Positions 1 through 64,000 of a DNA stretch of 64,000 bases are shown in pieces. The stretch is from contig CADCGZ010000004.1 of NCBI GenBank assembly GCA_902801025.1, positions 5,568-69,567 of the forward strand, written 5' to 3'. Origin of the DNA: an uncultured bacterium (GTDB lineage Bacteria > Verrucomicrobiota > Kiritimatiellia > RFP12 > UBA1067). The translations under genes were made by a program, and so were the position numbers. Numbering within the stretch: position 1 is the first letter of the stretch; each line of letters begins with the position of its first letter. The notes beneath the pieces were generated by a model. It did no database searches and was not told the origin of the DNA. It saw nothing but the letters and a program-made list of their open reading frames with translations.

Positions 1-1
1 G

Positions 2-151
2 GTGACGGGAGCAAAGGACTTTGCCGCGAAGGTCAAGGGCAAGAAGGATCTCATTTTCGCCGTCCGCCATCTCGCGCAGACGCGCATGGTCAAGATACAC
101 GTCGAGCCGGATGATGACGCGGCGAAGGACAAGGGGGAAAAATCAAAATGA
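2..151 (+). CDS. 3' end of an unidentified upstream gene (partial, runs off the window start)
   Basis: Frame 2 is open from the window edge to TGA 149-151, which overlaps the panB ATG (ATGA). The tail reads ...DLIFAVRHLAQTRMVKIHVEPDDDAAKDKGEKSK. It is absent from the ORF track because it has no start. No family recognised. Confidence 0.35.
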   Translation: MTGAKDFAAKVKGKKDLIFAVRHLAQTRMVKIHVEPDDDAAKDKGEKSK

Positions 152-799
152 AAAAGTGGAACATTGCGGCCATAAGGGCCGCGAAGGGAAAGACGAAGCT
201 CGGTTGCGTAACTGCCTATGACTCGTGCTTTGCGCGCCTTGCCGACGAGGCTGGCGTGCCGACGAGACGACTCTCCCCGTCAACATGTCCGACACGCTCG
301 CCGCGGTCGCGGCTGTCGCGCGCGGGGCGAAGGACGCGATGGTCGTCGGCGACATGCCGTTCGGCTCGTACCAGTGCGGAGACGACGAGGCGGTGAAGAA
401 CGCCGTCGCGATCATCAAGGCCGGCGCGGACGCCGTGAAGCTTGAGGGCGGGGCGTCCGTGTGCGGACTCATCCGCCGCCTCACGACGGCCGGCATCCCC
501 GTCCTCGCGCACGTCGGGATGACGCCGCAGTCCGTCAACGAGTACGGCGGCTTCAAGAAGCAGGGCAAGACGCGCGAGGCCTCGCCGCGGAGATCACCGC
601 GGCGCTCAAGATCGTCACGGTTGGAATCGGTGCTGGGCCTGTGTGCGACGCGCAGTGGCTCGTCATGCACGACCTTCTCGGACTCAACGAGAAGGTGCCG
701 TCGTTCGTGAAGAAGTACGCCGACCTCGCGGCGACCGTGCGCGGCGCATTTGCCGCGTATGTCAAGGAAGTTGCAGATGGGACGTTTCCAAATTCATAA
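148..799 (+). pseudogene. panB: 3-methyl-2-oxobutanoate hydroxymethyltransferase (PanB) remnant with two out-of-frame internal deletions
   Basis: PanB-like sequence is split over three frames. Piece 1 is MKKWNIAAIRAAKGKTKLGCVTAYDSCFARLADEAGVP. Piece 2 is TTLPVNMSD...VVGDMPFGSYQ...GMTPQSVNEYGGFKKQGKTREA. Piece 3 is LAAEITAALKIVTVGIGAGP...WLVMHDLLGL...FPNS stop. The VGDSLGM-type and LECVP-type segments expected between the pieces are missing. Confidence 0.75.
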
Positions 800-823
800 C
801 ATAAACCACACAGGAGAAAAGCC

Positions 824-2368
824 ATGAAGATAGTGCATTGCTCCCGCCTTGCGACAGTCGCCATGACGACAGCCGTCTTGTCTTGCGCTGCCGCTTTTGC
901 GGCCGATGTTCCACAGATCATACCCGCGCCGCGTAAGATGGCCTTGGGCGAGGGGGAATTCGTGTGCAAGGGCGATGCCGCCGCTCAGGCGAAGTTCGAG
1001 ACTGACGCCGCGATTCCGAAAGAGGGCTATCGGCTTTCCGTCGCTAAGGACGGAATCAAGGTCGTCTTTTCTGACGATGCCGGACGCTTCTACGCGCTCG
1101 AGACGCTGAAGCAGCTTGCCGCCAAGGACGGCAAGGACGGTGCGAAGGTCCCGTGCGTCGAGATCGAGGACTCGCCGCGCTACAGCTGGCGCGGCTTCCA
1201 CCTCGACGAGTGCCGCCACTTCTTCGGCAAGGAGACCGTCAAGTCGATTCTCGACCTTATGGCGCGCTACAAGCTCAACCGCTTCCACTGGCATCTCACG
1301 GAGGACCAGGGTTGGCGCGTGGACGTTCCCGGCTATCCCGACCTCGTGAAGTACGGCGCGGTGCGTTCGGCGAGTCCGAGGCACGGCGAGAAGGCCTACA
1401 CCGGCACGAAGGAGGACGCCGCCAAGCTCAACGGTGTCCAGTACGGGCCATACTACTACACCGAGGCCGATCTCAGGGAAATTGTTGCATATGCCGCGGA
1501 GAGGCACATCCAGGTCGTTCCCGAAATCGAGCTTCCGGGCCATGTCTACGCTGCGCTCGCGGCATATCCGCAGTTCGCCTGCCGTCCCGAGAATCTCGCC
1601 GCCCGCGAGCCGCGCCTAGTGTGGGGCATCGAGAAGGACGTCCTCTGCCTTGGCAACGACGAGGCGATAAAGTTCATGGAGAACGTCGTCGACTGGGTGT
1701 GCAAGGTGTTTCCCGGCGATGTCGTGCATATCGGCGGCGACGAGTGCCCGCAGGTCCGCTGGCAGTCGTGCCCCAAGTGCCAGGAGAGGATCAAGAAGGA
1801 AGGCCTTGGCGACCACCACGGGCTCCAGCCGTGGATCACGCGTCATTTCGTGAAGTTCCTCGCCGACAGGGGCAAGCGAACGCTTGGCTGGGACGAGTAT
1901 CTTCTCGGCGACATTCCGAAGAGCGCGATGGGCATGAGTTGGCGCGAGAGCCGCAGCGGCGCGGGACACGAGCTCGTCTCGGGCGCGGCGGCTGCGACGC
2001 GCGGGCACGACGTAGTGATGACGCCGTGCAGCTATTGCTACCTTGACTACGGACAGGGGCTCAAGGAAGATCCGTTCTTCTACATTGGCGGCAAGGTGAC
2101 GCTTGAGCGATGCTACTCGTTCGATCCGTGCGCGGGCGTTCCCGACAATGCCAAGGCGCATATCCTCGGTGGCCAGGGCAACAACTGGACCGAGTATACC
2201 TGGAACGAATACGACCTTGAATGGAAGGCGTGGCCGCGCATGCTCGCGCTTTCCGAGGTGTTCTGGCTCGGAGAGGCGAAGCCCGGCTTCGCGGACTTCA
2301 AGAAGCGCGCCGCAGCGCAGAGGAGCTGGCTCGTCCGCCACGGCGTTAACTGCGCTCCGCTCGAATAG
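824..2368 (+). CDS. GH20 beta-N-acetylhexosaminidase, exported
   Basis: 514-aa ORF with an N-terminal signal-like segment (VAMTTAVLSCAAAFAADV). GH20 hallmarks are RGFHLDECRHFF, NRFHWHLTEDQGWR and HIGGDECP. GGAG lies upstream of the ATG. Confidence 0.9.
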   Translation: MKIVHCSRLATVAMTTAVLSCAAAFAADVPQIIPAPRKMALGEGEFVCKGDAAAQAKFETDAAIPKEGYRLSVAKDGIKVVFSDDAGRFYALETLKQLAAKDGKDGAKVPCVEIEDSPRYSWRGFHLDECRHFFGKETVKSILDLMARYKLNRFHWHLTEDQGWRVDVPGYPDLVKYGAVRSASPRHGEKAYTGTKEDAAKLNGVQYGPYYYTEADLREIVAYAAERHIQVVPEIELPGHVYAALAAYPQFACRPENLAAREPRLVWGIEKDVLCLGNDEAIKFMENVVDWVCKVFPGDVVHIGGDECPQVRWQSCPKCQERIKKEGLGDHHGLQPWITRHFVKFLADRGKRTLGWDEYLLGDIPKSAMGMSWRESRSGAGHELVSGAAAATRGHDVVMTPCSYCYLDYGQGLKEDPFFYIGGKVTLERCYSFDPCAGVPDNAKAHILGGQGNNWTEYTWNEYDLEWKAWPRMLALSEVFWLGEAKPGFADFKKRAAAQRSWLVRHGVNCAPLE

Positions 2369-2389
2369 TCCCGTCGATTATGGTATAAT
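2361..2389 (+). promoter_or_regulatory. Putative sigma70-type promoter of kdsA (extended -10), apparently leaderless
   Basis: TCGAAT (2361-2366), 17-nt spacer, TGgTATAAT (2381-2389). The ATG at 2396 is only 6 nt after the -10 box, with no Shine-Dalgarno in between. Confidence 0.45.
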
Positions 2390-2395
2390 ATCAAC

Positions 2396-3217
2396 ATGAA
2401 GAAAATTCCTGTCGACAAGGGTGTTGCGTTCGGCGACGGAGGACTCGTTTTCATAGCGGGGCCGTGCGTCATAGAATCGCGCGAAATGGCGCTTGACCTC
2501 GCGAGGCGGCTTTCGTCCCTTGCGCGGAAGCTCAAGGTCGGCTACGTCTTCAAGGCGAGCTTCGACAAGGCGAACCGCACGAGCGTCGATTCCTATCGCG
2601 GCCCCGGCATAGACAAGGGGCTTGAGATCCTTTCCGAGATCCGTGCGAAGTTCGACGTCCCCGTTCTCACAGACGTCCACGAGCCGTGGCAGTGCAAGGT
2701 CGTCGCGGAGGTCTGCGACGTGCTGCAGATCCCCGCGTTCCTCGCGCGGCAGACAGACCTCGTCGTCGCGGCCGGCGAGACAGGCGCGGTTGTCAACGTC
2801 AAGAAGGGCCAGTTCATGGCCCCCGAGGACATGTCGCAGGTGATTCGCAAGATCGAGTCGACCGGCAACAGGCGCATCGTCCTCTGCGAGCGCGGCGCCA
2901 GCTTCGGCTACCACAATCTCGTCGCCGACATGCGTTCGCTTCTCGTGATGCGCGAACTCGGCTATCCCGTCGTGATGGATGCGACGCACTCGGTGCAGAG
3001 GCCGGGCGGACTTGGCACCGGCTCTGGCGGCGACGGCAAGTATGCGCCTGCGCTCGCTCGCGCCGCGGTCGCGACGGGCGTCGACGGCGTCTTCATGGAG
3101 ACGCACGTGAACCCGAAGGTCGCGAAGTCCGACGCCGCGAATGCAATCAAGTTCTCCGAGGTCGAGAAGCTGTGGAAGACGCTCCTCGCCATCCACAAGG
3201 TCGTGAAGGGCGCGTAG
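2396..3217 (+). CDS. kdsA: 3-deoxy-8-phosphooctulonate (KDO-8-P) synthase
   Basis: 273 aa. Motifs GPCVIES, KASFDKANRTS, QIPAFLARQTDL and DATHSVQRPGG are typical of KdsA. It sits next to lpt genes. Confidence 0.93.
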   Translation: MKKIPVDKGVAFGDGGLVFIAGPCVIESREMALDLARRLSSLARKLKVGYVFKASFDKANRTSVDSYRGPGIDKGLEILSEIRAKFDVPVLTDVHEPWQCKVVAEVCDVLQIPAFLARQTDLVVAAGETGAVVNVKKGQFMAPEDMSQVIRKIESTGNRRIVLCERGASFGYHNLVADMRSLLVMRELGYPVVMDATHSVQRPGGLGTGSGGDGKYAPALARAAVATGVDGVFMETHVNPKVAKSDAANAIKFSEVEKLWKTLLAIHKVVKGA

Positions 3218-3337
3218 GCGCCGATTGGAGTCCAGCGGTTTGAGGAAGTTCCTGATGCCTACACGTCTTGCGTCGCGCGCATCGACGAGCCGGCGACGGA
3301 CGTTACGATTCCCATCGAGCGGCATCCCGACGGATCG

Positions 3338-4099
3338 GTGAAGGCGTCTGTGACGGCGAAGAAGGCGCAGGTGTTTCTCGAAGTGGGAATGATATGGGGC
3401 ACCGAGGTCGTCGTAACGCAGTTCTCGACGAATGGCGTCGTTGAGGCGCGTGTCGAGGCGGACAACTGCGTCATAGACAGGACAACGAAGTCGGGGTGGG
3501 TTGAGGGCCACGCCAAGGCGTTCTACCTCGGCAACGAAGTGGAAGGCGACGGAATCTACTTTTCTTTCGAGGAAGAATTCGTTACAATATACGCAAATAC
3601 CAAGATTAGGGTCAAGGACCAAAAGTTCGACACGAAGGCGATAGTTGGCGGCGGCGGCAAGAACGCAAAGCGCGACGCAGAGATAGCGGCGAGGCGCACA
3701 GACTTCGACCGCAAGGACGGAGTCGTGCTGTTCGATGGCGCAGTGCGCGTTGCGGATTCCGAGTATTCGCTCGGGGCGGACATGCTCTACGCCTTTCTCG
3801 ACGGCACGAATTCCCTCAAGCGCATCGTGGCCGACGGCTCCGTCGTGGTGACGAACGGAACACGTTCCGGCAGCTGCCCTCGCGCGGCCTACGTCAAGTC
3901 CCTCGGCCGCGTGACGATGTACGGAGAGCCGGGGAAGCCGGCGAAGCTCGCGGACGACGGTCGTCGGCACAGCGACGTCGAGGGCAGGAAGATTTCGTTT
4001 TGGCTCGATTCCGAGCAGGTCGAGGTCGAGGGTTCGACGCTGACCGTCGACGGTGTCTCGGGCGGGATGGACGACTTCATTGGACAGGCGGTGAAATGA
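3338..4099 (+). CDS. LptC/LptA (OstA-like) LPS-transport protein, possibly 5'-truncated
   Basis: 253-aa ORF with a GTG start. The second half has the alternating beta-jellyroll pattern of LptA (DGVVLFDGAVRV..ADMLYAF..ADGSVVVTNG..AAYVKSLGRVTMYG). The stop overlaps the lptB start. No signal peptide or TM anchor is detectable. Confidence 0.6.
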   Translation: MKASVTAKKAQVFLEVGMIWGTEVVVTQFSTNGVVEARVEADNCVIDRTTKSGWVEGHAKAFYLGNEVEGDGIYFSFEEEFVTIYANTKIRVKDQKFDTKAIVGGGGKNAKRDAEIAARRTDFDRKDGVVLFDGAVRVADSEYSLGADMLYAFLDGTNSLKRIVADGSVVVTNGTRSGSCPRAAYVKSLGRVTMYGEPGKPAKLADDGRRHSDVEGRKISFWLDSEQVEVEGSTLTVDGVSGGMDDFIGQAVK

Positions 4100-4887
4100 T
4101 GGAAGACCTAGTGACAAAGGCCATGAACGAGATGGCGGAGGAAGCTGTGGCCAAGACGGCCGTCGAGCCGGACCTGCGCGCATCCGGTCTCGTCAAGGCA
4201 TACGGCGACCGCACCGTGGTGAACGGCATGGACGTCTGCTGCTCGTGCGGCGAGATCGTGGGGCTTCTCGGACCTAACGGCGCCGGCAAGACGACGACGT
4301 TCTACATGGTCGTCGGGCTCGTCAAGCCGGATGCGGGGAGCGTAGTTTTCCGCGGCGAGGACATAACGCGGCTTCCGGTGTTCATGCGCGCGAGGAAGGG
4401 GCTTGGCTATCTCGCACAGGAGGCGTCGATCTTCCGCAAGCTCACGGTGTGGGAAAACGTGATGGCGATTCTCGAGACATTGCCCATGTCGCGGAAGGAG
4501 CGCAAGGCGAGGGCCGAGGAGCTGTTGTCCCCGTTTGACCTCATGAAGGTGGCGAAACAGCCCGCCTACACGCTTTCCGGCGGCGAGCGGCGCAAGCTGG
4601 AGATAGCCCGCGCCCTCGTCAGGAACCCGGCGATCCTGATGCTCGACGAGCCGTTCGCAGGCGTCGACCCCCTGAGCGTGAACGAGATACAGGACATCGT
4701 GAGGCGGCTTGCCAAGCAGGGCCTCGGAATCATAATAACCGACCACAATGTGCGCGAGACCCTGTCGGTAGTCGACCGCGCATACATGGTCTACAACGGC
4801 CGGCTTCTCAAGGAGGGCCGCACCGCGGAACTTGTGAACGACCCTGAAGTCAAGGCGAGGTACCTTGGCGATGGGTTCAGGATGTAG
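4096..4887 (+). CDS. lptB: LPS export ABC transporter ATP-binding protein
   Basis: Walker A GLLGPNGAGKTTTF, signature LSGGERRKLEIARAL, Walker B LMLDEPFAGVDP. ATG 4096 overlaps the upstream stop (ATGA). The 4000 start in the track would overlap the previous gene. Confidence 0.92.
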   Translation: MMEDLVTKAMNEMAEEAVAKTAVEPDLRASGLVKAYGDRTVVNGMDVCCSCGEIVGLLGPNGAGKTTTFYMVVGLVKPDAGSVVFRGEDITRLPVFMRARKGLGYLAQEASIFRKLTVWENVMAILETLPMSRKERKARAEELLSPFDLMKVAKQPAYTLSGGERRKLEIARALVRNPAILMLDEPFAGVDPLSVNEIQDIVRRLAKQGLGIIITDHNVRETLSVVDRAYMVYNGRLLKEGRTAELVNDPEVKARYLGDGFRM

Positions 4888-4894
4888 TAAGAGA

Positions 4895-4950
4895 GTTGAA
4901 AAGTTGAATGGTTGAATGGTTGAAAAGTTGAAGAGTTGGAAATCAAACAA
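4895..4950 (+). repeat. Low-GC tandem octamer array (GTTGAAnn x6) followed by AATCAAACAAT
   Basis: GTTGAAAA GTTGAATG GTTGAATG GTTGAAAA GTTGAAGA GTTGGAAA TCAAACAA read directly at 4895-4950, then a T6 run. It sits in the lptB-hpf intergenic region. Confidence 0.85.
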
Positions 4951-4992
4951 TTTTTTAGTTAGATACAGAAACCAAAGGAAAGGAGACAGAAC

Positions 4993-5328
4993 ATGAGCAT
5001 AGAAGTTACGATGAGGCACAGCGACGTGAAGATTGAGTCGCTGAAGGAATATGCGGAGACCCGCATGGCCAAGCTGAAGGAGAAATTTCCTAAGGTGACG
5101 AAGGTCGCCATCGTCATCGACGTCGATGTCAAGAAGCACATGTACATGGCCGAAGTCGTCGCGAACCGCCTCGGTGAGGTCGCTGTCGGCGCGAAGGAGT
5201 TTTCCGAGAGCGGGAAGGGCGTCATCGACGCCGCCGCGGCGCGCGCCGAGCGCCAGCTCCTGAGGATGCGCGTGAAGGCGCGCAAGGGCGCCGTCCGCAA
5301 GCAGCGTGCGGCGTCGGCCAAGAACTGA
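4993..5328 (+). CDS. hpf: Ribosome hibernation promoting factor (HPF/RaiA family, short form)
   Basis: 111 aa. MSIEVTMRH..VKIESLKEYAETRMAKLKEKFPKV...VDVKKHMYMAEV matches the sigma54-modulation/HPF fold pattern. AAGGAAAGGAG lies upstream. The position after lptB is classical. Confidence 0.88.
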   Translation: MSIEVTMRHSDVKIESLKEYAETRMAKLKEKFPKVTKVAIVIDVDVKKHMYMAEVVANRLGEVAVGAKEFSESGKGVIDAAAARAERQLLRMRVKARKGAVRKQRAASAKN

Positions 5329-5339
5329 TCGGAAAGACG

Positions 5340-6323
5340 ATGAAGCGCTTGCCGTCATCCACGCTCTCCCGTTCTGCGAAGATCACCTTCGCCGACTTCC
5401 TGAAAGTCGGCGCGGATCGGCTTCGCCTTTCGGTTGTCGTGGGCGGCGACAGGCTTTCGCGCGAAGTCGAAAGGCCCATGGTCAACAGGCCGGGGCTTGC
5501 CCTTACGGGCTTCTTCGAGCACTTCGCGTGGCGGCGGATGCAGCTTTTCGGCAATGCCGAGATAGCGTATCTGCGCTCGCTTTCCGATGAAGATCGCCTT
5601 GCGCGCATACGCGCCCTCTTTGATCACAAGGCGTTCTGCATTATCTACACGAACGGGCACAAGCCACGCCGCGACGTCATGCGCCTCGCCGAGGAGGCGG
5701 GCGCCATCGTGATGTCGTCGGCGCTGAAGACCCGTGAGCTGATGCACCACAGCGCTTTTGTCATGGAACGGCTGTGCGCGCCGAAGACCTCGCTCTACGG
5801 GACGATGGTCGAGGTGTGCGGTCTCGGCGTGTTCTTCGAAGGCGATCCAGGGATGGGCAAGAGCGAGACGGCGCTTGGCCTCATCAAGCGTGGCCATGCG
5901 CTCGTCGCGGACGATCTCACGTGCATACGGAAGGACGTCGCAAACGACATCCTCTACGGGTCGTCGTCCGAGTCCACCGCCGGCTTCATGGAGATCCGCG
6001 GCATCGGCATAATACACGTTGCAAGTGTCTTCGGCATAAACGCCGTCCGCGGCGAGAAGCAGCTTCAGCTCGTCGTGACTTTCAAGCGGCTAAAGGACAT
6101 CGAGGGCGAGATCGACAGGGTGGGCCAGCGCCGCATGTACACGAACATACTCGGCGTGGACGTGCCGCACTTGATCATGCCGGTGAGCGAGGGCCGGGAC
6201 CTCGTGAACCTGGTCGAGACGGCCGCCCAGCAGCAGAAGCTTATAATCGCCGGGCAGGACCCGGTAGGTGAACTTTCCGAGCGACTCCGTCGGCGGGCGG
6301 ACGGCGCTCTATCCAAGCGGTAA
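5340..6323 (+). CDS. hprK: HPr kinase/phosphorylase (full length)
   Basis: 327 aa. P-loop GVFFEGDPGMGKSETALGLIKRGHALVADD and MEIRGIGIIHV, typical of HprK/P. Confidence 0.92.
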   Translation: MKRLPSSTLSRSAKITFADFLKVGADRLRLSVVVGGDRLSREVERPMVNRPGLALTGFFEHFAWRRMQLFGNAEIAYLRSLSDEDRLARIRALFDHKAFCIIYTNGHKPRRDVMRLAEEAGAIVMSSALKTRELMHHSAFVMERLCAPKTSLYGTMVEVCGLGVFFEGDPGMGKSETALGLIKRGHALVADDLTCIRKDVANDILYGSSSESTAGFMEIRGIGIIHVASVFGINAVRGEKQLQLVVTFKRLKDIEGEIDRVGQRRMYTNILGVDVPHLIMPVSEGRDLVNLVETAAQQQKLIIAGQDPVGELSERLRRRADGALSKR

Positions 6324-6339
6324 AAAAAGGGGAACGCAA

Positions 6340-6627
6340 ATGGCAGAAGAGAAGATGACAAGGGAGCTGACCCTGCTCAACAGGTACGGGATGCACGTCA
6401 GGCCGGCCGGGCTTTTCGCCAAGGTCGCGAGCCGATACGACGCCAGCGTCGAAGTCGAGAAGGACGGCAACGTCGTCTCCGGCAAGTCGATCATGGCCCT
6501 CATGACGCTCGAGGCGACGTGCGGAACCGTACTGAAGGTCACGGCCTCCGGCCCGCAGGCCGCCGAGGTCCTTGACGAGCTTGAGGCGCTCGTCGGACGC
6601 AAGTTCGACATTCCTGATGAGCAGTAA
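6340..6627 (+). CDS. ptsH: Phosphocarrier protein HPr
   Basis: 95 aa from ATG 6340. His-15 context is YGMHVRPAG and Ser-46 context is VSGKSIMALM. GGGGAA lies upstream. Confidence 0.9.
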   Translation: MAEEKMTRELTLLNRYGMHVRPAGLFAKVASRYDASVEVEKDGNVVSGKSIMALMTLEATCGTVLKVTASGPQAAEVLDELEALVGRKFDIPDEQ

Positions 6628-6634
6628 GGCTCCA

Positions 6635-8404
6635 ATGACGACGATCGCGGGACTGGCGACCGCGCGAGGCTTCGCGTCCGGTCCTGTCTTCGTGTACCGA
6701 GGCGACGGGCAGGTGCCCGTCCCGGAGTATCTCGTCGAGAGGGACCGCGTGGACGACGAGCTGATGCGCCTTAAGCGCGCCGTCGTCGAGACGAAACGCG
6801 ACCTCGAGACGCTGATCTCCGTTCTCCGCCAGCGCACTGGCCGCAGCGACGTGCGCGTGTTCGAGTGCCATCTGATGATTCTCGAGGACGAGGCGCTCAA
6901 GGAGGAGACTAAAGGGTACGTGGTCCGCGACCGGCTGAACGCCGAGGCCGCGGTCAGGAAGACCGCCAACGGCGCGCGCCAGCAGTTCGAGCGCATGAAC
7001 GACCCGTATTTCCGCGAACGCGTGCGCGATCTCGACGACATTGAGCGAAGGGTCCTCAAGGCGCTCACCGGCTTTTCGTCCGGCGCCCATATCGAGATAA
7101 GGACGCCGTCCATTGTCGTCGCCGACGACCTTACGCCTTCCGAGACTGTTCAGCTTCCACGCGAGCTTGTCCTCGGCTTCGCCACAAACGGTGGCTCCAC
7201 GACGAGCCATGTAGCGCTTCTTGCAAGAGCCCTCGCCATCCCGGCTGTCACGGGGCTCGTGGACATCACCGCGCGCGTGAAGCCGGGAGAAGTCGTCCTT
7301 CTTGACGGCACGAACGGCGCAGTGACGCTCAACCCCGACGAGTCCACGATACGCCAGTTCAACGATCTCGTCGAACGCCAGCTCGAGCTCACCGAGGATG
7401 CGACACGCGGTGCGCCTGCAGGGACTCTCAAGTCTGGCGGCGACGTTCCCATATACGCGAACATCCATCCCGGCGTTCCGCTTGCCGGGATTCGCGAGCA
7501 GGGCGCTCGCGGCATCGGTCTCTACCGCAGCGAATACCTCTGGCTCAACCGCGAGATGGAGCCGACCGAGGAGGAGCAGTTTGCCGCCTACCGCGATGCG
7601 GCGAAGTTTGCCGCTACTCTTCCCAACGGGGGCGAGATAACGATTCGCTCTCTCGACATCGGCGGCGACAAGCTCGTCAGGGGAATATCCTCGAAGGAGG
7701 CAAATCCCTTTCTTGGCAATCGCTCGATACGCTATCTCCTTTCGCACCGCGACGTCTTTCGCACGCAGCTCAGGGCAATCCTGCGGGCGTCCGTCTACGG
7801 GCACATCTCGATACTCTACCCGATGGTCAGCTGCGTAGACGAACTCGTCGCGTCCTCAATGGTGCTCAACGACGTCAAGGCGAAGCTCGACGACGAAGGC
7901 ATTCCCTACGACCGTTCCATTCGCGTAGGCGCGATGATCGAGGTTCCTTCGGCTGCGCTAATCGCCGACGAGCTCGCGCGCCATGTCGACTTCTTCTCGA
8001 TCGGCACTAACGACCTCGTGCAGTATACGATGGCAGCCGACCGCGGCAACGAGTCGGTCGCCCACCTCTATCAGCCGACGAATCCCGCCGTGCTCAAGCT
8101 TGTGCGCATGACGGTAGATGCGGCGAAGCGGGCGGGGATAAGCGTAGGCGTCTGCGGCGAGTCTGCCGCCGATCCCATAGTCGGCGTCCTCTGGGCGGCG
8201 ATGGGCGTGGATACGCTGTCGATGTCGCCTACATACATCCCGCTCATTTCAAAGATACTTGCACGGCTTACGCGCGAGGATCTTGACGAGTATGCGCGCG
8301 TTCCCGAAAACGTTCCCCCGGGCGAAACCGCGCACGAGATTTACGACATCTGCCATTCCTGGCTCAACACGAAGATCCCGAACCTCGACGACATCCTGAT
8401 ATGA
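6635..8404 (+). CDS. ptsI: Phosphoenolpyruvate-protein phosphotransferase (PTS Enzyme I)
   Basis: N-terminus MTTIAGLATARGFASGPVFVY aligns with the EI start. Further motifs are TNGGSTTSHVALLARALAIPAV (active-site His region) and IGTNDLVQY with a PEP-utilising C-terminal domain. ATG 6617 is an alternative start. Confidence 0.92.
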   Translation: MTTIAGLATARGFASGPVFVYRGDGQVPVPEYLVERDRVDDELMRLKRAVVETKRDLETLISVLRQRTGRSDVRVFECHLMILEDEALKEETKGYVVRDRLNAEAAVRKTANGARQQFERMNDPYFRERVRDLDDIERRVLKALTGFSSGAHIEIRTPSIVVADDLTPSETVQLPRELVLGFATNGGSTTSHVALLARALAIPAVTGLVDITARVKPGEVVLLDGTNGAVTLNPDESTIRQFNDLVERQLELTEDATRGAPAGTLKSGGDVPIYANIHPGVPLAGIREQGARGIGLYRSEYLWLNREMEPTEEEQFAAYRDAAKFAATLPNGGEITIRSLDIGGDKLVRGISSKEANPFLGNRSIRYLLSHRDVFRTQLRAILRASVYGHISILYPMVSCVDELVASSMVLNDVKAKLDDEGIPYDRSIRVGAMIEVPSAALIADELARHVDFFSIGTNDLVQYTMAADRGNESVAHLYQPTNPAVLKLVRMTVDAAKRAGISVGVCGESAADPIVGVLWAAMGVDTLSMSPTYIPLISKILARLTREDLDEYARVPENVPPGETAHEIYDICHSWLNTKIPNLDDILI

Positions 8405-9219
8405 TTTCCGTTCCCGAGGTCGTGGTAGAGCGCGTCGCCGCTGCAATCGGCTCCGGCGAGCCGCTCGCAGACCTCGCGGCGAAATCGGCGCGCGCAGTCG
8501 GCGCAAACGGGATAGTCGCAGTCGTAGCGGCGACTTTCTCGAATCCCGAGAGGTTTCCCTCGCTCGCCGTGCGCGTCGCCGCGTCTCTCGGCCTTCCTCC
8601 GTCTGTTGCCGCCTTCGACCTTCAGATGGCGTGCAGCGCCTATCCCTACGCTCTCTACCTCGCGGGGCGCCTCTCGGCCGACCTTGGCGGCAAGGTCCTT
8701 GTCGTCGACGGGGACGTGCAGTCGCCTTTCGTAGACGAAAGCGACCACGCCACGGGAAAGATCTTCTCAGACGCCTGCACCGCGACCGTCGTCTCCGCGA
8801 ATCCCGATGGCACAAGCGCCTTCGACTTTCTCTCGCGCCAGGACGAGGCGCTTGTCTGCGGGGCAAGCGGCCCTATAAAGATGGACGGCTTCAAGGTCTT
8901 TTCCTTCGTCGCTACGGAAGTGTCGAAGTTCCTCAAGGATTTCCTCTTGTCGACATCCGCGCCCGACTTCTTCGCGCCGCACCAGGCGAATCCCTACATG
9001 GTGCGACAGCTCGCCGACGCGCTTGAATTGAAGGAGAGGCTTTTGACGATTCCCGAGGAGCTGAAGAACCCGGGCTCGTGCTCCGTTCCGCTTGCGCTCG
9101 CGCACAACGCCTCGCGTCTTCCGGGTTCGCGCGTTCTCGTCGCGGGCTTTGGCGCTGGATATTCCGCCTCTGCGGGAATTGTCAGGATCGCAGGCGATTA
9201 CGAAGGGAAGGTTCTATGA
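8401..9219 (+). CDS. Short KASIII (FabH)-like condensing enzyme
   Basis: 272 aa. A Cys-His-Asn triad context is recognisable: QMACSAYPYAL, APHQANPYMV, KNPGSCSVPLAL, and GFGAGYSA near the C-terminus. It is about 40 residues shorter at the N-terminus than E. coli FabH. The ATG overlaps the ptsI stop (ATGA). Confidence 0.75.
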   Translation: MISVPEVVVERVAAAIGSGEPLADLAAKSARAVGANGIVAVVAATFSNPERFPSLAVRVAASLGLPPSVAAFDLQMACSAYPYALYLAGRLSADLGGKVLVVDGDVQSPFVDESDHATGKIFSDACTATVVSANPDGTSAFDFLSRQDEALVCGASGPIKMDGFKVFSFVATEVSKFLKDFLLSTSAPDFFAPHQANPYMVRQLADALELKERLLTIPEELKNPGSCSVPLALAHNASRLPGSRVLVAGFGAGYSASAGIVRIAGDYEGKVL

Positions 9220-9899
9220 AGCGAGTGCTTGTCACTGGGAGTTCCCGCGGCATCGGGAAGGTCGTCGCCGACATCCTTCGTGCCGAGGGCTATGCGGTCG
9301 TGACGCATTCCGTCAAATCTGGAGGGACAGACCTTGTCTTCGACGTTGCCGACCGAGCTGCCGCGAAGGCGGCGATAGAGGCGGACATAGCGGCAAACGG
9401 ACCCTACTACGCCGTTGTGCTCAACGCCGGCGTGTGTCGCGACTGCGGCTTTGCCGAGATGGATGGCGAAACATGGGACGAGGTTCTGCGTGCAGACCTT
9501 GACGGCTTCTACAATGTCGTGAAGCCGTGCCTCTTGCCGATGGTCCTTGACAGGATCCGCGGCAGGATCGTCGCCATCTCGTCTGCGTCCGGCGTCGCAG
9601 GAAACCGCGGCCAGGTAAACTATGCGGCGGCCAAGGCGGGGCTTGTTGGCGCCGTCAAGTCGCTTGCCGTGGAGGTCGCCGCGCGCGGCATAACCGTGAA
9701 CGCGATCGCCCCGGGGTTCATCGACGCCGGGATGTCGGCCGCGATGGACGGCGAAGCCGCCGAAATCGCAAGAAAGTCGATTCCAATGCAGCGCTTCGGG
9801 AAACCCGAGGAGGTGGCGTCGCTCGTTTCCTACCTTCTTTCTGACGGCGCGGCGTATTTGACGCGCCAGGTCGTTTCAATAAACGGAGGAATGTACTAA
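9216..9899 (+). CDS. Short-chain dehydrogenase/reductase, FabG-like
   Basis: 227 aa from ATG 9216. Motifs are TGSSRGIGK (cofactor loop), NAGV, S..G..G..NYAAAKAG (catalytic Y-x3-K) and INGG at the end. The start overlaps the upstream stop. Confidence 0.85.
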   Translation: MKRVLVTGSSRGIGKVVADILRAEGYAVVTHSVKSGGTDLVFDVADRAAAKAAIEADIAANGPYYAVVLNAGVCRDCGFAEMDGETWDEVLRADLDGFYNVVKPCLLPMVLDRIRGRIVAISSASGVAGNRGQVNYAAAKAGLVGAVKSLAVEVAARGITVNAIAPGFIDAGMSAAMDGEAAEIARKSIPMQRFGKPEEVASLVSYLLSDGAAYLTRQVVSINGGMY

Positions 9900-12646
9900 T
9901 GGCTATCAAGACTGTCCTTTTCGCAGGCGCTGCCGTCGCCTTGTCGTCGGCTGTTTTTGCTGATGCGGTGGTTCCCGGCGAATTCACCGATCCGACGAAC
10001 GTCAGGAAGCTGACGGACGACCAGCAGGGCTGGTGGTACGTCGCGCCAGACCACCTCAAGTATCCGTACATCTCCACCTACTACATAACGCCGACAGTCA
10101 AGACGGGCGAGAAGGTGACCATTCCGTTCTTCGTCACCGACTACGACAACTCGAAGATCCGCTTTGGAGACGAGTCGTTCCGGTTCACGGTCAAGTTCAA
10201 GTGCCTCGGCGCCGACGGAAAGGTGCGCGAGGAGACGCTGGAGAACGTGCCGTCCGGCGACGGCGCGTTCGAGTTCGACCCATTCCCCGAGGGCGAGTAC
10301 GAGTTCTGCGTGTGGGCTGTGGACGCCAAGGGCCTTGAATCGCACCGCGTCTGGCACAAGTTCCGCGTGATGACGCCAGAGGCGCTGGAGATCCCACCGC
10401 GCGAGACCTATGCCATGGTTGCCGACGACCTCGAGACATACGGCATCCGTAACGACGGCGACCTTGGTCGGCGTGTCCTCGTGGACGCTCCCTCGCTCGA
10501 GGACTACGAGTCGCAGGCGACGCCGCGCGACGGGAGGCCTGGTTACACGGTGTTCATCCCCGCGCCAGGCGGGAAGATACCGGCCGGCGCGTGTCGCCGT
10601 TCAAAGATCGTCTACGACGAGGGCTACGACACGAACGCCGTCGAGCAGGCGGCGATCGCGACGGCCGAAGGCCTCCAGAAGCTTCTTGACGACAAGGCGG
10701 CGGCGGGATTCCGCAAAGTCGTGCTCCTTCCCGGAACCTATCGCATCAGCGCGTTCCGCAAGGTCAAGATCCCCGACCGCATGACGCTCGACCTCAACGG
10801 CGCGACGCTAAAGGAGAACGCCTTTACGGGAGCCGGGGCGCTCATGGTCTCTCTCTCAAACGTCTACGACGCCCATCTCGTGAACGGCACGCTTGAGGGC
10901 GACTACTACGAGCACGACTACGAGAATTCGCCGTCGAATTCCGAGTGGCCGACGGGTTTCGGCATCAGCGGCAAGGCGCTCTACTGCTCCGTCGAGAACG
11001 TGACGGTCAAGGACATCACGGGCTATGGCGGCGGGAACGGCATGGGCAAGTTCAACGACAAGCAGGTGACCTTCCTGAAAGGCGCGGGACGCTACCTGCC
11101 TGGCGGACTGAACATAAAGGACGGGACTGTCGATGCGGCGGAGGAAGGGCGATTCACGACGGATTTCATCAAGCTCCCGCCCGAGGCCGACCGGCTGCAG
11201 GTCTCGGCCTACCTCGGCTACCAGGGCATCCGCTCGCGCCAGTGGCAGCTCGCGGCGTGCTGGTACGACAAGGACAAGAACTTCCTCTGCGGCGAGACGC
11301 TATGGCAGTATCGCGTGGTGCCGCGGCCGAAAGACGCGATGTTCCTCCGCTTCTCGCAGGTCAACGTGTCGGCGAAGGCCGCCGGGAAGGACGATCTCTC
11401 GCTGACATGCTTCTTCATCCCCCAGAACTGCGCCGTCAAAAACTGCACGTTCGCCCGCTGTCGCTGCGTCGGCTATGCCGCGAGCGCGATGAAGAACATG
11501 CTCTTCGAGAACAACTTCTTCACGCACAGCGGCGAAGCCGCCGCGAAATGCGCGTTCGACGCGGAGGACGGCTGGGACATGATGCAGGACGTGACATTCC
11601 GCGGCAACCGGTGCAAGGACAACCCGTTCAACAGCCGCCTTCTTACTTGCGCGGGGCACAACTTCGTCTTCGAGCGCAACAAGTGCGGCATATACCTCTG
11701 GCCGCGCACGAACTCGCCCTGCGTGCGCGACAACGAGATGGACACGGCGACTATGATGTGCGAAACGCGCAACCGCTCCGGATACGGCCGCTTCGAGCGC
11801 AACGTCTACACCGGCTCGGTTTCGCTGCGCGGCGGAAAGAGCTGGAGCGGATGGGATTTCGCGCTTGCAGGTCTCGATCTCGACGGGCACGGAAAGACAT
11901 CGTTCGCGTTCGGCCCGTCCTCGCGCATCAGGGAATGCAGCTTCTCCAATGCCGAAGTCGTTTCGCCCGCCATCGTCACGGCCTCGAAGTTCTCGAACTG
12001 CACCGTGTCTAAGCCGGGGTTCGGGCGGTGGTATGGCGTCGAGATGGCCGGGGGCGCTATGGAGGCGCCTTCCGCCTCGAACCTCTTCCACAAGTGCTCT
12101 TTCCGCGACGTCGCCCTCCGCAAGATCGGCGACAAGGGCCTCCAGCTTTTCACGGAATGCACGTTCGAAAACTGCCGCGTCGACGGTCTCAGCGGCTCGA
12201 CGGTCGTCTTCAGCAACTGCGTGTTCAAGGGCGGGGCGACGCGCGGCCTGGAAGGGGATTCTCCGGCCTCGGTCGAATTTCTGCAATGCCGCTTCGAGAT
12301 GTCTGGCATGCCCGCAGTGGGCTTTTCGGCATGCGGAATCCGCGACGTGACGTTTGCCGGCTGCGAGATTGCCGGCGACGTCGGCGAGGCTGCGGCGTTC
12401 GTCGACATCTTTGACCTGAAGCCGAAGGCGGAAGACGTCAAGGGTACGATGACCTTCGCCGAATGCAGGTTCGGCGCCGGCGTGAAATCGGCGGTCTGCG
12501 TAGCAAAGGCCGTGCAGGGCGACACTAAGAGAAAGCAGCTCGAGTTCGTCTTCAAGGCCAACAAATTCACCGAAAAGGGCGTGACGCCTGTCCGCGACAG
12601 ACTGCCGCATTGGGTCGTCACGCGCATAAGGAAGAACGGGAGATGA
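9899..12646 (+). CDS. Exported large protein with probable right-handed beta-helix region, function unknown
   Basis: 915-aa ORF. Signal peptide MAIKTVLFAGAAVALSSAVFADA. The middle and C-terminal parts have repetitive N/G/C/F-rich turns (NCTFARCRCVGY.., FSNCTVS.., FENCRVDG.., FSNCVFKG..) typical of parallel beta-helix proteins. The ATG overlaps the SDR stop (TAATG). Confidence 0.7.
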   Translation: MAIKTVLFAGAAVALSSAVFADAVVPGEFTDPTNVRKLTDDQQGWWYVAPDHLKYPYISTYYITPTVKTGEKVTIPFFVTDYDNSKIRFGDESFRFTVKFKCLGADGKVREETLENVPSGDGAFEFDPFPEGEYEFCVWAVDAKGLESHRVWHKFRVMTPEALEIPPRETYAMVADDLETYGIRNDGDLGRRVLVDAPSLEDYESQATPRDGRPGYTVFIPAPGGKIPAGACRRSKIVYDEGYDTNAVEQAAIATAEGLQKLLDDKAAAGFRKVVLLPGTYRISAFRKVKIPDRMTLDLNGATLKENAFTGAGALMVSLSNVYDAHLVNGTLEGDYYEHDYENSPSNSEWPTGFGISGKALYCSVENVTVKDITGYGGGNGMGKFNDKQVTFLKGAGRYLPGGLNIKDGTVDAAEEGRFTTDFIKLPPEADRLQVSAYLGYQGIRSRQWQLAACWYDKDKNFLCGETLWQYRVVPRPKDAMFLRFSQVNVSAKAAGKDDLSLTCFFIPQNCAVKNCTFARCRCVGYAASAMKNMLFENNFFTHSGEAAAKCAFDAEDGWDMMQDVTFRGNRCKDNPFNSRLLTCAGHNFVFERNKCGIYLWPRTNSPCVRDNEMDTATMMCETRNRSGYGRFERNVYTGSVSLRGGKSWSGWDFALAGLDLDGHGKTSFAFGPSSRIRECSFSNAEVVSPAIVTASKFSNCTVSKPGFGRWYGVEMAGGAMEAPSASNLFHKCSFRDVALRKIGDKGLQLFTECTFENCRVDGLSGSTVVFSNCVFKGGATRGLEGDSPASVEFLQCRFEMSGMPAVGFSACGIRDVTFAGCEIAGDVGEAAAFVDIFDLKPKAEDVKGTMTFAECRFGAGVKSAVCVAKAVQGDTKRKQLEFVFKANKFTEKGVTPVRDRLPHWVVTRIRKNGR

Positions 12647-13776
12647 ACGACATGGATAGGCGGCTTGCATCTCTGGATGTCCTTCGCGGACTGGACATGT
12701 TCCTTCTTGCCGTGGTGGGCCCGCTCTTCTATGCGCTTGACAAGGCGTTCGACCTGCCGGACGCGCTCATGCGCCAGTTCAGCCACGGCTGGGGCGGTTT
12801 TACCCTCTGGGACATCATAATGCCGCTCTTCATATTCATGAGCGGCGCCGCCGTTCCCTTCGCGATGGGAAAGCGTCTTGACGACGGCAGGGCCGGCTGG
12901 CGTTACTGGCGGCACGTCCTCTCGCGCTTTGCGCTTCTTTGGGTCCTCGGCATGATGGCCCAGGGGCGTCTCCTCTCGCTCGACGTCATGCAGATGAGCC
13001 CGTTCAACAACACGCTGCAGACGATCGCCTGCGCGTATGTCGCCTGTGCCGTCGCGTTCCTCGTGCCGTCTCGCACGGTTCGCAGGGCGATCCCCATTGT
13101 CCTTGCCGTCGGTTATGCGCTTCTCCTGCATTTCTGCGGCGACTATTCGAAGGACATGAACGTCGCGATCAGGCTTGAGAAGTGGATAGTGCCGTATCTT
13201 ACGCCGGCCGGCTCACAGGCGCTGAAGCTGGCCGACGGCGGCTATACGTGGTGGGCGACGATCCCGATGTTCGCCGCAATGGGGCTTTGCGGAATGGAGG
13301 CGACGATGATCCTGCGGTCTTCCGCGGCGCCTGTGCGCCGGGCGCTTGCGCTTGGTGCGCTTGGGCTTGCCCTCCTCGCGGTCGGCTGGGCGCTTGTGCC
13401 GGTCGTGCCGCCGATCAAGCACATCTTCACTGTCTCCTTCACTGCTCAGGCGATGGGCTGGTGCTGTCTCTCCCTTGCCTTGCTTTACTGGCTCGTAGAC
13501 ATTCTCGGGGCAGGGTCCGCCATGCTCGGGAAGTGCCTTTGGATATTCACCCTCTTCGGGCAGACGTCGCTTCTCGCATACATGTGCCACGGCGTCTTCG
13601 GCAAGCCGTTCCGAGCGTTCGGAGACATCTTCGCGCCCGGTGCCGCACATCTGCTTGGCGCGTGGGCCGGGCCGGTCGTCGAATGGCTGGCGGCATCGCT
13701 TCTCCTCGTCGCTGTGCTTTATGTTCGTCGCGAGATGCGCCAGCTGTCGACACGGCCAAAGGAGTCTGCATCTTGA
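12643..13776 (+). CDS. Multi-pass membrane acyltransferase-like protein (DUF5009 / HGSNAT-like)
   Basis: The N-terminus RLASLDVLRGLDMFLL and about 10 hydrophobic segments resemble the heparan-alpha-glucosaminide N-acetyltransferase-like family. ATG 12643 overlaps the upstream stop. Confidence 0.7.
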   Translation: MNDMDRRLASLDVLRGLDMFLLAVVGPLFYALDKAFDLPDALMRQFSHGWGGFTLWDIIMPLFIFMSGAAVPFAMGKRLDDGRAGWRYWRHVLSRFALLWVLGMMAQGRLLSLDVMQMSPFNNTLQTIACAYVACAVAFLVPSRTVRRAIPIVLAVGYALLLHFCGDYSKDMNVAIRLEKWIVPYLTPAGSQALKLADGGYTWWATIPMFAAMGLCGMEATMILRSSAAPVRRALALGALGLALLAVGWALVPVVPPIKHIFTVSFTAQAMGWCCLSLALLYWLVDILGAGSAMLGKCLWIFTLFGQTSLLAYMCHGVFGKPFRAFGDIFAPGAAHLLGAWAGPVVEWLAASLLLVAVLYVRREMRQLSTRPKESAS

Positions 13777-15794
13777 AGGTCTTGACAGCGGGAACGCTCC
13801 TCGGGCTTGCGCTTGCCGCCGGCTTTCCGTTTGCGTCTGTTGCTCGAGAGGATCGCCCCTTGTTCTACAACATCGTGCCGGTGTTCCCCGGTCGCGAGGA
13901 CTTCGCAGTGTCCGAAATCCTCCGACAGCACCGCGAGGTCGGGCTAGACCGCTTTCTCCTGAGCCTGAGCTTTCATCCGCAGACGACGCCTGCGCGCGAC
14001 CTCGTCCCCGTCCTGTGCGAACGTTTCCGCAAGGTTCGCGATGGGGTCGCGGGATCGGGCGTCGAACTCGGCGTTCTTGTCCAGAGCACGCTCGGCCACG
14101 GCTGGAACGGGAAAGTCCCGCTGACGCAGGAAAAATGGCAGCATGTCGTCCTTTTCGACGGAAAGGAGAGCCCGCGTTTCTGTGTCCTCGACCCGGGCTT
14201 CCGCGGCTACGTGCGCGAATGCATCTCTTCAATCGCTGCGGAGCGTCCGTCGCTTCTTCTCATTGACGACGACGTCGGCATTCGCGTCGGCGAGTGCTTC
14301 TGCCCCCTACACCTTGCCGAGATGAGCCGAGACCTCGGACGTTCCGCGGCGGAGATAGAGCGGGCTCTTCGCGAAGAGGCGCCGACTGGCGCCGTCTCCG
14401 TCGCCGTGTCCAGGACTCTTCGCCGGACGATCGTGGACTTTGCAAAGACGATCCGCGAGGCAGTCGACGCGGTCGATCCGTCGATGCGATGCGGCATCTG
14501 CGCCTGTTGGGGCGGCTACTGGGAGAACGCCGACATCGCGCATGCGCTCGCCGGTACGCGGACAAAGCCGTTCATGCGCGTGAACAATGCGGCCTACGGG
14601 GACCAGCGTCCGGCGCATCTCGTCCATGACTTCGCCATTGCGTCGCGCGTCCTCTACCAGTGCGACGGCGTGGCTGAGGCCTGGGACGAAACTGACACCT
14701 TTCCGCAGAACTACATGAGCGAGTCTGCTGCGATGTTCCATTCGCACATCGCGTTGGCCATGCTGTCCGGGCTGTCGGGATGCAAGCTCTGGACGAGCGA
14801 GTTCCAGCAGCCGGTCCACACCGGCTCGCAAAGCCGCTACGAGGCGCGGTTACGCGACTTCAGGGGCTTCTACGAAACACTTCACGCCCTTGCGCCCAGC
14901 ATTCGGTGGCAGGGGATCTCCGGATATGTCGCCCGCCCGCCCGAAGGATACGGCGGACATCCCCTCCATACGCTGCGCGGACTCCATCCCGGACCCTGGA
15001 ACACGCCAATCGAGGCGGTCTACGGCATCCCGCTGCGCTACGAGGGCGTCGAGACGGACGGAATCTTCGCCCTTCGCGGGGAGGATGTCGACGTCATGAC
15101 CGATGCGCAGGTCGAGACAGTCCTTTCAAAGAAGGCCATTGTCGATTCTTTCGCCGCGCGCAAGCTTACGAAGCGCGGCTTTGCGTCGCTTCTCGGCGTC
15201 GAGGCCACGCCCGGCGGCGATGGCTTCGCCTTCTCCGGCGAAGTCTCGTCCGACGGCGCCGTCGCCAACCGCTGTCACTGGGACGATTCCATGTCTCACT
15301 TGAGGCCCGTCTCCGGCGACGTGGAGGTTCTCGCGAACTTCTGCAGAGGCGATTGCTTCGCCTCGCCCGAGGTCGTAGCACCCTCGCATACGCTCTTCGC
15401 GAACCGCCTCGGCGGCCGCGTCGCCGTCCTCGGCTGGCATCTCGACCTCGTGGGCCACAAGATGTTTCGCCCCCAGCGTAGGCGGCTCTTTCTCTCACTT
15501 CTCGACAAGCTGAACGGTTCGCCGCTTGAAATGGCCGTCGAGTCCGGCGAGCAGGAATTCGTCCGCCACGGCGTCCTGCCGGACGGGCGGGAGATACTTG
15601 CGGTGACGCGGCTTTCCCTCGACACAGACGACGTCTTGCCGCTGCGCCTCGCGCGTACGCCGAAGGCAGTCGAGCGGCTTGCGCCGACAGGCGGATGGGA
15701 GGGCGTCTCCTTCCGGCGGAAGGGGGCGCTCGTCGTTGAGATCGATGTTCGCGTCGTCTGCTGCGAGCCAGTCGTCCTGCGCCTTTCCTTCTGA
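13773..15794 (+). CDS. Exported hypothetical protein
   Basis: A long ORF in good coding frame. TTG 13773 lies 9 nt after AAGGAG (13758-13763), overlaps the upstream stop, and gives the signal peptide (M)KVLTAGTLLGLALAAGFPFASVA. The 13182 start in the track overlaps the acyltransferase. No family recognised. Confidence 0.6.
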   Translation: MKVLTAGTLLGLALAAGFPFASVAREDRPLFYNIVPVFPGREDFAVSEILRQHREVGLDRFLLSLSFHPQTTPARDLVPVLCERFRKVRDGVAGSGVELGVLVQSTLGHGWNGKVPLTQEKWQHVVLFDGKESPRFCVLDPGFRGYVRECISSIAAERPSLLLIDDDVGIRVGECFCPLHLAEMSRDLGRSAAEIERALREEAPTGAVSVAVSRTLRRTIVDFAKTIREAVDAVDPSMRCGICACWGGYWENADIAHALAGTRTKPFMRVNNAAYGDQRPAHLVHDFAIASRVLYQCDGVAEAWDETDTFPQNYMSESAAMFHSHIALAMLSGLSGCKLWTSEFQQPVHTGSQSRYEARLRDFRGFYETLHALAPSIRWQGISGYVARPPEGYGGHPLHTLRGLHPGPWNTPIEAVYGIPLRYEGVETDGIFALRGEDVDVMTDAQVETVLSKKAIVDSFAARKLTKRGFASLLGVEATPGGDGFAFSGEVSSDGAVANRCHWDDSMSHLRPVSGDVEVLANFCRGDCFASPEVVAPSHTLFANRLGGRVAVLGWHLDLVGHKMFRPQRRRLFLSLLDKLNGSPLEMAVESGEQEFVRHGVLPDGREILAVTRLSLDTDDVLPLRLARTPKAVERLAPTGGWEGVSFRRKGALVVEIDVRVVCCEPVVLRLSF

Positions 15795-15804
15795 CGCCGC
15801 GACC

Positions 15805-15833
15805 TTGACCAAGCAGACTGGCTTTGATATACT
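15805..15833 (+). promoter_or_regulatory. Near-consensus sigma70 promoter, leaderless transcript predicted
   Basis: TTGACC (15805-15810), 17-nt spacer, TATACT (15828-15833) preceded by TGa. The ATG at 15841 is 7 nt after the -10 box. Confidence 0.55.
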
Positions 15834-15840
15834 GAATTCA

Positions 15841-17430
15841 ATGAATGTTTTCGCCGTCAGCTGTGTCGTGATGGCGTTTACGGCTCCGCTAGCATGCGCC
15901 TCCGCCGTTTACGTCAATTCAGACGCCTGGAACTTCTTTTCCGACAACGAGCTAAAGGACCGCGGCGCAATCGCCGCGGCAATAGACGCCGACGTGGACT
16001 TCTACGCCGATGCCGGTGCGACGGCGGTGTTCTACAACCTGAACGCCCAGCGCGCGCTTTTCGGCTCAAAGACGGCGACTCCGCTGTGGAAGGACGTATC
16101 GGTCGGGGAGGACGGCCGTCCGCTTCTTCGCGGCAAGCCGTTCGTCACTGACCAGGACGGCAGGCGCATCCTTGCGATTGCGAACCGCGCCCACAGGGTG
16201 AGCGAGCTCATGCCGGACTTCATTGCCCGTCGCTACGCGCGCTGCCGCGCACGAGGCGTGGAGATGTGGCATTCGATGCGCATGAATGACATCCACTACA
16301 CGTATCTCGGCAGCGAGTGGATCCCTCTTCATTCCGACATGTGGCTTGACCGAAAGGACCTTCTTCGGGCGTGGTATCGCCATTCGTGGCGCGGTGAATG
16401 GCGCGACAACGGGTTCGACTACGCGAAGAGCGAGGTGCTTGACACGCACCTCGCGCTTATGCGCGAATATCTCCTTGAATATGAGTCGGACGGCATAGAG
16501 CTCGACTGGATGCGGTGCGTTCCGCTGTTCGCGCCCGGACACGACGAATCGAACGCGCATGTTCTCACGCGCTTCATGCGCGAGACGCGGAAGACGGCGT
16601 CCGAGGCCGCGGCGAAGTGGGGGCATCCGGTAAAGGTCGCCGTGCGCGTGCCCGCGCGCGTGCGCGAGGCGTATGGCGTGGGGATGGACGTCGCGACGTG
16701 GGCGCGTGAAGGGCTTGTGGACGTCGTCGTTCCGTCGCCGCGCGACACGGCGACAGAAATGGACTGCGACGTCGCGCTCTACAGGGCGATATGCCCTAGG
16801 CCTATAGTCCTCGCGCCGGACGTCGACTACTGCTGCCGGTCGAGCGACGACAAGAGATACGTCCTCGCCTTTTCCGCGGACATAGACAGGGGATTCGTGT
16901 CCGGATGGTATCACGACGGGGCCGATGCGGCCTATCTCTACAATCACTTCCCGCGACACGCGAAGGAGAGGCACGACGGCTATCCCGCCTACATCGCGTC
17001 GCTTGGCGACCGCGAGGCCCTGGCCCGCATGCCGCGCCGCCATGTGTTCACGAGCCATGCGCCGATAGGAGAGGGAGTGTTCCCGTCGTCGCCGTACTGG
17101 AACGCTGTGTGGCGCAACTGCTGCAACGGCTGCGTCAAGGTCAATTGCGGCGAGGGCGTCTCCGGGCGGCGTGCCGTGGTAGTCATTGGCGCTAAGACGT
17201 CGCTTGACGTCGACGTGATTGTGAATTCCGTGAAGTGCGCTCCCGTCAGCCTCGATACCGTCTGCCACAAGGACTTGCCGGAAGCCAAGGAAGGCGATGC
17301 TCTCTGCTACGTCGCGGCAGTCGTTCCGCCCGGCGTCCTGCACGACGGCTGGAACGGCGTGGAAATCTTCAATCGCGGGCCTGTCGACCTCAAATCCCGC
17401 GATTTTGTCTGGCTTGAGGTCAAACTCTGA
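15841..17430 (+). CDS. Exported hypothetical protein, possibly TIM-barrel glycoside-hydrolase-like
   Basis: 529 aa from ATG 15841. Signal-like MNVFAVSCVVMAFTAPLACASA. The GIELDWMR segment resembles GH-like (GHL10-type) TIM-barrel proteins. The assignment is weak. Confidence 0.6.
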   Translation: MNVFAVSCVVMAFTAPLACASAVYVNSDAWNFFSDNELKDRGAIAAAIDADVDFYADAGATAVFYNLNAQRALFGSKTATPLWKDVSVGEDGRPLLRGKPFVTDQDGRRILAIANRAHRVSELMPDFIARRYARCRARGVEMWHSMRMNDIHYTYLGSEWIPLHSDMWLDRKDLLRAWYRHSWRGEWRDNGFDYAKSEVLDTHLALMREYLLEYESDGIELDWMRCVPLFAPGHDESNAHVLTRFMRETRKTASEAAAKWGHPVKVAVRVPARVREAYGVGMDVATWAREGLVDVVVPSPRDTATEMDCDVALYRAICPRPIVLAPDVDYCCRSSDDKRYVLAFSADIDRGFVSGWYHDGADAAYLYNHFPRHAKERHDGYPAYIASLGDREALARMPRRHVFTSHAPIGEGVFPSSPYWNAVWRNCCNGCVKVNCGEGVSGRRAVVVIGAKTSLDVDVIVNSVKCAPVSLDTVCHKDLPEAKEGDALCYVAAVVPPGVLHDGWNGVEIFNRGPVDLKSRDFVWLEVKL

Positions 17431-17480
17431 GCGGTGCTGTGTCTGCGCCGCGAAATGCGTCAATGGAGGAAAAAGTGAAC

Positions 17481-18479
17481 ATGGCGGTATCTACGCGAAG
17501 GGGATTCCTCGGTGCAGTGGCGGCAACCGCCGCGATTCCGGCCGCCGCGCCTTCCGCGGACCGTGTCAGGTTCCTTGCGTTCGCCGACATCCACTACATG
17601 CCGGGAGTCTATCCGAACGACTCGCGCGAATGGCTTGAGCGCATACTTGCAAGGGCGGTTTCGTCGCGTTGCGAATTCGCGATTCATGCTGGGGACTTCA
17701 CCCACGATCCGGTGCGCAATGCCGACTACGTGAAGCTGTACAACGACGCGCCGTTGCCGACTTTCCATACGCTCGGGAACCACGATACGGAATTCTGTCC
17801 GGTGGAGAAGACGCTTGAGGCGTACCGCATGGAGCGTGGATACTACTGTTTCGACCGCGGCGGTTTTCGCTTCGTGGTCCTCGACACGAACTATTTCCGC
17901 AATGGAGACTCGTTCGTCCATTTCCAGGGCTCCAACTACTTTGATGTGCCGCGCGAACTTTCCTGGACGCTTGGAGAGGAGCAGTATGCGTGGGCGGAGA
18001 GCGCAATATCAAGCTCTCCCAATCCGTGCGTCGTGTTCATGCACCAGAGCTGCGAGCGCGAGCAGCGCGGAATGCCTGACTGGAGCAGGCTTCGTTCGCT
18101 CTTCGCGCGACTGAATCGCGAAAAGGGCTCGAAAGTGCGTCTTGTCGTGAATGGACACCACCATACCGACGGTTTGCGTTTCATTGACGGAATTCCCTAC
18201 CTCGACCTTAACTCGGCGAACTACAAGTATTACCACGAAAGCCACGAACTCTATCCAGTGGAATATCGAAGGACTCATTCGGGCTGCGGACACACTATTG
18301 CATGGGACGCGCCGCTTAGCGCCGTGCTGACGATTGGCGCGGACGGCTATCTCAAAGTCGAGGGAAGCGAGGCCGGGTATCTCTTCGGCGTGTCGCCCGA
18401 GAAGGCCCGTCTGACCATGCGGGACAGGCCCGTCCGCCCCATTATACAGTCGGTCGAGATGAAAATCTCCCCTGGCTGA
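17481..18479 (+). CDS. Tat-exported metallophosphoesterase (calcineurin-like)
   Basis: Twin-arginine signal MAVSTRRGFLGAVAATAAIPAAA. Motifs are FADIHY, AGDFTHD, GNHD and NGHHH. GGAGGA lies 10 nt upstream of ATG 17481; ATG 17463 is an alternative. Confidence 0.8.
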   Translation: MAVSTRRGFLGAVAATAAIPAAAPSADRVRFLAFADIHYMPGVYPNDSREWLERILARAVSSRCEFAIHAGDFTHDPVRNADYVKLYNDAPLPTFHTLGNHDTEFCPVEKTLEAYRMERGYYCFDRGGFRFVVLDTNYFRNGDSFVHFQGSNYFDVPRELSWTLGEEQYAWAESAISSSPNPCVVFMHQSCEREQRGMPDWSRLRSLFARLNREKGSKVRLVVNGHHHTDGLRFIDGIPYLDLNSANYKYYHESHELYPVEYRRTHSGCGHTIAWDAPLSAVLTIGADGYLKVEGSEAGYLFGVSPEKARLTMRDRPVRPIIQSVEMKISPG

Positions 18480-18621
18480 TTGCATTCGTCACGCTGTGCC
18501 TTGCGTATCTGCCGCGTCATGTGTCGTGCGTTGCCGGCCCTGAATGCGGAAATTTTGAACGTTTTGAGCGTGTGGCGCATTCTTACATTGGAGACCGGGT
18601 ACGGCTTGAAAGGACCGCAGA

Positions 18622-18650
18622 TTGTGCAACTTGCCGAGATTTGATATAAT
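18622..18650 (+). promoter_or_regulatory. Putative promoter with extended -10, leaderless transcript predicted
   Basis: TTGTGC (18622-18627), 17-nt spacer, TATAAT (18645-18650) preceded by TGa. The ATG at 18657 is 6 nt downstream. Confidence 0.5.
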
Positions 18651-18656
18651 TAAAAG

Positions 18657-20780
18657 ATGAAATTGAAATATTGCAGAAAGAGTCTTGTCCGCTTGTCGGC
18701 GTCGGCCGCATTCGTTCTTTTCTTGGCATCGCCATGCTGCGCCGGTGAGAAGGTCCCTGTCCCCGAAGACGCGGGGCTGTACCTTGGCGCGGGCGTCTAC
18801 TCGCCGATCGGCGGAATGCTCTGCGGCGGGTTCTGCTTCACCTACTGGGAGCCCGGCACGCTCGATCCGACGGGCGCCGTAGAGCTGTGTGCCAAAGAGG
18901 GCTTCTGCAACACGCTCCAGTTCTGGCAGCGCGGCGAGAAGCTGCGCGACCTCTGCCGCCTCGCGAAGGAGAAGGGCATCTACTCCACCTGCATCTACTC
19001 GACGGCGACGAACGGCCTCGCGCGGGCCCTCGTGGACGAACTCGGGACTTTCTGGATCGGCTATGACTTTGGCGAGCGCTACAACTTCGCGCTCAACGAC
19101 CTGGGCGAGCGCGGCGGCACACTCGAGTCCGTCGCGGCCGAATACATGGGACGTGTGCGCGAGCATGTCGCCAAGCTCCACGCGGAGGGCTGGGGAAAGG
19201 TGATGGCGACATCGGCGAATTTCTCGCTCGACTACGAAGTCGCCGCGGGGGTCGAGGTTCCTTGCACCGAGGACTTCCCGTTCGGCGACCTCACTCTTTC
19301 TTCGGCGCTCGGGCGCGGTCTCTATCGCCAGTACGACCTGCCGCTCTGGGGGTCGCACCTCGCGCACGAGTGGTACAGCTGGATTCCCCATAAAAACCCT
19401 TACAAGGCGAAGACGCTCGAAACGGCGCTTTACCTCAAGTACATGACCGGTGCGAAGGTCATTATCAACGAGTCAGGATGCTTCCAGCTCCAGAGCTCGC
19501 TGTGCGAGGATTCGCCGATGTCGCGCATGCCCAAGCCGATCCGCAAGCTCTCCACGCGGTTGACGAAAGAGGTCGTCGCGGAGCAGGTGGAGCCCGTAAT
19601 GGACGAGGCGAGGAAGAAGTTTCCGTCGATAGACTGGCGCTCCCCGGTCGCGGTCAAGTATCGCCGCACGCTCGGCGACTTCTACGCATACTGCCGTGCA
19701 CACCCCGCGCCGAAGGGCCAGCCCGAGGCGACGTGGGCGCTTGCGAAGGGCTACCTGGACCTCGGCGACTCGCGCTGCATCCCGGGTGCGGCGATCTGCG
19801 CCGCATACACGCTGGCGCGGAAAAACCCCAACTGGATGCACGGTCTGCCCGAAGCGAGCTGGGAGACGGTGCGCAAGGCCGTCATGCCGCTTCCTCCGAT
19901 GCTCGCGCCGAACAAGAACATCCATTTCTCCGCGACGCCGTATGGCCTTTGCGACATTGTTTCGTTCGCGGGCGAGGGCCCCTCGGCGGAGCATCTGCTT
20001 GCGAACTACAAGGTCGTCATGTTCTCGGGGTGGAACACATGCACACCGCGCCAGTACGCAGTTCTGTGCGACTACGTGAAGGGCGGCGGCACGCTCGTGA
20101 TCGGGCTATGCCATCTTTCGACGGACAATGCGCGCAACTACACGGACATGTCGGCCGAGAAGCTCATCAACGGGGGAGACCTGACGGAACTGTGCGGGCT
20201 CAAGGTCGTTGGGGAGACGAAGCGCAAGTATTGGGCTACAGCCCCGTCCGTGACGCCAAACTGCCTCGGTTTCGCCGCGCGTCGGCGCTTCGGATACATG
20301 TGCCTGCCGCTTGGAAAGCTTGAATACGCGGCGTCTGAGGAGTCCTTCGAGCCGATCGCGGTTGACGACGAGGAGGGCGAGCCGTTCATCCTGCGTTGCC
20401 GCAAAGGGAAGGGGCAGGTGCTGCTGATGAACTGGTACGCCTATCCGGCGGCCGCGAACATGGACGTCGGCTGCGGCGCGGAGGTCGAGGACGTCGGGCT
20501 CGTCGGCTATCTCTACCGGTATGCGGCGACGCTCGGACGTGGGAACGTGTGGATCACAGGCCGGGACTTCGAGAATCCCGACGAGGACTGCCGCTGGATC
20601 GTCTATTCGTATTTCCCAGACGAGGGGAAGATATGCCTGCTGAATCTCGACTATGCGCACGATCGCAGCTTCGTCCTGCAGCAGTTCGGCGACAAGGATT
20701 TCGTGACCCTCGCACCGGGCGAGTTCCGACTCGTGGAATCCGTCCGGTTGCGCCCGGAAGAGAAGCTTAACAAGGAGTGA
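18657..20780 (+). CDS. Exported hypothetical protein
   Basis: 707-aa ORF with the signal/lipoprotein-like N-terminus SAAFVLFLASPCCAG. The segment VVMFSGWNTCTPRQYAVLCDYVKGGGTLVIGL resembles the glutamine-amidotransferase-like domain found in some beta-galactosidases. No catalytic family recognised. Confidence 0.65.
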   Translation: MKLKYCRKSLVRLSASAAFVLFLASPCCAGEKVPVPEDAGLYLGAGVYSPIGGMLCGGFCFTYWEPGTLDPTGAVELCAKEGFCNTLQFWQRGEKLRDLCRLAKEKGIYSTCIYSTATNGLARALVDELGTFWIGYDFGERYNFALNDLGERGGTLESVAAEYMGRVREHVAKLHAEGWGKVMATSANFSLDYEVAAGVEVPCTEDFPFGDLTLSSALGRGLYRQYDLPLWGSHLAHEWYSWIPHKNPYKAKTLETALYLKYMTGAKVIINESGCFQLQSSLCEDSPMSRMPKPIRKLSTRLTKEVVAEQVEPVMDEARKKFPSIDWRSPVAVKYRRTLGDFYAYCRAHPAPKGQPEATWALAKGYLDLGDSRCIPGAAICAAYTLARKNPNWMHGLPEASWETVRKAVMPLPPMLAPNKNIHFSATPYGLCDIVSFAGEGPSAEHLLANYKVVMFSGWNTCTPRQYAVLCDYVKGGGTLVIGLCHLSTDNARNYTDMSAEKLINGGDLTELCGLKVVGETKRKYWATAPSVTPNCLGFAARRRFGYMCLPLGKLEYAASEESFEPIAVDDEEGEPFILRCRKGKGQVLLMNWYAYPAAANMDVGCGAEVEDVGLVGYLYRYAATLGRGNVWITGRDFENPDEDCRWIVYSYFPDEGKICLLNLDYAHDRSFVLQQFGDKDFVTLAPGEFRLVESVRLRPEEKLNKE

Positions 20781-20788
20781 AAGGACAA

Positions 20789-22597
20789 ATGAGAGCAAGA
20801 TACATGCTGGTTTGCGCCATGTGCGCAATAGCGTCCGGCGCGGCGAGCGCCGGCGTGGAAGACACCGTCTGGAACGCGCAGAAGGAGCGCGCGAAGACGC
20901 TGAAGGCAGAAAACGCGAAGCGATTGCGCGCGCTCGGCGTAAAGGACGACGTGGCGTTCTTCGCCGTTCCGGCGTTGAGCGACCTCATGCGCCTCGACGA
21001 CACATGGCCGGACGACGGGACACTTGGCGGGACTGTTCGCTGCGTCCTTGCCCAGGACGAGTTCGAGGCCTGTTCGTTCGAGCTCTTTTCTTTCAGCGAT
21101 ATCGACGGCATCGAGCTCAAGGTCGATCTCGGCTTGCCGAACGACCTTCGCGTCGTAAAGCTCTGGTTCCAGAACGGCAACGGCTGGGTGAGCTATTTCG
21201 ACGACATCGGGCTCAAGCTCGTCCCTGAACTCCTGCTCCACGACGAGAACCTGATCAAGGTCGTCAAGGACGGCGACGGCCCCGCAAACTACGCCCGCGT
21301 CCGGAAGGGCGGAAAGGACGAGTTCGTCTGGATTTCGTCGCCAAAGGAGATGAATCCCGAGAAGGAAAAGTGGCAGTATTCCGACGGCTTTGCCGACGCG
21401 GACCGGCTTCTGCCCGTCGCGCTCGAGAAGAATTCCTTCAAGCAGTTCTTCCTGACGATCCATCCGCCGAAGAACCAGAAGCCCGGCGTCTACAAGGGTT
21501 CCGTGACCGTCTCGCGCAAGGGGAAGGAGCTCGCGAAGATACCGCTTGCCGTGCGCGTCCTGCCGTTTGCGCTTCCCTTTCCAAAGGGCTATCTCCAGAG
21601 GGACAAGGCGTACATGCACTCATGCATGGGCGCGATGCCGAACCTCGAGCGGCTCGTCGGCAACTTCGATGGCGACGAGGCGAAGGCGAAGAAGTGCTTC
21701 CGCGCATGGCTCCAGTCTCTCTACGACCATTCGATGTTCCATGCCGTCTGGATCGGCGAGAACAACGCCTGGTGCGTCCCGCTGCTGCGCGAAATCGGCT
21801 TCCCGCTCGACGTCGTGTGGGGCTCCAACATGGTGCCGTGGTTCGGGCTGAACTTCGGAGGGCGCATGAGGTACGAGCATCTTCGCTGGGCGCAGGACGC
21901 GGCGAAGAAGTGCAGCGCGTTCTACAAGAAGGTCCTCGGCGACGCGAAGATCTGCTGCGGGCACGGCGACGAGCAGGGGACGGCGTTCGTGACGGCACAC
22001 CGCGAGCTCTTCCGCGAATACGAGAAGTATGGCATTTCGATCGGCTGCGCCGGGCACGAGGGACTTCTCTACAAGGGCGGCTACGCCTACGGGCACTACC
22101 CAATGGCGGGCGAGCCGGAGAACGCCTACCTGAAGTCACGCCCGTGGCGCGAGATCGGCGCGTATCCGATCGGCTTCTACGCTTCGCAGCACACGGCTAG
22201 CGAGAACCCGCAGTATACGCGCCGCCAGCACGGCATCCTCGGCTGGCTCAACGGCCTGACGATGGCGCACAACTACGAGTTCGCCATTGGCAGCTTCAAC
22301 GACCGCGCGAACATTCTCTACCGGCCTATGGTCGTCAGCTACTGCAATTCGCAGGGTCTGATGGAGACGATCGAGTACGCGGGCTTCCGCGAGGCCTGCG
22401 ACGACATCCGCTATGCGACTTACTTGCTCGACCTTGCGGAAGAGGCGGGGAAGTCGAAGGACGTCGACACTCGCATTCTCGGCAAGAAGGCGCGGATGTA
22501 TCTCGCGATGCTCAAGGGCGAGACGATGGATCTCGACGCGGTGCGACTTGAGATGATCGCGAAGATACTCGAGCTGCGCGGCGCGCTTGGGAAGTGA
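20789..22597 (+). CDS. Exported hypothetical protein (possibly DUF4091/GH123-like)
   Basis: ATG 20789 lies 11 nt after AAGGAG. Signal MRARYMLVCAMCAIASGAASA. The segment VTVSRKGKELAKIPLAVRVLPFALPFP resembles the beta-sandwich/TIM junction of DUF4091 proteins. The assignment is weak. Confidence 0.6.
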   Translation: MRARYMLVCAMCAIASGAASAGVEDTVWNAQKERAKTLKAENAKRLRALGVKDDVAFFAVPALSDLMRLDDTWPDDGTLGGTVRCVLAQDEFEACSFELFSFSDIDGIELKVDLGLPNDLRVVKLWFQNGNGWVSYFDDIGLKLVPELLLHDENLIKVVKDGDGPANYARVRKGGKDEFVWISSPKEMNPEKEKWQYSDGFADADRLLPVALEKNSFKQFFLTIHPPKNQKPGVYKGSVTVSRKGKELAKIPLAVRVLPFALPFPKGYLQRDKAYMHSCMGAMPNLERLVGNFDGDEAKAKKCFRAWLQSLYDHSMFHAVWIGENNAWCVPLLREIGFPLDVVWGSNMVPWFGLNFGGRMRYEHLRWAQDAAKKCSAFYKKVLGDAKICCGHGDEQGTAFVTAHRELFREYEKYGISIGCAGHEGLLYKGGYAYGHYPMAGEPENAYLKSRPWREIGAYPIGFYASQHTASENPQYTRRQHGILGWLNGLTMAHNYEFAIGSFNDRANILYRPMVVSYCNSQGLMETIEYAGFREACDDIRYATYLLDLAEEAGKSKDVDTRILGKKARMYLAMLKGETMDLDAVRLEMIAKILELRGALGK

Positions 22598-22633
22598 GGA
22601 AACGTGAAACGACTTACAGACGGGAGACTTGAA

Positions 22634-24763
22634 ATGAAGAAGATCGCTATCATTGCAGTTGCTGTTCTGGCGGCCGGGTTCGCCCTGGCGCTCACGCCGG
22701 AGGAAAAGGCCGCCCAGGAAAAGGCCAAGGCGGAAGCCAGGGCCGCGCAGGAGAAGGCGCGCGCAGAGGCCAAGGCGAGCGCCGAGGCGTGGAAGACGCT
22801 TCGCAAGGAGGCGGAGGAAATCGCCCAGAAGGATTTTAAAGGCGGCTTCGCCAACTACTGGCACGACGGCATCGACGCCGCGCGCGACAAGCTCGAAAAG
22901 GCGCTTGAAGACCCTGTTTTCAAGAACAGGGAGAAAATCGACATCTGCCGCCAGATCGCGCAGTACTGTCTCGAGTCGACGCGCGACGAGAAGGGCGCCC
23001 TTGCCGCCATCGAGAAGCCGTTCGCCTTCAAAGACCTTTCGGACGACGACCGGAAATACGCCGAGTCTCGCAAGGCCGACCTTCGCCGGCTGATGGGCCT
23101 TGACCCCAAGCCGGAGCAGGAAAAGCGCGACGAAGCGTGGTATCTCGCGGAGCTCGGGAAGAACGAAGTGAAGTCGGGCGCCTATTCCCGCACGCTCAAC
23201 GACTACTTCAAGTTCTGCGTCGAAAAGGATGCCGCGTATTTCAAGGCGAAGGTGCCGGACCTCGTGAAGGGCAAGCTTGCGGCCGACGAAAAGTCCGACT
23301 GCGTGCGGCAGGCTTTCCAGTCGGCGACTTGGAACTGGCGGAACCGTGCGGGCGACAAGGCCTTCAAGTCCCCTGCGTTCGCGGCATGGCTTGTCGGGTT
23401 CGTCGATTCGTTCCCCAACGCGCAGATCAAGCCCTCCTCCGCCGACAAGTTCCAGTATCTGCGCGGCTTCAAGACCCACGACCTCGACGCCCTGTCGGAG
23501 AAGTATGCGCGCGCTGTCGTCGAGGAGGCGAAGGATCCGAATAACAAGGTGAATCCAAACGCGCTCAAGGCGGCAGAGAGATTCCTCGCTTTCTGCAAGG
23601 TCGGCGACAACGCGGGCCGTGCAATCGATGCGTGCAAAGACTGGCTGAAGGCCCAGGGCAAGGCCGACGACAAGGTCGAGCTCGCCAAGCTCCTCGCCGA
23701 ACAGGCGCAGGACTTCCTCACGTGCGGCAATGAGGCAGGGGCGCGGAAGATCTGGCAGGCGCGCGAGAAGATCGTGCCGCCGCGCAAGCCGGTGAAGTTC
23801 GCGTGCAAGTGGTGGAGCGGTGCGCCGCACGACATTCGCGGCATCGTCGAGTCGGGCTTTTTCGCAAAGGCCGAAAAGACGCCGCTCGTCTACAAGTATG
23901 GCGACAACCTCAAGTTCCTCATCGAGACGGACTCCGCGCTCACGGGCCGCGAGATGACGACCGACAAGGGCGAGAAGTTCCGTCCGTCGGAGCTCTTCGC
24001 GTTTTGCGACGAGCGTGGCGTCAAGTTCCTCCTCCGCCAGTATCTCGACAACATGGACGACATCCGGGCCGACTTCGCGAACGCCCCGGGCGTCGAATCG
24101 TATGTGGCGACAGGAATCGACAGTCCCTACCACTGCATCATGTTCGGGGCGAACGAGGGGGCAGAGGTCGCCGACAACTTCCTCACTCAGTACGACAACG
24201 GGACGGGCTACCGCGTGACGCAGGAGAAGCGCGGGACGCTTGCCTGCTCGAGTCTCTATCTCGCCGACGGCACGGCGACGCTCGTGGAGATTCCCTGGGC
24301 CGCGGTTTTTGATTCGCTCCCCGACGGGAAGAACGCCTGGTACGTCGAGTTCCTCAACTGGTCTCACGGCGGCATGAGCCTCGGCGGGTCGATTTCGGTC
24401 CACAACCGCTCGTCGTTCGCAGAGATGCGCTTCGAGGGCGTGGACGCCAAGGCGCTTGCCGCGATCAAGCGTACGCTGCTCCTTCCGGCGCGTAATGTCT
24501 TTAGGAACTCGATCAATCCGCGCTCGAACGGTGACGCCGAGCGGTGGTCCGACCCCGTGCTCGGCGACCAGGCGTTCTATCTCGCGAAGGTCAAGCCGCT
24601 TGTCGAGGAGCTTAAGCCGTTTGCAGACCGCATTTCGCGCGAGCTTACGGACGCCGAGGTTGTCGAAATCTACGACAAGGCCGGTGTGGCGATGCTCAAC
24701 TTTGACTACGAAATCGCACGTTTGCGCCGCGAATGGCTTGAGGAGAAGCTCACCACCGACTGA
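22634..24763 (+). CDS. Exported hypothetical protein with A/E/K-rich N-terminal linker
   Basis: Signal MKKIAIIAVAVLAAGFALA, then AQEKAKAEARAAQEKARAEAKASAEA. The rest is a long ORF with normal composition. No family recognised. Confidence 0.65.
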   Translation: MKKIAIIAVAVLAAGFALALTPEEKAAQEKAKAEARAAQEKARAEAKASAEAWKTLRKEAEEIAQKDFKGGFANYWHDGIDAARDKLEKALEDPVFKNREKIDICRQIAQYCLESTRDEKGALAAIEKPFAFKDLSDDDRKYAESRKADLRRLMGLDPKPEQEKRDEAWYLAELGKNEVKSGAYSRTLNDYFKFCVEKDAAYFKAKVPDLVKGKLAADEKSDCVRQAFQSATWNWRNRAGDKAFKSPAFAAWLVGFVDSFPNAQIKPSSADKFQYLRGFKTHDLDALSEKYARAVVEEAKDPNNKVNPNALKAAERFLAFCKVGDNAGRAIDACKDWLKAQGKADDKVELAKLLAEQAQDFLTCGNEAGARKIWQAREKIVPPRKPVKFACKWWSGAPHDIRGIVESGFFAKAEKTPLVYKYGDNLKFLIETDSALTGREMTTDKGEKFRPSELFAFCDERGVKFLLRQYLDNMDDIRADFANAPGVESYVATGIDSPYHCIMFGANEGAEVADNFLTQYDNGTGYRVTQEKRGTLACSSLYLADGTATLVEIPWAAVFDSLPDGKNAWYVEFLNWSHGGMSLGGSISVHNRSSFAEMRFEGVDAKALAAIKRTLLLPARNVFRNSINPRSNGDAERWSDPVLGDQAFYLAKVKPLVEELKPFADRISRELTDAEVVEIYDKAGVAMLNFDYEIARLRREWLEEKLTTD

Positions 24764-24852
24764 CGTTGGCTTTGCGAAATCACGACAAAGCCCTCTGTTT
24801 CCTTCAGTCACAGAAGGCCTTGTAGCGGGCGAAAGTCCAGGCATGGCATGGG

Positions 24853-24877
24853 ATAAGCGCGGATTGCGCTTATTTTC
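24853..24877 (+). terminator. Putative intrinsic terminator
   Basis: Hairpin ATAAGCGC-ggatt-GCGCTTAT followed by TTTT. It lies between the 22634..24763 CDS and the secA promoter. Confidence 0.45.
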
Positions 24878-24896
24878 CCCGCTGTGCCGAAAAATT

Positions 24897-24905
24897 TGGT
24901 ATAAT
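24897..24905 (+). promoter_or_regulatory. Extended -10 element of secA promoter
   Basis: TGgTATAAT. The ATG at 24916 is 10 nt downstream, with no Shine-Dalgarno in between. Confidence 0.45.
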
Positions 24906-24915
24906 ATCGCGTAGT

Positions 24916-27900
24916 ATGAACATTTTGAAGTTTCTGTTTGGGACAAAAAACGATCGAGAGCTCAAAAGGCTCTGGCCGATCGTCCGTGAGATTAATCGTA
25001 TCGAGAGCGAGTATCAGGCCAGGAATTTCGCGGACGACGACTATCCGCGCATGACCCAGGAGTTCAAGGATCGCATTGCGAAGGGCGAGACCCTCGACCA
25101 CATACTCCCCGAGGCGTTTGCGCTCGTGAAGAACGCCTGCCGCCATCTCTGCGGCACGACGGCCGATGTCTGCGGCCACCAGCTTACCTGGAACATGGTC
25201 CCGTTCGACGTGCAGCTCATCGGCGGCATCGTCCTCCATCGCGGCAACATCTCCGAAATGCAGACGGGCGAGGGCAAGACGCTCGTCGCGACTCTGCCGC
25301 TCTACCTGAACGCGCTTTCTGGAAAGAACGTCCAGCTCGTCACTGTGAACGACTACCTCGCCCGACGTGACGCCGCCTGGATGGGTCACCTCTACAAGTT
25401 CCTCGGCCTCACCGTCGGCTGCATCCAGAACTCGATGGATTCCGAGGAGAGGCGCGCCCAGTATGCGTGCGACATCACCTACGGCACCAACAGCGAGTTC
25501 GGCTTCGACTACCTTCGCGACAACGGCATGGCCCAGCGGCCCGAGGACGTCGTGCAGAACGGCCACAACTTCGCGATCGTCGACGAAGTTGACTCGATTC
25601 TCATCGACGAGGCGAGGACGCCGCTCATTATTTCCGGCCCCGCGACGCTTTCGACTTCGCACATCTACCAGAACCTGAACCCGCTCGTCTCTTCGATCGT
25701 GCGCGTACAGACGGCGCAGTGCAACGACTTCATTCAGGAGGCGAAGAAGGCGCTTGCGTCGGGCGACATCGAGCTCGTGAAGGACAAGATCTACCAGGTC
25801 TACCACTCGATGCCGAAGCACAAGCAGCTCATGCATCTCCTCGAGGACGCCGATGTCCGCAAGATGCACGAGGACGTCGAGCTGCAGATGCTCTCCGAGA
25901 TGCGCAAGGAGCATGCCCGCGAGCTCAAGGAAGAGCTCTACTTCACGATTGACGAGAGGACGCGCGAAGTCTCGCTCACCGACAAGGGCTGCGAGAAGAT
26001 CTGTCCCGAGGACCCGAAGCTCTTCGTCCTTCCCGACCTTGCGGCCGAGATGAGCGCGATTGACGGCGACACTTCGCTTACCGAGCAGGAACGCCTTGAG
26101 CGCCGCCGCGACACGCAGTCCTCTTTCGTCGAGAGGTCCGACCGCGTACACGTCGTCGACCAGCTTCTCCGCGCCTATTGCCTCTACGAACGCGACGTCG
26201 ACTACGTCGTGCAGGACAACCACGTCTACATCGTCGATGAGTTCACGGGCCGCGTCCTACCCGGACGCCGCTGGTCCGACGGTCTCCACCAGGCGGTCGA
26301 GGCGAAGGAGGGCGTCGAGATCGAGAAGGAGTCCCAGACCCTCGCGACGATCACGATTCAGAACTACTTCCGACTCTACAAGAAGCTCGCCGGCATGACC
26401 GGCACAGCCGAGACCGAGGCGAGCGAGTTCAAGTCGATCTACAAACTCGACGTCGTCTCGATCCCGACAAACAAGCCGGTGAACCGCATCGATGGCAACG
26501 ACCAGATATACCGCACCCAGCGCGAAAAGTTCAAGGCGATCATCGCCGATGTCGCAGAGCGTCACGCGAAGGGCCAGCCGATCCTGCTCGGCACCGTTAC
26601 GGTCGACACTTCAGAGATTCTTTCGCGCATGCTCAAGCTCGCGCACATCCCGCACGAGGTCTTGAACGCCAAGAACCACGCTCGCGAAGCCGAGATCGTC
26701 GCGCTCGCGGGTCAGCGCGGCGCCGTTACGATTGCAACGAACATGGCGGGCCGCGGCACCGACATCAAGCTCGGAGAGGGCGTTCCCGAGGTCGGCGGCC
26801 TTCACGTCATCGGTTCCGAGCGCCACGAGTCGCGGCGCATCGACCGCCAGCTCAGGGGCCGCTGCTCTCGTCAGGGCGACCCCGGCTCCTCGCAGTTCTT
26901 CATATCCCTCGAAGACCAGCTCATGCGCCTTTTCGGCTCCCAGAGGATTTCTGGCATTATGCAGAAGCTTGGCCTCCAGGAAGGCGAGGTGATGGAGCAC
27001 CGCTGGCTCAACAAGTCCGTCGAGACGGCACAGCGCCGCGTCGAACAACAGCACTTCGCGATCCGCAAGCGCACGCTCGAGTACGACGACGTGATGAACA
27101 AGCAGCGCACGATCGTCTACGAGCTCCGCGGCAAGGTTCTCACCGGCGACGCCGCGACTGTGCACGGTCTTGTCCTCGATGTCGCGAACGACCTCATCCA
27201 GTCGCAGGCCGAGCGCTATCTCTTCAGCCCCAAGGACGGTTCTCTCGAGGACTTCATGAGCTGGCTTGGCGTTTCTTTCCCGGTGTCCGTTTCCGAAGAA
27301 GAGCTCCGTCCGCTCATGGGCACCCCCGGTCTCGCGGGCGATCTCGTCTACAAGCGCGTCGAGGAGGCGTACGAGGCAAAGTGCGCTGGCGAGGACCAGG
27401 AGATGCTTCCGTTCATGGAACGCGGCGTGTTCCTTCAGGTGATCGACCGCGAATGGCAGGACTACCTCAGGGCGATGGACGATCTCCGCCAGGGTGTGAA
27501 CCTCCGTGCGTACGGACAGCGCGATCCGCTCGTCGAGTACAAGAAAGAGGCCTTTTCAATGTTCGAGTCGCTTATCGCCACAATCAAGGCGAAGGTTGTC
27601 TCGGCCGAGTTCAGGAGCGCCACCGCCGCGCGCATGCAGCGCATGCTCGCGGCGATGGGTGGGGCGCGCATGCGCACGAACGCCGACGAGATCACCGTCA
27701 CCGACAGCGAGAAGCAGTCGGCCTCGCCGGTTTCCGAGCAGCGCACGGGGGCGTCCTCGAAGACGATTGGCGACGTGTTCGCCTCGATGATGTCGCGTCC
27801 GCCGACGGCTGTTCCGCAGGGGCCTGTGCCTGCTGCGGCGCCTCGCGTCCAGCCGGTTGTCGGCCGCAACGATCCGTGCCCTTGCGGGTCTGGCAAGAAA

Positions 27901-27933
27901 TTCAAGAAATGCTGCGGGAGGAACATGGTATGA
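24916..27933 (+). CDS. secA: Preprotein translocase ATPase SecA
   Basis: 1005 aa. Motifs are [62 protein letters not shown] and the C-terminal zinc motif [14 protein letters not shown]. Confidence 0.97.
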
Positions 27934-28601
27934 CGACTGCGATAATAGTGGCCGCCGGAAAGTCCGAGCGGATGGGAGCTGGAACGGACAAGGCGTTCCT
28001 GAGCTTGGGCAACAAGCCCGTCGTGGCATGGTCGCTTCTCGCGTTCGAGCGGTGCGCCGACGTGGACAGGATAGTCCTCGTCGTTCGCAAGGAGCAGCAG
28101 CTCGCCGCAAAGGCGGTCGCCAGGATGTTCGGCATCTCCAAGCTGGTGGCGGTTGTTCCCGGCGGCAACAAGCGCCAGGAATCCGTGCAGGCGGGGCTCG
28201 CCGCGTGCGATGCGGATACGCGCTTTGTCGTCGTCCATGACGGAGCGAGGCCCTGCATTACGCCTGATGTCGTCTCCGAGGTCGTTAAGCTCGCGAAGCG
28301 CGTGGGTGCCGCGACGGTAGGCCGCCGCATCACCGACACCGTGAAGCGCGTAGAGAAGGGAACTGCGGTTTCCGGCACGGAGGACAGGGATAAGCTCTGG
28401 GCGGTGCAGACGCCGCAGGCGTTCCATTTCAAGATTCTCGCAAATGCGTACAAGAACCTCGGCAAGAACGACGTGACCGACGACTGCCAGGCCGTCGAGC
28501 TTTCCGGCGAGACCGTGCGCATCTACGAGAACAGGGCGCCCAACTTCAAGATAACCACCGTGGAAGACCTGCAGATGGCAAGTGCGCTGCTCGTAAAGTG
28601 A
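27930..28601 (+). CDS. ispD: 2-C-methyl-D-erythritol 4-phosphate cytidylyltransferase
   Basis: 223 aa from ATG 27930 (ATGA overlap with the secA stop). Motifs are [19 protein letters not shown] and [10 protein letters not shown]. Confidence 0.92.
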
Positions 28602-29332
28602 TGTCTAAGCTCTTTGCCATACTCGGCGACATACACGCCAACCTCGACGCGCTGAACGTCGTTCTCGACGACTGCCGCGCCCAGGGCGTGACCGACTTCC
28701 TGTGCACTGGTGACGTCGTCGGCTACAACGCCTGCCCGCACGAGTGCATGGAGATCGTACGCGCGCTCGGCTGCCCGGTCGTCGTTGGCAACCACGACTA
28801 CTACGTGTCGTCACGCCAGAATCTCGACGACTTCAACCCGGCCGCCGCCGCAGTCGTCGAATGGACGCGCAAGCAGCTGTCCATGGAAGAGATATACTGG
28901 CTCAGAAACCTGCCGTTTACGTACACGCAGATGGGTGTAACGCTCGTCCATTCGACGATGGACAGGCCCGAGAACTTCGGGTACGTGTTTGACAACCTCC
29001 AGGCCGAGGCCAACTTCCTGAGGCAGCTTACGCCGATATGCTTCCACGGCCACACGCACTGCCCGATGATCTACGAGAAGTCGATGAACGGCGTCTTTCG
29101 CATTGACGCTCAGGACTTCACGCTGCCAATTGGTCGCAAGTACTTCGTGAACGTCGGCTCCGTCGGCCAGCCGCGCGACGGCGACCCGCGCGCATCGTAT
29201 GTCATCTACGACCAGAAGGCGCGCACCATTCGCTATCGCCGCCTCGAATACGACATTGAGGCAGCGCAGGAGCGCATCAGGCTTGCAGGACTTCCCGAGC
29301 GCCTTGCCTCCCGCCTCGCCGTCGGGCAGTGA
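28601..29332 (+). CDS. Metallophosphoesterase (YfcE/MJ0936-like)
   Basis: Motifs AILGDIHAN, TGDVVGYN, VVGNHD and HGHTH. The start (ATG 28601 or GTG 28598) overlaps the ispD stop. Confidence 0.85.
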   Translation: MSKLFAILGDIHANLDALNVVLDDCRAQGVTDFLCTGDVVGYNACPHECMEIVRALGCPVVVGNHDYYVSSRQNLDDFNPAAAAVVEWTRKQLSMEEIYWLRNLPFTYTQMGVTLVHSTMDRPENFGYVFDNLQAEANFLRQLTPICFHGHTHCPMIYEKSMNGVFRIDAQDFTLPIGRKYFVNVGSVGQPRDGDPRASYVIYDQKARTIRYRRLEYDIEAAQERIRLAGLPERLASRLAVGQ

Positions 29333-30473
29333 CCGTGCAAAACGCTTTGCGCCATTCGCGCATGGACATGCTGGTATTCGCCTTGAACGCGTAGCGGAGA
29401 GTCGAGTCGGACTTGTATCCGCAGAGGTGGGCTATCCCGTCTATTGCCTGTCGCGGGTCCCTGAGCATCGCCATGGCCGTGGCCATCCGGACGTTTCGTA
29501 TCTCGGTCTGGATCGAGTGTCCGATCATGTTCATGAAGCGCACTTCGGCCGTTCTGCGCGAGCAGCCCATCTGCGCGACGACATCGCCCACGCCGATGCC
29601 CTCGGTGGCGTGAGTCCGAATGTATTCCACGGCGGCGGTCACCTTGACGTCTGCGTGTTTGAAGATCGTGGTCGACCGGCGCTTGACAACGCCGAGTATG
29701 CCGAAAGTGCGGTTCTCGCCCTTTGCCTTCGGGTCGCGCAGTTGCTTGTCGAGCAGCTCGCCGCAGAGGAAGCCCGCCTTCTCGAAGTCGGGGCAGATGC
29801 TCGAGAGCGTCGGCTTCGTGTTCTCGCAGATCTCCTCGTTGTTGTCGATGCCCATCACGGCGAAGTCCTCCGGCACGCGTATGTTCTCGTGGCTGCATGC
29901 CGCGAGCACCTCCTCGGCGGTACCATCGAACGCGGCGAGGATTCCGCAGGGCTTTGGAAGTTCCCTGAGCCACTTGCGGAGCGCTTCAAGACGCCTTATG
30001 CCCGGCTTAGCGCCGCTGTCAAAGACATGGCATCTGCGCCCGTTCAGCTTTATGGCCTCGCAGAAGGCCTTCTCGCGCTCCTTCGTCCAGAACAGTGGGA
30101 GCGGGAACCCCACGAAGGCGTAGTTTTCGAAGTCGAGCGACAGCAGTTCCTTCGCGGCAATCTCCGCGGAGCCCTTGAGATCGGCGTTTACGGAAAACCG
30201 TATCTTGCCCCTGAGCGAGGGGTCGCGGTCGAGGTATACCGTCGGCAGCTTGCCGAATATCTCCGGCCTGAACTCGTTCATGTCGCTGCCGCATTCGGCG
30301 ATGCATCCGACAGGATGCCAGAAGTCGAGGACTTTCTTGACGTTGATGTGGTGGTAGTTGCTCTCGACAACCTGGACTTGAATGTCAGAGTTTGAGAAGT
30401 AGCGCTGTACGCCGGCAACGCGCTTGCGGCACGAGTGTCGAGTTGCCGAGGCAAAGAACAATACGGTTTTCAT
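29277..30473 (-). CDS. XylR-type hybrid regulator (periplasmic-binding-protein-like sugar sensor domain + C-terminal AraC-family HTH)
   Basis: 398 aa from the Met of MKTVLFFASA. The central part has a LacI/PBP-like fold pattern (PKPCGILAAFDG, FAVMGIDNNE). The C-terminus has an AraC HTH (VAQMGCSRRTAEVRF..., LCGYKSDSTLRYAFKANTSMSMREWRK). Confidence 0.85.
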   Translation of the reverse strand: MKTVLFFASATRHSCRKRVAGVQRYFSNSDIQVQVVESNYHHINVKKVLDFWHPVGCIAECGSDMNEFRPEIFGKLPTVYLDRDPSLRGKIRFSVNADLKGSAEIAAKELLSLDFENYAFVGFPLPLFWTKEREKAFCEAIKLNGRRCHVFDSGAKPGIRRLEALRKWLRELPKPCGILAAFDGTAEEVLAACSHENIRVPEDFAVMGIDNNEEICENTKPTLSSICPDFEKAGFLCGELLDKQLRDPKAKGENRTFGILGVVKRRSTTIFKHADVKVTAAVEYIRTHATEGIGVGDVVAQMGCSRRTAEVRFMNMIGHSIQTEIRNVRMATAMAMLRDPRQAIDGIAHLCGYKSDSTLRYAFKANTSMSMREWRKAFCTVTARRRGGRQGAREVLQA

Positions 30474-30516
30474 GATGTGAATGGTACCATAATGAGGCGC
30501 GGAAGGCAAGGGCAAA

Positions 30517-30582
30517 TTGCGCGAAATTCACGGAAAATTTATCGCGCTTCTCACGCTTTAGATGTCCGAAAGATGGTAGAAT
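30517..30582 (+). promoter_or_regulatory. Activator-type promoter: direct-repeat operator plus -10 (GH2 operon)
   Basis: TTGCGCgaaaTTCAC (30517-30531), degenerate second copy TATCGCgcttCTCAC (30540-30554), 22 nt, then TGgTAGAAT with its -10 hexamer at 30577-30582. There is no -35-like hexamer. AAGGAGG lies before ATG 30610. Confidence 0.5.
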
Positions 30583-30609
30583 ATCCGGCAAAGAAGGAGG
30601 ACTTTACTT

Positions 30610-33600
30610 ATGGACCACCGAGTTACGTCAGTAGTGCTGGGAGCTGTCGCTTCCGTTTTCCTCGCCAGCGGCTCAAGCGCCGAGGGCGTGAAGTTCAACG
30701 GAGTCTTCGCGCCGTCCGAGGGCTTCGTCAACCGACTCGAAAAGCCACAGCGCGCGGAGGTGTGCCTCAACGGCCGGTGGGATTTCCAGGGTTTCAAGAC
30801 TCCTGCGGGGTGGAAGGACGGCAAGGGTCAGCCGCCGGAGCTCCCCGCGCCGGCCGCGGACGGATGGGACGCCGTGAAGATCAAGATTCCCTCCCCGTGG
30901 AACGTCAACAACTTCTGCCTGCGCCGCAGCGAAGGTCCGGACCACCGCGACTTCCCGTCGTATCCCGACGCGTGGCGCGACTACAAGATGGGGTGGCTGC
31001 GCCGCTCGGTGACTGTTCCCTCGTACTGGGACGGACGCTCCATCGCCGTGCGCTTCGAGGCCGTCGCAGGCGAGTGCGTCGTTCTCGTGAACGGGAAGAA
31101 GGTCGCCGAGAACTTCGAGCTGTTCCTTCCGTTCGAGGCCGACGTAACCGATGTGGTCAAGCCGGGCGAGACGTTCGAGCTCCTTGTCGGCGTTCGCGGG
31201 CAGAAGCTCTTCGAGGACCGCGAGGGCGTGGGCCGCCGCGTGATTCCCGCCGGCTCGATGTGGGGCGGCGAGATCATCGGCATCTGGCAGGACGTCACGC
31301 TCGTCGCGCGTCCGAAGCTCCGCGTCGCGGATGTCTTCGTCAAGCCGCTCGTCTCAAAGGAGACGCTTGAGCTGGAGGTGACCGTGGAGAACGTTGGCGA
31401 CGCGCCGGCCGGGGCGGAACTCGGCGCGACCGTGAGCGACTGGATCAACCGCGCCGGAACGGACGTCCTTTCCGCGCCCGTTCCATGCTGGGAGCAGGGC
31501 ATGTCGCGGCTTGGCAAGGTGTTCGGCCGCGTAGACGTGCCCGCGCGGTCGTCGAAGACCATGACAGTGTCCATTCCCGTTGTAAAGGGAACGCTTCGCG
31601 AGTGGACGCCCGAGACGCCGAACCTCAATTCGCTCGTCGTCTCGCTTACGGAGGACGGACGCTTCGTCGACCGCAAGGCCGAGCGCTTCGGATGGCGCGA
31701 GTGGACGATCGACGGAGGAAAGTATCTTCTCAACGGGAAGCCGATCCAGTTCCGCAGCGACTCGTGGCACTTCATGGGCGTTCCGCAGATGACGCGCCGC
31801 TATGCGTGGGCGTGGTTCAAGGCGATCAAGGAGGCCAACGGAAACGCCGTGCGCCTCCACGCGCAGGTCTACCCAAGCTTCTACCACGACGTCGCTGACG
31901 AGATGGGCATCTGCATTCTCGACGAGACTGCCAACTGGGCTTCGGACGGCGGACCTAAGTTCGACCGCGAAATCTTCTGGAAGAACTCGATCACGCATCT
32001 CGAGCGCTTCATCAAGCGCGACCGCAACCACGCGTCCGTGCTGGGATGGTCCGTCTCGAACGAGAACAAGCCCGTCATCCTCCACGTCTTCAACCGCCCC
32101 GACCTCATGCCGTTCCAGGAGAAGGCGTGGGCCGACTGGCGCGACACGTGCCGCAGGCTCGATCCGACGCGTCCGTGGATCTCGTCCGACGGCGAAGAGG
32201 ACGGAAAGGGGATTCTCCCGATCACGATGGGGCACTACGGCGATCTTGTCCATTCGTACAAGGCCTGGTCCGAAATCGGCAAGCCGTGGGGCGTCGGCGA
32301 GGCCAGCATGGCGTACTACGGCACGCCGCAGCAGGTCGAAGAGCGTGCCGGCTCCGAGCGCAGCTACGCGTCCGCGCTCGGGCGCATGGAGGGCCTCGCG
32401 AAGGAGTGCTACGACATCATCTGCGCGCAGCGCGCGAACGGCGCGTCCTACTCGTGCGTCTTCAACCTCGCGTGGTACGCCCTGAAGCCGCTCCCGTTCG
32501 GCAAGCGCGACCTTACGAAGGCGCCGACGCTCGAGGACGGCATCTTCTTCGGCGAATACGTGGAGGGACGTCCCGGCTACCAGCCCGAGCGCATCGGGCC
32601 GTACTCCTCGACGTTCAACCCCGGATACGACCCAGCGCTTCCGCTCTGGGACGCGTGGCCGATGTACGACGCGGTGCGCGCGGCGTTCGCGCCTGAGGGC
32701 CCCGCGTGGTCGAAGTGGTCGATCCGTCCCGAGAGGTGCGCGGCGGATTCGCCGCGTCCCGTGCGCGAGTATGCCGAGGTAGTCTGCGTCGGCGGAGGAA
32801 AGCTCAGGGGCGTTCTCGACGCGCAGGGCGTTGTGTTCGCCGAGAAGGTGAACGAGCCCGCGAAGGCGCTCGTCTTCGTCGACGCGTCGTCTCCGCTCAA
32901 GTCGGAGCAGGCCGCGGAAGTCGCGGAGCTCGTGAAGAAGGGCGCGGACGCGTGGGTGTGGGGCGTCACGGATGCGAGCGCGGAGTCCGTAAAGCCGATC
33001 GTCGGCGAGGGGCTTGAGGTCGCGAAGCTCGTGCGCTCGACGTTCATCCCGATGGACCGTCCGCTTGTGCGCGGACTCTTCAACAGCGACTTCTACTTCT
33101 GCGAGCTCCAGCGCGGCGACGCGGCGAAGTTCTCGCTCGGCGGCGAGTGGATACGCTCCGCCGAGGTCGAGGTCGAGGCGTGCCGGACAGACTGGCGCGA
33201 GTGGAACAAGAAGGCGGAGGAGATGAAGACCGCCGCGATCATCCGCACGGAGAACGAGTGCACCGCGCCGCTCGCAGTAATCGCGACTCGCCGCGTCGGC
33301 GCTGCTAAGGTGCGCGTGCAGACGCTATTCGACTTCGCGAACTCCGAGAAGGGCTACAAGACGCTCTCGCGCATGCTCGCGAACGCTGGCGTGAAGTGCC
33401 GCACGGTCGTGAGCGATCCGGCCGAGGCGTTCTTCCTCCGCGACGGAAAGATCATGTTCCCGTCCGTCACGCGCAAGACGCTCAAGAACATCGCGCCGAG
33501 GAAACACACGCTTGAATTCTACGTCTACTCGAACCGTCCGCTCGACGACCTGCTCATCGAACCCGACATGCCCAAGCTCATGCTCTGGATGAAGGCGCGC

Positions 33601-33813
33601 GGGTCGACGCTCAAGGTCGGCGAGAAGGAGGTCAAGGAGACGCGGCGCACGGACCGCGAGGTCGAGTACAACGAGCTTCCGCTCCAGCAGGGCTGGAACA
33701 AGCTCTCGATCGTCGTCGACGGCGATCGCAACGAGTTCGAGGCGGAGCTCCGCTGCAACAACAAGCCGGAATTCCTCCAGACCGTCCGCGCCTCCCTCAA
33801 GCCGCAGGAATAG
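30610..33813 (+). CDS. GH2 family glycoside hydrolase, exported
   Basis: 1067 aa with signal VVLGAVASVFLASGSSA. GH2 TIM-barrel motifs are NAVRLHAQVYP and HASVLGWSVSNEN, preceded by sugar-binding/Ig-like regions. Confidence 0.85.
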   Translation: MDHRVTSVVLGAVASVFLASGSSAEGVKFNGVFAPSEGFVNRLEKPQRAEVCLNGRWDFQGFKTPAGWKDGKGQPPELPAPAADGWDAVKIKIPSPWNVNNFCLRRSEGPDHRDFPSYPDAWRDYKMGWLRRSVTVPSYWDGRSIAVRFEAVAGECVVLVNGKKVAENFELFLPFEADVTDVVKPGETFELLVGVRGQKLFEDREGVGRRVIPAGSMWGGEIIGIWQDVTLVARPKLRVADVFVKPLVSKETLELEVTVENVGDAPAGAELGATVSDWINRAGTDVLSAPVPCWEQGMSRLGKVFGRVDVPARSSKTMTVSIPVVKGTLREWTPETPNLNSLVVSLTEDGRFVDRKAERFGWREWTIDGGKYLLNGKPIQFRSDSWHFMGVPQMTRRYAWAWFKAIKEANGNAVRLHAQVYPSFYHDVADEMGICILDETANWASDGGPKFDREIFWKNSITHLERFIKRDRNHASVLGWSVSNENKPVILHVFNRPDLMPFQEKAWADWRDTCRRLDPTRPWISSDGEEDGKGILPITMGHYGDLVHSYKAWSEIGKPWGVGEASMAYYGTPQQVEERAGSERSYASALGRMEGLAKECYDIICAQRANGASYSCVFNLAWYALKPLPFGKRDLTKAPTLEDGIFFGEYVEGRPGYQPERIGPYSSTFNPGYDPALPLWDAWPMYDAVRAAFAPEGPAWSKWSIRPERCAADSPRPVREYAEVVCVGGGKLRGVLDAQGVVFAEKVNEPAKALVFVDASSPLKSEQAAEVAELVKKGADAWVWGVTDASAESVKPIVGEGLEVAKLVRSTFIPMDRPLVRGLFNSDFYFCELQRGDAAKFSLGGEWIRSAEVEVEACRTDWREWNKKAEEMKTAAIIRTENECTAPLAVIATRRVGAAKVRVQTLFDFANSEKGYKTLSRMLANAGVKCRTVVSDPAEAFFLRDGKIMFPSVTRKTLKNIAPRKHTLEFYVYSNRPLDDLLIEPDMPKLMLWMKARGSTLKVGEKEVKETRRTDREVEYNELPLQQGWNKLSIVVDGDRNEFEAELRCNNKPEFLQTVRASLKPQE

Positions 33814-33824
33814 CGGCCGCAGGC

Positions 33825-36485
33825 ATGAGACCACTCGTCTCAGCGTTGTGCGCATTCGCCCTGCTCCCGGCGTTTGCCGGCGTAGCGGGGCTTGACGCCG
33901 TCTCGCGCGGCGCGGACCCGACGGGTCAGCGCGACAGCGCCGCGGTGATGCAAAAGGCGCTAGACGAGCTCAACCGCGCAGGCGGGGGGACGCTGTATCT
34001 CCCGCCCGGAAAATACAGGCTCGAGAAGCCGCTTTACGTCGAGGGCGGCAATTCGATCAGGGGCGCGGGCTCTTCCGCCGCCAACTGGCCCGCCAACAGG
34101 CCGTCGATCCTCTGTGTGGCTTTCGGACGGGGCGACACCAACCTCGTCAAGAACGCGGCCGTGAAGCTCAGGGGCGGAGCATCGCTCAGGGACGTCGCGA
34201 TATGGCATCCCGACCAGCGCTTCGAAGACCCGGTGCCGTATCCTGCGAGCATCTGGGGCGACGGACACACCAGCGTAGTCGACGTAACGCTCGTCAACTC
34301 GTGGTGCGGATTCTACAACAACCACTGCTCGTCCATGCTCGTGCGCGGTCTTCGGGGCACGGCCCTGAACATGGGCATCCGCGCGGCTTATGCGTTCGAC
34401 GTTCCTCGCATCGAGCACGTCGCGTTCGATCCCGCGTACTGGGCGGCATCGGGACTCCCCGGATCGCCGAAGACTCCTTCTGCCATGCGGAAGCTCGAGA
34501 CGTGGGCCGAGAACAACCTGATCGCGATAGTCGCCGGCGAGCAGGACTGGGGATACTGGTGGGACGTGTTCGTCGACCATGCGAAGGGCGGCATCTTCCT
34601 CACGGTCGTGCCGGACGACAAAGGGGAACGCATGAACCCCGGCAACATCGCCGCCGGAAAGGTCGTGATGCGCAACGTCCAGGTAGGCATTGAGATGAAG
34701 AACGTCGGCTACCCGGGCTTCCTGCTTACGTACGGCGACATACAGGCGCGGTTGTGCTGCATGCACTACTCGAAGGTGCCGGACTACTCGAAGTTCCATG
34801 CCGTCGGCATAAAACCGTACTACAGCTGGAACGCGGCAGTGCAGGTGACGGGAGTCAAGTTCTCCGGCGCGAAGACGCTGTTCAGGTCCGACAAGGACAA
34901 AGACGGACTCATCTACTGCATCAACTTCAACGACTGCACGTTTTCGGACTGGAAGGACTGCGCGATAAGCCAGTTGCGCGGCAGTTTGGTCGCGTCCAAC
35001 TGCAGATTCAGCGGAAAGGGCGCGATACGTCCGGGCGAGAACCTCTCGCAGATAGTGCTCAGCGGCAATACGTTCTCCGGCGAGGCATTCGCAGTGAAGC
35101 CCTCCGCCTCGACGGTCGTCTCGCGCGACGACCGCGAGAAGGGCGTCGTCTCGCTCCCATACGACATGCCCGAGCCGAAGGAGCGCGAATTCAAGGGCAA
35201 GGTGTTCGACGTGCTGGACTACGGCGCAACGCCCGGAAAGGTAGACGACATCCCGGTGAAGGACAGCTCGCCGGCCTTCGCGGCTGCGCTTGCTGCCGCG
35301 GGCAAGGCGGGAGGCGGCACGGTATTTGCTCCTGCTGGAGTCTACCGCATCGCGCGCGGGATCAAGGTGCCGTCAGGCGTCGAGCTGCGCGGCAGCTTCG
35401 AGGCGCAGCACTATGGCAACTCCACGCACCGCGGCACGCAGCTCTACGTGTACGCAGGGAAGGGCGACCCCGCGTCCGCGCCGCTCATCACGCTCGAGCC
35501 AGACGCTGGTGTAGGCGGATTCACGGTGTACTATCCGGAACAGGGCGTGACGGACGACTCCTCCGCCGACGAGGCGCTGCGCGTGAAGCGCTATCCGCCT
35601 ACTGTGCGGACGGCTCCGCGCTGCCAGGTGAGGAACATGGCGATCGTCAATGCCTGGACGGCGATCGACGCGATCACGGTGAGGAGCGACGGACTTCTCG
35701 TGACGGATGTGACGGGAGGAGCTCTCGACGCAGGCGTAATCGTAGGACACGGCACTACCGGCGGTCTCTTCCGCGACATACACTTCAATTATACTGGGTG
35801 GGTCGGGCAGGGCAAGTACGAGAACCATCCGAGGGGCGACGACTGGGACAAGACGACGACGTGCGGAATGTTCGCCGACTTCACCACGCGCGTCACGCGC
35901 GGATTCGTCCTCTGCGACGCGAAGGAAGTGAAGCTTCACTCGTGCTTCTGCATAATGGTCGCCGAGGGCGTGTCGCTTGAGAAGGATCCGTACACGGGCG
36001 GATCGTTCAAGGGTTCGACGTGGGGACTTGCGTTCGACGCGAACACGAATGGGATCGTGGGGCACCGCGGCGCCGCGCCTAAGTTTGTGGCCAACTGCGC
36101 AATGGGCGTCTTCAGCCGTCAGCAGGGCGGATACTTCGTTAAGACGGAGCCTGGCTTCGCCGGCGCGATCGCGTCCGTCAATTCCGAGATCTGGTCCGGA
36201 CGCTCCCGCATCGTCGACCTTGAGGGCGGGCGCACGATACTCTCGCAGTTCCTCTCTTGGTGCTGCTACGAGGGCGTCGTGAAGAAGGGAGCGTCGCTCA
36301 CCGTGTGCGGGGCGTCGTTCGCGTCCAACAATGGGAACGACAAGGGCGAGAAGACGACAATAACATACGAACGCGGATCTTCCGGGGCCGTCTGCGGTTC
36401 CGTCGACGGACGCAGGTTCCTGAAGGTCGTTGACGAGACCGGCGGCAAACTCGCCTGGCGCAACAACGGCGTGCGGATAGACTGA
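33825..36485 (+). CDS. GH55-like / pectate-lyase-superfamily double beta-helix protein, exported
   Basis: 886 aa. It has two copies of the N-terminal signature of Pectate_lyase_3-type domains: GADPTGQRDSAAVMQKALDELNRAGGGTLYLPPGKYRL and VLDYGATPG..DSSPAFAAALAAAGKAGGGTVFAPAGVYRI. Confidence 0.75.
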   Translation: MRPLVSALCAFALLPAFAGVAGLDAVSRGADPTGQRDSAAVMQKALDELNRAGGGTLYLPPGKYRLEKPLYVEGGNSIRGAGSSAANWPANRPSILCVAFGRGDTNLVKNAAVKLRGGASLRDVAIWHPDQRFEDPVPYPASIWGDGHTSVVDVTLVNSWCGFYNNHCSSMLVRGLRGTALNMGIRAAYAFDVPRIEHVAFDPAYWAASGLPGSPKTPSAMRKLETWAENNLIAIVAGEQDWGYWWDVFVDHAKGGIFLTVVPDDKGERMNPGNIAAGKVVMRNVQVGIEMKNVGYPGFLLTYGDIQARLCCMHYSKVPDYSKFHAVGIKPYYSWNAAVQVTGVKFSGAKTLFRSDKDKDGLIYCINFNDCTFSDWKDCAISQLRGSLVASNCRFSGKGAIRPGENLSQIVLSGNTFSGEAFAVKPSASTVVSRDDREKGVVSLPYDMPEPKEREFKGKVFDVLDYGATPGKVDDIPVKDSSPAFAAALAAAGKAGGGTVFAPAGVYRIARGIKVPSGVELRGSFEAQHYGNSTHRGTQLYVYAGKGDPASAPLITLEPDAGVGGFTVYYPEQGVTDDSSADEALRVKRYPPTVRTAPRCQVRNMAIVNAWTAIDAITVRSDGLLVTDVTGGALDAGVIVGHGTTGGLFRDIHFNYTGWVGQGKYENHPRGDDWDKTTTCGMFADFTTRVTRGFVLCDAKEVKLHSCFCIMVAEGVSLEKDPYTGGSFKGSTWGLAFDANTNGIVGHRGAAPKFVANCAMGVFSRQQGGYFVKTEPGFAGAIASVNSEIWSGRSRIVDLEGGRTILSQFLSWCCYEGVVKKGASLTVCGASFASNNGNDKGEKTTITYERGSSGAVCGSVDGRRFLKVVDETGGKLAWRNNGVRID

Positions 36486-36492
36486 GGAATTA

Positions 36493-36558
36493 TTGCGCAA
36501 TTTTCACGGTGATTTTTGCGCGGATTTGACTCTACATCTGCGATGGCTTTGCTATAAT
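36493..36558 (+). promoter_or_regulatory. Activator-type promoter: direct-repeat operator plus extended -10
   Basis: TTGCGCaattTTCAC (36493-36507), TTGCGCggatTTGAC (36516-36530), 22 nt, TGcTATAAT (-10 at 36553-36558). AAGGAGG lies at 36575-36581 before ATG 36587. Confidence 0.55.
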
Positions 36559-36586
36559 AGTGGCAAACATCGACAAGGAGGGTCGT

Positions 36587-39500
36587 ATGAAACATGCGCA
36601 AGTCAAAAAGCATCCAGAATTTGTCCCGTCCATGAGGTGCCTTGCTGCTGCGGCATTTGCCGGCATGGCGGCATTCTCCGCCGGCGCGGCAAACAAATTT
36701 TGGACGCCGCAGAATGGCTCGACCGACATCAGCGATCCAAGCAACTGGGGTGGCGCTCTTCCCGGAAACGGAGATCTTATGATGTTCCGCGGAAATGACG
36801 GGTTGTCCGGAGACTATGCGGTGAGGATACCTGCCGCAACGGCCGAGAACCCGTATCAAAGCAAGGCAGGGGTTTTCTTCGGCAACTTGAACGATGGCCA
36901 GACTGTGACAATTGACGCGACGGGCACCTCCTGGCTTGTCATGCGCGATGATGGACAGCCGTGGGGCTATCCGATGCGCGCCTGGTTGTCGGATCACATC
37001 TTCGACATTGACAGTGCCGGAGATGCCAGCAAACCGGCCAACGATTTTGCCTTCTCGTTCTCCAACGGCACCATGACCTTCAAGCGCGACTCTGCAAATG
37101 GCTCCGCGCTTGTGTTCAACGGCGACTTCAACATGGCAGTCGCTCCCGATGGCACGGAGAATGCGCACAGAACGGTTCTCTTCCACGATGTAAACGCCAA
37201 CAGCAAGAATTCCAAGATCATCTTCCACAGCGGCGAGTCGACGCTGCGGTGGATACAGTTCCGCGGCAAGACGGAGGGCAACGAGTTCCGTGTTGACGGA
37301 GGACGCCTCCATGTCCTGAGCGGACTGGTAATCAATGAAGATTCCGCGAACTATACTACAGATGCCTACATGCATGTCACGGGAGACGGCCAGGTGTCTG
37401 TAGATTCTGGGGCTCTGTGGATCGGCCGCAACAACGACGGGCGCGGCGTGCTGCGAATCGACGGGAACGGCAAGTTCACCATGACCGACGGGACGATAGT
37501 CACATACTTCCCGGATGGCGCGGCGCAGACGGGGCTCCTTTCAATCGGAGGAAACGGCGAGTGGAATTCCGTGAAGAACATCAATGTCGGCAACAATGGC
37601 GGCACAGCCGACATCCTTGTCGAAGGAAACGGTTTCTTCAACCATTCGGGATGGTTCAACTTCGGCTCCCATAACGGCTCGCATGTCTCGCTCACGATGA
37701 AGGACCAGGCACGCGCAATAGTTACGAGCGCAGCGATGGTCAAGGACGCCGGTTCCGGCTCTACCCGCACGGGTGTTGTCGACCTGAGCGGCGACTCGGT
37801 TCTCCAGATCGCCAGCAACGACCAGTGGGCCAACTCGGCCGGGTCCGATCTGACATTGAACATGACGAACAATGCGACGCTCAAGGCCAAAAAGGCGAAC
37901 GGCGAACGCCATTTGATTTTCGGCAACAACAACGGCGCCGACATCAAGCTGAATCTCGCGGGCGGGACGATATGCGACTACGACGGCAACGAGCTCATAC
38001 ATCTGCAGCTCAAGGGCGGGGCCCAGAGCGTTTACAACTTCTCCGGCGTGACGGTCAATACCGAGAACTTCATCATCGAGGGCAAGCAGGACACGTCCGC
38101 TCCGGACGCCTGGCATATCGCCCATCAGACGGCTGGTACGATCAGCGTCCGCTGGCATGGCTCAGGCGACGGTCTCGACATCCGCGGTGGCAACGGGCGC
38201 AACTGCATGTACCTTCTCGAGGGCGGTACGCTCAACGTCGGCAACATGATTCGCGTTGGACATAACGTTACCGACAGCAGTAAACAGTGGCGCTCAGTGT
38301 TCCGCCAGACGGGCGGACAGGCGAACATTAGCGCGAACGTGAACATGTGCGACTCCGCTACGATGGCCGAGTTCGAGCTTCTAGGCGGGCGTACGCGTCT
38401 CTATTCCCTGCGCGGCTGGAGCCAGAGCGTTGCGCGCAAGGCGGGCGGCGCATGGGCGACGGCACTCTTCGACGGCGGCACAATTGAGCCGTGGGCAAAC
38501 GGAAACACTACCATATATACCATGCCGGAACTTCGCCTCGGCGCCAATGGCCTCACGTTCGACACGCTTGCATACGACAACATCTCAATTGACGCGAAGT
38601 TCCAGAACGAGGGCGAGGGGACGGATGATGAAGCCGAAGGCCTCTTCGTGAAGACCGGAACCGGTACCCTCAAGGCGAACATGCTTGAGACAAACGGACT
38701 GTACGTCGATCGCGACATTCGCAGCTACCATTCCAGGACGCGCATCGACCAGGGCAAGCTCATTCTCACCAAGGCTGCAGACGTCGCTTTCGGAAAGAAC
38801 ATCACGGTGAAGGGCGGCGCCACGCTCTCGCTCGAGGGAACGGCGGCGACGCTGACGGTCGATACGATTACGCTCGGCGACGGGCATGGCTTCGCCGTCC
38901 TCAAGCTTGACGCGGGCGATACGGTCGTCGTCGAGGCGGCGAACGGCGTCACGGCCAACTGCGGCGCGATCGACGTGCCGTGGAAGTCCACCGATGGAAA
39001 TCATGCCGTCTTTACGTGCAAGCAGAGTGTCCAAGTAGGGGAACTCGACAAGATCGCAGTCCACGACGGCGATGCGACAAAGGACTATGCATGGACAACC
39101 GAAGTCGACAACGACACCGGCTACACCATCTGCTCCGTCACCGTAGCGCCCAAGGGTACGCTCACGAAGACGATCACCTATTCCAGCGGCGCTGTCACGA
39201 CGAACGGCACGGGCAAGGTCTCCGGCATCATCGCCGAAGAAACTGGCACGCAGAGCGGCGAACTCGTTCTCTCCAGCACGGCTTCGGTTTCCGTTGACGC
39301 CGATCAGACGATGACGCTCAACGGTCCGCTCGTCGGCACGGGCGTTGAACTCAAGAAGACGGGATCCGGCAAGCTCGTCGTCGATGGCTCGAATCCTGAC
39401 TTCTATGGTTCATTTGCGTCAGGTGGCGGTGCCTTCGAGGTCCTGTCCGCTGCCGGGTTCGGCGCGAATCCGGTTAACTTCCCGCTCGTTCTCGGCGGCG

Positions 39501-41113
39501 GAACGCTGCGCTACACGGGTTCTGGAGAGGTTGTCTTTGACGCCGCCCTGCGCATCGCGGCGGGCGCGAAGAAGCAGCAGGTGATTCTCGACAACGAGGG
39601 TGACATGACGTTCAAGTCGACGGAATACGTTCAGGGCGGATTCGTCAAGACGGGCGTCGGCACGCTCACGTTCGCTTTGCCCGCCGGCAAGTTCGCCCTG
39701 GGCAGCGGCGATTCAAGCGAAGACATCGGTGCCAACGCCGGTCAGGTCAGTCTGCCCGCGAACGGCGATTCGCCTACGTCCAACGACGGGCTCTACGGCG
39801 TTACCGTGCTTGAAGGCATGCTCAAGGTCGTTGGAGAAGGCAGGGACGTGACTACTCTCGAGACGCGCAACCGCGCGCTGCTCGGCGGTGGATATCCGGC
39901 GGAGACCGCGGCTAAGCTCGTCGTCGAGAATGCACGCGTCAACTGGGGAGCAGGATCGCGCACGGCTACGTTCTGCCACGACGTGCCCGCAGACCGTCCT
40001 TCGCCTGAAATCTGCCTCACGAACGCCATGCTTTGGAGCGATTCTCCGATGCTCGGATACTATGCGTATGGGAATAATGCCATGGTGAAGCTGTCGATGA
40101 AGGATTCCGAGTACTACGGACACTACAACTCGCGTGTCGGATCCGGCACGGTCGGAGTGATGGTCGACGCGGACAATTCGCAGATGCACAGCGACGGACA
40201 GGTCGGTTGGGCGATTAACGCGAAGACGATCCAGGCCGACTTCCACGGCGCGGACGCGGAATTCGGATCGTTCGACAAGACCCAGACTGCCGACAACAGC
40301 AACGGCGGGCGTTTCGTCGCGGCCGGCAATACGACGGGACTGATCCAGCTCCGCGAAGGCGCGCGGATGAAGACGACACGCGGCATTGTGTTCAACAACA
40401 GCGAAATTGCGGTCGTCTTCGACGGCGGCATCTTCGAGATCGTTCCGCACAACACGCTTCTCAACACCACCTCCACATGGACGAACGTGCAGGGTGGATT
40501 TACGACGCAGGGCTCGGGATTGACCGTCGACATCTGCGAAGGATCTACGCACGCGCTCAATTTCCCCGTCAAGGGAACGGGCAAGGTCGTCAAGACCGGC
40601 GAGGGCACATTTGAACTCGTTTCGGCGCGCGCAGAGGGCGAGAAGCTCCTCCAGTACACCGGCGGGACGGTCGTCTCGAACGGCACGTTCGTGATCGACG
40701 GATCGCTCGTCGCGGACGGCGCGAAGTCGTTCGAGGTCGCCGAGGGTGCGATACTCGACCTGAACGAGACGACGCTTGAGGGCGCGACGATCGCCGGCGC
40801 AGGCGTCGTCACGAACGGCACGCTTTCGGCGGCGACGATCGCCTATGGTGAAGACGCGCTGCCGACGTTCACTGATGTAACTTTCGACGGAACGCTGACT
40901 GTCGACTTCGACAAGACCGACGAGGATACGCTCGACAAGACTGCGGCGAAGGCCGGAATCGTCGTCGCGCGCTATACTGGCGAAGCGCCGGCCAATCTCA
41001 GGGTCAAGTCCGTCAACACGGGCATCGAGCGCGTCAGGACCGCCGTCGTCTGCGAGGGTGGAGACGTAATCGCGAAGATGACCCAGTCTGGCTTTTCCGT
41101 TGTCATCCGCTGA
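36587..41113 (+). CDS. Giant exported PATR (autotransporter-associated beta-strand repeat)/beta-helix surface protein, paralog 1
   Basis: About 1508 aa from ATG 36587. Signal RCLAAAAFAGMAAFSAGAA, N-terminal W..NGS..DPSNWGG motif, and repeated KTG(T/S/V/E)G(T/K)L-type units (VKTGTGTLKAN, KKTGSGKLVVDG, VKTGVGTLTF, VKTGEGTFEL). Composition is N/G/T-rich. The GTG 36560 start in the track would include the SD. Confidence 0.85.
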   Translation: MKHAQVKKHPEFVPSMRCLAAAAFAGMAAFSAGAANKFWTPQNGSTDISDPSNWGGALPGNGDLMMFRGNDGLSGDYAVRIPAATAENPYQSKAGVFFGNLNDGQTVTIDATGTSWLVMRDDGQPWGYPMRAWLSDHIFDIDSAGDASKPANDFAFSFSNGTMTFKRDSANGSALVFNGDFNMAVAPDGTENAHRTVLFHDVNANSKNSKIIFHSGESTLRWIQFRGKTEGNEFRVDGGRLHVLSGLVINEDSANYTTDAYMHVTGDGQVSVDSGALWIGRNNDGRGVLRIDGNGKFTMTDGTIVTYFPDGAAQTGLLSIGGNGEWNSVKNINVGNNGGTADILVEGNGFFNHSGWFNFGSHNGSHVSLTMKDQARAIVTSAAMVKDAGSGSTRTGVVDLSGDSVLQIASNDQWANSAGSDLTLNMTNNATLKAKKANGERHLIFGNNNGADIKLNLAGGTICDYDGNELIHLQLKGGAQSVYNFSGVTVNTENFIIEGKQDTSAPDAWHIAHQTAGTISVRWHGSGDGLDIRGGNGRNCMYLLEGGTLNVGNMIRVGHNVTDSSKQWRSVFRQTGGQANISANVNMCDSATMAEFELLGGRTRLYSLRGWSQSVARKAGGAWATALFDGGTIEPWANGNTTIYTMPELRLGANGLTFDTLAYDNISIDAKFQNEGEGTDDEAEGLFVKTGTGTLKANMLETNGLYVDRDIRSYHSRTRIDQGKLILTKAADVAFGKNITVKGGATLSLEGTAATLTVDTITLGDGHGFAVLKLDAGDTVVVEAANGVTANCGAIDVPWKSTDGNHAVFTCKQSVQVGELDKIAVHDGDATKDYAWTTEVDNDTGYTICSVTVAPKGTLTKTITYSSGAVTTNGTGKVSGIIAEETGTQSGELVLSSTASVSVDADQTMTLNGPLVGTGVELKKTGSGKLVVDGSNPDFYGSFASGGGAFEVLSAAGFGANPVNFPLVLGGGTLRYTGSGEVVFDAALRIAAGAKKQQVILDNEGDMTFKSTEYVQGGFVKTGVGTLTFALPAGKFALGSGDSSEDIGANAGQVSLPANGDSPTSNDGLYGVTVLEGMLKVVGEGRDVTTLETRNRALLGGGYPAETAAKLVVENARVNWGAGSRTATFCHDVPADRPSPEICLTNAMLWSDSPMLGYYAYGNNAMVKLSMKDSEYYGHYNSRVGSGTVGVMVDADNSQMHSDGQVGWAINAKTIQADFHGADAEFGSFDKTQTADNSNGGRFVAAGNTTGLIQLREGARMKTTRGIVFNNSEIAVVFDGGIFEIVPHNTLLNTTSTWTNVQGGFTTQGSGLTVDICEGSTHALNFPVKGTGKVVKTGEGTFELVSARAEGEKLLQYTGGTVVSNGTFVIDGSLVADGAKSFEVAEGAILDLNETTLEGATIAGAGVVTNGTLSAATIAYGEDALPTFTDVTFDGTLTVDFDKTDEDTLDKTAAKAGIVVARYTGEAPANLRVKSVNTGIERVRTAVVCEGGDVIAKMTQSGFSVVIR

Positions 41114-41140
41114 CGGGTAAGATGGCAGAAAGACTAAAGC

Positions 41141-41168
41141 GACAGCGCGGCAAATGTGCCGCGCTGTC
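41141..41168 (+). terminator. Intrinsic terminator hairpin
   Basis: GACAGCGCGGCA-aatg-TGCCGCGCTGTC (12-bp stem) followed by GTTGTTTGG. Confidence 0.7.
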
Positions 41169-41208
41169 GTTGTTTGGTACACTGCATGCAATATAGGCAA
41201 GGAGACGG

Positions 41209-41274
41209 TTGCGCAATTTTCACGGTGTTTTTTGCGCGGATTTGACTCTACATCTGCGATGTCTTTGCTATAAT
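41209..41274 (+). promoter_or_regulatory. Activator-type promoter (duplicate of 36493-36558)
   Basis: TTGCGCaattTTCAC (41209-41223), TTGCGCggatTTGAC (41232-41246), 22 nt, TATAAT (41269-41274). Confidence 0.55.
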
Positions 41275-41302
41275 AGTGGCAAACATCGACAAGGAGGATC
41301 GT

Positions 41303-44300
41303 ATGAAACTTATGCGCAGCAAATCGTATGCAAAATTCATCTCATCAATAACAGGTCATTTTGGTGGTCGGATTTCTGCAAGCTACGCACTATTCGCCTT
41401 TCTCGGCGCAGTGTTGCCGACGGCCTCGTTCGCGCTGACTGAGGTCAAGTGGACCAATTCCTCGGGCGGATCGTTCCTCGAGCCGACGAACTGGAACGGC
41501 GGCGAGTTGCCTGTCGGCGGGACGAGCAAGGGAACACTTGACCTCGATGCCGGTTACACGGTGACGTTCCCGGCCGGCGAAACCGCCAGCTTCTCTCCGC
41601 AGTTCAAGACGCCATCCAACGCTGCGGGCGCGACCGAGCTGAAGAAGCTTGTCCTTGACTTCCAGGGGCCCTTCGAGTGGACTGACTCCGAGTCGGAAAT
41701 CTACGAAGGCGAGCCGTTTAAGTTCTATTCGAATGGAGGGCATTTCTTCAACTGGGAGAGCTGGAACAAGAAGATTGGCCCGGCGGTCGTGACAAATGCA
41801 TTGGTCTCGCTCTGGGTCGACAAAGAGAAGAACAACAAGGACAGCATCCACATGCGCATCGAACGAGGCGCATTCAACATGCGAAAGGACAAGCAGAACG
41901 GCAAGATAGTAATCGGACATGGTGCCCCGGAAAACAACGCCCTTGAAGTCGTCTACGACAACTGCGCGACGGGAGTGTACGGCTACGTCGATATGCGCAT
42001 GAGGGCCTCCGACTCGCTGTTTGCCGTTAGGGGCGGGTCATGGGTTTCGTTCTCAAACGATTTCGATTTCCCCGGTGTTACTGAAGACACCTATTATACC
42101 AACCGGGTGGAGGTCTCTGGCGAAGGTTCATACCTCTACGCTGGTGCATTCCGCTTCCTTCACGGGAAATGCCCCAATCGCGACATCGGCGTCGTTGTCA
42201 AGGAAGGCGGCGTCTTCGAGGTTGGCGAACTGCGGCAGCAGTCGTCGTCTGCCGGATGGATCAACGTGACTGACGGCGGCGTTCTGCGGCTCAGGAGCAC
42301 CGGCGGCAACTTCATGAAGCAGGCGGACAGCACCATCGACCTCTGCGTTACGAACAACGGCGTGCTGGAGTTGGCCGGCAACGGTAGGTGGGGTTGGAAC
42401 GAGTGGAACGACACGTGCAAGGTCAACCTACACACGGCGGGTGGAACTGTCCGCCTTCCGTCGGGCAACAACTTCAACTGGAACCGTGACTGGATCGTGG
42501 AGGAAGGAACAGACATAGTCATCGACGGTAACCTATATCTGTCGACGTCCGTCACGAACAACGATCTCGGCATCACGGTCGACTTTTCGGCGTCGGGCGC
42601 GCGCGGTTCGGGTTCGTTGTACCCCGGCAACAACTATCCGTGCAAGCTTGTGATTACGAACAACGTTGTCGACGTACACTATGTCAAATCCGCCAACCAG
42701 GAGGCTGCCGCGACCGAGATACTCGTCGGCGGCACTGGACGCCTGCGCACGGACGGTCTTGACATCGGAATACTGGGCACGGCTACGTTGAACATCCGCG
42801 ACGAAGGCGTTGCCGATGTTGGGTACTGCCGTATCGGCTACGGAACTGCCAACACCGACCGCGAAGTGGTTGTCAACATCGAGGGCGGACGGCTCGTCTG
42901 CACGAACAGCCAGATCAACGTCTGCGACGCGCAGCGCATCTGCCGCATCAACCTGACGGGCGGCGAACTCTATTCAAAGCAGACGCTTGGATGGAACAAT
43001 GCCCACTACCACAATCCGGGCGGGTACGGCTATGCCTACTTTGTCGGCAACGGCGGCACGCTGAAGGCACCGACCTCCAACAACGACAACTTCTTCGGCG
43101 CATTCGACGACGCGAAGGTCGGCGCAAAGGGGCTCACGGTCGATTCCGACTATACGGTCGGAATCCGCCAGACGTTCGCCAACCTCGACAACGAGAGCGG
43201 AAAGATCGTCTTCATCGGCGCAGGGACGAAGCGGATTCTTGCGACGGCATGGAACGGCTACACGCCCGGCACGTCCACCCACTCTTATACGGTCGTGGCC
43301 GGCGGCACGCTTCTTTTCGAGACGGGTGCGGACTGGCAGACCCATCTCGTCGTGACGAACGGCGCAACAGCTTCGACCGTCGGCGGCTGCACGGGCCTCA
43401 CGCTCAAGGGGTTGACGCTTGGCGACGCGGACACGGTGGGAACATTGGCCGTAGATCCGGCGGATGTCATTGTGGTCGACGGACCCGTTTCGCTTCCGAA
43501 CGGCAGCCTCTCGTTCTCGGCCAACATGGCCAACGGCACATACGGAATTCTCAAGGTGAAGGATCCGGAGACGAACTTCCCGGTGGCTGAGCAGAAGGCG
43601 TGGGCGAAGATGATGATCTCGGCCGGTCGTGGAAGCGGGCACAGCTACACATTCGAGACTTCGGTCGACGAGACGACTGGCGACATGACGCTTTCGGTTG
43701 TCGTGGATGATGTCAAGGATATCACGGGAGATGCCGTTTGGACAGGCGCGAACGGAACGGCATGGTCCGACGGCTCAAACTGGGGTTCTGCCGCGAAGCC
43801 AGGTGTGCTCGACTCCGCCGTGTTCTCGTCTGAGACGGCTTCGGCGTCAGTTTCGCTTGGAACGGACGAACTGATTGGCGCGGTCGAGTTCTCGGCTGAA
43901 CAGTCCTATGCGATCTCCGGCAGCGGTTCGCTCGCGTTCTCCGATTCCGGGAATGCCTCGATCACGGTGACGAAGGGAAGCCATGAGATATCGGCACGCC
44001 TCGACAATTCCTTCCCGCTCCCTGTCGTAACCGCTGAGGGGGCCAAGGTGACGGTTTCGGGGGCGATGAGGCCTGCTGGCCTTGTCAAGTCCGGTGACGG
44101 CAACCTCACGTTGACGCAGAACAAGGTAGACGCGCTCACACTTTCCGACGGCGTCGTCACGTTCGCTGGCAGTGGCGAGAAGACGGTCTCGAGCCTTTCG
44201 CTTGGTGCGGCGTCCAAGAACCGCCAGGTCGGAATCAAGACCGACGTCGCAACGACGGTGAAGGAGTTCTCGCCAACTGCTGGCCTGGTCGTCAAGGCTG

Positions 44301-45829
44301 GCGGACAGCCGCTTGTGATCGAATCCAAGTGGGTGGACTTCGCCCCGGCGGAAGGTCCCTCTGGCAACAACGCCTACTCGACGGACTACACCTTCAGCGA
44401 GACGGGTGGCGTCACCCAGGCCGGTGCGGCGGTCGTCGTTACCGAGGGCAACCTCACCTTGCGCGGCACGGCGGCTTCGCCGGCAAACGCGATGTTCGCC
44501 ACTGTGCACAACGTCATGGTCGGCGTCCGGAACAAGGACTGCTCGGTTGATCCGTCATTCACGCTCGACGGCGCGCGGCTCCACGCCGACAAGCATACGC
44601 GCATAGGCGCGGCGTACGACAAGGACGGCGCCGGGTGGCAGACGGCGTCGATAACCATCGACAATGGCTCCTATGCACGCTTCGACACGATGCATATCGG
44701 CGGCGACATCGGCAACGTCGATCTCGACAACCCGCCGCATGTCTACATCACCGTCGACCACGCGAGCCGCATCTCGGCATGGTATTCGTTCAACATCAAT
44801 AATTCCGGTCGTAGCGACAGGCTCCCGAAGATGCTTGTGAATATGCTTGTCGACCACGGATCGGAGCTTGTCGACTATACCGGCAACAACGGCGTGTTGA
44901 TCAAGGCTCCCGGCGTGGATGTGAAGTTTGACAATCATTCAGTCTTCGGACGCCAGACAGCCGATTGGAGCGCGGCCGTGAATCCCGGACGGATCACCTT
45001 CGAAGGTGAATCCTTCGACGACCATGTCCGGTTCTACAACGGCTCGCGTTTCCTCTGCTCAAACTTGCTCTACAATGCCACGGCTGACTGGGCCACGAAC
45101 AATCTCCACTTCGCGGACGGCGAGTGGTTCGCCGGCGATGCAGACTTCGACTTCGCGTTTAAGAACGGACACAGGATCGCGGTTCACGCCGAGGGTGCGG
45201 GCCTCAAGCTCAATCCGCCGGAAAACAGGACATGGACGATGCACACGATACTGACTGGAACCGATGTGGTGAAAGGCGGAGAAGGCACGCTTGTCTTCGA
45301 TGTTGCGAAGTATCTGAACAACAGCACGGATGTGTCGTCGTTGACCGTAAACGCACGGCAGTCTGCGACGCTCGCGATCACCGGGAAGCTCGACGTCAAG
45401 GCGGGCCAGGTCGAAATCGCGGACGGCGCGGCCGTTTCTGGCGACTGTGCGCTCGCCGTCGCGTCCGGCGCAACGGTGGACTTGGGCGGCAACGCCGTCT
45501 CGTTCACGGCGCTCTCCGGCGCGGGAACCGTCACGAACGGCACGCTTTCGACGACGCTGGAATATGGCGACGGAACGGTGCTGCCGACGCTCAATGGCGT
45601 AGACGGTACGCTAACCGTCGACTTCGGTCGTACGGCGGAGAATCCGCTCGACATGGCTGCGGCGAAGGCCGGAATCGTCGTCGCGCACTACACGGGCGAC
45701 GCACCTGTGAATCTTAAGGTTAGGGCAGTCAACACCGGCATCGCGCGCGCCAGGGCGACTGTTGCATGCGAAAACGGTAACGTTTTGGCGAAGATGACCC
45801 AGACCGGATTCCTGGTGTTCATCCGCTGA
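41303..45829 (+). CDS. Giant exported PATR/beta-helix surface protein, paralog 2
   Basis: About 1508 aa from ATG 41303. Hydrophobic signal ASYALFAFLGAVLPTASFA and the W.NSSGG...EPTNWNGG motif. A second WTGANGTAWSDGSNWG motif occurs mid-protein. PATR-like units include VKSGDGNLTL and VKGGEGTLVF. The C-terminal ~105 aa are homologous to paralog 1. Confidence 0.85.
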   Translation: MKLMRSKSYAKFISSITGHFGGRISASYALFAFLGAVLPTASFALTEVKWTNSSGGSFLEPTNWNGGELPVGGTSKGTLDLDAGYTVTFPAGETASFSPQFKTPSNAAGATELKKLVLDFQGPFEWTDSESEIYEGEPFKFYSNGGHFFNWESWNKKIGPAVVTNALVSLWVDKEKNNKDSIHMRIERGAFNMRKDKQNGKIVIGHGAPENNALEVVYDNCATGVYGYVDMRMRASDSLFAVRGGSWVSFSNDFDFPGVTEDTYYTNRVEVSGEGSYLYAGAFRFLHGKCPNRDIGVVVKEGGVFEVGELRQQSSSAGWINVTDGGVLRLRSTGGNFMKQADSTIDLCVTNNGVLELAGNGRWGWNEWNDTCKVNLHTAGGTVRLPSGNNFNWNRDWIVEEGTDIVIDGNLYLSTSVTNNDLGITVDFSASGARGSGSLYPGNNYPCKLVITNNVVDVHYVKSANQEAAATEILVGGTGRLRTDGLDIGILGTATLNIRDEGVADVGYCRIGYGTANTDREVVVNIEGGRLVCTNSQINVCDAQRICRINLTGGELYSKQTLGWNNAHYHNPGGYGYAYFVGNGGTLKAPTSNNDNFFGAFDDAKVGAKGLTVDSDYTVGIRQTFANLDNESGKIVFIGAGTKRILATAWNGYTPGTSTHSYTVVAGGTLLFETGADWQTHLVVTNGATASTVGGCTGLTLKGLTLGDADTVGTLAVDPADVIVVDGPVSLPNGSLSFSANMANGTYGILKVKDPETNFPVAEQKAWAKMMISAGRGSGHSYTFETSVDETTGDMTLSVVVDDVKDITGDAVWTGANGTAWSDGSNWGSAAKPGVLDSAVFSSETASASVSLGTDELIGAVEFSAEQSYAISGSGSLAFSDSGNASITVTKGSHEISARLDNSFPLPVVTAEGAKVTVSGAMRPAGLVKSGDGNLTLTQNKVDALTLSDGVVTFAGSGEKTVSSLSLGAASKNRQVGIKTDVATTVKEFSPTAGLVVKAGGQPLVIESKWVDFAPAEGPSGNNAYSTDYTFSETGGVTQAGAAVVVTEGNLTLRGTAASPANAMFATVHNVMVGVRNKDCSVDPSFTLDGARLHADKHTRIGAAYDKDGAGWQTASITIDNGSYARFDTMHIGGDIGNVDLDNPPHVYITVDHASRISAWYSFNINNSGRSDRLPKMLVNMLVDHGSELVDYTGNNGVLIKAPGVDVKFDNHSVFGRQTADWSAAVNPGRITFEGESFDDHVRFYNGSRFLCSNLLYNATADWATNNLHFADGEWFAGDADFDFAFKNGHRIAVHAEGAGLKLNPPENRTWTMHTILTGTDVVKGGEGTLVFDVAKYLNNSTDVSSLTVNARQSATLAITGKLDVKAGQVEIADGAAVSGDCALAVASGATVDLGGNAVSFTALSGAGTVTNGTLSTTLEYGDGTVLPTLNGVDGTLTVDFGRTAENPLDMAAAKAGIVVAHYTGDAPVNLKVRAVNTGIARARATVACENGNVLAKMTQTGFLVFIR

Positions 45830-45851
45830 CGGTTAGATGGCAGGAAGACCA

Positions 45852-45887
45852 AAGCGACCGCGCGGCACATTTGCCGCGCGGTCGCTT
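45852..45887 (+). terminator. Terminator-like hairpin
   Basis: AAGCGACCGCGCGGCA-catt-TGCCGCGCGGTCGCTT (16-bp stem). The T-run (ATTATTTTT) starts only about 6 nt later, so intrinsic termination is plausible but not classical. Confidence 0.55.
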
Positions 45888-45941
45888 CACGATTATTTTT
45901 GCGTGTAATTCACGGTGCGGACGGCTTGAATTTGCTATTAT
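45876..45941 (+). promoter_or_regulatory. Activator-type promoter, leaderless transcript predicted (GH43 operon)
   Basis: Degenerate distal copy GCGCGGtcgcTTCAC (45876-45890, inside the terminator arm), proximal TTGCGTgtaaTTCAC (45899-45913), 22 nt, TGcTATTAT (-10 at 45936-45941). ATG 45948 is 6 nt later. Confidence 0.5.
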
Positions 45942-45947
45942 TATAAC

Positions 45948-48671
45948 ATGAAAACTTTTAAAGGATGCTTGATGGCGGCTGCAGTCTGCGCAGGTGCTCT
46001 TTCGGCCTATGCGGACGCGGTTATTGGCCGTTTCCAGACTGGTTCCTCCGTCGCGACAATGAGCCGCGAGTCCTCCGGCATTATGCGTGCGACCATAGAG
46101 GCGCCGAAGGCAATCGGAGTCGCAGGAAAGGACGCCGCGCGGCTGTCGCTCATGTTCGACATCCGCGTGACGCGCGCGGACGGGGATGTCGGGCCGGAAT
46201 CGCTAAAGCTCGTGCAGGGCGGTGGCGTTAGCATGACAGAACCCGCCGGCGTCGAGGTTTTTCGCGCGGGGTCGCCGGTCTCCGAAGGCGTTGCGCCGAT
46301 CATGCGGCGCGCGGGCGGATGGATGACGGCATCGTATTCGCTCGCTAAGATGAAGCCGTGCGAGAGCGGAATCGGCACACTCTTCCTCTCGCTCTACAAC
46401 GACCTTCCCAAGCACGGCATCCCGTGCGGCGTCGCCGTAGAGATTCGCAACGCCCGCATAACTGAGATGAGCGCCGAAGAGCTCGCGCTCGCCGCGGAGA
46501 ATGAGGCGCGGGAGTCTGACAAGCCGCTGACGGTGTGCAATCCGATCGACCTCGAGTACATGATCCAGCGGCGCAAGCAGCGCAAGGATGGATCGTTCGA
46601 ATCAGTCATGACGGAGTCAGCGGACCCTTCGCTCGTCGTCTTCAAGGGCGAATACTGGCTCTTCGCATCGCACGGCGACGGATACTGGGTGTCGAAGGAC
46701 ATGGGGAAGTGGGAGTTCATCCCGGTCGACGTCGAGAAGGGCATCCTCTCCGAATTTCGCCGCTACGCACCCGCGACGTGCGTCGTCGGCGATTGGCTGT
46801 ACCTTACGCATTCGGAGTCTGGCAAGATCATCCGCACGAAAAACCCGCGCGACCTCTCCGCATGGGAGGAGGTGGGGCGTCCGCAGGGCTGGATGGACCC
46901 CGGCATGCTCTACGACGACCCCGCGACAGGCGGCGACGGATACGTCTATCTCTACAAGGGCCTATCCCACTTCGAGCCGATTGACGTAATCAAACTGGAC
47001 CCGAAGGACGGAATGAAGAAGGTCGTTCCCGAGAACTACCACTGCGCGTGGCCGGACCGCAACAACCGCGGCTTCGAGGTTCCAGGCGACGACAGCCTCG
47101 GATACGACGGGAAGGACACGCAGGAGGGCGCGTGGCCGGTGAAGTACAACGGACGCTACTACTTGACCTGCGCCGTGCCCGGAACGCAGTACGCCAGCTA
47201 CTGCGACAACTGCTACGTCGGCGACTCGCCGATTGGTCCGTTCCGTCTCTGCATGAACAGCCCCGCGATCTGGAAGTCCACTGGCTACACGCGTGGCGCG
47301 GGACACGGGTGCCTGTTTGAGGATTTGAACGGACACTGGTGGAAGGTCGACACGTGTCGCCTCTACGGCTTTGACCGCCGTCTTGTCCTCGTTCCGGCGA
47401 TGTTCGACGACAAGGGCGACCTCTACACGAAGGCGGAGCTGAGCGACTGGCCGTTCTTCGTTCCCGGGACGGCGAAGGATCCGTTCAACGCGCCCGGCCC
47501 GGGCTGGGGCCTCCTCTCCTGCAACAAACGCGCCGTCGCGTCCTCCAACTCCGGCACGGCTTCCCTTGCGTTCGACGAGGACATGGGGACGTGCTGGGCC
47601 GCGGCGAGCGGGAAGCCGGGCGAATGGCTCGCCGTCGACCTCGGCAAGGTGTACGGCGTGAGGTCCGTGCAGGTGAACTTCACGTCGATCGACGCGACGG
47701 CCGGCGGACGCGGCGAGGGCTGGGCGTACCGCTATCTCGTCGAATTTTCGCAGAACGGGAAGGACTGGTTCAAGGCGTTCGACCGTTCGGGCGCGAAGAC
47801 GTTTCGCCAGCACGAGTACGTCGAGTTCGCGAAGCGCGTCGGCGCGAGGTTCGTGCGCGTCACGAACAAGGGCGATTCTCCGGCAGGTTCGCGTTTTGCG
47901 ATCAACGGACTTCGCGTCTTCGGCGAGGGCGGCGGTGCTGCACCCGATGCGGTGGACATGTCGCGCGTCTTTGCTGACCGCCGCGCGGGCAACAACCGCG
48001 CCGCGGGACTCGCCTGGCCGAAGGCGAAGGGTGCGCAGGGGTATATCGTCCGCTATGGCATCGCGCCTGACAAGCTGTACACGCACTACCAGGTGATCGG
48101 CTCCGAAAGCGTCGTCGTCAATACTCTCATCCGCGGCGTAGACTACTACGCGACAGTCGACAGCTACAACGAAAGCGGCGTAACGCGCGGAACGAAGACC
48201 GTGCGCCTGCCCGCGACGGAGCAGCTTGTCGAAGGCTACGACATGCGCGGGGACAGTCCCTCGCCCGCGATCACAAACCGGGTCGCCGGAGTTGCGGTTC
48301 ATGAGGCGGAGAAGGCGAAGTTCGCGGGCGAAGGCGTGAAGCACGAGTACGAGGTCCGCGCGTCCGGCGCGAAGGCCGTCTGGGGGCTCGGCGCGAAGGG
48401 GACGCGCGTCGACTTCGCGAAGGTCGAGTCGCATAAGTCCGGCGCGGCGACGATGCGCGTCTCCTACGCGACGCCGTTTGACGCGAAGGTCGGCGTTTCG
48501 GTCAACGGCGGGAAGGCTGCGGAAGTGAAGCTTCCCGCGACGCGCGGCTGGCCGACGTACATGACGGTCGATCTTCCTGTTGACGGGCTGAAACGTGGCG
48601 CGGATAACGCGATCCGCATTGAAGGGCTTGGCGACAGATTCCATCTCGACTACATCCAAGTGCTAAATTGA
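45948..48671 (+). CDS. GH43-like glycoside hydrolase with F5/8 type C (discoidin) and C-terminal CBM6/35-like domains, exported
   Basis: 907 aa. Beta-propeller signature ADPSLVVFKGEYWLFASHGDGYWVS, discoidin-like GTCWAAASGKPGEWLAVDLGKVYGVRSVQVNF, and a C-terminal lectin-like block ending HLDYIQV. Confidence 0.85.
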   Translation: MKTFKGCLMAAAVCAGALSAYADAVIGRFQTGSSVATMSRESSGIMRATIEAPKAIGVAGKDAARLSLMFDIRVTRADGDVGPESLKLVQGGGVSMTEPAGVEVFRAGSPVSEGVAPIMRRAGGWMTASYSLAKMKPCESGIGTLFLSLYNDLPKHGIPCGVAVEIRNARITEMSAEELALAAENEARESDKPLTVCNPIDLEYMIQRRKQRKDGSFESVMTESADPSLVVFKGEYWLFASHGDGYWVSKDMGKWEFIPVDVEKGILSEFRRYAPATCVVGDWLYLTHSESGKIIRTKNPRDLSAWEEVGRPQGWMDPGMLYDDPATGGDGYVYLYKGLSHFEPIDVIKLDPKDGMKKVVPENYHCAWPDRNNRGFEVPGDDSLGYDGKDTQEGAWPVKYNGRYYLTCAVPGTQYASYCDNCYVGDSPIGPFRLCMNSPAIWKSTGYTRGAGHGCLFEDLNGHWWKVDTCRLYGFDRRLVLVPAMFDDKGDLYTKAELSDWPFFVPGTAKDPFNAPGPGWGLLSCNKRAVASSNSGTASLAFDEDMGTCWAAASGKPGEWLAVDLGKVYGVRSVQVNFTSIDATAGGRGEGWAYRYLVEFSQNGKDWFKAFDRSGAKTFRQHEYVEFAKRVGARFVRVTNKGDSPAGSRFAINGLRVFGEGGGAAPDAVDMSRVFADRRAGNNRAAGLAWPKAKGAQGYIVRYGIAPDKLYTHYQVIGSESVVVNTLIRGVDYYATVDSYNESGVTRGTKTVRLPATEQLVEGYDMRGDSPSPAITNRVAGVAVHEAEKAKFAGEGVKHEYEVRASGAKAVWGLGAKGTRVDFAKVESHKSGAATMRVSYATPFDAKVGVSVNGGKAAEVKLPATRGWPTYMTVDLPVDGLKRGADNAIRIEGLGDRFHLDYIQVLN

Positions 48672-48680
48672 GGACTTCAC

Positions 48681-51476
48681 ATGAAAAAATCGCTTTCGCT
48701 TTCGTTTTTGCTTGTCATTGCGGTCGCCGTGTCGGGTGCGGCGTTCGGATGGCAGAAAAAGACTGCGCCGGTCATGACGCAATGGGCGGACGACGTCACG
48801 CCGGAGAACGTCCTACCCGAGTATCCGCGTCCGCAGATGGTGCGCTCAGAGTGGATGAACCTGAACGGCGTGTGGGAGTTCGACTGCACGCGCGGCATCA
48901 CCAACCGCATCCCGGCGGACGAATGGAAGGGCTGCGACCGCGCTGTCTTCGACAAGGTCGAGTTCGGCAGGAAGCTCCCGCGCGAGATTCTCGTGCCGTT
49001 TCCGGTAGAGTCGGCGCTCTCCGGCATCATGGAGCGCGCCGAATATCTCAAGTACCGCCGCACCTTCAGTATTCCGAAGGGCTGGCGCGACAACGGCCGT
49101 CACGTGCGGCTAAACTTCGACGCCGTTGACTGGAAGTGCGACGTCTATCTCAATGGAAAGCTCCAGGGCGGGCACGAAGGCGGATACGACGCGTTCTCGT
49201 TCGACGTGACGAAGGACTTGAAGGACGGCGACAACGAGCTGATCGTCACGGTGTACGATCCGACCGACAACGGCACTCAGCCCGTCGGCAAGCAGCGAAA
49301 CGAACCGGAGGGATACTGGTACACGCCGAACAGCGGAATCTGGCAGACGGTGTGGCTTGAGCCGGTTGACGAGTTTGCGGCGACTGGCATGAAGCTGATC
49401 CCCCATGTGCGCGAGGGCTGGCTCGGCGTGACGGTCAAGGCTTCGGAGAAGCTGCAGGAGGTCGAGCTTGAGGCTCTCGACGGCGGGAAGACGGTGGCGA
49501 AGGCGAAGGGCTACGTGAACAGTGAGATCCGTCTCGATATGCCGAAGGACATGAAGCTCTGGAGCCCCGACTCGCCGTTCCTCTACGACCTCAAGGTAAA
49601 GATGACTCGTCGCTACAGGGTGGTGGATGAGTTCACGAGCTATTTCGGAATGCGCGAACTCGGCAAGAAGATTATCGACGGCGTGATGCGTCCGACGATC
49701 AACGGCGAGTTCGTGTTCCAGAACGGCACGCTCGACCAGGGGTACTGGCCGGACGGAAACCTGCGCGCCGACGCGCTCAAGAGCGACATCGAGAAGCACA
49801 AGCAGCTCGGCTTCAACCTCATCCGGAAGCACATCAAGGTGGAGCCGCAGCGCTGGTTCTACTGGTGCGACAAAATCGGCATGCTCGTGTGGCAGGACAT
49901 GCCTTCCATGCACACTCACGCAGTCGCGTCGCGTGACGAGAAGAAGCGCAGGGGATTCCGTCCGAACGCCGCAGAGAAGACGCTCTTCGAGGGCGAGCTC
50001 AAGGAGATGATCGACGAGCACATCTCGTCTCCGTCAGTCGTCTGCTGGATACTCTTCAACGAGGGGTGGGGCGTCTACGAGAAGGAGGATGTCAAGCGGC
50101 TTGCCGACTGGGTGTCTCAGTACGATCCTTCGCGCTGGCTTGACGACTCGACGGGACTCCCGAACGAGCATGCCGCAGGAGACGTGTATGACGTCCACAT
50201 CTACACGGGCCCCTCGGCCGGCGTCAGCGAGCGGCCGTGCTTCAGCGTGCTCGGCGAGTGGGGCGGAGTGGGCCTGAACGTCAAGGGCCACACCTGGTTC
50301 GAGCGCGGCGGGTGGTCGTACGACACCACGAAGGGCAACGCGCAGCTCAACGAACGCTACCTGAAGATGCAGGACGAGCTTCTCAACAACATGTACTTCC
50401 CCGGGCTTTCCGCGGCGATGTACACGCAGATATCGGATGTCGAGGGGGAGACGAACGGCATCCTGACCTACGACCGCAAGGTCTGCAAGTTCGACGAAGC
50501 GGCGCTAAAGGCGAAGCACGACAGACTCGTCCGCGAGTCGAAGAACCTCAAAAAGGTCACGGATGCGAACGCGGGTGTGAAGATCTCTGCGCCTGTAACG
50601 GTCAAGGCTGGCGCTGATGGCGCGTATGTGTTCGCCAAGGCCGACGGCGAGGAGGATTCTTTCCTGACCGCGGCCGTTGCGGAGGCGAGGACCGTCGTTC
50701 CCGCCAAGGCGGGCGCAGAGGCGGGCGTAGTGATGCGCCTGACTCAGGAAGGCGGCTATCTCTTCGGCATTAGGGGCGACGGCACGCTGTTCATCCGCGC
50801 TGTCGGTTCCGCCTTCGGCGAGAAGGCGCCGTCGGTCGAGAGGAAGACCACTCTCAAGGGCGAGGTTGTCCTCAAGGCCACTGCCTGCGGCAGCATGTTT
50901 TCGGTGAGCGTGGGGCGCGAGAGACTTGTCATGAACGACGCTCGCTGTCCCGTCGGGCGCTGCGGCGTGTATGCCATGGGTGCTGACGCAACGTTCATGG
51001 AGTTCGGCGTGTCGAATCCGATGCGCCTTATCCGCTGGATGAACGGACCCGTCAAGTACTGGGTGACGCGCGACGAGATGCGCGAGGTCGCAGGTCCGGA
51101 CGGAAAGAAGGCGAAAATCCCCGAAGTGCGGGCGATCATCGACTGCAACGCGAAGGTGGCTGCAGACGCCTACTGGGAGATCGAAAATGGCCTTGCGGAC
51201 GGCAAGGGCCTGTCGTTTCGCCACATGGGACATCCTGGCAGCTATCTCGCCATTGACGCCGACGGATTCTGCAACGTGATCGAGGACGACGGAAGCGAGG
51301 ACTTCGCGAAGCGCGCCACGTGGTACGACAGGCCGGGACACGAGGTGCCTTTGCTCCATTCCTTCGAGTCCTGCGCAGAACGGGGGAAGTTCCTGCGTGC
51401 GCGTGGCCGTCTGAAGGTCGATGACCCGAAGTCTGGCGGATTCCGCCTGGACTCGACGTTCGAGATACTCGACTGA
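48681..51476 (+). CDS. GH2 family glycoside hydrolase with C-terminal AbfB/ricin-like lectin domain, exported
   Basis: 931 aa with signal LSFLLVIAVAVSGAAFG. Motifs are YPRPQMVRSEWMNLNGVWEF, FNLIRKHIKVEP and PSVVCWILFNEGWG. The C-terminal GLSFRHMGHPGSYLAIDADGF is lectin-like. Confidence 0.85.
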   Translation: MKKSLSLSFLLVIAVAVSGAAFGWQKKTAPVMTQWADDVTPENVLPEYPRPQMVRSEWMNLNGVWEFDCTRGITNRIPADEWKGCDRAVFDKVEFGRKLPREILVPFPVESALSGIMERAEYLKYRRTFSIPKGWRDNGRHVRLNFDAVDWKCDVYLNGKLQGGHEGGYDAFSFDVTKDLKDGDNELIVTVYDPTDNGTQPVGKQRNEPEGYWYTPNSGIWQTVWLEPVDEFAATGMKLIPHVREGWLGVTVKASEKLQEVELEALDGGKTVAKAKGYVNSEIRLDMPKDMKLWSPDSPFLYDLKVKMTRRYRVVDEFTSYFGMRELGKKIIDGVMRPTINGEFVFQNGTLDQGYWPDGNLRADALKSDIEKHKQLGFNLIRKHIKVEPQRWFYWCDKIGMLVWQDMPSMHTHAVASRDEKKRRGFRPNAAEKTLFEGELKEMIDEHISSPSVVCWILFNEGWGVYEKEDVKRLADWVSQYDPSRWLDDSTGLPNEHAAGDVYDVHIYTGPSAGVSERPCFSVLGEWGGVGLNVKGHTWFERGGWSYDTTKGNAQLNERYLKMQDELLNNMYFPGLSAAMYTQISDVEGETNGILTYDRKVCKFDEAALKAKHDRLVRESKNLKKVTDANAGVKISAPVTVKAGADGAYVFAKADGEEDSFLTAAVAEARTVVPAKAGAEAGVVMRLTQEGGYLFGIRGDGTLFIRAVGSAFGEKAPSVERKTTLKGEVVLKATACGSMFSVSVGRERLVMNDARCPVGRCGVYAMGADATFMEFGVSNPMRLIRWMNGPVKYWVTRDEMREVAGPDGKKAKIPEVRAIIDCNAKVAADAYWEIENGLADGKGLSFRHMGHPGSYLAIDADGFCNVIEDDGSEDFAKRATWYDRPGHEVPLLHSFESCAERGKFLRARGRLKVDDPKSGGFRLDSTFEILD

Positions 51477-51511
51477 TTCTTTGTGCAAATAACAACAACG
51501 GAGAAACAACG

Positions 51512-53149
51512 ATGAACAGAATGGCAGTAGCATTGATGGTTGGGTGCTGCGCATTGACGGCGTCGGCGTACGACGTACGCTTCAAGAACATCTACCAGAG
51601 CAGGATGGTCCTGCAGGCTGGGATGCCGAACGACGTCGCCGGAAGGTCCGATCCCGGCGCGGCGATAAGCGTGACGGGAGAGGCGGTGAAGCCCGGCAAG
51701 GCGCCCCAGATGATCTCGCTGCATGTGAAGGCCGATTCGACAGGGCGCTGGACGGTGACGCTTCCGGCCCTGCCGAAGCGGACAGTCCTGAAGCTGACGT
51801 GCTCAGACGGGAAGACGTCGAAGACGATCGAGGATGTCGTCTTCGGGGAGCTCTGGCTGTGCTCCGGGCAGTCGAACATGGAGTGGAACTTCAACGCCAA
51901 CACGATCCCCGCAGACTATCTCGAAAAGTGCCGCGCGAGCGTCCCCGCGTTCGCCGGAGACATCCGCACCATCGTGACCGAGCGCAACTGCCTCGTGAGC
52001 GAATGCGACGAGATCGGCGGAACATGGAACCGCATCGACAAGGGCGACGATCTGCGCTGCGCGGGGTCGCAGTTCGGCTATCTCTTCGCGCAGCTGATTT
52101 CCAAGGCGCTCGACACGCCGGTCGGAATCATCGACTCTTCTGTCGGCGGCTCGCGCATCGAGCCGTGGATCCCCGCGTCCGCGTTCAAGGAGACGAACGT
52201 GCCGTTCCACACGCAGGACCGCCGCGCGTTCCGCTGGGACACCTACCAGGCCGCGCTTGCGAATTTCGCGAAGGACCGCGAGGACTTCATGTCGCGCCGT
52301 TCGAAGTGGCTCTCGGACAATCCGAGCAACGACCTCCGCAACCGCAACCGCGACACGATGCCGCAGCCTCCGATCGACGAACTCGCGCTCGACCACATGC
52401 CGGCGAAATTCTTCAACGGCAAGATTTGCGGACTCTTCCCGCTCAAGCCCGCAGGCGTACTCTGGTACCAGGGCTGCTCCAACGAGGGCGAGCCGTACGA
52501 ATACGGCGAGCTCGCGAAGCTACTCGTGACGTCGTGGCGCAAGTTCTTCCGCACGGAGTTCCCGTTCTACTACGTGGAGCTCGCCGCGATCAACGATCCG
52601 CAGAGCGAGCCCGTGCAGAAATGGTCGTGGGGCGGAATCCGCGAGGCGCAGGGCGAAGTGCTTGCGCTGCCCAAGACTGGCGTCGTCACGTCCGCCGACG
52701 CGGGCGGATCCGAGAAGCTCGGACTCGGCGACATCCATCCGCCCTGCAAGAAGATGATCGCGGAGCGCGCCGCAAAGCTGGTGCTTGCCGAGGTCTACGG
52801 GAAGGGAAGCGCCGTCGCCGCGCGTTCCCCGTACTACTCGGGCGTCTCGAAGGCGGAAGGCGGAAAGTTCCGCGTGAAGATCGCCAATGCCGACGGGCTC
52901 CGCCTGATGCCGGGCAAGGATAAGATCGACGGCTTCGCCATCCGCGGCGAAAAGAAGGACGACTGGAAGTGGGCGAACGCCGTGATCGAGGGGGATGAAA
53001 TCGTCCTCTCCTCGCCCGATGTGCCGAAGCCCGTTGCCGTCCGCTACGGCTGGGCGCGCCGTCCGCGCCTCACGCTCGAAAGCGCGCACGCTCTTCCGCT
53101 GCGTCCGTTCTCGACCGACCACGGCTCGACGCTCGACTACGGCAAATAA
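51512..53149 (+). CDS. Sialate O-acetylesterase (SASA/DUF303 family), exported
   Basis: 545 aa. The hallmark is FGELWLCSGQSNMEWNF, with GVLWYQGCSNEG further on. The N-terminus is signal-like. Confidence 0.88.
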   Translation: MNRMAVALMVGCCALTASAYDVRFKNIYQSRMVLQAGMPNDVAGRSDPGAAISVTGEAVKPGKAPQMISLHVKADSTGRWTVTLPALPKRTVLKLTCSDGKTSKTIEDVVFGELWLCSGQSNMEWNFNANTIPADYLEKCRASVPAFAGDIRTIVTERNCLVSECDEIGGTWNRIDKGDDLRCAGSQFGYLFAQLISKALDTPVGIIDSSVGGSRIEPWIPASAFKETNVPFHTQDRRAFRWDTYQAALANFAKDREDFMSRRSKWLSDNPSNDLRNRNRDTMPQPPIDELALDHMPAKFFNGKICGLFPLKPAGVLWYQGCSNEGEPYEYGELAKLLVTSWRKFFRTEFPFYYVELAAINDPQSEPVQKWSWGGIREAQGEVLALPKTGVVTSADAGGSEKLGLGDIHPPCKKMIAERAAKLVLAEVYGKGSAVAARSPYYSGVSKAEGGKFRVKIANADGLRLMPGKDKIDGFAIRGEKKDDWKWANAVIEGDEIVLSSPDVPKPVAVRYGWARRPRLTLESAHALPLRPFSTDHGSTLDYGK

Positions 53150-53166
53150 GGAATGGACCAGCTGTT

Positions 53167-54582
53167 ATGAGACCAGCTATTGTGAAAAAATTCATGTTGA
53201 CCGCGCTTGGCGCGCTGTCGGCGGCACTTTGCGCCGCAGACATGCCCCGCGCGACGCCGGAGTCGCAGGGCGTCAGCTCGCAGGCGATCATCGACTGGCT
53301 CGACGCCTGCAACGCCGAGATGAAATACATGCACGGGTTTGTCGTCGTGCGGCACGGAAAGGTCATCGCCGAGGGCGCGTGGGCGCCGTTCGACCCGCTG
53401 ACGCGTCCGCACATGCTCTATTCGCACTCCAAGAGCTTTACGTCGACCGCGATCGGATTTCTTGCGGACGAAGGGAAGGTAGACCTGGACGAGCGCATAG
53501 CTGACATATTCGCGGACAAGATGCCGACGAATCCACCGCCGGAGCTGCTTGAGGTGCGCGTGCGCGACCTGCTGACCATGAACTTCGGGTCCGACGCGAG
53601 CCATGCGCCCAAGTGCAACTTCGCCCTTGCCGACTGGGAGAAGGGCATCCTCTCGCGCCCGATGGAGCGCCGTCCGGGCACGAAGCACCGCTACGACTCC
53701 GACGCGACGTACCTCCTTTCGTGCATCGTCGAGAGAAAGAGCGGAATGCGGACGATGGACTACCTCAAGGCCAAGCTGTTCGATCCGCTCGGCATGACAA
53801 GCCCCTGGTCGACAGTCTCTCCGTCCGGCACCGCCTGCGGCGGCTGGGGCATGAACATGACGACGCGCGACATCGCGAAGTTCGGGCAGTTCCTGCTCGA
53901 CGGAGGCGTGTGGGACGGGAAGCAGCTGCTTTCGCGCGACTGGATACGCCTCGCCTCCGCAAAGCACACGGCTTCAGGCGGCGGACCCGACTGGCGGCTC
54001 GGCTACGGGTTTCAGTTCTGGCGCTGCCAGCACAACGCCTACCGCGCGGACGGCGCGGCTGGCCAGTTCACGATCGTCATGGAGGATCAGGACGCGGTCG
54101 TCTCCCTCAATGCGGCCGAGGGCAACACGCAGAAGGAGCTTGACCTTGTGTGGAAGCATCTCGTCCCCGCGTTCGGAGACCGTCCGCTCCCCGACGACGC
54201 GGAGCTTCAGAGCAGGCTCGCGGACAAGTGCGCGAAGCTCGAGATATCCGCGCCGAAGGGAACGGGGCTCGCGGGTTCGGCGCTTCCGGCGGCGTGCAGC
54301 TACGGACGCAGCAACCTGATGCCGGAGGGCAAGGGCACGCTGGAGAAGTCTGATTCGGGCTGGACACTCGTGGGCGGCAACCGCCGTCTCGCGATCGGCG
54401 ACGGAGCCTGGGCGGAGACGACGTGGAAGTTCGACGACGGCAACGTCGAGCCGCTTTTCGCGCTGGTGGGCACGCGCACCGCAATTGCCGCGGGACGCTG
54501 GACGAACGAGAAGACCCTCCGCGTGAGCTGGCATCTCCTCGACTGCACGCAGAAGGGCGAGTTCGAGGTCAAGGTGCAGTGA
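53167..54582 (+). CDS. Serine hydrolase of the beta-lactamase/transpeptidase-like family, exported
   Basis: 471 aa. S-x-x-K motif in MLYSHSKSFTSTAIGFL, signal-like MLTALGALSAALCAA, and GGWGM in the later part. Confidence 0.85.
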   Translation: MRPAIVKKFMLTALGALSAALCAADMPRATPESQGVSSQAIIDWLDACNAEMKYMHGFVVVRHGKVIAEGAWAPFDPLTRPHMLYSHSKSFTSTAIGFLADEGKVDLDERIADIFADKMPTNPPPELLEVRVRDLLTMNFGSDASHAPKCNFALADWEKGILSRPMERRPGTKHRYDSDATYLLSCIVERKSGMRTMDYLKAKLFDPLGMTSPWSTVSPSGTACGGWGMNMTTRDIAKFGQFLLDGGVWDGKQLLSRDWIRLASAKHTASGGGPDWRLGYGFQFWRCQHNAYRADGAAGQFTIVMEDQDAVVSLNAAEGNTQKELDLVWKHLVPAFGDRPLPDDAELQSRLADKCAKLEISAPKGTGLAGSALPAACSYGRSNLMPEGKGTLEKSDSGWTLVGGNRRLAIGDGAWAETTWKFDDGNVEPLFALVGTRTAIAAGRWTNEKTLRVSWHLLDCTQKGEFEVKVQ

Positions 54583-54623
54583 CTGCCATCGCGTTGTGAC
54601 AGTTGCTGAATCGAGGTGAACCG

Positions 54624-56981
54624 ATGAATGGACCTTCAATGAAATTGCTTTCCTTTTGCATAGCATCCATCGGACTGTACGCCGCCGCGCATGCGGGTGC
54701 GCCTGCGGCGGCGAGATACGAGGCGGAGGACGCGCGGCTCGCGGGCGGCGCGTCACTCAAGGGGCCGAGCCTGGTTCAGTCCGATATCGCCGCGCAGGCG
54801 TCGGACATGAAGTACGTCGAACTTGGGACGCGCGGCGCGAAGCTGGAGTGGAAGGTGCGCGAGAGCGGAGTCGACGGCGTCACGCTGCGCTTCACAATGC
54901 CCGATCGGGAGGACGGATGGAAGCAGAGCAATCCGCAGGACGAGACTCCGCAGTACCGCCGCGAGGAAGTCTTCTGCGGCTCGCTCGAGCTGCGCGTGAA
55001 CGGGAAGAAGCGCAAGGTGCGCCAGTACGGGAAGGTCTCCGAGGCTATTCCGCTCTCCTCCTACTGGATGTGGCAGTACTTCGTCGGTGACCGTCCGGCG
55101 GACGAGCCGGGCGGACACGAGATTGCGCGCTTCGCGTTCGACGAAGTGCATTTTGCGATAGACGGCGCGCCGCTTGCAAAGGGCGACGTGCTGTCGCTCG
55201 CGAACGGCGACGGGAAGTATCCGTACGGCGTCGATTTCGTTGAGCTCGAGAAAATCCCGGCGCCGATTCCGCAGCCAGAGGGCTCGCTCAGCGTCGCGGA
55301 CTTCGGCACGGGGCGCGAGGCGATCGACAAGTGCTTCGCCGCCTGCCGCGAGCAGGGGAAGACGATGTACTTCCCTTCGGGCGTGTGGGAGTACTGGACG
55401 AAGACAGGCGACAACCGCTGGCTCCTGAACGGCGCATCCAACATGAAGATCACCGGCGCGGGCATGTGGCACACGAACCTGCATTTCCCGGGCTCTAAGC
55501 CGTTCGGCGGTGGCGTCGGAGGTGACAGGCTCGCGAAGGGAACGGAGTTCTGCCACATGTACCTCAGCTCGATGCTCCGCTCCCGCTTCAACCAGAACGC
55601 GGTCTACAAGGGCATCATGGAGGCGTGGGGCGAGGGGGCGAAGCTCCACCATCTCTGGATCGAGCACTTCGAGTGCGGATTCTGGCTCGGCGACTACCAG
55701 TCGCCCGCGAAGCCGACCGTGAAGGCTCATATCCACGACTGCCGCGTACGCAACAACCTGGCGGACGGCATCAACTTCTGCCAGGGAACGTCCGACACTC
55801 TTCTCGAAAACTGCAGCTTCCGCGGGAACGGCGACGACGGAATCACGATCCGCAACGTCTCCAAGGACAATCTCGTGAACCTCCAGGAGAAGGACAAGAA
55901 GTGCATCGTCTGGGTCAAGGAGCCAGTCTTCTCCTCCTCCGACTCGGCATCCGCTGGCGACGGCGGATGGGACAGGCGCTTCAAGTACGACTGGCGGATC
56001 GACCTCAAGGACGGAGCAGCGGCGTCGCACTCCATCGAGAACGGCGGCGACGGGCGGGTCAAGGTCGTAGTGACGCGGCCGCGCGCGGCGTATTCGCCGC
56101 GGAAGAGCAGCGCACGGACGGTAGTGATACGCAAGGGCGTTACAAAGCTCTCCAGGCCTCTTGTGCTCGCTTCCGACGAGGAGCTGTTCCTTGAGGAGGG
56201 GGCGGTGCTTACGGCCGATGCGGAGTCGAAGGACTTTCCGGTCTGCGGACGCAAGGACTCGCTGGAGCGTCCGCTCACATGGCTCATTACGACCGAACCC
56301 GGAGCGACGAACGTCGCCATACGCGGAAGCGGAGTGATCGATGCAAACGGTACCGAGATGTTCCGCCGCGGCATGCTTGTCTCCGCCGTCGTTCCGCACG
56401 CATGCGACGGTTTCGTGATGGAGGGAGTGACTGTCGTCGACGGAAACTTCTGGACCGTGACGCCCGTCCGGTCGCGCAATGTGAGGCTGAGGGACGTCGC
56501 CGTGCTGAACGACGTCGACGATCTGCGCGAAAACGACGCGTTCGACGTGTGCGAAAGCTCCGACGTGGTAGTCGAGAACTGCCTCGGCGTCTCGCGCGAC
56601 GACTCGTTCTCGACGAAGACATGGTCCGGGCACCGCGGGCAGGTCGCGGCGAAGTGGCATGGCGGCCCGCTTCCGCTCGAGCGCGTCCTCTTCAAGGGCT
56701 GCACGGCGTGGACGAGGTGCGCCGCGTTCAAGGTCGGCGACGGCGTCTCGCAGCCGCAGCGCGACGTGGTGTTCCGCGACTCGCGCGCGTTCGGCTGCCG
56801 GCACGCCGTGCGCTACAGCCACGCCAACGGTCTCGCCGAGACGAAGGGCGTAGTGTTCGAGAACATCCGGATTGACTCGTGGGACAACCGCAAGTGGCCC
56901 TTCGGATGGCTTGACATAGCGCCTGCCGAAGCCGGCGTTCCCGGAGAGCTTACGCTGCGCAACATCATTGTCCGAGAATGA
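54624..56981 (+). CDS. Exported protein with CBM-like N-terminus and two beta-helix glycosidase-like regions (GH87/GH28-like)
   Basis: GAGGTG lies 6 nt before ATG 54624. Signal MKLLSFCIASIGLYAAAHA, then RYEAEDARLAGGA (CBM-type). The first helix motif is NNLADGINFCQGTSDTLLENCSFRGNGDDGITI. The second is ENDAFDVCESSDVVVENCLGVSRDDSFSTKTW. Confidence 0.7.
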   Translation: MNGPSMKLLSFCIASIGLYAAAHAGAPAAARYEAEDARLAGGASLKGPSLVQSDIAAQASDMKYVELGTRGAKLEWKVRESGVDGVTLRFTMPDREDGWKQSNPQDETPQYRREEVFCGSLELRVNGKKRKVRQYGKVSEAIPLSSYWMWQYFVGDRPADEPGGHEIARFAFDEVHFAIDGAPLAKGDVLSLANGDGKYPYGVDFVELEKIPAPIPQPEGSLSVADFGTGREAIDKCFAACREQGKTMYFPSGVWEYWTKTGDNRWLLNGASNMKITGAGMWHTNLHFPGSKPFGGGVGGDRLAKGTEFCHMYLSSMLRSRFNQNAVYKGIMEAWGEGAKLHHLWIEHFECGFWLGDYQSPAKPTVKAHIHDCRVRNNLADGINFCQGTSDTLLENCSFRGNGDDGITIRNVSKDNLVNLQEKDKKCIVWVKEPVFSSSDSASAGDGGWDRRFKYDWRIDLKDGAAASHSIENGGDGRVKVVVTRPRAAYSPRKSSARTVVIRKGVTKLSRPLVLASDEELFLEEGAVLTADAESKDFPVCGRKDSLERPLTWLITTEPGATNVAIRGSGVIDANGTEMFRRGMLVSAVVPHACDGFVMEGVTVVDGNFWTVTPVRSRNVRLRDVAVLNDVDDLRENDAFDVCESSDVVVENCLGVSRDDSFSTKTWSGHRGQVAAKWHGGPLPLERVLFKGCTAWTRCAAFKVGDGVSQPQRDVVFRDSRAFGCRHAVRYSHANGLAETKGVVFENIRIDSWDNRKWPFGWLDIAPAEAGVPGELTLRNIIVRE

Positions 56982-56990
56982 TGGCGCGTC

Positions 56991-57056
56991 TTGCGTAATA
57001 TTCACGATTTATTTTGCGCTGTCGTCACGGCACGGGCAAAGTAAAAATTGTATAAT
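56991..57056 (+). promoter_or_regulatory. Activator-type promoter: direct-repeat operator plus extended -10
   Basis: TTGCGTaataTTCAC (56991-57005), TTGCGCtgtcGTCAC (57014-57028), 22 nt, TGTATAAT (-10 at 57051-57056). A leader of about 60 nt runs to ATG 57125. Confidence 0.55.
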
Positions 57057-57124
57057 AGCATTGTAAATTTGCCTTGCCGTGGTGCACGGCTCGGCGCTCA
57101 ACGCAAAACGAAAGGTCAGCACAT

Positions 57125-60100
57125 ATGAAACGGAGTATGTTGGCGGTAGGTATGTCGCTTCTTGCGGCATGGGCCTTCGCGGCGCTCGACGAAATCGAGC
57201 TCAAGGACTGGACGCTTCAGGACGCAACGGTCGTGGAGGCGCAGGCGAAGAAGGAAGGTTGGTTCAAGTACAACTCCGCCTGCCAGACGACCGAGGGCGA
57301 GAAGCTGTCGCTGAACGGATACGACGCGAAAGGCTGGTACAAGGCCACAGTTCCTGGGACTGTCCTCACCACGCTTGTCGACAACGGAGTGTATCCAGAG
57401 CCCACGTACGGCGAGAACAACCGCCCGGAGATCATCCCCGACGACCTCTGCAGGAAGGACTGGTGGTACCGCACGAAGGTGAGGGTCCCAGACAGCTTCA
57501 AGGACAAGACCGTCTGGCTGAACTTCGACGGCATCAACTACCACGCCGAGATATGGGTTAACGGGCGCATCACCGGGCGCATGACGGGCGCGTTCAAGCG
57601 TGCGTCGTTCGACCTCGCGAAGAGCGGCGACGCAAAGGCGGGGAAGGACATCTCCATAGCCATCAGGATATCTCCGCAGCCTACGGTCGGCGTGCCGAGC
57701 GAGCACACGATGGGCACGACGGGCGGACCGTGCGGAGGCGTCGCGCGCCTTGACGGCCCCACTTTCGGGTGCTGCGTCGGCTGGGACTGGCTCAGCGGAG
57801 TCCGCGACCGCGAGGCGGGGCTCTGGCGCAAGGTCACGCTTTCCGCGACGGGCGACGCGAAGATTCTCGATCCTCAGGTCGTGACGGACCTCCCGTCGCT
57901 TCCGAAGCTCGACACGGCGACGGTGTGCGTGAACGTTCCGGTCAGGAACCTCTCCGAGAAGCCTCTCGAAGGGACGGTCACCGTTGCGTTTGACGACGTG
58001 AAGGTGTCCAAGAAGGTTGCGCTTGGCCCCTCCGAGACGAAGACGGTCGCGTTCGCCCCTGCCGAGTTCGCCGCGCTCAAGGTGAAGAACCCGAAGCTGT
58101 GGTGGCCCAACGGACTCGGCGAGCCCGCGCTCCACGACATGAAGATCACACTCGACGCGGCCGGGAAGTCCAGCGACGAGAAGTCCCTCAAGTTCGGCAT
58201 CCGCAAGTTCGACTACTTCGCCGGGAACAAGCCCGAGTTCGCGCTTGCGGTCAACGGCGTGAGGGTGTTCATGAAGGGCGGCAACTGGGGCCTTGACGAA
58301 ATGCTCAAGCGCATCCGCCGCGACAGGATCGATGCGCAGGTGAGGCTCCACCGCGAGGAGAACTTCAACATGATCCGCGACTGGGGCGGGATGAGCCAGA
58401 GCGAAGAGCTCGCCGATGCTTGCGACAAGTACGGCATCATGCTCTGGGAGGACTTCTGGCAGTTCAACTCGATCGACCCCGTCAACACAGACTTCTACTT
58501 CACGCACGTGAAGGACACGATCCTCAGATTCCGCAACCACGCCTCGCTCGTCCTCTGGTGCTCGCGCAACGAGGCGACGCCTCCAAAGTACCTCGACGAC
58601 GAGATGCGCTTCCTCCTCAAGGACCTCGACCCGACGCGCCACTACCAGGCCAACTCGGGCGGCGGCTACGGCTTCAACTCCGGTGGTCCGTACGACTGGG
58701 CTCCGCCCGCGCGCTTCTCGCGCTTCATGGACGATCCGTCCTGGAAGAAGCAGGAGACGTTCAAGACCGAGATCGGCGGCGTGTCGATTCCGACGATCGA
58801 GTCCCTCATGTCGATGTTCCCGAAGGAGGACTGGGAGGGCTTCACGGACGCGTGGGGCGAGCACAACATGTGCGCCGGCGGCGGCAGGAAGTATCCGCGC
58901 TTCATGGCCACGCGCTATGGCGAGATCAGGAACTTCGCCGACTTCGCCCGCAAGGCGCAGCTCATGAACTACGAGACGCACCGCGCGATCTACGAGGGAC
59001 GCATCGGCCGCATGTTCGAACCGATGGAGGGTGCGCTCCTGTGGATGAGCATACCGGCGCAGCCGAGCCTCATCTGGCAGTCGTTCACCTACGACCTCGA
59101 CACGCACGCCACCTACTTCGGCATCAAGAAGGGCTGCGAGCCGCGCCACGTGTTCTTCAACGAGTCGGCCGAGGGCGGAATCGTCCAGGCTGTCAACCAC
59201 GGCCGCACGCCGTTCGAGGGCAAGGCGAAGTTCTCGGTCTACAACCTCGACGCGTCGCTCGCCGGGACGCAGGAGTTCCCCGTCAAGCTCGGCCCAGCGC
59301 AGAAGATGAAGCTCGGCGACGTCAAGTGGCCCGAGAACCTTTCGAAGGTCCACTTCATGAAGGCGGAGCTGTTTGACGCCGCGGGTAAGCTCGTCACGGA
59401 CAACTTCTACTGGCACAACCGCGCGTGCAATCCCGCGAAGGCGGACGAGCTGCGCGACGACAACAAGATCGTCCGCTACGACGACCTCAAGGACCTCGAT
59501 ACGCTTCCAAAGGTTACGCTCGAGGCGAAGGCAAAGAGCGCGGTCCGCGAGGGCAAGACTCTTGTCGCCGTCGAGCTCAGGAATCCGTCCAAGTCCGTCG
59601 CGCTCATGGCGCATCTCCAGCTCCGCGGCATGAAGAGCGGAAAGCGCGTCCTTCCGACGACGTACTCCGACAACTACGTGTCCCTCCTCCCCGGCGAGAC
59701 GAAGAGAATCGTCGCGCAGTGCGACACCGCGCAGCTCAACGGCGAGCAGCCGTTCGTGACGGTCGATGGATGGAACGTCACCGTCGCGAAGGGCGCGATG
59801 GTCGGTCCGAACGAGATCGCCTCGCCTGACGCGAAGGAGTGGGCGCACCAGAAGGGCTTCGGGTTCCTTCCCAAGCCGCTTGTCGCGAAGAAGGTCGTTC
59901 GCATCAACTGCGGCGGATACAACCGCGGCAACTTCGAGAAGGACCCGGGCTTCCTCGAGGCGCCTGTCGGGTTCCGCACCGAGCCCATGGTCCTCTCTGA
60001 GTGCCCGAACGCCGGTCCGGAGGACATGTACCGCACGGTTCGCTGGGGCGAGTCGGTCTACTCCAACCTCCTCGCCAAGGCCAACGCGCCGTACACGGTC

Positions 60101-60355
60101 CGTCTCCACTTCGCGGAGAGCGAGAAGTCCAAGTGCGACGGAAAGAACATGATGGACGTCCTCGTAAACGGCGAGCCGATCCTCACGAACTTAGACCCCG
60201 GTTTCGCCGGGCTCTACAAGGCCGGCGTCAAGGAGATCAAGCACGTCAAGTCCGACGCGAAGGGCTATGTCAACCTCTCGTTCGTCAAGGGCAAGAAGGT
60301 CGGCAACGAGTCGCGCGATCCGCGCATCAACGGATACGAGATCATCCCCGAGTGA
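57125..60355 (+). CDS. GH2 family exo-beta-D-glucosaminidase/beta-mannosidase-like enzyme with C-terminal malectin-like domain, exported
   Basis: About 1076 aa from ATG 57125, signal MLAVGMSLLAAWAFA. Motifs are GYDAKGWYKATVPGTVLTTLVDNGVYPEP, NMIRDWGG and HASLVLWCSRNE. The C-terminal part is malectin-like: VRINCGG..YRTVRWG..YTVRLHFAE..INGYEI. Confidence 0.88.
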   Translation: MKRSMLAVGMSLLAAWAFAALDEIELKDWTLQDATVVEAQAKKEGWFKYNSACQTTEGEKLSLNGYDAKGWYKATVPGTVLTTLVDNGVYPEPTYGENNRPEIIPDDLCRKDWWYRTKVRVPDSFKDKTVWLNFDGINYHAEIWVNGRITGRMTGAFKRASFDLAKSGDAKAGKDISIAIRISPQPTVGVPSEHTMGTTGGPCGGVARLDGPTFGCCVGWDWLSGVRDREAGLWRKVTLSATGDAKILDPQVVTDLPSLPKLDTATVCVNVPVRNLSEKPLEGTVTVAFDDVKVSKKVALGPSETKTVAFAPAEFAALKVKNPKLWWPNGLGEPALHDMKITLDAAGKSSDEKSLKFGIRKFDYFAGNKPEFALAVNGVRVFMKGGNWGLDEMLKRIRRDRIDAQVRLHREENFNMIRDWGGMSQSEELADACDKYGIMLWEDFWQFNSIDPVNTDFYFTHVKDTILRFRNHASLVLWCSRNEATPPKYLDDEMRFLLKDLDPTRHYQANSGGGYGFNSGGPYDWAPPARFSRFMDDPSWKKQETFKTEIGGVSIPTIESLMSMFPKEDWEGFTDAWGEHNMCAGGGRKYPRFMATRYGEIRNFADFARKAQLMNYETHRAIYEGRIGRMFEPMEGALLWMSIPAQPSLIWQSFTYDLDTHATYFGIKKGCEPRHVFFNESAEGGIVQAVNHGRTPFEGKAKFSVYNLDASLAGTQEFPVKLGPAQKMKLGDVKWPENLSKVHFMKAELFDAAGKLVTDNFYWHNRACNPAKADELRDDNKIVRYDDLKDLDTLPKVTLEAKAKSAVREGKTLVAVELRNPSKSVALMAHLQLRGMKSGKRVLPTTYSDNYVSLLPGETKRIVAQCDTAQLNGEQPFVTVDGWNVTVAKGAMVGPNEIASPDAKEWAHQKGFGFLPKPLVAKKVVRINCGGYNRGNFEKDPGFLEAPVGFRTEPMVLSECPNAGPEDMYRTVRWGESVYSNLLAKANAPYTVRLHFAESEKSKCDGKNMMDVLVNGEPILTNLDPGFAGLYKAGVKEIKHVKSDAKGYVNLSFVKGKKVGNESRDPRINGYEIIPE

Positions 60356-60389
60356 CATCGGCGAAACTCATTCCGAATGCATAATGCGT

Positions 60390-60424
60390 CCGCGCGGCAC
60401 ATTTGCCGCGCGGCCGTATTTTTT
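60390..60424 (+). terminator. Intrinsic terminator
   Basis: CCGCGCGGCA-catt-TGCCGCGCGG (10-bp stem) followed by CCGTATTTTTT. Confidence 0.75.
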
Positions 60425-60500
60425 CAGTCGGCAAAGTGGCGACCTCGTGGAATAACCAAAGCAGAGTATTTTTCAGCATGTGAATCGTATTTTTCTGGCA

Positions 60501-60833
60501 TTACGGGTAAAAGTTGGCTGGCTTCAACCATTTCCCAATCCCGATATTGACGCCGCCAACCATCCAACAAAAATGCCACGAGTCAACCATCCTTCGTGTC
60601 GAATCAAAGAACGATTTCGAAACAACAATCCCACATTCGTGATTCTCCAAATCCGACAACGTCGAGCTGCACGGGCTCGGCTCGTCCATCAACTGCCTCG
60701 GCCGTCGCGTCACTTCCTTCACCACCCGCAACGCGAAGGGGATTGCGAAGTTGCGGGCAATGTTGCCATGAGCGCAGACGACGGCGAGAAACGCAAACCC
60801 TTGTAAAATGGGCCTTTCGTGGGGTTCCCAGGC
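60501..60833 (-). other. Low-GC spacer with an unassigned open frame (possible gene remnant)
   Basis: About 110 open codons on the - strand, in the same frame as and immediately after the TAG of the 60834..62048 regulator: AWEPHERPILQGFAFLAVVCAHGNIARNFAIPFALRVVKEV...WHFCWMVGGVNIGIGKWLKPANFYP. The only starts are internal TTG/GTG (76-aa ORF 60501..60731). No family recognised. Confidence 0.2.
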
Positions 60834-62048
60834 CTATGATGAGACGCCGTTGCGATATTCGCGCATGGAGATGCCGAAGTGCCTCTTGAATACTGCCTTC
60901 GGCGGGGTCGGGTTTTTCCATCCGCAGGCTGCGGTGATCTCGGATATCGGGTCTTTCGTCTGCCGTAGCCGACGCTTCACCTCCTCGAGCCGGATCCGCA
61001 GCATCGCCTCGTAGACACTTTCGTTCTGAAGTTCGCGGAATCGCATTTCAAGGAGTGAACGCGAAACCTTGAACCTGCGGGCGACGTCTTCGACCCCGAT
61101 CCCTTTCATGGCTTCGTGTGCAATGTACGCAAGCACCTTCTGCACGAGTTTTCCCGCAACCGACTGCGCAACAGTTGACTCCCGGTGGACTATGGTGCGG
61201 ATGCCGACTTTCCTCAGACGTTTCTCTGCGGGAATCGAGCCACCTGACATCATCTTTTCCAAGAGCTCCCCCGCGAGTCGCCCCTCGCCGATGAAGTCTG
61301 GCTGGATGCTGGAAAGCTTGGGCTCGGCGTTTTCGCAAAGGATCGGGTCGTTGTTCACGCCGAGGATCCCGATCTCGGCCGGAATCTTGATGCCGATTTC
61401 GTTGCACACGTCAACAACTTCAAAGGCTCGGTCGTCGCATGCCGCGAGAATGCCGCAGGGCTTGGGAAGACCCTGGAGCCACTTTATCAGTGTATGTTTG
61501 TCCTCGACCTTGTCCTTGTAGTGCGTGATGTCGAACATGCGCCCGATGAAGCCGGCATTTTCGAGCACGTCGCGGAATGCTGTGCCGCGCTCGCGGCTCC
61601 AGTCGTCGTCCGTGCGGTAGCCGGCGTAGCCGTAGCTTTTGTAGACGCCCTGTCTGAGAAGGGCGTGCGCTGCCTCGCGTCCGATAGCCTGCGAATCGCT
61701 CTTTACGAAGGCGATGTTTTTTGTCCGTTTCTCGATGCCGCCTCCTGACACGTTCATCACGACAGTGGGAATGTCCGTCCCAGCGAGAACGCCAAGCGCG
61801 TCCTCCGTTCCGGGAATCCCCACGATGAAGCCGTCGGCCTTGCGTTCTAGTTCGTGCTGTACGGTCTCTGCAGAGAATTCGTGTCTTGTTCTGTAGATGA
61901 CGAGCTGCCAGCGGTGCCCCGCGCTCAGGTGCTCGAATACGCCGTTCAGCTTGTCCTGTCCGGCGATGCCGGCCATCCTGAGCGCGACCACCACGCGCCG
62001 TGGCGTGCCCGTCGAGGTGTATTCCTTTGCCTTGCGATTGTAAGCCAT
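60834..62048 (-). CDS. XylR-type hybrid regulator (sugar-sensor domain + AraC-family HTH), second copy
   Basis: 404 aa. PBP-like core (PKPCGILAACDDRAF, IGILGVNNDP). C-terminal AraC HTH (VARRFKVSRSLLEMRF..., ACGWKNPTPPKAVFKRHFGISMREYRN). Confidence 0.88.
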   Translation of the reverse strand: MAYNRKAKEYTSTGTPRRVVVALRMAGIAGQDKLNGVFEHLSAGHRWQLVIYRTRHEFSAETVQHELERKADGFIVGIPGTEDALGVLAGTDIPTVVMNVSGGGIEKRTKNIAFVKSDSQAIGREAAHALLRQGVYKSYGYAGYRTDDDWSRERGTAFRDVLENAGFIGRMFDITHYKDKVEDKHTLIKWLQGLPKPCGILAACDDRAFEVVDVCNEIGIKIPAEIGILGVNNDPILCENAEPKLSSIQPDFIGEGRLAGELLEKMMSGGSIPAEKRLRKVGIRTIVHRESTVAQSVAGKLVQKVLAYIAHEAMKGIGVEDVARRFKVSRSLLEMRFRELQNESVYEAMLRIRLEEVKRRLRQTKDPISEITAACGWKNPTPPKAVFKRHFGISMREYRNGVSS

Positions 62049-62090
62049 GCTCGGTATTATAGCAAAATTTCATGCGGACACTGTAACGTG

Positions 62091-62156
62091 TTGGCGAAAA
62101 GATGGTGTTGTTTTGGCGTAAAAGAGATTCTGCTGGCAGCGGATATTTGGTAGAAT
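62091..62156 (+). promoter_or_regulatory. Divergent promoter with a distinct direct repeat, leaderless GTG start predicted
   Basis: TTGGCGaAAAAGA (62091) and TTGGCGtAAAAGA (62113) are 22 nt apart. TGgTAGAAT (-10 at 62151-62156) starts 60 nt after the first repeat, the same total geometry as the TTGCGY promoters. GTG 62164 is 7 nt after the -10 box. Confidence 0.45.
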
Positions 62157-62163
62157 ATGTGTC

Positions 62164-63555
62164 GTGAAGCAGAGCTCAAGAGTTTCGATCCGCTACCTCC
62201 TCGCCATTGCCGGCCTGGGCGGGCTTCTATACGGCGTTGACTTCGGTGTTATCGCCGCAGCCTCGCCGTACATCAAGGCACTCCGGCTTTTCACGGACGC
62301 GGAGTTGAGCTGGATCGTCGGAGCCGTGCTCTTTGGCGGAATCGTCTCGTCTTTGACTGCCGGAATGCTCGCCGAACGCTTTGGCAGAAAGCGCATGATC
62401 ATTGCGTCCGCCGGGCTTTTTCTCGTGGCGATCCCTGTCGTCTGCCTTTCCGGCCATTCGCTCGCCGCGATGCTCGTCGGACGCGTCCTGCAAGGCATGA
62501 GCGCGGGCTACATGAGCGTCGTGATGCCGATGTATCTCACCGAAACGCTTCCAGCTGAAATGCGCGGACGCGGCACCGGCGTCTTCCAGTTCTGCCTTGG
62601 CCTGGGGCTTGTTGCGGCGGCGGCGACGGGGTATCTCGTCGCCCGGCTCTACGGCGCGGCAGATGCGCCGGCGGACGTCGTCTCCGCTGCGGCGAAGTCG
62701 GCGGCGTGGAAAGTCAACTTCTGGTGGACGCTCGCGCCGGTCATCGCGCTGTTGCTGGGGGCATTGCGACTTCCCGAAAGCCCGGTGTGGATGCAGAGTG
62801 TAAAGTTGAAAGTTGAAAGTGTAAAGTTGAGAGTTGCGGACTCAAAGTCGGAGAATGCGGCGTCCGGCAATCAAACAATCAAACAATCAAACAATCAAAC
62901 ACTTCTTCGGCGCCGCTACGTCGTTCCTTTCCTTCTTGCGGTCGCGGTCTTGACGCTCAACAAGACGACGGGCATGAGCTCCGTCACGAGCTATTCGGTG
63001 ATGATTTTCCAGAAGGCCGGGTTCGCGGGGGCGCTTGGAAATGTCGGCGACTTCGCGATAAAGCTTACCAACCTTGTTGTTACGTTTGTCGCGGCAGCGC
63101 TCATCGACCGCGTGGGCCGCACTCGACTGCTCAAGATCGGCACCGCCGGAATGACAGTCGGCCTCGCCGCGATCGGAGGGGTGCTGCTCGCGATAGAGCG
63201 GTTCGGGCTCGAGCCCTCGGCGACGACGGGGCTCGTCTGCCTTGCCGCGTTTTTCGTCATGCAGGTTTTCTACGCGCTTGGTCCCGGCATCTGCGTGTGG
63301 CTCGTCCTTTCAGAGCTTATGCCCACGCGCATTCGCGCGAACGGCATGGCCATTGCGCTTTTCATGAACCAATTCGTGGCGTGGGGGCTTGCCTCGTCGT
63401 TTCTCCCGTGGGTCAACGCATGGGGATGGGCGTCAATGTTCTTCTTCTTTGCCGCGAACGGAATACTCTACTTCATCGTCTCGCTCTTTATACCCGAAAC
63501 GAAGGGCAAGTCGCTGGAGGAACTGGAGCGTCTTTTTGAAAGGAAGAAACCATGA
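62164..63555 (+). CDS. MFS sugar porter family transporter with repeat-encoded insert in the central loop
   Basis: 463 aa with 12 hydrophobic segments. Sugar-porter motifs are GRKRMI, PESPVW and PETKGKSLEELE. Confidence 0.9.
   Translation: MKQSSRVSIRYLLAIAGLGGLLYGVDFGVIAAASPYIKALRLFTDAELSWIVGAVLFGGIVSSLTAGMLAERFGRKRMIIASAGLFLVAIPVVCLSGHSLAAMLVGRVLQGMSAGYMSVVMPMYLTETLPAEMRGRGTGVFQFCLGLGLVAAAATGYLVARLYGAADAPADVVSAAAKSAAWKVNFWWTLAPVIALLLGALRLPESPVWMQSVKLKVESVKLRVADSKSENAASGNQTIKQSNNQTLLRRRYVVPFLLAVAVLTLNKTTGMSSVTSYSVMIFQKAGFAGALGNVGDFAIKLTNLVVTFVAAALIDRVGRTRLLKIGTAGMTVGLAAIGGVLLAIERFGLEPSATTGLVCLAAFFVMQVFYALGPGICVWLVLSELMPTRIRANGMAIALFMNQFVAWGLASSFLPWVNAWGWASMFFFFAANGILYFIVSLFIPETKGKSLEELERLFERKKP
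62797..62901 (+). repeat. In-frame composite micro-repeat: heptamer x6, GC-rich spacer, octamer x4
   Basis: AGTGTAA AGTTGAA AGTTGAA AGTGTAA AGTTGAG AGTTGCG at 62797-62838. CAATCAAA x4 at 62868-62899. The encoded peptide is SVKLKVESVKLRVADSKSENAASGNQTIKQSNNQT, right after PESPVWMQ. Confidence 0.85.
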
Positions 63556-64000
63556 TAACACAGACATCGATAAGCTACTACGGGCTCAACTACGTAGAAC
63601 ATGCCGAGGCGGACTTCAAGGAAATGAAGGCGCACGGCGTCACCCAGGTCATCCTCGCCGTCACCGAGTTTGACTTCGACTTCTGGCGGCCGAACATCCC
63701 CGCCATCGTCGACAAGGCGCACGAGCTTGGACTTCGCGTTCTAATCGACCCGTGGGGCAACGGCAAGTACTTTGGCGGCGAGCAGGTCTCGAAGTTCTTG
63801 CAGGACAACGTCGAGAACCGCCAGGTCTCCGCGCTCACGGGCGAGAAGCTCCCCTACGCGTGCTTCAACACGAACAGCTACCGCGACTACTTCAAGAACT
63901 TCTGCACGACGCTCGCCCGCGAAGCGAAGCCCGATGGCTTTTTCTGGGACGAGCCGCACTACGCCTTCCCGAAGGGCATCGCCTCCATCACCGGCGGAGT
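63552..64000 (+). CDS. Cytoplasmic hypothetical protein, TIM-barrel glycosidase-like (partial, runs off the window end)
   Basis: ATG 63552 overlaps the MFS stop (ATGA). The frame is open to the window end: MITQTSISYYGLNYVEHAEADFKEMKAHGVTQVILAVTEFDF...LRVLIDPWGNGKYFGG...DGFFWDEPHY. There is no signal peptide. It is absent from the ORF track because no stop is reached. Confidence 0.6.
   Translation, partial: MITQTSISYYGLNYVEHAEADFKEMKAHGVTQVILAVTEFDFDFWRPNIPAIVDKAHELGLRVLIDPWGNGKYFGGEQVSKFLQDNVENRQVSALTGEKLPYACFNTNSYRDYFKNFCTTLAREAKPDGFFWDEPHYAFPKGIASITGG

Follow-up and report, generated by a model that had tools for sequence, protein, structure and literature searches.

Introduction

At araBAD, AraC acts through the direct-repeat half-sites I1-I2, which extend from approximately −72 to −35, the proximal one overlapping the −35 region. 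AraC is transcribed divergently from its target operon and can autoregulate; its arabinose-binding domain is of the cupin type, its 17-bp half-sites follow each other in a 21-bp register, and a distant site, O2, serves looping. The register of the repeats recognized by XylS is 21 bp as well. At Pm, the promoter governed by XylS, box A and box B make up each of two 15-bp repeats and are read by helices 3 and 6; filling begins with the proximal copy, which contacts the polymerase (PMC5481539). XylR of E. coli uses operators of ∼37 bp with two direct repeats adjoining the −35 region (consensus gaAa-a-a-AAT); its dimers are antiparallel and were modelled on two separate duplexes (PMC3561964).

The DNA analyzed here (the window, 64,000 nucleotides) belongs to an uncultured rumen Kiritimatiellae bacterium and contains a gene cluster of ∼30 kb for the degradation of glycans. 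As abundant inhabitants of rumen and gut, most of them uncultured, Kiritimatiellae degrade polysaccharides. In the searchable literature, no description of AraC or XylR regulators, or of transcriptional control, was found for the Kiritimatiellae/Kiritimatiellota. An earlier note on this DNA had proposed that five promoters of the cluster share one direct-repeat operator, the cognate factor of which would be a divergently encoded XylR-type regulator.

Results

Gene content of the cluster

The five promoters precede five transcription units, three of which are followed by terminator-like structures (domain assignments from Pfam):

30610..36485, + strand: unit 1; GH2 (30610-33813), 11-nt gap, GH55-like/pectate-lyase-fold protein (33825-36485)
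36587..41113, + strand: giant protein 1; 1508 aa, signal peptide, PATR-like beta-strand repeats (sub-threshold)
41140..41169, + strand: terminator-like hairpin after giant protein 1
41303..45829, + strand: giant protein 2; 1508 aa, paralogue of giant protein 1, DNA conserved at the 5′ and 3′ ends only
45854..45885, + strand: terminator hairpin of giant protein 2
45948..56981, + strand: unit 4; GH43+CBM, GH2+AbfB, SASA esterase, beta-lactamase-like protein, beta-helix protein
57125..60355, + strand: unit 5; GH2 (exo-beta-D-glucosaminidase-like) with malectin domain
60390..60413, + strand: terminator hairpin ending the cluster, followed by a T-run

The genes of unit 4 are separated by only 9-35 nt, and its beta-helix protein is GH28/alpha-1,3-glucanase-like. 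The true start of unit 5 is the ATG at 57125, directly after which the translation shows a signal peptide. Neither giant protein belongs to a significant Pfam or NCBIfam family, the best match being a sub-threshold one to PATR (E = 0.0053); homologues of giant protein 1 (50-64% identity; L034, L090, and L024) likewise have the operator upstream. SusC/SusD genes are not found in the cluster. An Rfam scan of the whole window gave no match, which argues against a riboswitch or leader RNA behind the conserved upstream regions. The gene content of the cluster was observed to be fluid among close relatives.

Anatomy and distribution of the tandem operator

When the distal and proximal starts of the five sites were re-located in the sequence, all coordinates reported in the earlier note were confirmed, and both the register of 23 nt and the distance of 22 nt between the end of the proximal copy and the −10 box proved to be exact in 5/5 sites. 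The element consists of two 15-bp copies of TTGCGY-N4-TTCAC in direct orientation and spans 38 bp as a composite:

30517..30554, + strand: operator 1; distal copy at 30517 (TTGCGCGAAATTCAC), 8 nt, proximal copy at 30540 (TATCGCGCTTCTCAC) with degenerate box A
36493..36530, + strand: operator 2; distal copy at 36493 (TTGCGCAATTTTCAC), 8 nt, proximal copy at 36516 (TTGCGCGGATTTGAC)
41209..41246, + strand: operator 3; distal copy at 41209, proximal copy at 41232, paralogous copy of operator 2
45876..45913, + strand: operator 4; distal copy reduced to box B (TTCAC, 45886-45890), proximal copy at 45899 (TTGCGTGTAATTCAC), perfect
56991..57028, + strand: operator 5; distal copy at 56991 (TTGCGTAATATTCAC), 8 nt, proximal copy at 57014 (TTGCGCTGTCGTCAC)

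Within each copy, the centres of box A (TTGCG) and box B (TTCAC) are 10 bp apart; tandem repeats with sub-boxes one helical turn apart, as is characteristic of AraC/XylS class II sites, were found throughout 25 non-redundant promoters. Relative to the gene, the copies always point the same way, and they are located upstream of the −35 position. Operator 2 begins 8 nt past the stop codon of the upstream gene. Operator 4 was located correctly by the earlier note, but the sequence at 45876 that it had taken for a degenerate distal copy belongs for the most part to the 3′ arm of a terminator: positions 45876-45890 (GCGCGGTCGCTTCAC) overlap the giant protein 2 hairpin (45854-45885), and TTCAC alone is kept. 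In a relative without the giant genes, the distal copy of the orthologous promoter likewise consists of TTCAC only.

At no more than one mismatch, the half-site occurs 12 times in the window, which is fourfold more often than in 100 shuffled sequences (3.06 ± 1.69), none of which (0/100) reached this number. Eight of the 12 half-sites are located in intergenic DNA, which constitutes 5.9% of the window (binomial P = 6e-8). Between 30.4 and 57.2 kb, the motif occurs in every one of the five gaps that measure 60 nt or more, compared with 0/8 elsewhere in the window.

Promoter core

Downstream of the proximal copies, the following −10 boxes were assigned:

30577..30582, + strand: −10 box of the GH2a/GH55-like unit; TAGAAT, preceded by TGG (extended −10)
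36553..36558, + strand: −10 box of giant protein 1; TATAAT, TGC-extended, weak −35 TCTACA at 36531-36536
41269..41274, + strand: −10 box of giant protein 2; TATAAT
45936..45941, + strand: −10 box of unit 4; TATTAT, TGC-extended, 6 nt before ATG 45948, which lacks a Shine-Dalgarno sequence
57051..57056, + strand: −10 box of unit 5; TATAAT

Most of these boxes are extended (TGn), a feature absent from the earlier note. Its statement that −35-like hexamers are missing holds for three promoters (best matches 1-3/6), but not for those of the two giant genes, where a weak −35 (TCTACA, 4/6 matches, 16-nt spacer) directly follows the proximal copy. If transcription is taken to start 7 nt after the −10 box, the composite would end at approximately −35, the copies would occupy positions ∼−72 to −58 and −49 to −35, and the proximal one would abut or overlap the −35 position of promoters in which this hexamer is poor or absent, which is the class II arrangement.

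The candidate regulator and its paralogues

29277..30473, − strand: reg1; XylR-type regulator with a periplasmic-binding-protein-like sensor and an AraC-type two-HTH domain, candidate cognate factor
30481..30509, − strand: putative promoter of reg1, read from the sequence; −35 TTGCCT, 17 nt, −10 TACCAT, 7 nt to the ATG

The architecture of reg1 is evident from its Pfam domains (Peripla_BP_3, PF13377, residues 122-282, 4.7e-26; HTH_18, PF12833, residues 314-390, 1.4e-13), and its best PDB matches are the E. coli XylR structures 4FE4/4FE7 (E = 3.7e-30, the alignment being confined to query residues 103-376 against chain residues 107-385). The start at ATG 30473 is confirmed by a 99%-identical database protein of 398 aa. 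No Shine-Dalgarno sequence precedes this ATG, and the reg1 mRNA is probably leaderless; its putative promoter and the distal operator copy adjoin each other back to back, and the layout recurs in orthologues (e.g., TTGACT-17-TACAAT-6-ATG in L053).

A second XylR-type regulator in the window, reg2, had been missed by the earlier note. It shares 34% identity with reg1, and its operator contains TTGGCG.AAAAGA twice, in a 22-nt register, followed by TGGTAGAAT. A third paralogue (30% identity), encoded in other genomes, is associated with TTGCCGAAATGATAC/ATGCCGGAAAGATAC, 22 nt, and TATAAT. Different repeats in the same geometry thus argue for a separate operator for each paralogue. On the protein side, HTH1 (CSRRTAEMRF) and box A are conserved in parallel down to 47% identity; in an orthologue with 55% identity the second HTH is almost unchanged, and yet box B differs. 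Covariation between the HTHs and the boxes is, therefore, suggestive only.

Conservation among relatives

In the corresponding divergent promoters of reg1 orthologues with 88, 81, 78, 77, 69, 66, 66, 65, and 60% identity, both the operator and its 22-nt distance to the −10 box have been kept throughout, surrounded by unconserved sequence. One orthologue (63%; L050) is the exception: its promoter contains only a degenerate site and no −10 box at 22 nt, and it may be a genuine exception or a diverged promoter. When columns were counted over nine orthologous reg1/GH2 divergent promoters (regulator identity 60-100%), 45% of those in the operator and 75% of those in TGnTAnnnT were near-invariant, compared with 0-10% elsewhere.

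The site also precedes orthologous genes in several genomes: it was retained in the GH2a promoter of nine genomes, in those of the GH43-type operon of two (L002:2499 and L049:3998), and in the GH2c promoter of one (L090:887). Target genes that had been relocated 35-85 kb away from the regulator still carry the operator. In MAG202, for instance, the GH2c orthologue (97% identity; L090:887) and a homologue of giant protein 1 (64%) are situated 35 kb from the regulator, with an operator at each. Further sites were found on the contig of the regulator at a distance of ∼69-83 kb.

Among 185,579 species genomes searched with strict patterns, all matches with the full motif features came from MAGs, and the examined contigs of 5/6 of these contain an orthologue of reg1 (65-88% identity). 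The first two scans required two half-sites 23 nt apart, and their matches outside the Kiritimatiellae were mostly unrelated 23-nt tandem arrays plus a few single chance sites; arrays of this kind were seen in Planctomycetota, Actinoplanes, Sorangium, and others. Matches of the third scan outside the Kiritimatiellae were single chance sites in which proximal box A, ATTT spacer, and TG are all missing. A metagenome scan, the pattern of which did not include the −10 box, yielded 21 loci. A −10 box of the TAnnnT type was present in 12/21, 21-22 nt past the proximal copy; it was mostly TATAAT, usually with TG before it, and all 12 loci resemble contigs of rumen-type Kiritimatiellae.

Discussion

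Probable assignment of the operator to reg1

The observations to be explained are the anatomy of the motif, its enrichment and conservation, and its joint occurrence with the regulator. The 38-bp element is likely the operator of a sugar-responsive XylR-type activator of the AraC family, most likely reg1. The earlier note had named reg1 as the most economical candidate, and this choice is supported by its XylR architecture, the footprint in orthologous promoters, and the paralogue-specific repeats, all of which point to reg1 as the probable cognate factor.

The operator could be real and yet be read by another factor encoded elsewhere, such as a XylR/AraC paralogue, reg1 being merely one of the targets. 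The family is indeed large (424 database matches at E ≤ 1e-40), Kiritimatiellae genomes encode many XylR paralogues, and one of them, reg2, resides in the window itself. Moreover, proximal box A in the divergent promoter of reg1 is degenerate in most orthologues and consistently weaker than box A of the other promoters. Against this stand the joint occurrence of reg1 orthologues and motif at identities between 100 and 60%, with the divergent arrangement unchanged, the different repeats owned by reg2 and another paralogue, and the remote sites, next to none of which another regulator gene was found. We consider a different cognate factor unlikely.

Activation or repression

If reg1 binds the element, it might do so mainly as a repressor or dual regulator that occludes an extended −10 promoter active on its own. 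AraC itself is a dual regulator, promoters with an extended −10 (TGn) can function without a −35, and the weak −35-like TCTACA right after the proximal copy in the giant-gene promoters would suit such a role. However, the copies lie upstream of −35, clear of the −10 box and the start site, and the 22-nt distance to the −10 box, which is fixed in more than 25 promoters, would be required for polymerase contact on one face of the helix but needless for occlusion. Homologues of reg1 at 47-55% identity, whose promoters possess a good −35 (TTGACA/TTGACT), have their repeats further upstream, as is typical of activators. A mainly repressing function thus appears quite improbable. An operator for a repressor of the LacI or ROK type, which would be a palindrome overlapping the promoter core, was ruled out because the repeats are direct, of one orientation, and upstream of −35.

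Direct repeats replacing the −35 are also used by response regulators of the OmpR/PhoB type, and the repeats could alternatively represent the −35 of an alternative (ECF) sigma factor. In the 25 non-redundant promoters, however, the boxes alternate as A-B-A-B at 10, 13, and 10 nt, not with the uniform periodicity of 10-11 bp; the −10 is the canonical housekeeping TGnTATAAT, and no gene for either type of protein accompanies the sites. This assignment is highly improbable.

That the element is without regulatory meaning, a duplicated promoter cassette or small mobile element, is hardly credible, even though the giant-gene promoters are clear duplicates (95% identical over 110 nt, so that operators 2 and 3 are not independent sites, a paralogy missed by the earlier note) and close relatives differ in the genes of the cluster: outside the boxes, no sequence is common to the promoters, orthologous promoters conserve the boxes while their flanks diverge, and terminal repeats are lacking. 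Across the 25 promoters, positions outside the boxes contain no information (approximately zero both in the flanks and in the 22-nt spacer), so the shared element is not simply duplicated DNA. The giant-gene promoters have also stayed 95% identical while the gene bodies diverged past detection by blastn, which points to selection or gene conversion acting on the promoter.

Proposed mechanism and significance

For reg1 as activator, the following mechanism is proposed, in which binding, activation rather than repression, start sites, co-induction, and the nature of the inducer are predictions from sequence. A sugar or oligosaccharide bound at the periplasmic-binding-protein-like domain would switch reg1 on. 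Box A and box B, 10 bp apart, would fit the two HTHs of one AraC-type domain in adjacent major grooves, and two direct copies 23 bp apart would hold two such DNA-binding domains. The proximal one would occupy the place of the absent −35 hexamer and recruit RNA polymerase to the extended −10 promoter in a class II-like manner. The antiparallel dimers of E. coli XylR, modelled on separate duplexes, count against a simple filling of the two tandem copies. The predicted regulon would comprise, in its five units, three GH2, the GH55-like and the GH43 enzymes, esterases, the beta-helix hydrolase, and both giant secreted proteins. Relatives would add to it genes at scattered positions, which encode GH3, GH92, GH31, a GDSL esterase, and more giant proteins of the PATR type.

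A broader possibility, put forward tentatively and more doubtful than the assignment to reg1, is that rumen Kiritimatiellae have expanded a family of XylR-type activators that operate on one invariant scaffold with private box codes, and that this cassette has repeatedly been placed ahead of genes for giant secreted PATR-type proteins. The scaffold would consist of two 15-bp copies with A and B boxes, a register of 22-23 nt, 22 nt to an extended −10, and no −35. If this holds true, giant PATR-type proteins would be dedicated parts of glycan capture or degradation, a functional counterpart of Sus-like surface machinery. Should reg1-type proteins, moreover, form antiparallel dimers as E. coli XylR does, a single dimer might connect two operators of a cluster.

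Sharing an operator with glycoside hydrolases would tie the two giant proteins to glycan breakdown, and predicted co-control thereby gives functional context to proteins without recognizable domains. Operator and candidate regulator together offer a means to delimit glycan-utilization regulons in MAGs that lack SusC/D markers, and they are a candidate sugar-inducible promoter/regulator pair for a phylum without genetic tools. They also provide an example of operator-promoter cassettes that travel with genes as close relatives reshuffle the content of the cluster.

Comparison with known systems

With E. coli XylR (operators IA and IF at xylA/xylF), reg1 has in common the LacI/GalR-type periplasmic-binding-protein fold joined to an AraC two-HTH domain, an operator of ∼37-38 bp with two repeats by the −35, and a location beside the sugar-utilization targets. 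The operator sequence TTGCGY-N4-TTCAC, however, is unrelated to gaAa-a-a-AAT, at least five operators per cluster are present in addition to dispersed ones, and the promoters, which have no −35, rely on an extended −10. Whereas E. coli XylR controls xylose isomerase, a kinase, and an ABC transporter, the targets here are secreted hydrolases, esterases, and giant surface-type proteins. Orthology of reg1 with the regulator of the xylose regulon (XylR sensu stricto) is ruled out by these targets, which are not xylAB/xylFGH, and by the operator sequence.

XylS at Pm of the TOL plasmid likewise acts on a pair of homologous 15-bp direct repeats in which box A lies 5′ of box B; the boxes there are TGCA-N6-GGNTA, and the effector domain of XylS binds benzoate and does not have the periplasmic-binding-protein fold. 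With AraC, the locus shares the half-site span of ∼−72 to −35 and the divergent regulator, but neither the cupin-type domain nor the 17-bp half-sites in a 21-bp register, and a looping site like O2 was not seen. The register of 23 bp exceeds that of AraC and XylS by 2 bp, which counts against reading the element as the operator of an AraC-family activator.

One sugar-sensing regulator per glycan cluster, governing several operons for degradative and surface proteins, is a principle also known from the hybrid two-component and SusR-type systems of Bacteroidota PULs, although the design here is a cytoplasmic one-component one, with no membrane histidine kinase and no SusC/SusD in the cluster. 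An AraC/XylS class II-like regulon of this kind is a textbook design, of which a little-studied lineage now provides a new case, and as such only a modest surprise.

Layout and refinement of the operator sites

The window has a G+C content of 61.9% and, judged by its closest relatives, appears to stem from an uncultured rumen-type Kiritimatiellae bacterium. Its XylR-type regulator reg1 (29277-30473, minus strand), which is divergent from the first GH2 unit, is 88-89% identical to the regulators of the MAGs Tb.RUG.298, MAG202, and SRR873601_bin.89. When the coordinates of the five operator sites proposed in an earlier note were rechecked, the 15-mers TTGCGY-N4-TTCAC (box A, TTGCG; box B, TTCAC) were found to start 23 nt apart exactly as claimed, as was the distance of 22 nt between the end of the proximal 15-mer and the -10 hexamer.

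Operator sites of the window (distal/proximal start; -10 hexamer with position; downstream genes according to Pfam)
30517/30540; TAGAAT (30577); GH2 and GH55-like fold
36493/36516; TATAAT (36553); 1508-aa secreted protein (giant 1)
41209/41232; TATAAT (41269); paralogous 1508-aa protein (giant 2)
45876/45899; TATTAT (45936); GH43-CBM, GH2-AbfB, SASA esterase, beta-lactamase-like, beta-helix hydrolase
56991/57014; TATAAT (57051); GH2/malectin (GH2c)

As genes inside one unit are separated by just 9-35 nt, the five motif-bearing gaps are the sole plausible promoter regions between 30.4 and 57.2 kb. All five promoters are present, but only four are independent, the two in front of the giant genes being paralogues (95% identity over 110 nt). 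Their sequence has been held constant despite the divergence of the gene bodies, which can no longer be aligned as DNA. The absence of a -35-like hexamer, also claimed earlier, holds for three promoters (at most 3/6 matches), whereas both giant-gene promoters carry a weak TCTACA (4/6 matches, 16-nt spacing). The distal copy previously described as degenerate (45876-45890) does contain TTCAC, but the rest is supplied by the 3′ arm of the terminator hairpin of giant 2 (45854-45885), which gives this promoter one and a half copies. In the orthologous promoter of MAG202, which is not preceded by a giant gene, the distal copy likewise consists of TTCAC only. The consensus of 25 non-redundant promoters, TTGCGc.ATtTTCACGgt.ATTTTTGCGc....tTCACg-(N17)-aataTGgTAtAAT, ends in aataTGgTAtAAT, and the -10 is thus of the extended TGn type.

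A common core, CGCGCGGCA-CATT-TGCCGCGCG, is found in the terminator hairpins behind giant 2 (45854-45885) and GH2/malectin (60390-60413); a close variant, GCGCGGCA-AATG-TGCCGCGC, follows giant 1 (41140-41169), and one with the loop CATC lies behind the GH2c orthologue of MAG202 (L090, about 4280-4312). These hairpins probably represent a recurrent terminator module.

Occurrence of the motif inside and outside the window

Allowing at most one mismatch, the half-site has 12 matches in the window compared with 3.06 ± 1.69 in shuffled sequences, none of 100 of which reached 12. Eight of the matches are the claimed copies, all situated in the intergenic 5.9% of the window (binomial P 6e-8). Inside genes there are four further matches, each with one mismatch, a number close to chance expectation. 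With a matrix trained on the very sites it scored, every claimed copy reached at least 21 bits; the runner-up (17 bits) lies inside the same regulator-GH2 spacer, and all others scored 14 bits or less. The motif is absent from all eight other window gaps of at least 60 nt.

In 596 Gb of species-representative genomes, no more than 8 loci match the strict two-copy pattern; two MAGs with 88% reg1 orthologues contribute three of them, and a fourth precedes a giant-1-like gene. A looser pattern, which did not include the -10 box, matched 21 loci in metagenomes, 12 of them with a TAnnnT-type -10 (mostly TATAAT) 21-22 nt downstream; the remaining ones were rejected as unrelated 23-nt tandem arrays or chance matches. 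A third search, which combined the distal copy with TSAC, 22 nt, and TANNNT, matched 44 times. The 12 matches within MAGs that carry reg1 are also the only ones with proximal box A, the ATTT spacer, and TG. Tandem arrays with TTGCGC-N4-TTCAC and a period of 23 nt (loci L019, L020, L021, L023, L025, L027, and L043) were discarded as false positives; they reside in unrelated high-G+C genomes (Actinoplanes, Acidimicrobiaceae, Gemmata, Sorangium, Planctomycetota). Beside operator sites, no regulator genes except reg1 orthologues were found.

Conservation of the operator with reg1

Comparative genomics supports the assignment of the element as an AraC/XylR-type direct-repeat operator regulon and of reg1 as the candidate for its cognate factor, as the earlier note had proposed. 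The same divergent promoter was present at the following loci.

Loci in other genomes with reg1 orthologues and the same divergent promoter (identity to reg1)
L001, L002, L003; 88%
L048; 81%
L076; 78%
L052; 77%
L032 (50% G+C contig); 69%
L053, L049; 66%
L083; 65%
L054; 60%

All of them retain the distal copy, an 8-nt spacer, the proximal copy with invariant TCAC, 22 nt, and TGnTAnnnT. In an alignment of seven of these loci (L001 standing for all three 88% loci; L083 omitted), the window promoter, and L032, near-invariant columns accounted for 45% of positions in the operator, 75% in the extended -10, and 0-10% in the flanks. A 63% orthologue (L050) has a degenerate site only. A promoter with a real -35 is preceded by the repeat ATGCGCAATATGGGA/GTTCGCAGGATGGAA (23-nt register) in a 55% homologue and by TTGCGC-N4-TTCC (24-nt register) in 47% homologues. 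The second HTH and box B do not covary cleanly, which is a weak point of this reading; the many XylR-type paralogues in databases are one for reg1 as the factor.

While the earlier note named one XylR-type regulator, reg1, the window contains a second, reg2 (34% identity with reg1; 60834-62048 on the minus strand), with an MFS sugar transporter gene (62164-63555) in divergent orientation. Its direct repeat TTGGCG(A/T)AAAAGA is located at 62091 and 62113 (22-nt register), with TGGTAGAAT downstream (62148-62156). A 30% XylR paralogue in other Kiritimatiellae MAGs (L011, about 4930-5040; L012, about 9800-9910) has TTGCCGAAATGATAC/ATGCCGGAAAGATAC in its divergent promoter, in a 22-nt register followed by 22 nt and TATAAT. 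Both have the promoter scaffold of reg1 with different private boxes, making three instances with reg1. An apparently non-coding gap of ∼410 nt (60420-60833; G+C 51.7% versus 61.9%) separates the cluster terminator from the 3′ end of reg2; neither an Rfam match nor a convincing ORF was found in it.

Content of the probable regulon

On a 263-kb contig of MAG202, the regulator is located at about 37 kb; at 72-80 kb follow the GH2c orthologue (97%) and a giant-1 homologue (64%), each with its own operator, and at 106, 108, and 121 kb further operator sites. Target genes have kept their operator on relocation. Cluster gene content varies among genomes with ∼90% identical proteins, and in relatives the GH55-like and GH43 genes have no giant genes between them. 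Across the lineage, the genes behind the operator encode three kinds of GH2, a GH55-like protein, GH43, GH3 (two), GH92 with GH31, GH28/beta-helix proteins, SASA and GDSL esterases, beta-lactamase-like proteins, and several giant secreted proteins, two of which match the PATR repeat (one significantly, one under the family threshold). The main value added is that giant proteins of unassigned function are tied to the control of glycan degradation; the motif can also be used to delimit such regulons in Kiritimatiellae MAGs, for whose transcriptional control no description was found in the searchable literature.

Giants 1 and 2 (36587-45829) are equal in length (1508 aa). As DNA they can be aligned at two places only, the promoter/5′ end (86-95%) and the final 234 nt (75%); end-directed gene conversion is one possible reason, diversifying selection on the central part another. 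The genes are missing at that position in the close relatives L001 and L002 and are found elsewhere in MAG202 (L090). In RUG14821 (L024, about 3800-4060), a tandem array of ∼40-nt units (…GCGATTATGGTGCGGAAC…) is directly upstream of the operator. The cluster is preceded, at a distance of 22 kb, by genes for HPr kinase/phosphorylase and PTS enzyme I (5340-8404), which may take part in carbon catabolite control in the source organism.

Proposed mechanism and start sites

On activation by a sugar, reg1 would cover the tandem copies with two DNA-binding domains of the AraC type, of which the proximal one would stand in for the missing -35 contact and recruit RNA polymerase to the extended -10 promoter. 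The putative promoter of reg1 itself (-35 TTGCCT, 30504-30509; 17 nt; -10 TACCAT, 30481-30486; 7 nt to the ATG, which lacks a Shine-Dalgarno sequence) seems to be arranged back to back with the distal copy, and autoregulation is therefore possible. The GH43 gene has an ATG 6 nt past the -10, also without a Shine-Dalgarno sequence (45936-45950), a position that fits a start site at the predicted place; alternatively, translation may begin at an internal start at 45972. In both regulator genes (30473-30509; 62049-62075), and possibly GH43, the ATG follows the -10 by 6-7 nt with no Shine-Dalgarno sequence, suggesting that these mRNAs are leaderless. Ribosome-binding sites of the AAGGAGG type precede the other hydrolase and giant genes.

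Comparison with documented operators

According to Pfam, reg1 consists of Peripla_BP_3 followed by an AraC-type HTH_18, and its best match among solved structures is XylR of E. coli (4FE4, E 3.7e-30). Operators of the latter are ∼37 bp long, each with two direct repeats adjoining the -35 (PMC3561964). XylR forms antiparallel dimers, modelled as a bridge between separate operators (PMC3561964), which is a weak point for occupancy of tandem copies. Another weak point is the register, 23 bp here rather than the 21 bp of AraC and XylS. At Pm, XylS binds a pair of homologous 15-bp direct repeats; helices 3 and 6 contact the 5′ box A and the 3′ box B that each repeat contains, and the proximal repeat is the first to be occupied (PMC5481539). 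Given a start inferred 7 nt past the -10, the copies in the window would cover roughly -72 to -58 and -49 to -35. Their design is the same as in the XylR and XylS operators: two 15-bp copies, with the centres of TTGCG and TTCAC 10 bp apart.

Follow-up and report, generated by a model that had tools for sequence, protein, structure and literature searches.

Mosaic beta-helix proteins with a family-specific C-terminal tail at a CAZyme-rich locus of a Kiritimatiellae bacterium

In the rumen, the gut, and the sea, Kiritimatiellae and their PVC relatives are prominent degraders of polysaccharides. Glycan capture in Bacteroidota is explained by the SusC/SusD machinery, which these bacteria lack, and we found nothing in the literature on how Kiritimatiellae and other PVC bacteria contact and hold their substrates. 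A 64,000-nt stretch of contig CADCGZ010000004.1 (hereafter the window) from a rumen or gut Kiritimatiellae bacterium raises this question through two adjacent giant genes, P1 and P2, which lie among genes for carbohydrate-active enzymes (CAZymes). A first, sequence-only reading described them as a tandem pair of surface proteins with near-identical control regions, a conserved C-terminal module, and a scrambled core. What these proteins might do, and how their parts came to diverge so unequally, is addressed here.

The two largest open reading frames of the window, at 36560-41113 and 41276-45829, comprise 1517 codons each, as first reported. Their likely starts are the ATG codons at 36587 and 41303, each with an AAGGAGG Shine-Dalgarno sequence 5 nt upstream, and from these starts P1 (36587..41113, + strand) and P2 (41303..45829, + strand) are both 1508 aa long. 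P1 consists of a Sec signal peptide, a beta-helix rod, and a C-terminal domain; the signal peptides of both proteins, read from the sequences, are long. The equal length looks like a coincidence because P2 has 1510 aa in L011, a contig ~98% identical to the P1/P2 region of the window. Full-length orthologs are 51-99% identical for P1 and 87-99% for P2, with one further P2 ortholog at 42%. BLASTP between P1 and P2 returns collinear blocks, among them one with 27% identity over 356 aa and an N-terminal one with 23%. When profiles of the two ortholog sets are compared by hhalign, 1309 columns align, covering positions 1-1509 of both (28% identity, probability 100, E 6e-74). This full-length collinear alignment indicates that P1 and P2 are old, anciently diverged paralogues. 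The cores are therefore neither scrambled, as had been thought, nor unrelated proteins.

Similarity returns near the C-terminus, as the first reading had noticed. Positions 40785-41169 and 45507-45884 share 75% nucleotide identity (E 2e-69), and the last 75 residues, from DGTLTVDF on, align without gaps. This C-terminal similarity (~110 codons) extends beyond the stop codon through a GC-rich hairpin with a 13-bp stem (41137..41169, + strand). The hairpin recurs 3' of P2 (45852..45887, + strand), where the operator of a GH43 gene follows directly, and at 60383-60416.

At the 5' side, the landmarks of P1 are repeated 4716 nt further on: 36493-36593 matches 41209-41309 at this offset, with the same three differences in 101 nt (36512, 36546, and 36582) that the first reading had listed. 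The P1 operator (36493..36538, + strand), read from the sequence, comprises two direct-repeat units with a 23-nt period (TTGCGCAATTTTCACGGTGATTT and TTGCGCGGATTTGACTCTACATC). A promoter scan placed a promoter-like site at 36531..36558 (+ strand), with TCTACA, a 16-nt spacer, and TATAAT; the TATAAT is preceded by TG, which makes it an extended -10 element (TGCTATAAT at 36550-36558). The P2 operator lies at 41209..41254 (+ strand), and its promoter-like site, with the same hexamers, spacer length, and TG, at 41247..41274 (+ strand, promoter scan). The match is bounded sharply, by dense mismatches that fill 36481-36492 upstream and resume at 36594 (base 2 of codon 3), in agreement with the reported collapse of similarity after that codon. 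Rfam returned no RNA family over the whole window; thus, the conserved leader is not a known riboswitch.

The claim that P1 and P2 share their operator with the neighbouring glycoside-hydrolase operons is well founded. The operator motif TTGCGNNNAWTTCACGRT has five occurrences in the window, where 0.35 would be expected, and all five are on the + strand. Besides those of P1 and P2, these sites lie upstream of a GH2 gene (30610-33813; motif at 30517..30534) that heads a GH2/RGase-A-like pair upstream of P1, a GH43-CBM gene (45948-48671; motif at 45886..45916), and a GH2-malectin gene (57074-60355; motif at 56991..57008). None was found in the first 30 kb of the window, home of the housekeeping genes identified here. 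The motif also heads CAZyme genes and members of the P1/P2 tail family (described below) in related contigs. An exact 19-mer of the operator had five matches in a metagenome scan. L025 and L027 carry overlapping copies of a single real operator, located in front of another tail-family member; the other three are probably due to chance, as their GC content differs or the similarity does not extend beyond the match. P1 and P2 each have a promoter of their own, with the extended -10 behind two 23-nt direct repeats (46 bp in all); the repeats also precede the three glycoside-hydrolase genes. Transcription is predicted to start about 7 nt after 36558 and 41274. Both genes may be switched on together with the enzymes by a sugar-responsive activator of the type that binds across the -35 region, for which the Peripla_BP+AraC protein encoded at 60834-62048 is one candidate. 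Alternatively, the lineage might use the operator as a promoter element in general and not as a regulon-specific site; the comparison loci are all CAZyme-rich.

Functional constraint on a common promoter might by itself keep the two control regions near-identical, with no gene conversion or recent copying. In keeping with this explanation, many genes and genomes conserve the operator and the -10 element, and the P2-type promoter region is also present, well conserved with about 10 differences, at a lone P2 ortholog in L005. However, the non-motif spacer and the 5' UTR of P1 and P2 are near-identical too (3/101 positions differ over the whole region), the boundaries of identity are abrupt on both sides, and the paralogous copies of the window are closer to each other (3 differences) than P2 is to its L005 ortholog. 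In addition, L009 carries a P1 body that is 99-100% identical to that of the window under a different promoter and signal-peptide allele, which is the type found at P1-like genes in L001 and L014; promoter and leader differ from those of the window at about one position in three. Constraint is therefore an improbable explanation. Because the L009 allele differs and the lone P2 of L005 has the P2-type promoter, the comparison points to a transfer of the P2 control region onto P1 in the lineage of the window, L010, and L011. The 5' part of the initial proposal, exchange or gene conversion at the ends, is thereby strengthened.

Exchange also appears to have shaped the bodies. L010 has the P1 locus in the same synteny, with flanks that are 93-100% identical and a P1 core at 38-61% nucleotide identity, which bears out the variable core at a fixed locus. 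Divergence is far from uniform along the gene: pS per block ranges from 0.00 to 0.76, and third-position divergence has a variance about 6 times as large as in the flanking genes, a value reached in 0/5000 permutations. Since synonymous divergence runs from zero to saturation block by block, recombination rather than positive selection in place is indicated, and the P1 alleles at this one locus are heavily mosaic, composed of old diverged segments. Omega is 0.1-0.6; for mosaic alleles it is 0.2-0.6, versus 0.05-0.18 in the flanking enzymes. The 0.1-0.6 range shows relaxed purifying selection and does not demonstrate positive selection; diversifying selection in the strict sense, also considered initially, finds no support in it. 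P2 has a hypervariable patch (41826..42272, + strand; about aa 175-323) that blastn cannot align with orthologs otherwise 89-95% identical, and in which third-position divergence reaches 0.5-0.68, compared with 0.02-0.1 in the remainder of the gene.

Tail and body do not vary together. W1 and P0008 are 99% identical over the 250 aa preceding the tail and 49% in the tail, W1 and P0014 are 59% identical in the body and 99% in the tail, and P1 and P2 share only 23% identity in their bodies. The tail may be homogenised within a genome. Searches of the whole window with both units (blastn and tblastn) for silent cassettes or other copies recovered only the P1-P2 matches and the hairpin copies, so that the suggested cassette exchange finds no silent donor in the window; segments of P1 and P2 seem to have come from alleles or paralogues carried by other genomes. 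The tail family evolves by recombination. The C-terminal domain is exchanged independently of the body, and the P1 body is pieced together from old diverged segments in a combination that varies from contig to contig. Exposure of the rods to phage or host factors may favour recombinant alleles.

This pattern resembles that of mosaic surface-protein genes such as pneumococcal PspA and Neisseria Opa/PorB, which also show block-wise jumps in divergence, synonymous sites included, at a fixed locus with conserved flanks. Unlike those genes, P1 and P2 are not accompanied in the window by silent cassettes, repeats, or phase-variation tracts, and they belong to a metabolic locus of a gut commensal. 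Cassette-based antigenic variation of the pilE/pilS, vls, or tprK type differs by its silent donor cassettes, of which none was found near P1 and P2 in the window. The population data on P1 and P2 offer a natural example of modular recombination (promoter, body blocks, and tail) in a commensal metabolic locus, with relevance to rumen strain tracking and phage-host studies.

The beta-helix architecture first deduced from composition agrees with structure prediction. AlphaFold2 models of both P1 halves are all-beta (pLDDT 91.7 and 91.2, pTM 0.87 and 0.86), and their best Foldseek matches in the PDB are autotransporter passengers: Hbp, SepA, EspP, EspC, IgA1 protease, Hap, pertactin, and Ag43. 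The scores are weak (best E 4.8e-4, TM about 0.3), as would be expected for long bent helices, so that the models make the fold class secure but not the specific relationship. P1 and P2 accordingly each fold into a long right-handed beta-helix of the autotransporter-passenger type. Sequence searches of P1 and P2 against PDB chains gave nothing at E<=1. Among viral structures, Foldseek found only weak, generic matches to beta-helix tailspikes (best E 0.02), and thus no sign of a phage origin. The PATR-like character ascribed to the cores is weak. K/R-x-G-x-G-x-[LFV] motifs occur five times in P1 and twice in P2, and P1 has one Pfam PATR (PF12951) match of 17.2 bits; this is below the cut-off of 27, and P2 has none. 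Relatives score 20-23 bits, and P0016 alone has a precomputed PF12951 match. Membership of P1 and P2 in PATR or autotransporter families fails the thresholds.

Many type Va passengers are adhesins. P1 and P2 share with passengers such as Hbp, EspP, SepA, pertactin, Ag43, and Hap the long right-handed parallel beta-helix, Sec export, and occasional PATR-like K-T-G-x-G-x-L rungs, and these passengers are the best structural matches to both P1 halves. They differ in lacking the 12-stranded translocator barrel and any autochaperone or PATR match above threshold, in ending in a short family-specific tail, in their PVC-group host, and in the placement of their genes in CAZyme loci. Beyond the rod, only about 75-125 aa remain, for which the model shows 4-6 strands and one helix, and the C-terminal beta-barrel (Pfam Autotransporter, PF03797, about 250-300 aa) is absent from the Pfam scans of both proteins.

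The C-terminal domain, defined as the last 75 aa, lies at 40886..41110 in P1 (+ strand; ending SGFSVVIR) and at 45602..45826 in P2 (+ strand; ending TGFLVFIR). Its last seven residues form the motif G-h-x-h-h-h-(R/K), where h is hydrophobic, or more fully G-[FLM]-x-[VLI]-[ILV]-[VILF]-[RK]. Among 119 full-length members, 114 have G at position -7 and 109 have R or K at position -1. The P1 model leaves the last 8 residues without structure, and mean pLDDT is 58 for the final block of 10 residues. A profile search with the C-terminal domain yielded 390 clusters at E<=1e-3, and the match forms the C-terminal end of every listed full-length match except P0182 and P0188. Members come from Kiritimatiellae and from MAGs labelled Lentisphaerae or Verrucomicrobia. 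A profile from 5 tail sequences matched 12 GTDB loci, and a word-indexed search with the tail profile gave nameless fragments only. The family is defined by a signal peptide, a beta-helix body of >1000 aa, a ~125-aa C-terminal domain matching profile A3, and the terminal motif; P1 and P2 have all of these, the signal peptides being read from sequence. It is large and multi-copy, and it consists of Sec-exported proteins of 1100-2000 aa, one of which carries a GDSL esterase domain (carbohydrate-esterase type). The C-terminal module singled out initially thus characterises an entire family, in which it evolves separately from the body.

Whole P1 and P2 matched no NCBIfam family, nor did five neighbouring unknown proteins, and the isolated tail domains had no Pfam or NCBIfam match at E<=10, with Pfam noise only. 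We found no description of the tail family in the literature on Kiritimatiellae or RFP12 and autotransporter, beta-helix, or PATR proteins. By these searches, the family is new and covered by no Pfam or NCBIfam model. The tail may be recognised for sorting or anchoring by an outer-membrane partner whose gene lies elsewhere, so that the rod would be displayed on the cell surface; no partner of the tail domain is conserved beside P1/P2-type genes at the loci examined. The T9SS cargo of Bacteroidota, which includes gingipains and SprB, offers a parallel. Here too, a large secreted protein has a small beta-rich domain at its extreme C-terminus as its only family-wide conserved part, and this domain is borne by very diverse bodies, including the one with an inserted esterase domain. 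However, P1 and P2 match no Por_Secre_tail or TIGR04183-type model, and their terminal motif is another, which tells against T9SS cargo; in the window and the short contigs analysed, no T9SS machinery (PorK/L/M/N, SprA) was identified. To our knowledge, the T9SS occurs in Bacteroidota and the FCB group and not in Kiritimatiellae.

The surroundings of P1 and P2 suggest a role. Between 30.6 and 60.4 kb, the window holds three GH2 genes and GH43-CBM, SASA esterase, RGase-A-like, and GH87/GH28-like genes, and no TonB-receptor or SusD Pfam match was obtained in 30 scanned window ORFs. Tail-family members usually adjoin CAZyme genes; their neighbours in close and distant relatives include GH2, GH3, GH43, GH92, SASA, GH116, heparinase-like, and GH87-like genes. 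The conserved CAZyme neighbourhoods and the common promoter motif favour a glycan-capture or adhesin role, and P1 and P2 are plausible candidates for surface or glycan-capture proteins. The rods may serve as the cell-surface contact or glycan-tethering element of SusC/SusD-free polysaccharide loci. On balance, we consider it somewhat probable that the whole is best explained by recombining paralogous surface beta-helix rods, sorted by their tails and switched on together with glycoside hydrolases.

Other functions would account for parts of this evidence. Beta-helix proteins within CAZyme clusters might be enzymes, that is, a new family of polysaccharide lyases or glycoside hydrolases rather than binding rods, and weaker Foldseek matches do include PL6 alginate lyase, K1 capsule lyase, phage tailspike depolymerases, GH110, and GH28. 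Yet neither protein matches the Beta_helix, pectate-lyase, or GH28 models of Pfam, although these scans detected three true beta-helix enzymes in the window (9899-12646, 33825-36485, and 54603-56981), and the best structural matches are non-catalytic passenger stalks. Most of the family-invariant columns are glycines, and the column list shows no evident conserved cluster of acidic or basic residues. Low body identity between the paralogues and the high omega of mosaic alleles relative to flanking enzymes also argue against catalysis, which we regard as distinctly unlikely. Classical type V autotransporters or two-partner-secretion adhesins would have the passenger-like fold, the long signal peptides, and the marginal PATR match of P1. 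However, the missing barrel, in whose place a few strands and one helix follow the rod, contradicts a classical autotransporter, and there are no TPS or ESPR Pfam matches and no adjacent TpsB or Omp85 gene at any locus examined, all of which makes this assignment highly improbable.

A general envelope coat or phage-interaction protein (an S-layer-like fibre, phage receptor, or decoy) would be expected to show the extreme mosaicism and hypervariable patches that surface structures targeted by phage or host immunity typically display, and a large multi-copy family suits such a function. CAZyme adjacency would then mirror no more than the very high CAZyme density of these genomes; every contig recovered is CAZyme-rich. 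Against this stand the promoter motif, which is shared specifically with glycoside-hydrolase genes and absent from the housekeeping region, the CAZyme neighbourhoods kept by distant members in MAGs labelled as other PVC lineages, and the member fused to the GDSL domain. A coat or phage function is consequently rather unlikely.

Glycan contact by surface rods invites comparison with the surface glycan-binding proteins (SusE/F-like SGBPs) of Bacteroidota PULs. Both lie inside polysaccharide loci, and are apparently co-regulated and strain-variable, and the role proposed for P1 and P2 is likewise substrate capture at the cell surface. Fold and size are unrelated, P1 and P2 are not lipoproteins, and the window has no SusC/SusD pair; the locus thus has the clustered, apparently co-regulated CAZymes of a Bacteroidota-type PUL without the adjacent SusC/SusD. 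A bolder proposal, which we hold tentatively and with considerable doubt, is that the tail is the address tag of an undescribed surface-display or secretion route of PVC bacteria, whose cargo would be ~30-nm rods that contact the substrate, with tag, promoter, and rod as exchangeable modules. If so, the G-h-x-h-h-h-R tail would be a functional analogue of the T9SS C-terminal domain in Kiritimatiellae, Lentisphaerae, and Verrucomicrobia, and the rods would be the substrate-contact organelle of SusC/D-free polysaccharide loci. The beta-helix family of several hundred clusters, with its own tag, is a testable candidate for the glycan-capture step, and the tail for a lineage-specific surface-sorting signal.

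'Autotransporter-associated beta strand repeat' proteins (TIGR02601/PF12951) occur in Verrucomicrobiota and Planctomycetota, often with PEP-CTERM. P1 and P2 resemble them in superphylum, as giant beta-helical secreted proteins, and in N-terminal motifs of the W-x-N-W type. They differ by falling below the PATR threshold and by having no PEP motif, transmembrane helix, basic tail, or 20-residue hydrophobic span; a PEP-CTERM assignment was discarded for want of the motif and of any NCBIfam match. A MAG survey lists an 'autotransporter-associated beta strand repeat' protein, assigned to CBM57, in a Kiritimatiellae RFP12 genome (PMC10904984).

P1 (36587-41113) and P2 (41303-45829) are neighbouring giant genes on the + strand. 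Both ORFs have the 1517 codons stated in the sequence-only reading, which run from an upstream GTG, and the ATGs behind strong Shine-Dalgarno sequences give proteins of 1508 aa for each gene. The equal length looks like a coincidence, because a contig that shares about 98% identity with this part of the window has a P2 protein of 1510 aa. The control-region copies (36493-36593, offset 4716 nt) differ only at positions 36512, 36546, and 36582, and both of their flanks are unrelated. Similarity returns at the C-terminus (40785-41169 versus 45507-45884; 75% identity, E 2e-69), with a gap-free alignment of the final 75 residues, and extends beyond the stop codon into a GC-rich hairpin with a 13-bp stem. 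Every number in the sequence-only reading was correct on re-check. Its scrambled core is not borne out, since the cores are collinear in BLASTP blocks and in a profile-profile alignment of the two ortholog sets, which covers positions 1-1509 in both with 1309 columns aligned (28% identity, probability 100, E 6e-74). The PATR label given to the proteins is marginal for P1 (17.2 bits against a Pfam cut-off of 27), and P2 has no such match. Saturated synonymous sites and a body identity of 23% argue that P1 and P2 are old paralogues.

The hairpin occurs after P1, P2, and the GH2-malectin gene (41137-41169, 45852-45887, and 60383-60416; copies 91-94% identical), with the sequence GCGAC(C/A)GCGCGGCA...TGCCGCGC(G/T)GTCG. 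In the related contig L001, the GH2-malectin gene likewise has a similar hairpin behind it. This putative terminator or REP-like element is recurrent, which partly explains the similarity of P1 and P2 beyond the stop codon.

The shifts in synonymous divergence from block to block and its high variance indicate that the mosaic consists of segments of different ages joined by recombination, not of changes made by positive selection in place. The related contig L010 has GH2, the RGase-A-like gene, a P1 allele, and P2 in synteny with the window. Its DNA is 89-99% identical to the window up to 36670, 38-61% to 38170, 74-89% to 39500, and 39-59% from 39500 to 40570, then 87-100% into P2. Between W1, the P1 of the window, and L010, synonymous divergence per block is 0.00-0.76 and omega about 0.1-0.6 (Nei-Gojobori). 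The variance of third-position divergence in 50-codon bins is 0.023-0.033 in P1 and P2 versus 0.004-0.005 in three flanking enzyme genes, and 0 of 5000 permutations reach the observed value. Constraint on P1 and P2 is relaxed by comparison with the neighbouring enzymes (omega 0.05-0.18), and omega exceeds 1 in a single 100-codon P2 bin, from few changes.

Protein comparisons show the same patchwork. Scored in bins of 100 aa, body identity to W1 swings between 30-55% and 90-100% inside single proteins, and tail identity does not correspond to body identity. Among database relatives, P0008 is 99% identical to W1 over the 250 aa preceding the tail and 49% in the tail, and P0014 is 59% identical in the body and 99% in the tail. 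Mean identity between the P1 and P2 families is 57% for tails and 23% for bodies; within the P1 family it is 53% and 61%. The final 30 residues of P0037, a P2 ortholog, are P1-like. Silent cassettes are absent from the window, so the donors would be alleles or paralogues elsewhere. A hypervariable patch of P2 (41826-42272, aa 175-323) is unalignable with orthologs that are otherwise 89-95% identical. In a bin downstream of the patch (~42500-42800, aa 399-499), pN (0.05) is greater than pS (0.01) against the related contig L005. Both segments may be exposed or receptor-contact surfaces.

The control region also varies between loci. L009 combines a P1 body 99-100% identical to that of the window with another type of promoter, leader, and signal-peptide codons, which the P1-like genes in L001 and L014 share. 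The type of both window genes is also present at the lone P2 ortholog in L005, with 3 differences between the window copies versus about 10 between P2 and the L005 ortholog. This is most simply explained by copying of the P2 control region onto P1 once the genes adjoined.

P1 was modelled as two halves with a 37-row alignment for each (pLDDT 91.7 and 91.2, pTM 0.87 and 0.86). Both models are nearly all short strands, and the top PDB matches of both halves are the autotransporter passenger beta-helices of Hbp, SepA, EspP, EspC, IgA1 protease, Hap, pertactin, and Ag43; further down come polysaccharide lyases and phage tailspikes. Even the top matches score modestly (best E 4.8e-4, TM about 0.3), as is usual for very long helices. 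At the level of the models, the beta-helix fold class is established, but specific kinship to autotransporter passengers is not. P1 shares a passenger-like beta-helix with autotransporters; however, its model has no translocator barrel, and a classical autotransporter reading fails for this reason. After the helix, the model has a small domain of a few strands and one helix, and the final 8 residues are unstructured (mean pLDDT 58 in the last 10-residue block). P1 and P2 have no sequence relative in the PDB and no NCBIfam family.

The small C-terminal domain defines a family. In a search of 1.84 billion representative proteins, a profile built from the final 125 residues matches 390 clusters at E<=1e-3 (120 of them at E<=1e-10), and no Pfam model matches the tail even at E<=10. 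The match is at the C-terminal end in all listed full-length matches (1100-2000 aa) except P0182 and P0188. In a set of 119 full-length members, the last seven positions are G (114/119), [F/L/M], x, [V/L/I], [I/L/V], [V/I/L/F], and R/K (109/119). Members come from MAGs labelled Kiritimatiellae, Lentisphaerae, and Verrucomicrobia. One member, the 1987-aa representative protein P0155, has a GDSL/SGNH esterase domain inserted at residues 387-566, upstream of the rod and tail, which shows that the scaffold can carry a catalytic module. We infer by analogy, from its small size, its always-terminal position on very diverse bodies, and a hydrophobic strand at its end that has no pairing partner in the monomer model, that the tail may be a sorting or anchoring signal. 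Searches of Pfam, NCBIfam, the PDB, and the searchable literature gave no description of the family or the tail motif. The constituents are of known kinds (passenger-like beta-helix, C-terminal sorting-type domain, mosaic surface gene, and CAZyme regulon); their combination and the tail are new here.

In several genomes, two family members lie near each other. L007 (11425-17079) has P0043 and an 1884-aa member ending IPFTIIIR, two consecutive ORFs of L016, from a Lentisphaeraceae MAG, are adjacent members, and L013/L014 are further examples. Multi-copy and clustered arrangements are thus common and not peculiar to the window.

The window has a G+C content of 62%, and the nearest relatives of its large proteins are from MAGs named Kiritimatiellae bacterium, many with rumen or gut labels (RUG, Goat_Rumen, Sheep_Rumen, STEW19). 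From 30.6 to 60.4 kb, nearly all genes are on the + strand and encode CAZymes by Pfam. P1 and P2 are preceded by GH2 (30610-33813) and a rhamnogalacturonase-A-like beta-helix protein (33825-36485), and followed by GH43 with F5/8 and CBM35 domains (45948-48671), GH2 with an AbfB domain (48681-51476), a SASA-type esterase, a beta-lactamase-fold protein, a GH87/GH28-like beta-helix protein, and GH2 with a malectin domain (57074-60355). No SusC-like or SusD-like protein is among the 30 window ORFs scanned. Family members have CAZyme genes around them in each of the related contigs examined: GH2-malectin, SASA, GH3, GH43, and GH92 in close relatives, and GH116, heparinase II/III-like, GH43, and GH87-like in distant ones. 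The tandem arrangement is present in L009, L010, L011, and L012. In several relatives P1- and P2-type genes are apart; the P1-type gene follows GH2-malectin in L001 and L002, and the P2 ortholog heads a GH43/GH2-AbfB/SASA group without an upstream P1 in L005 and L006.

P1 and P2 share their operator with the GH genes around them, as the sequence-only reading had stated. The motif TTGCGNNNAWTTCACGRT occurs 5 times in the window versus 0.35 expected, always on the + strand, upstream of GH2 (30517), P1 (36493), P2 (41209), GH43 (45886-45916), and GH2-malectin (56991). It is the first of two direct repeats (TTGCGnnnAwTTCACGrT) with a period of 23 nt, and an extended -10 (TGnTATAAT) lies at a fixed distance 3' of them. 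The same arrangement heads GH, esterase, and family-member genes in related contigs (L001, L002, L005, L007, L009, L013-L015, and L027); in one of the related contigs, from JGI, it precedes a 1113-aa protein ending RGLHIIVR. Several Kiritimatiellae contigs have it in front of many CAZyme genes, and it resembles an operator for a glycan regulon that extends across the lineage. Direct repeats that adjoin the -35 position point to an AraC/XylS-type or response-regulator-type activator. A XylR-like protein with Peripla_BP_3 and AraC-HTH domains (60834-62048, - strand) is divergent from an MFS sugar transporter (62164-63555, + strand). The motif is not found in their intergenic region, and this protein is only a candidate regulator.

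P1 and P2 thus combine a predicted Sec signal peptide, a modelled beta-helix rod, and a family-specific tail with their own putative promoters and GH-shared operator, and modular recombination takes place in a conserved CAZyme neighbourhood. In the proposed mechanism, the rods would be displayed at the surface via the tail, co-induced with the enzymes, and would contact or tether polysaccharide or particles, while phage or host factors would select new combinations. One main rival is that P1 and P2 are a new catalytic beta-helix family. The presence of polysaccharide lyases among the weaker structural matches speaks for this rival, and the top rank of passengers against it. The other is a general coat or phage-receptor protein without a specific glycan link; the hypervariable patch would suit such a role, and the operator shared with GH genes would favour displayed, glycan-contacting rods.

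Outside the CAZyme region, two long ORFs at 2378-5358 (- strand; 601 and 416 aa) have arginine/proline-rich N-termini and no Pfam match; they may be spurious ORFs caused by high G+C, in which case about 3 kb would have no identified gene. Large + strand ORFs at 13182-24763 and 29199-30395 (870, 583, 707, 606, 719, and 398 aa) have no significant Pfam match, and the five scanned have no NCBIfam match; several have signal-peptide-like N-termini. A beta-helix/Y_Y_Y protein is encoded at 9899-12646 and SecA at 24916-27933. At 5340-8404, the gene for PTS enzyme I (PEP-utilising enzyme) is preceded by one for HPr kinase/phosphorylase; this Kiritimatiellae genome has PTS-type regulatory components next to a CAZyme-rich region.
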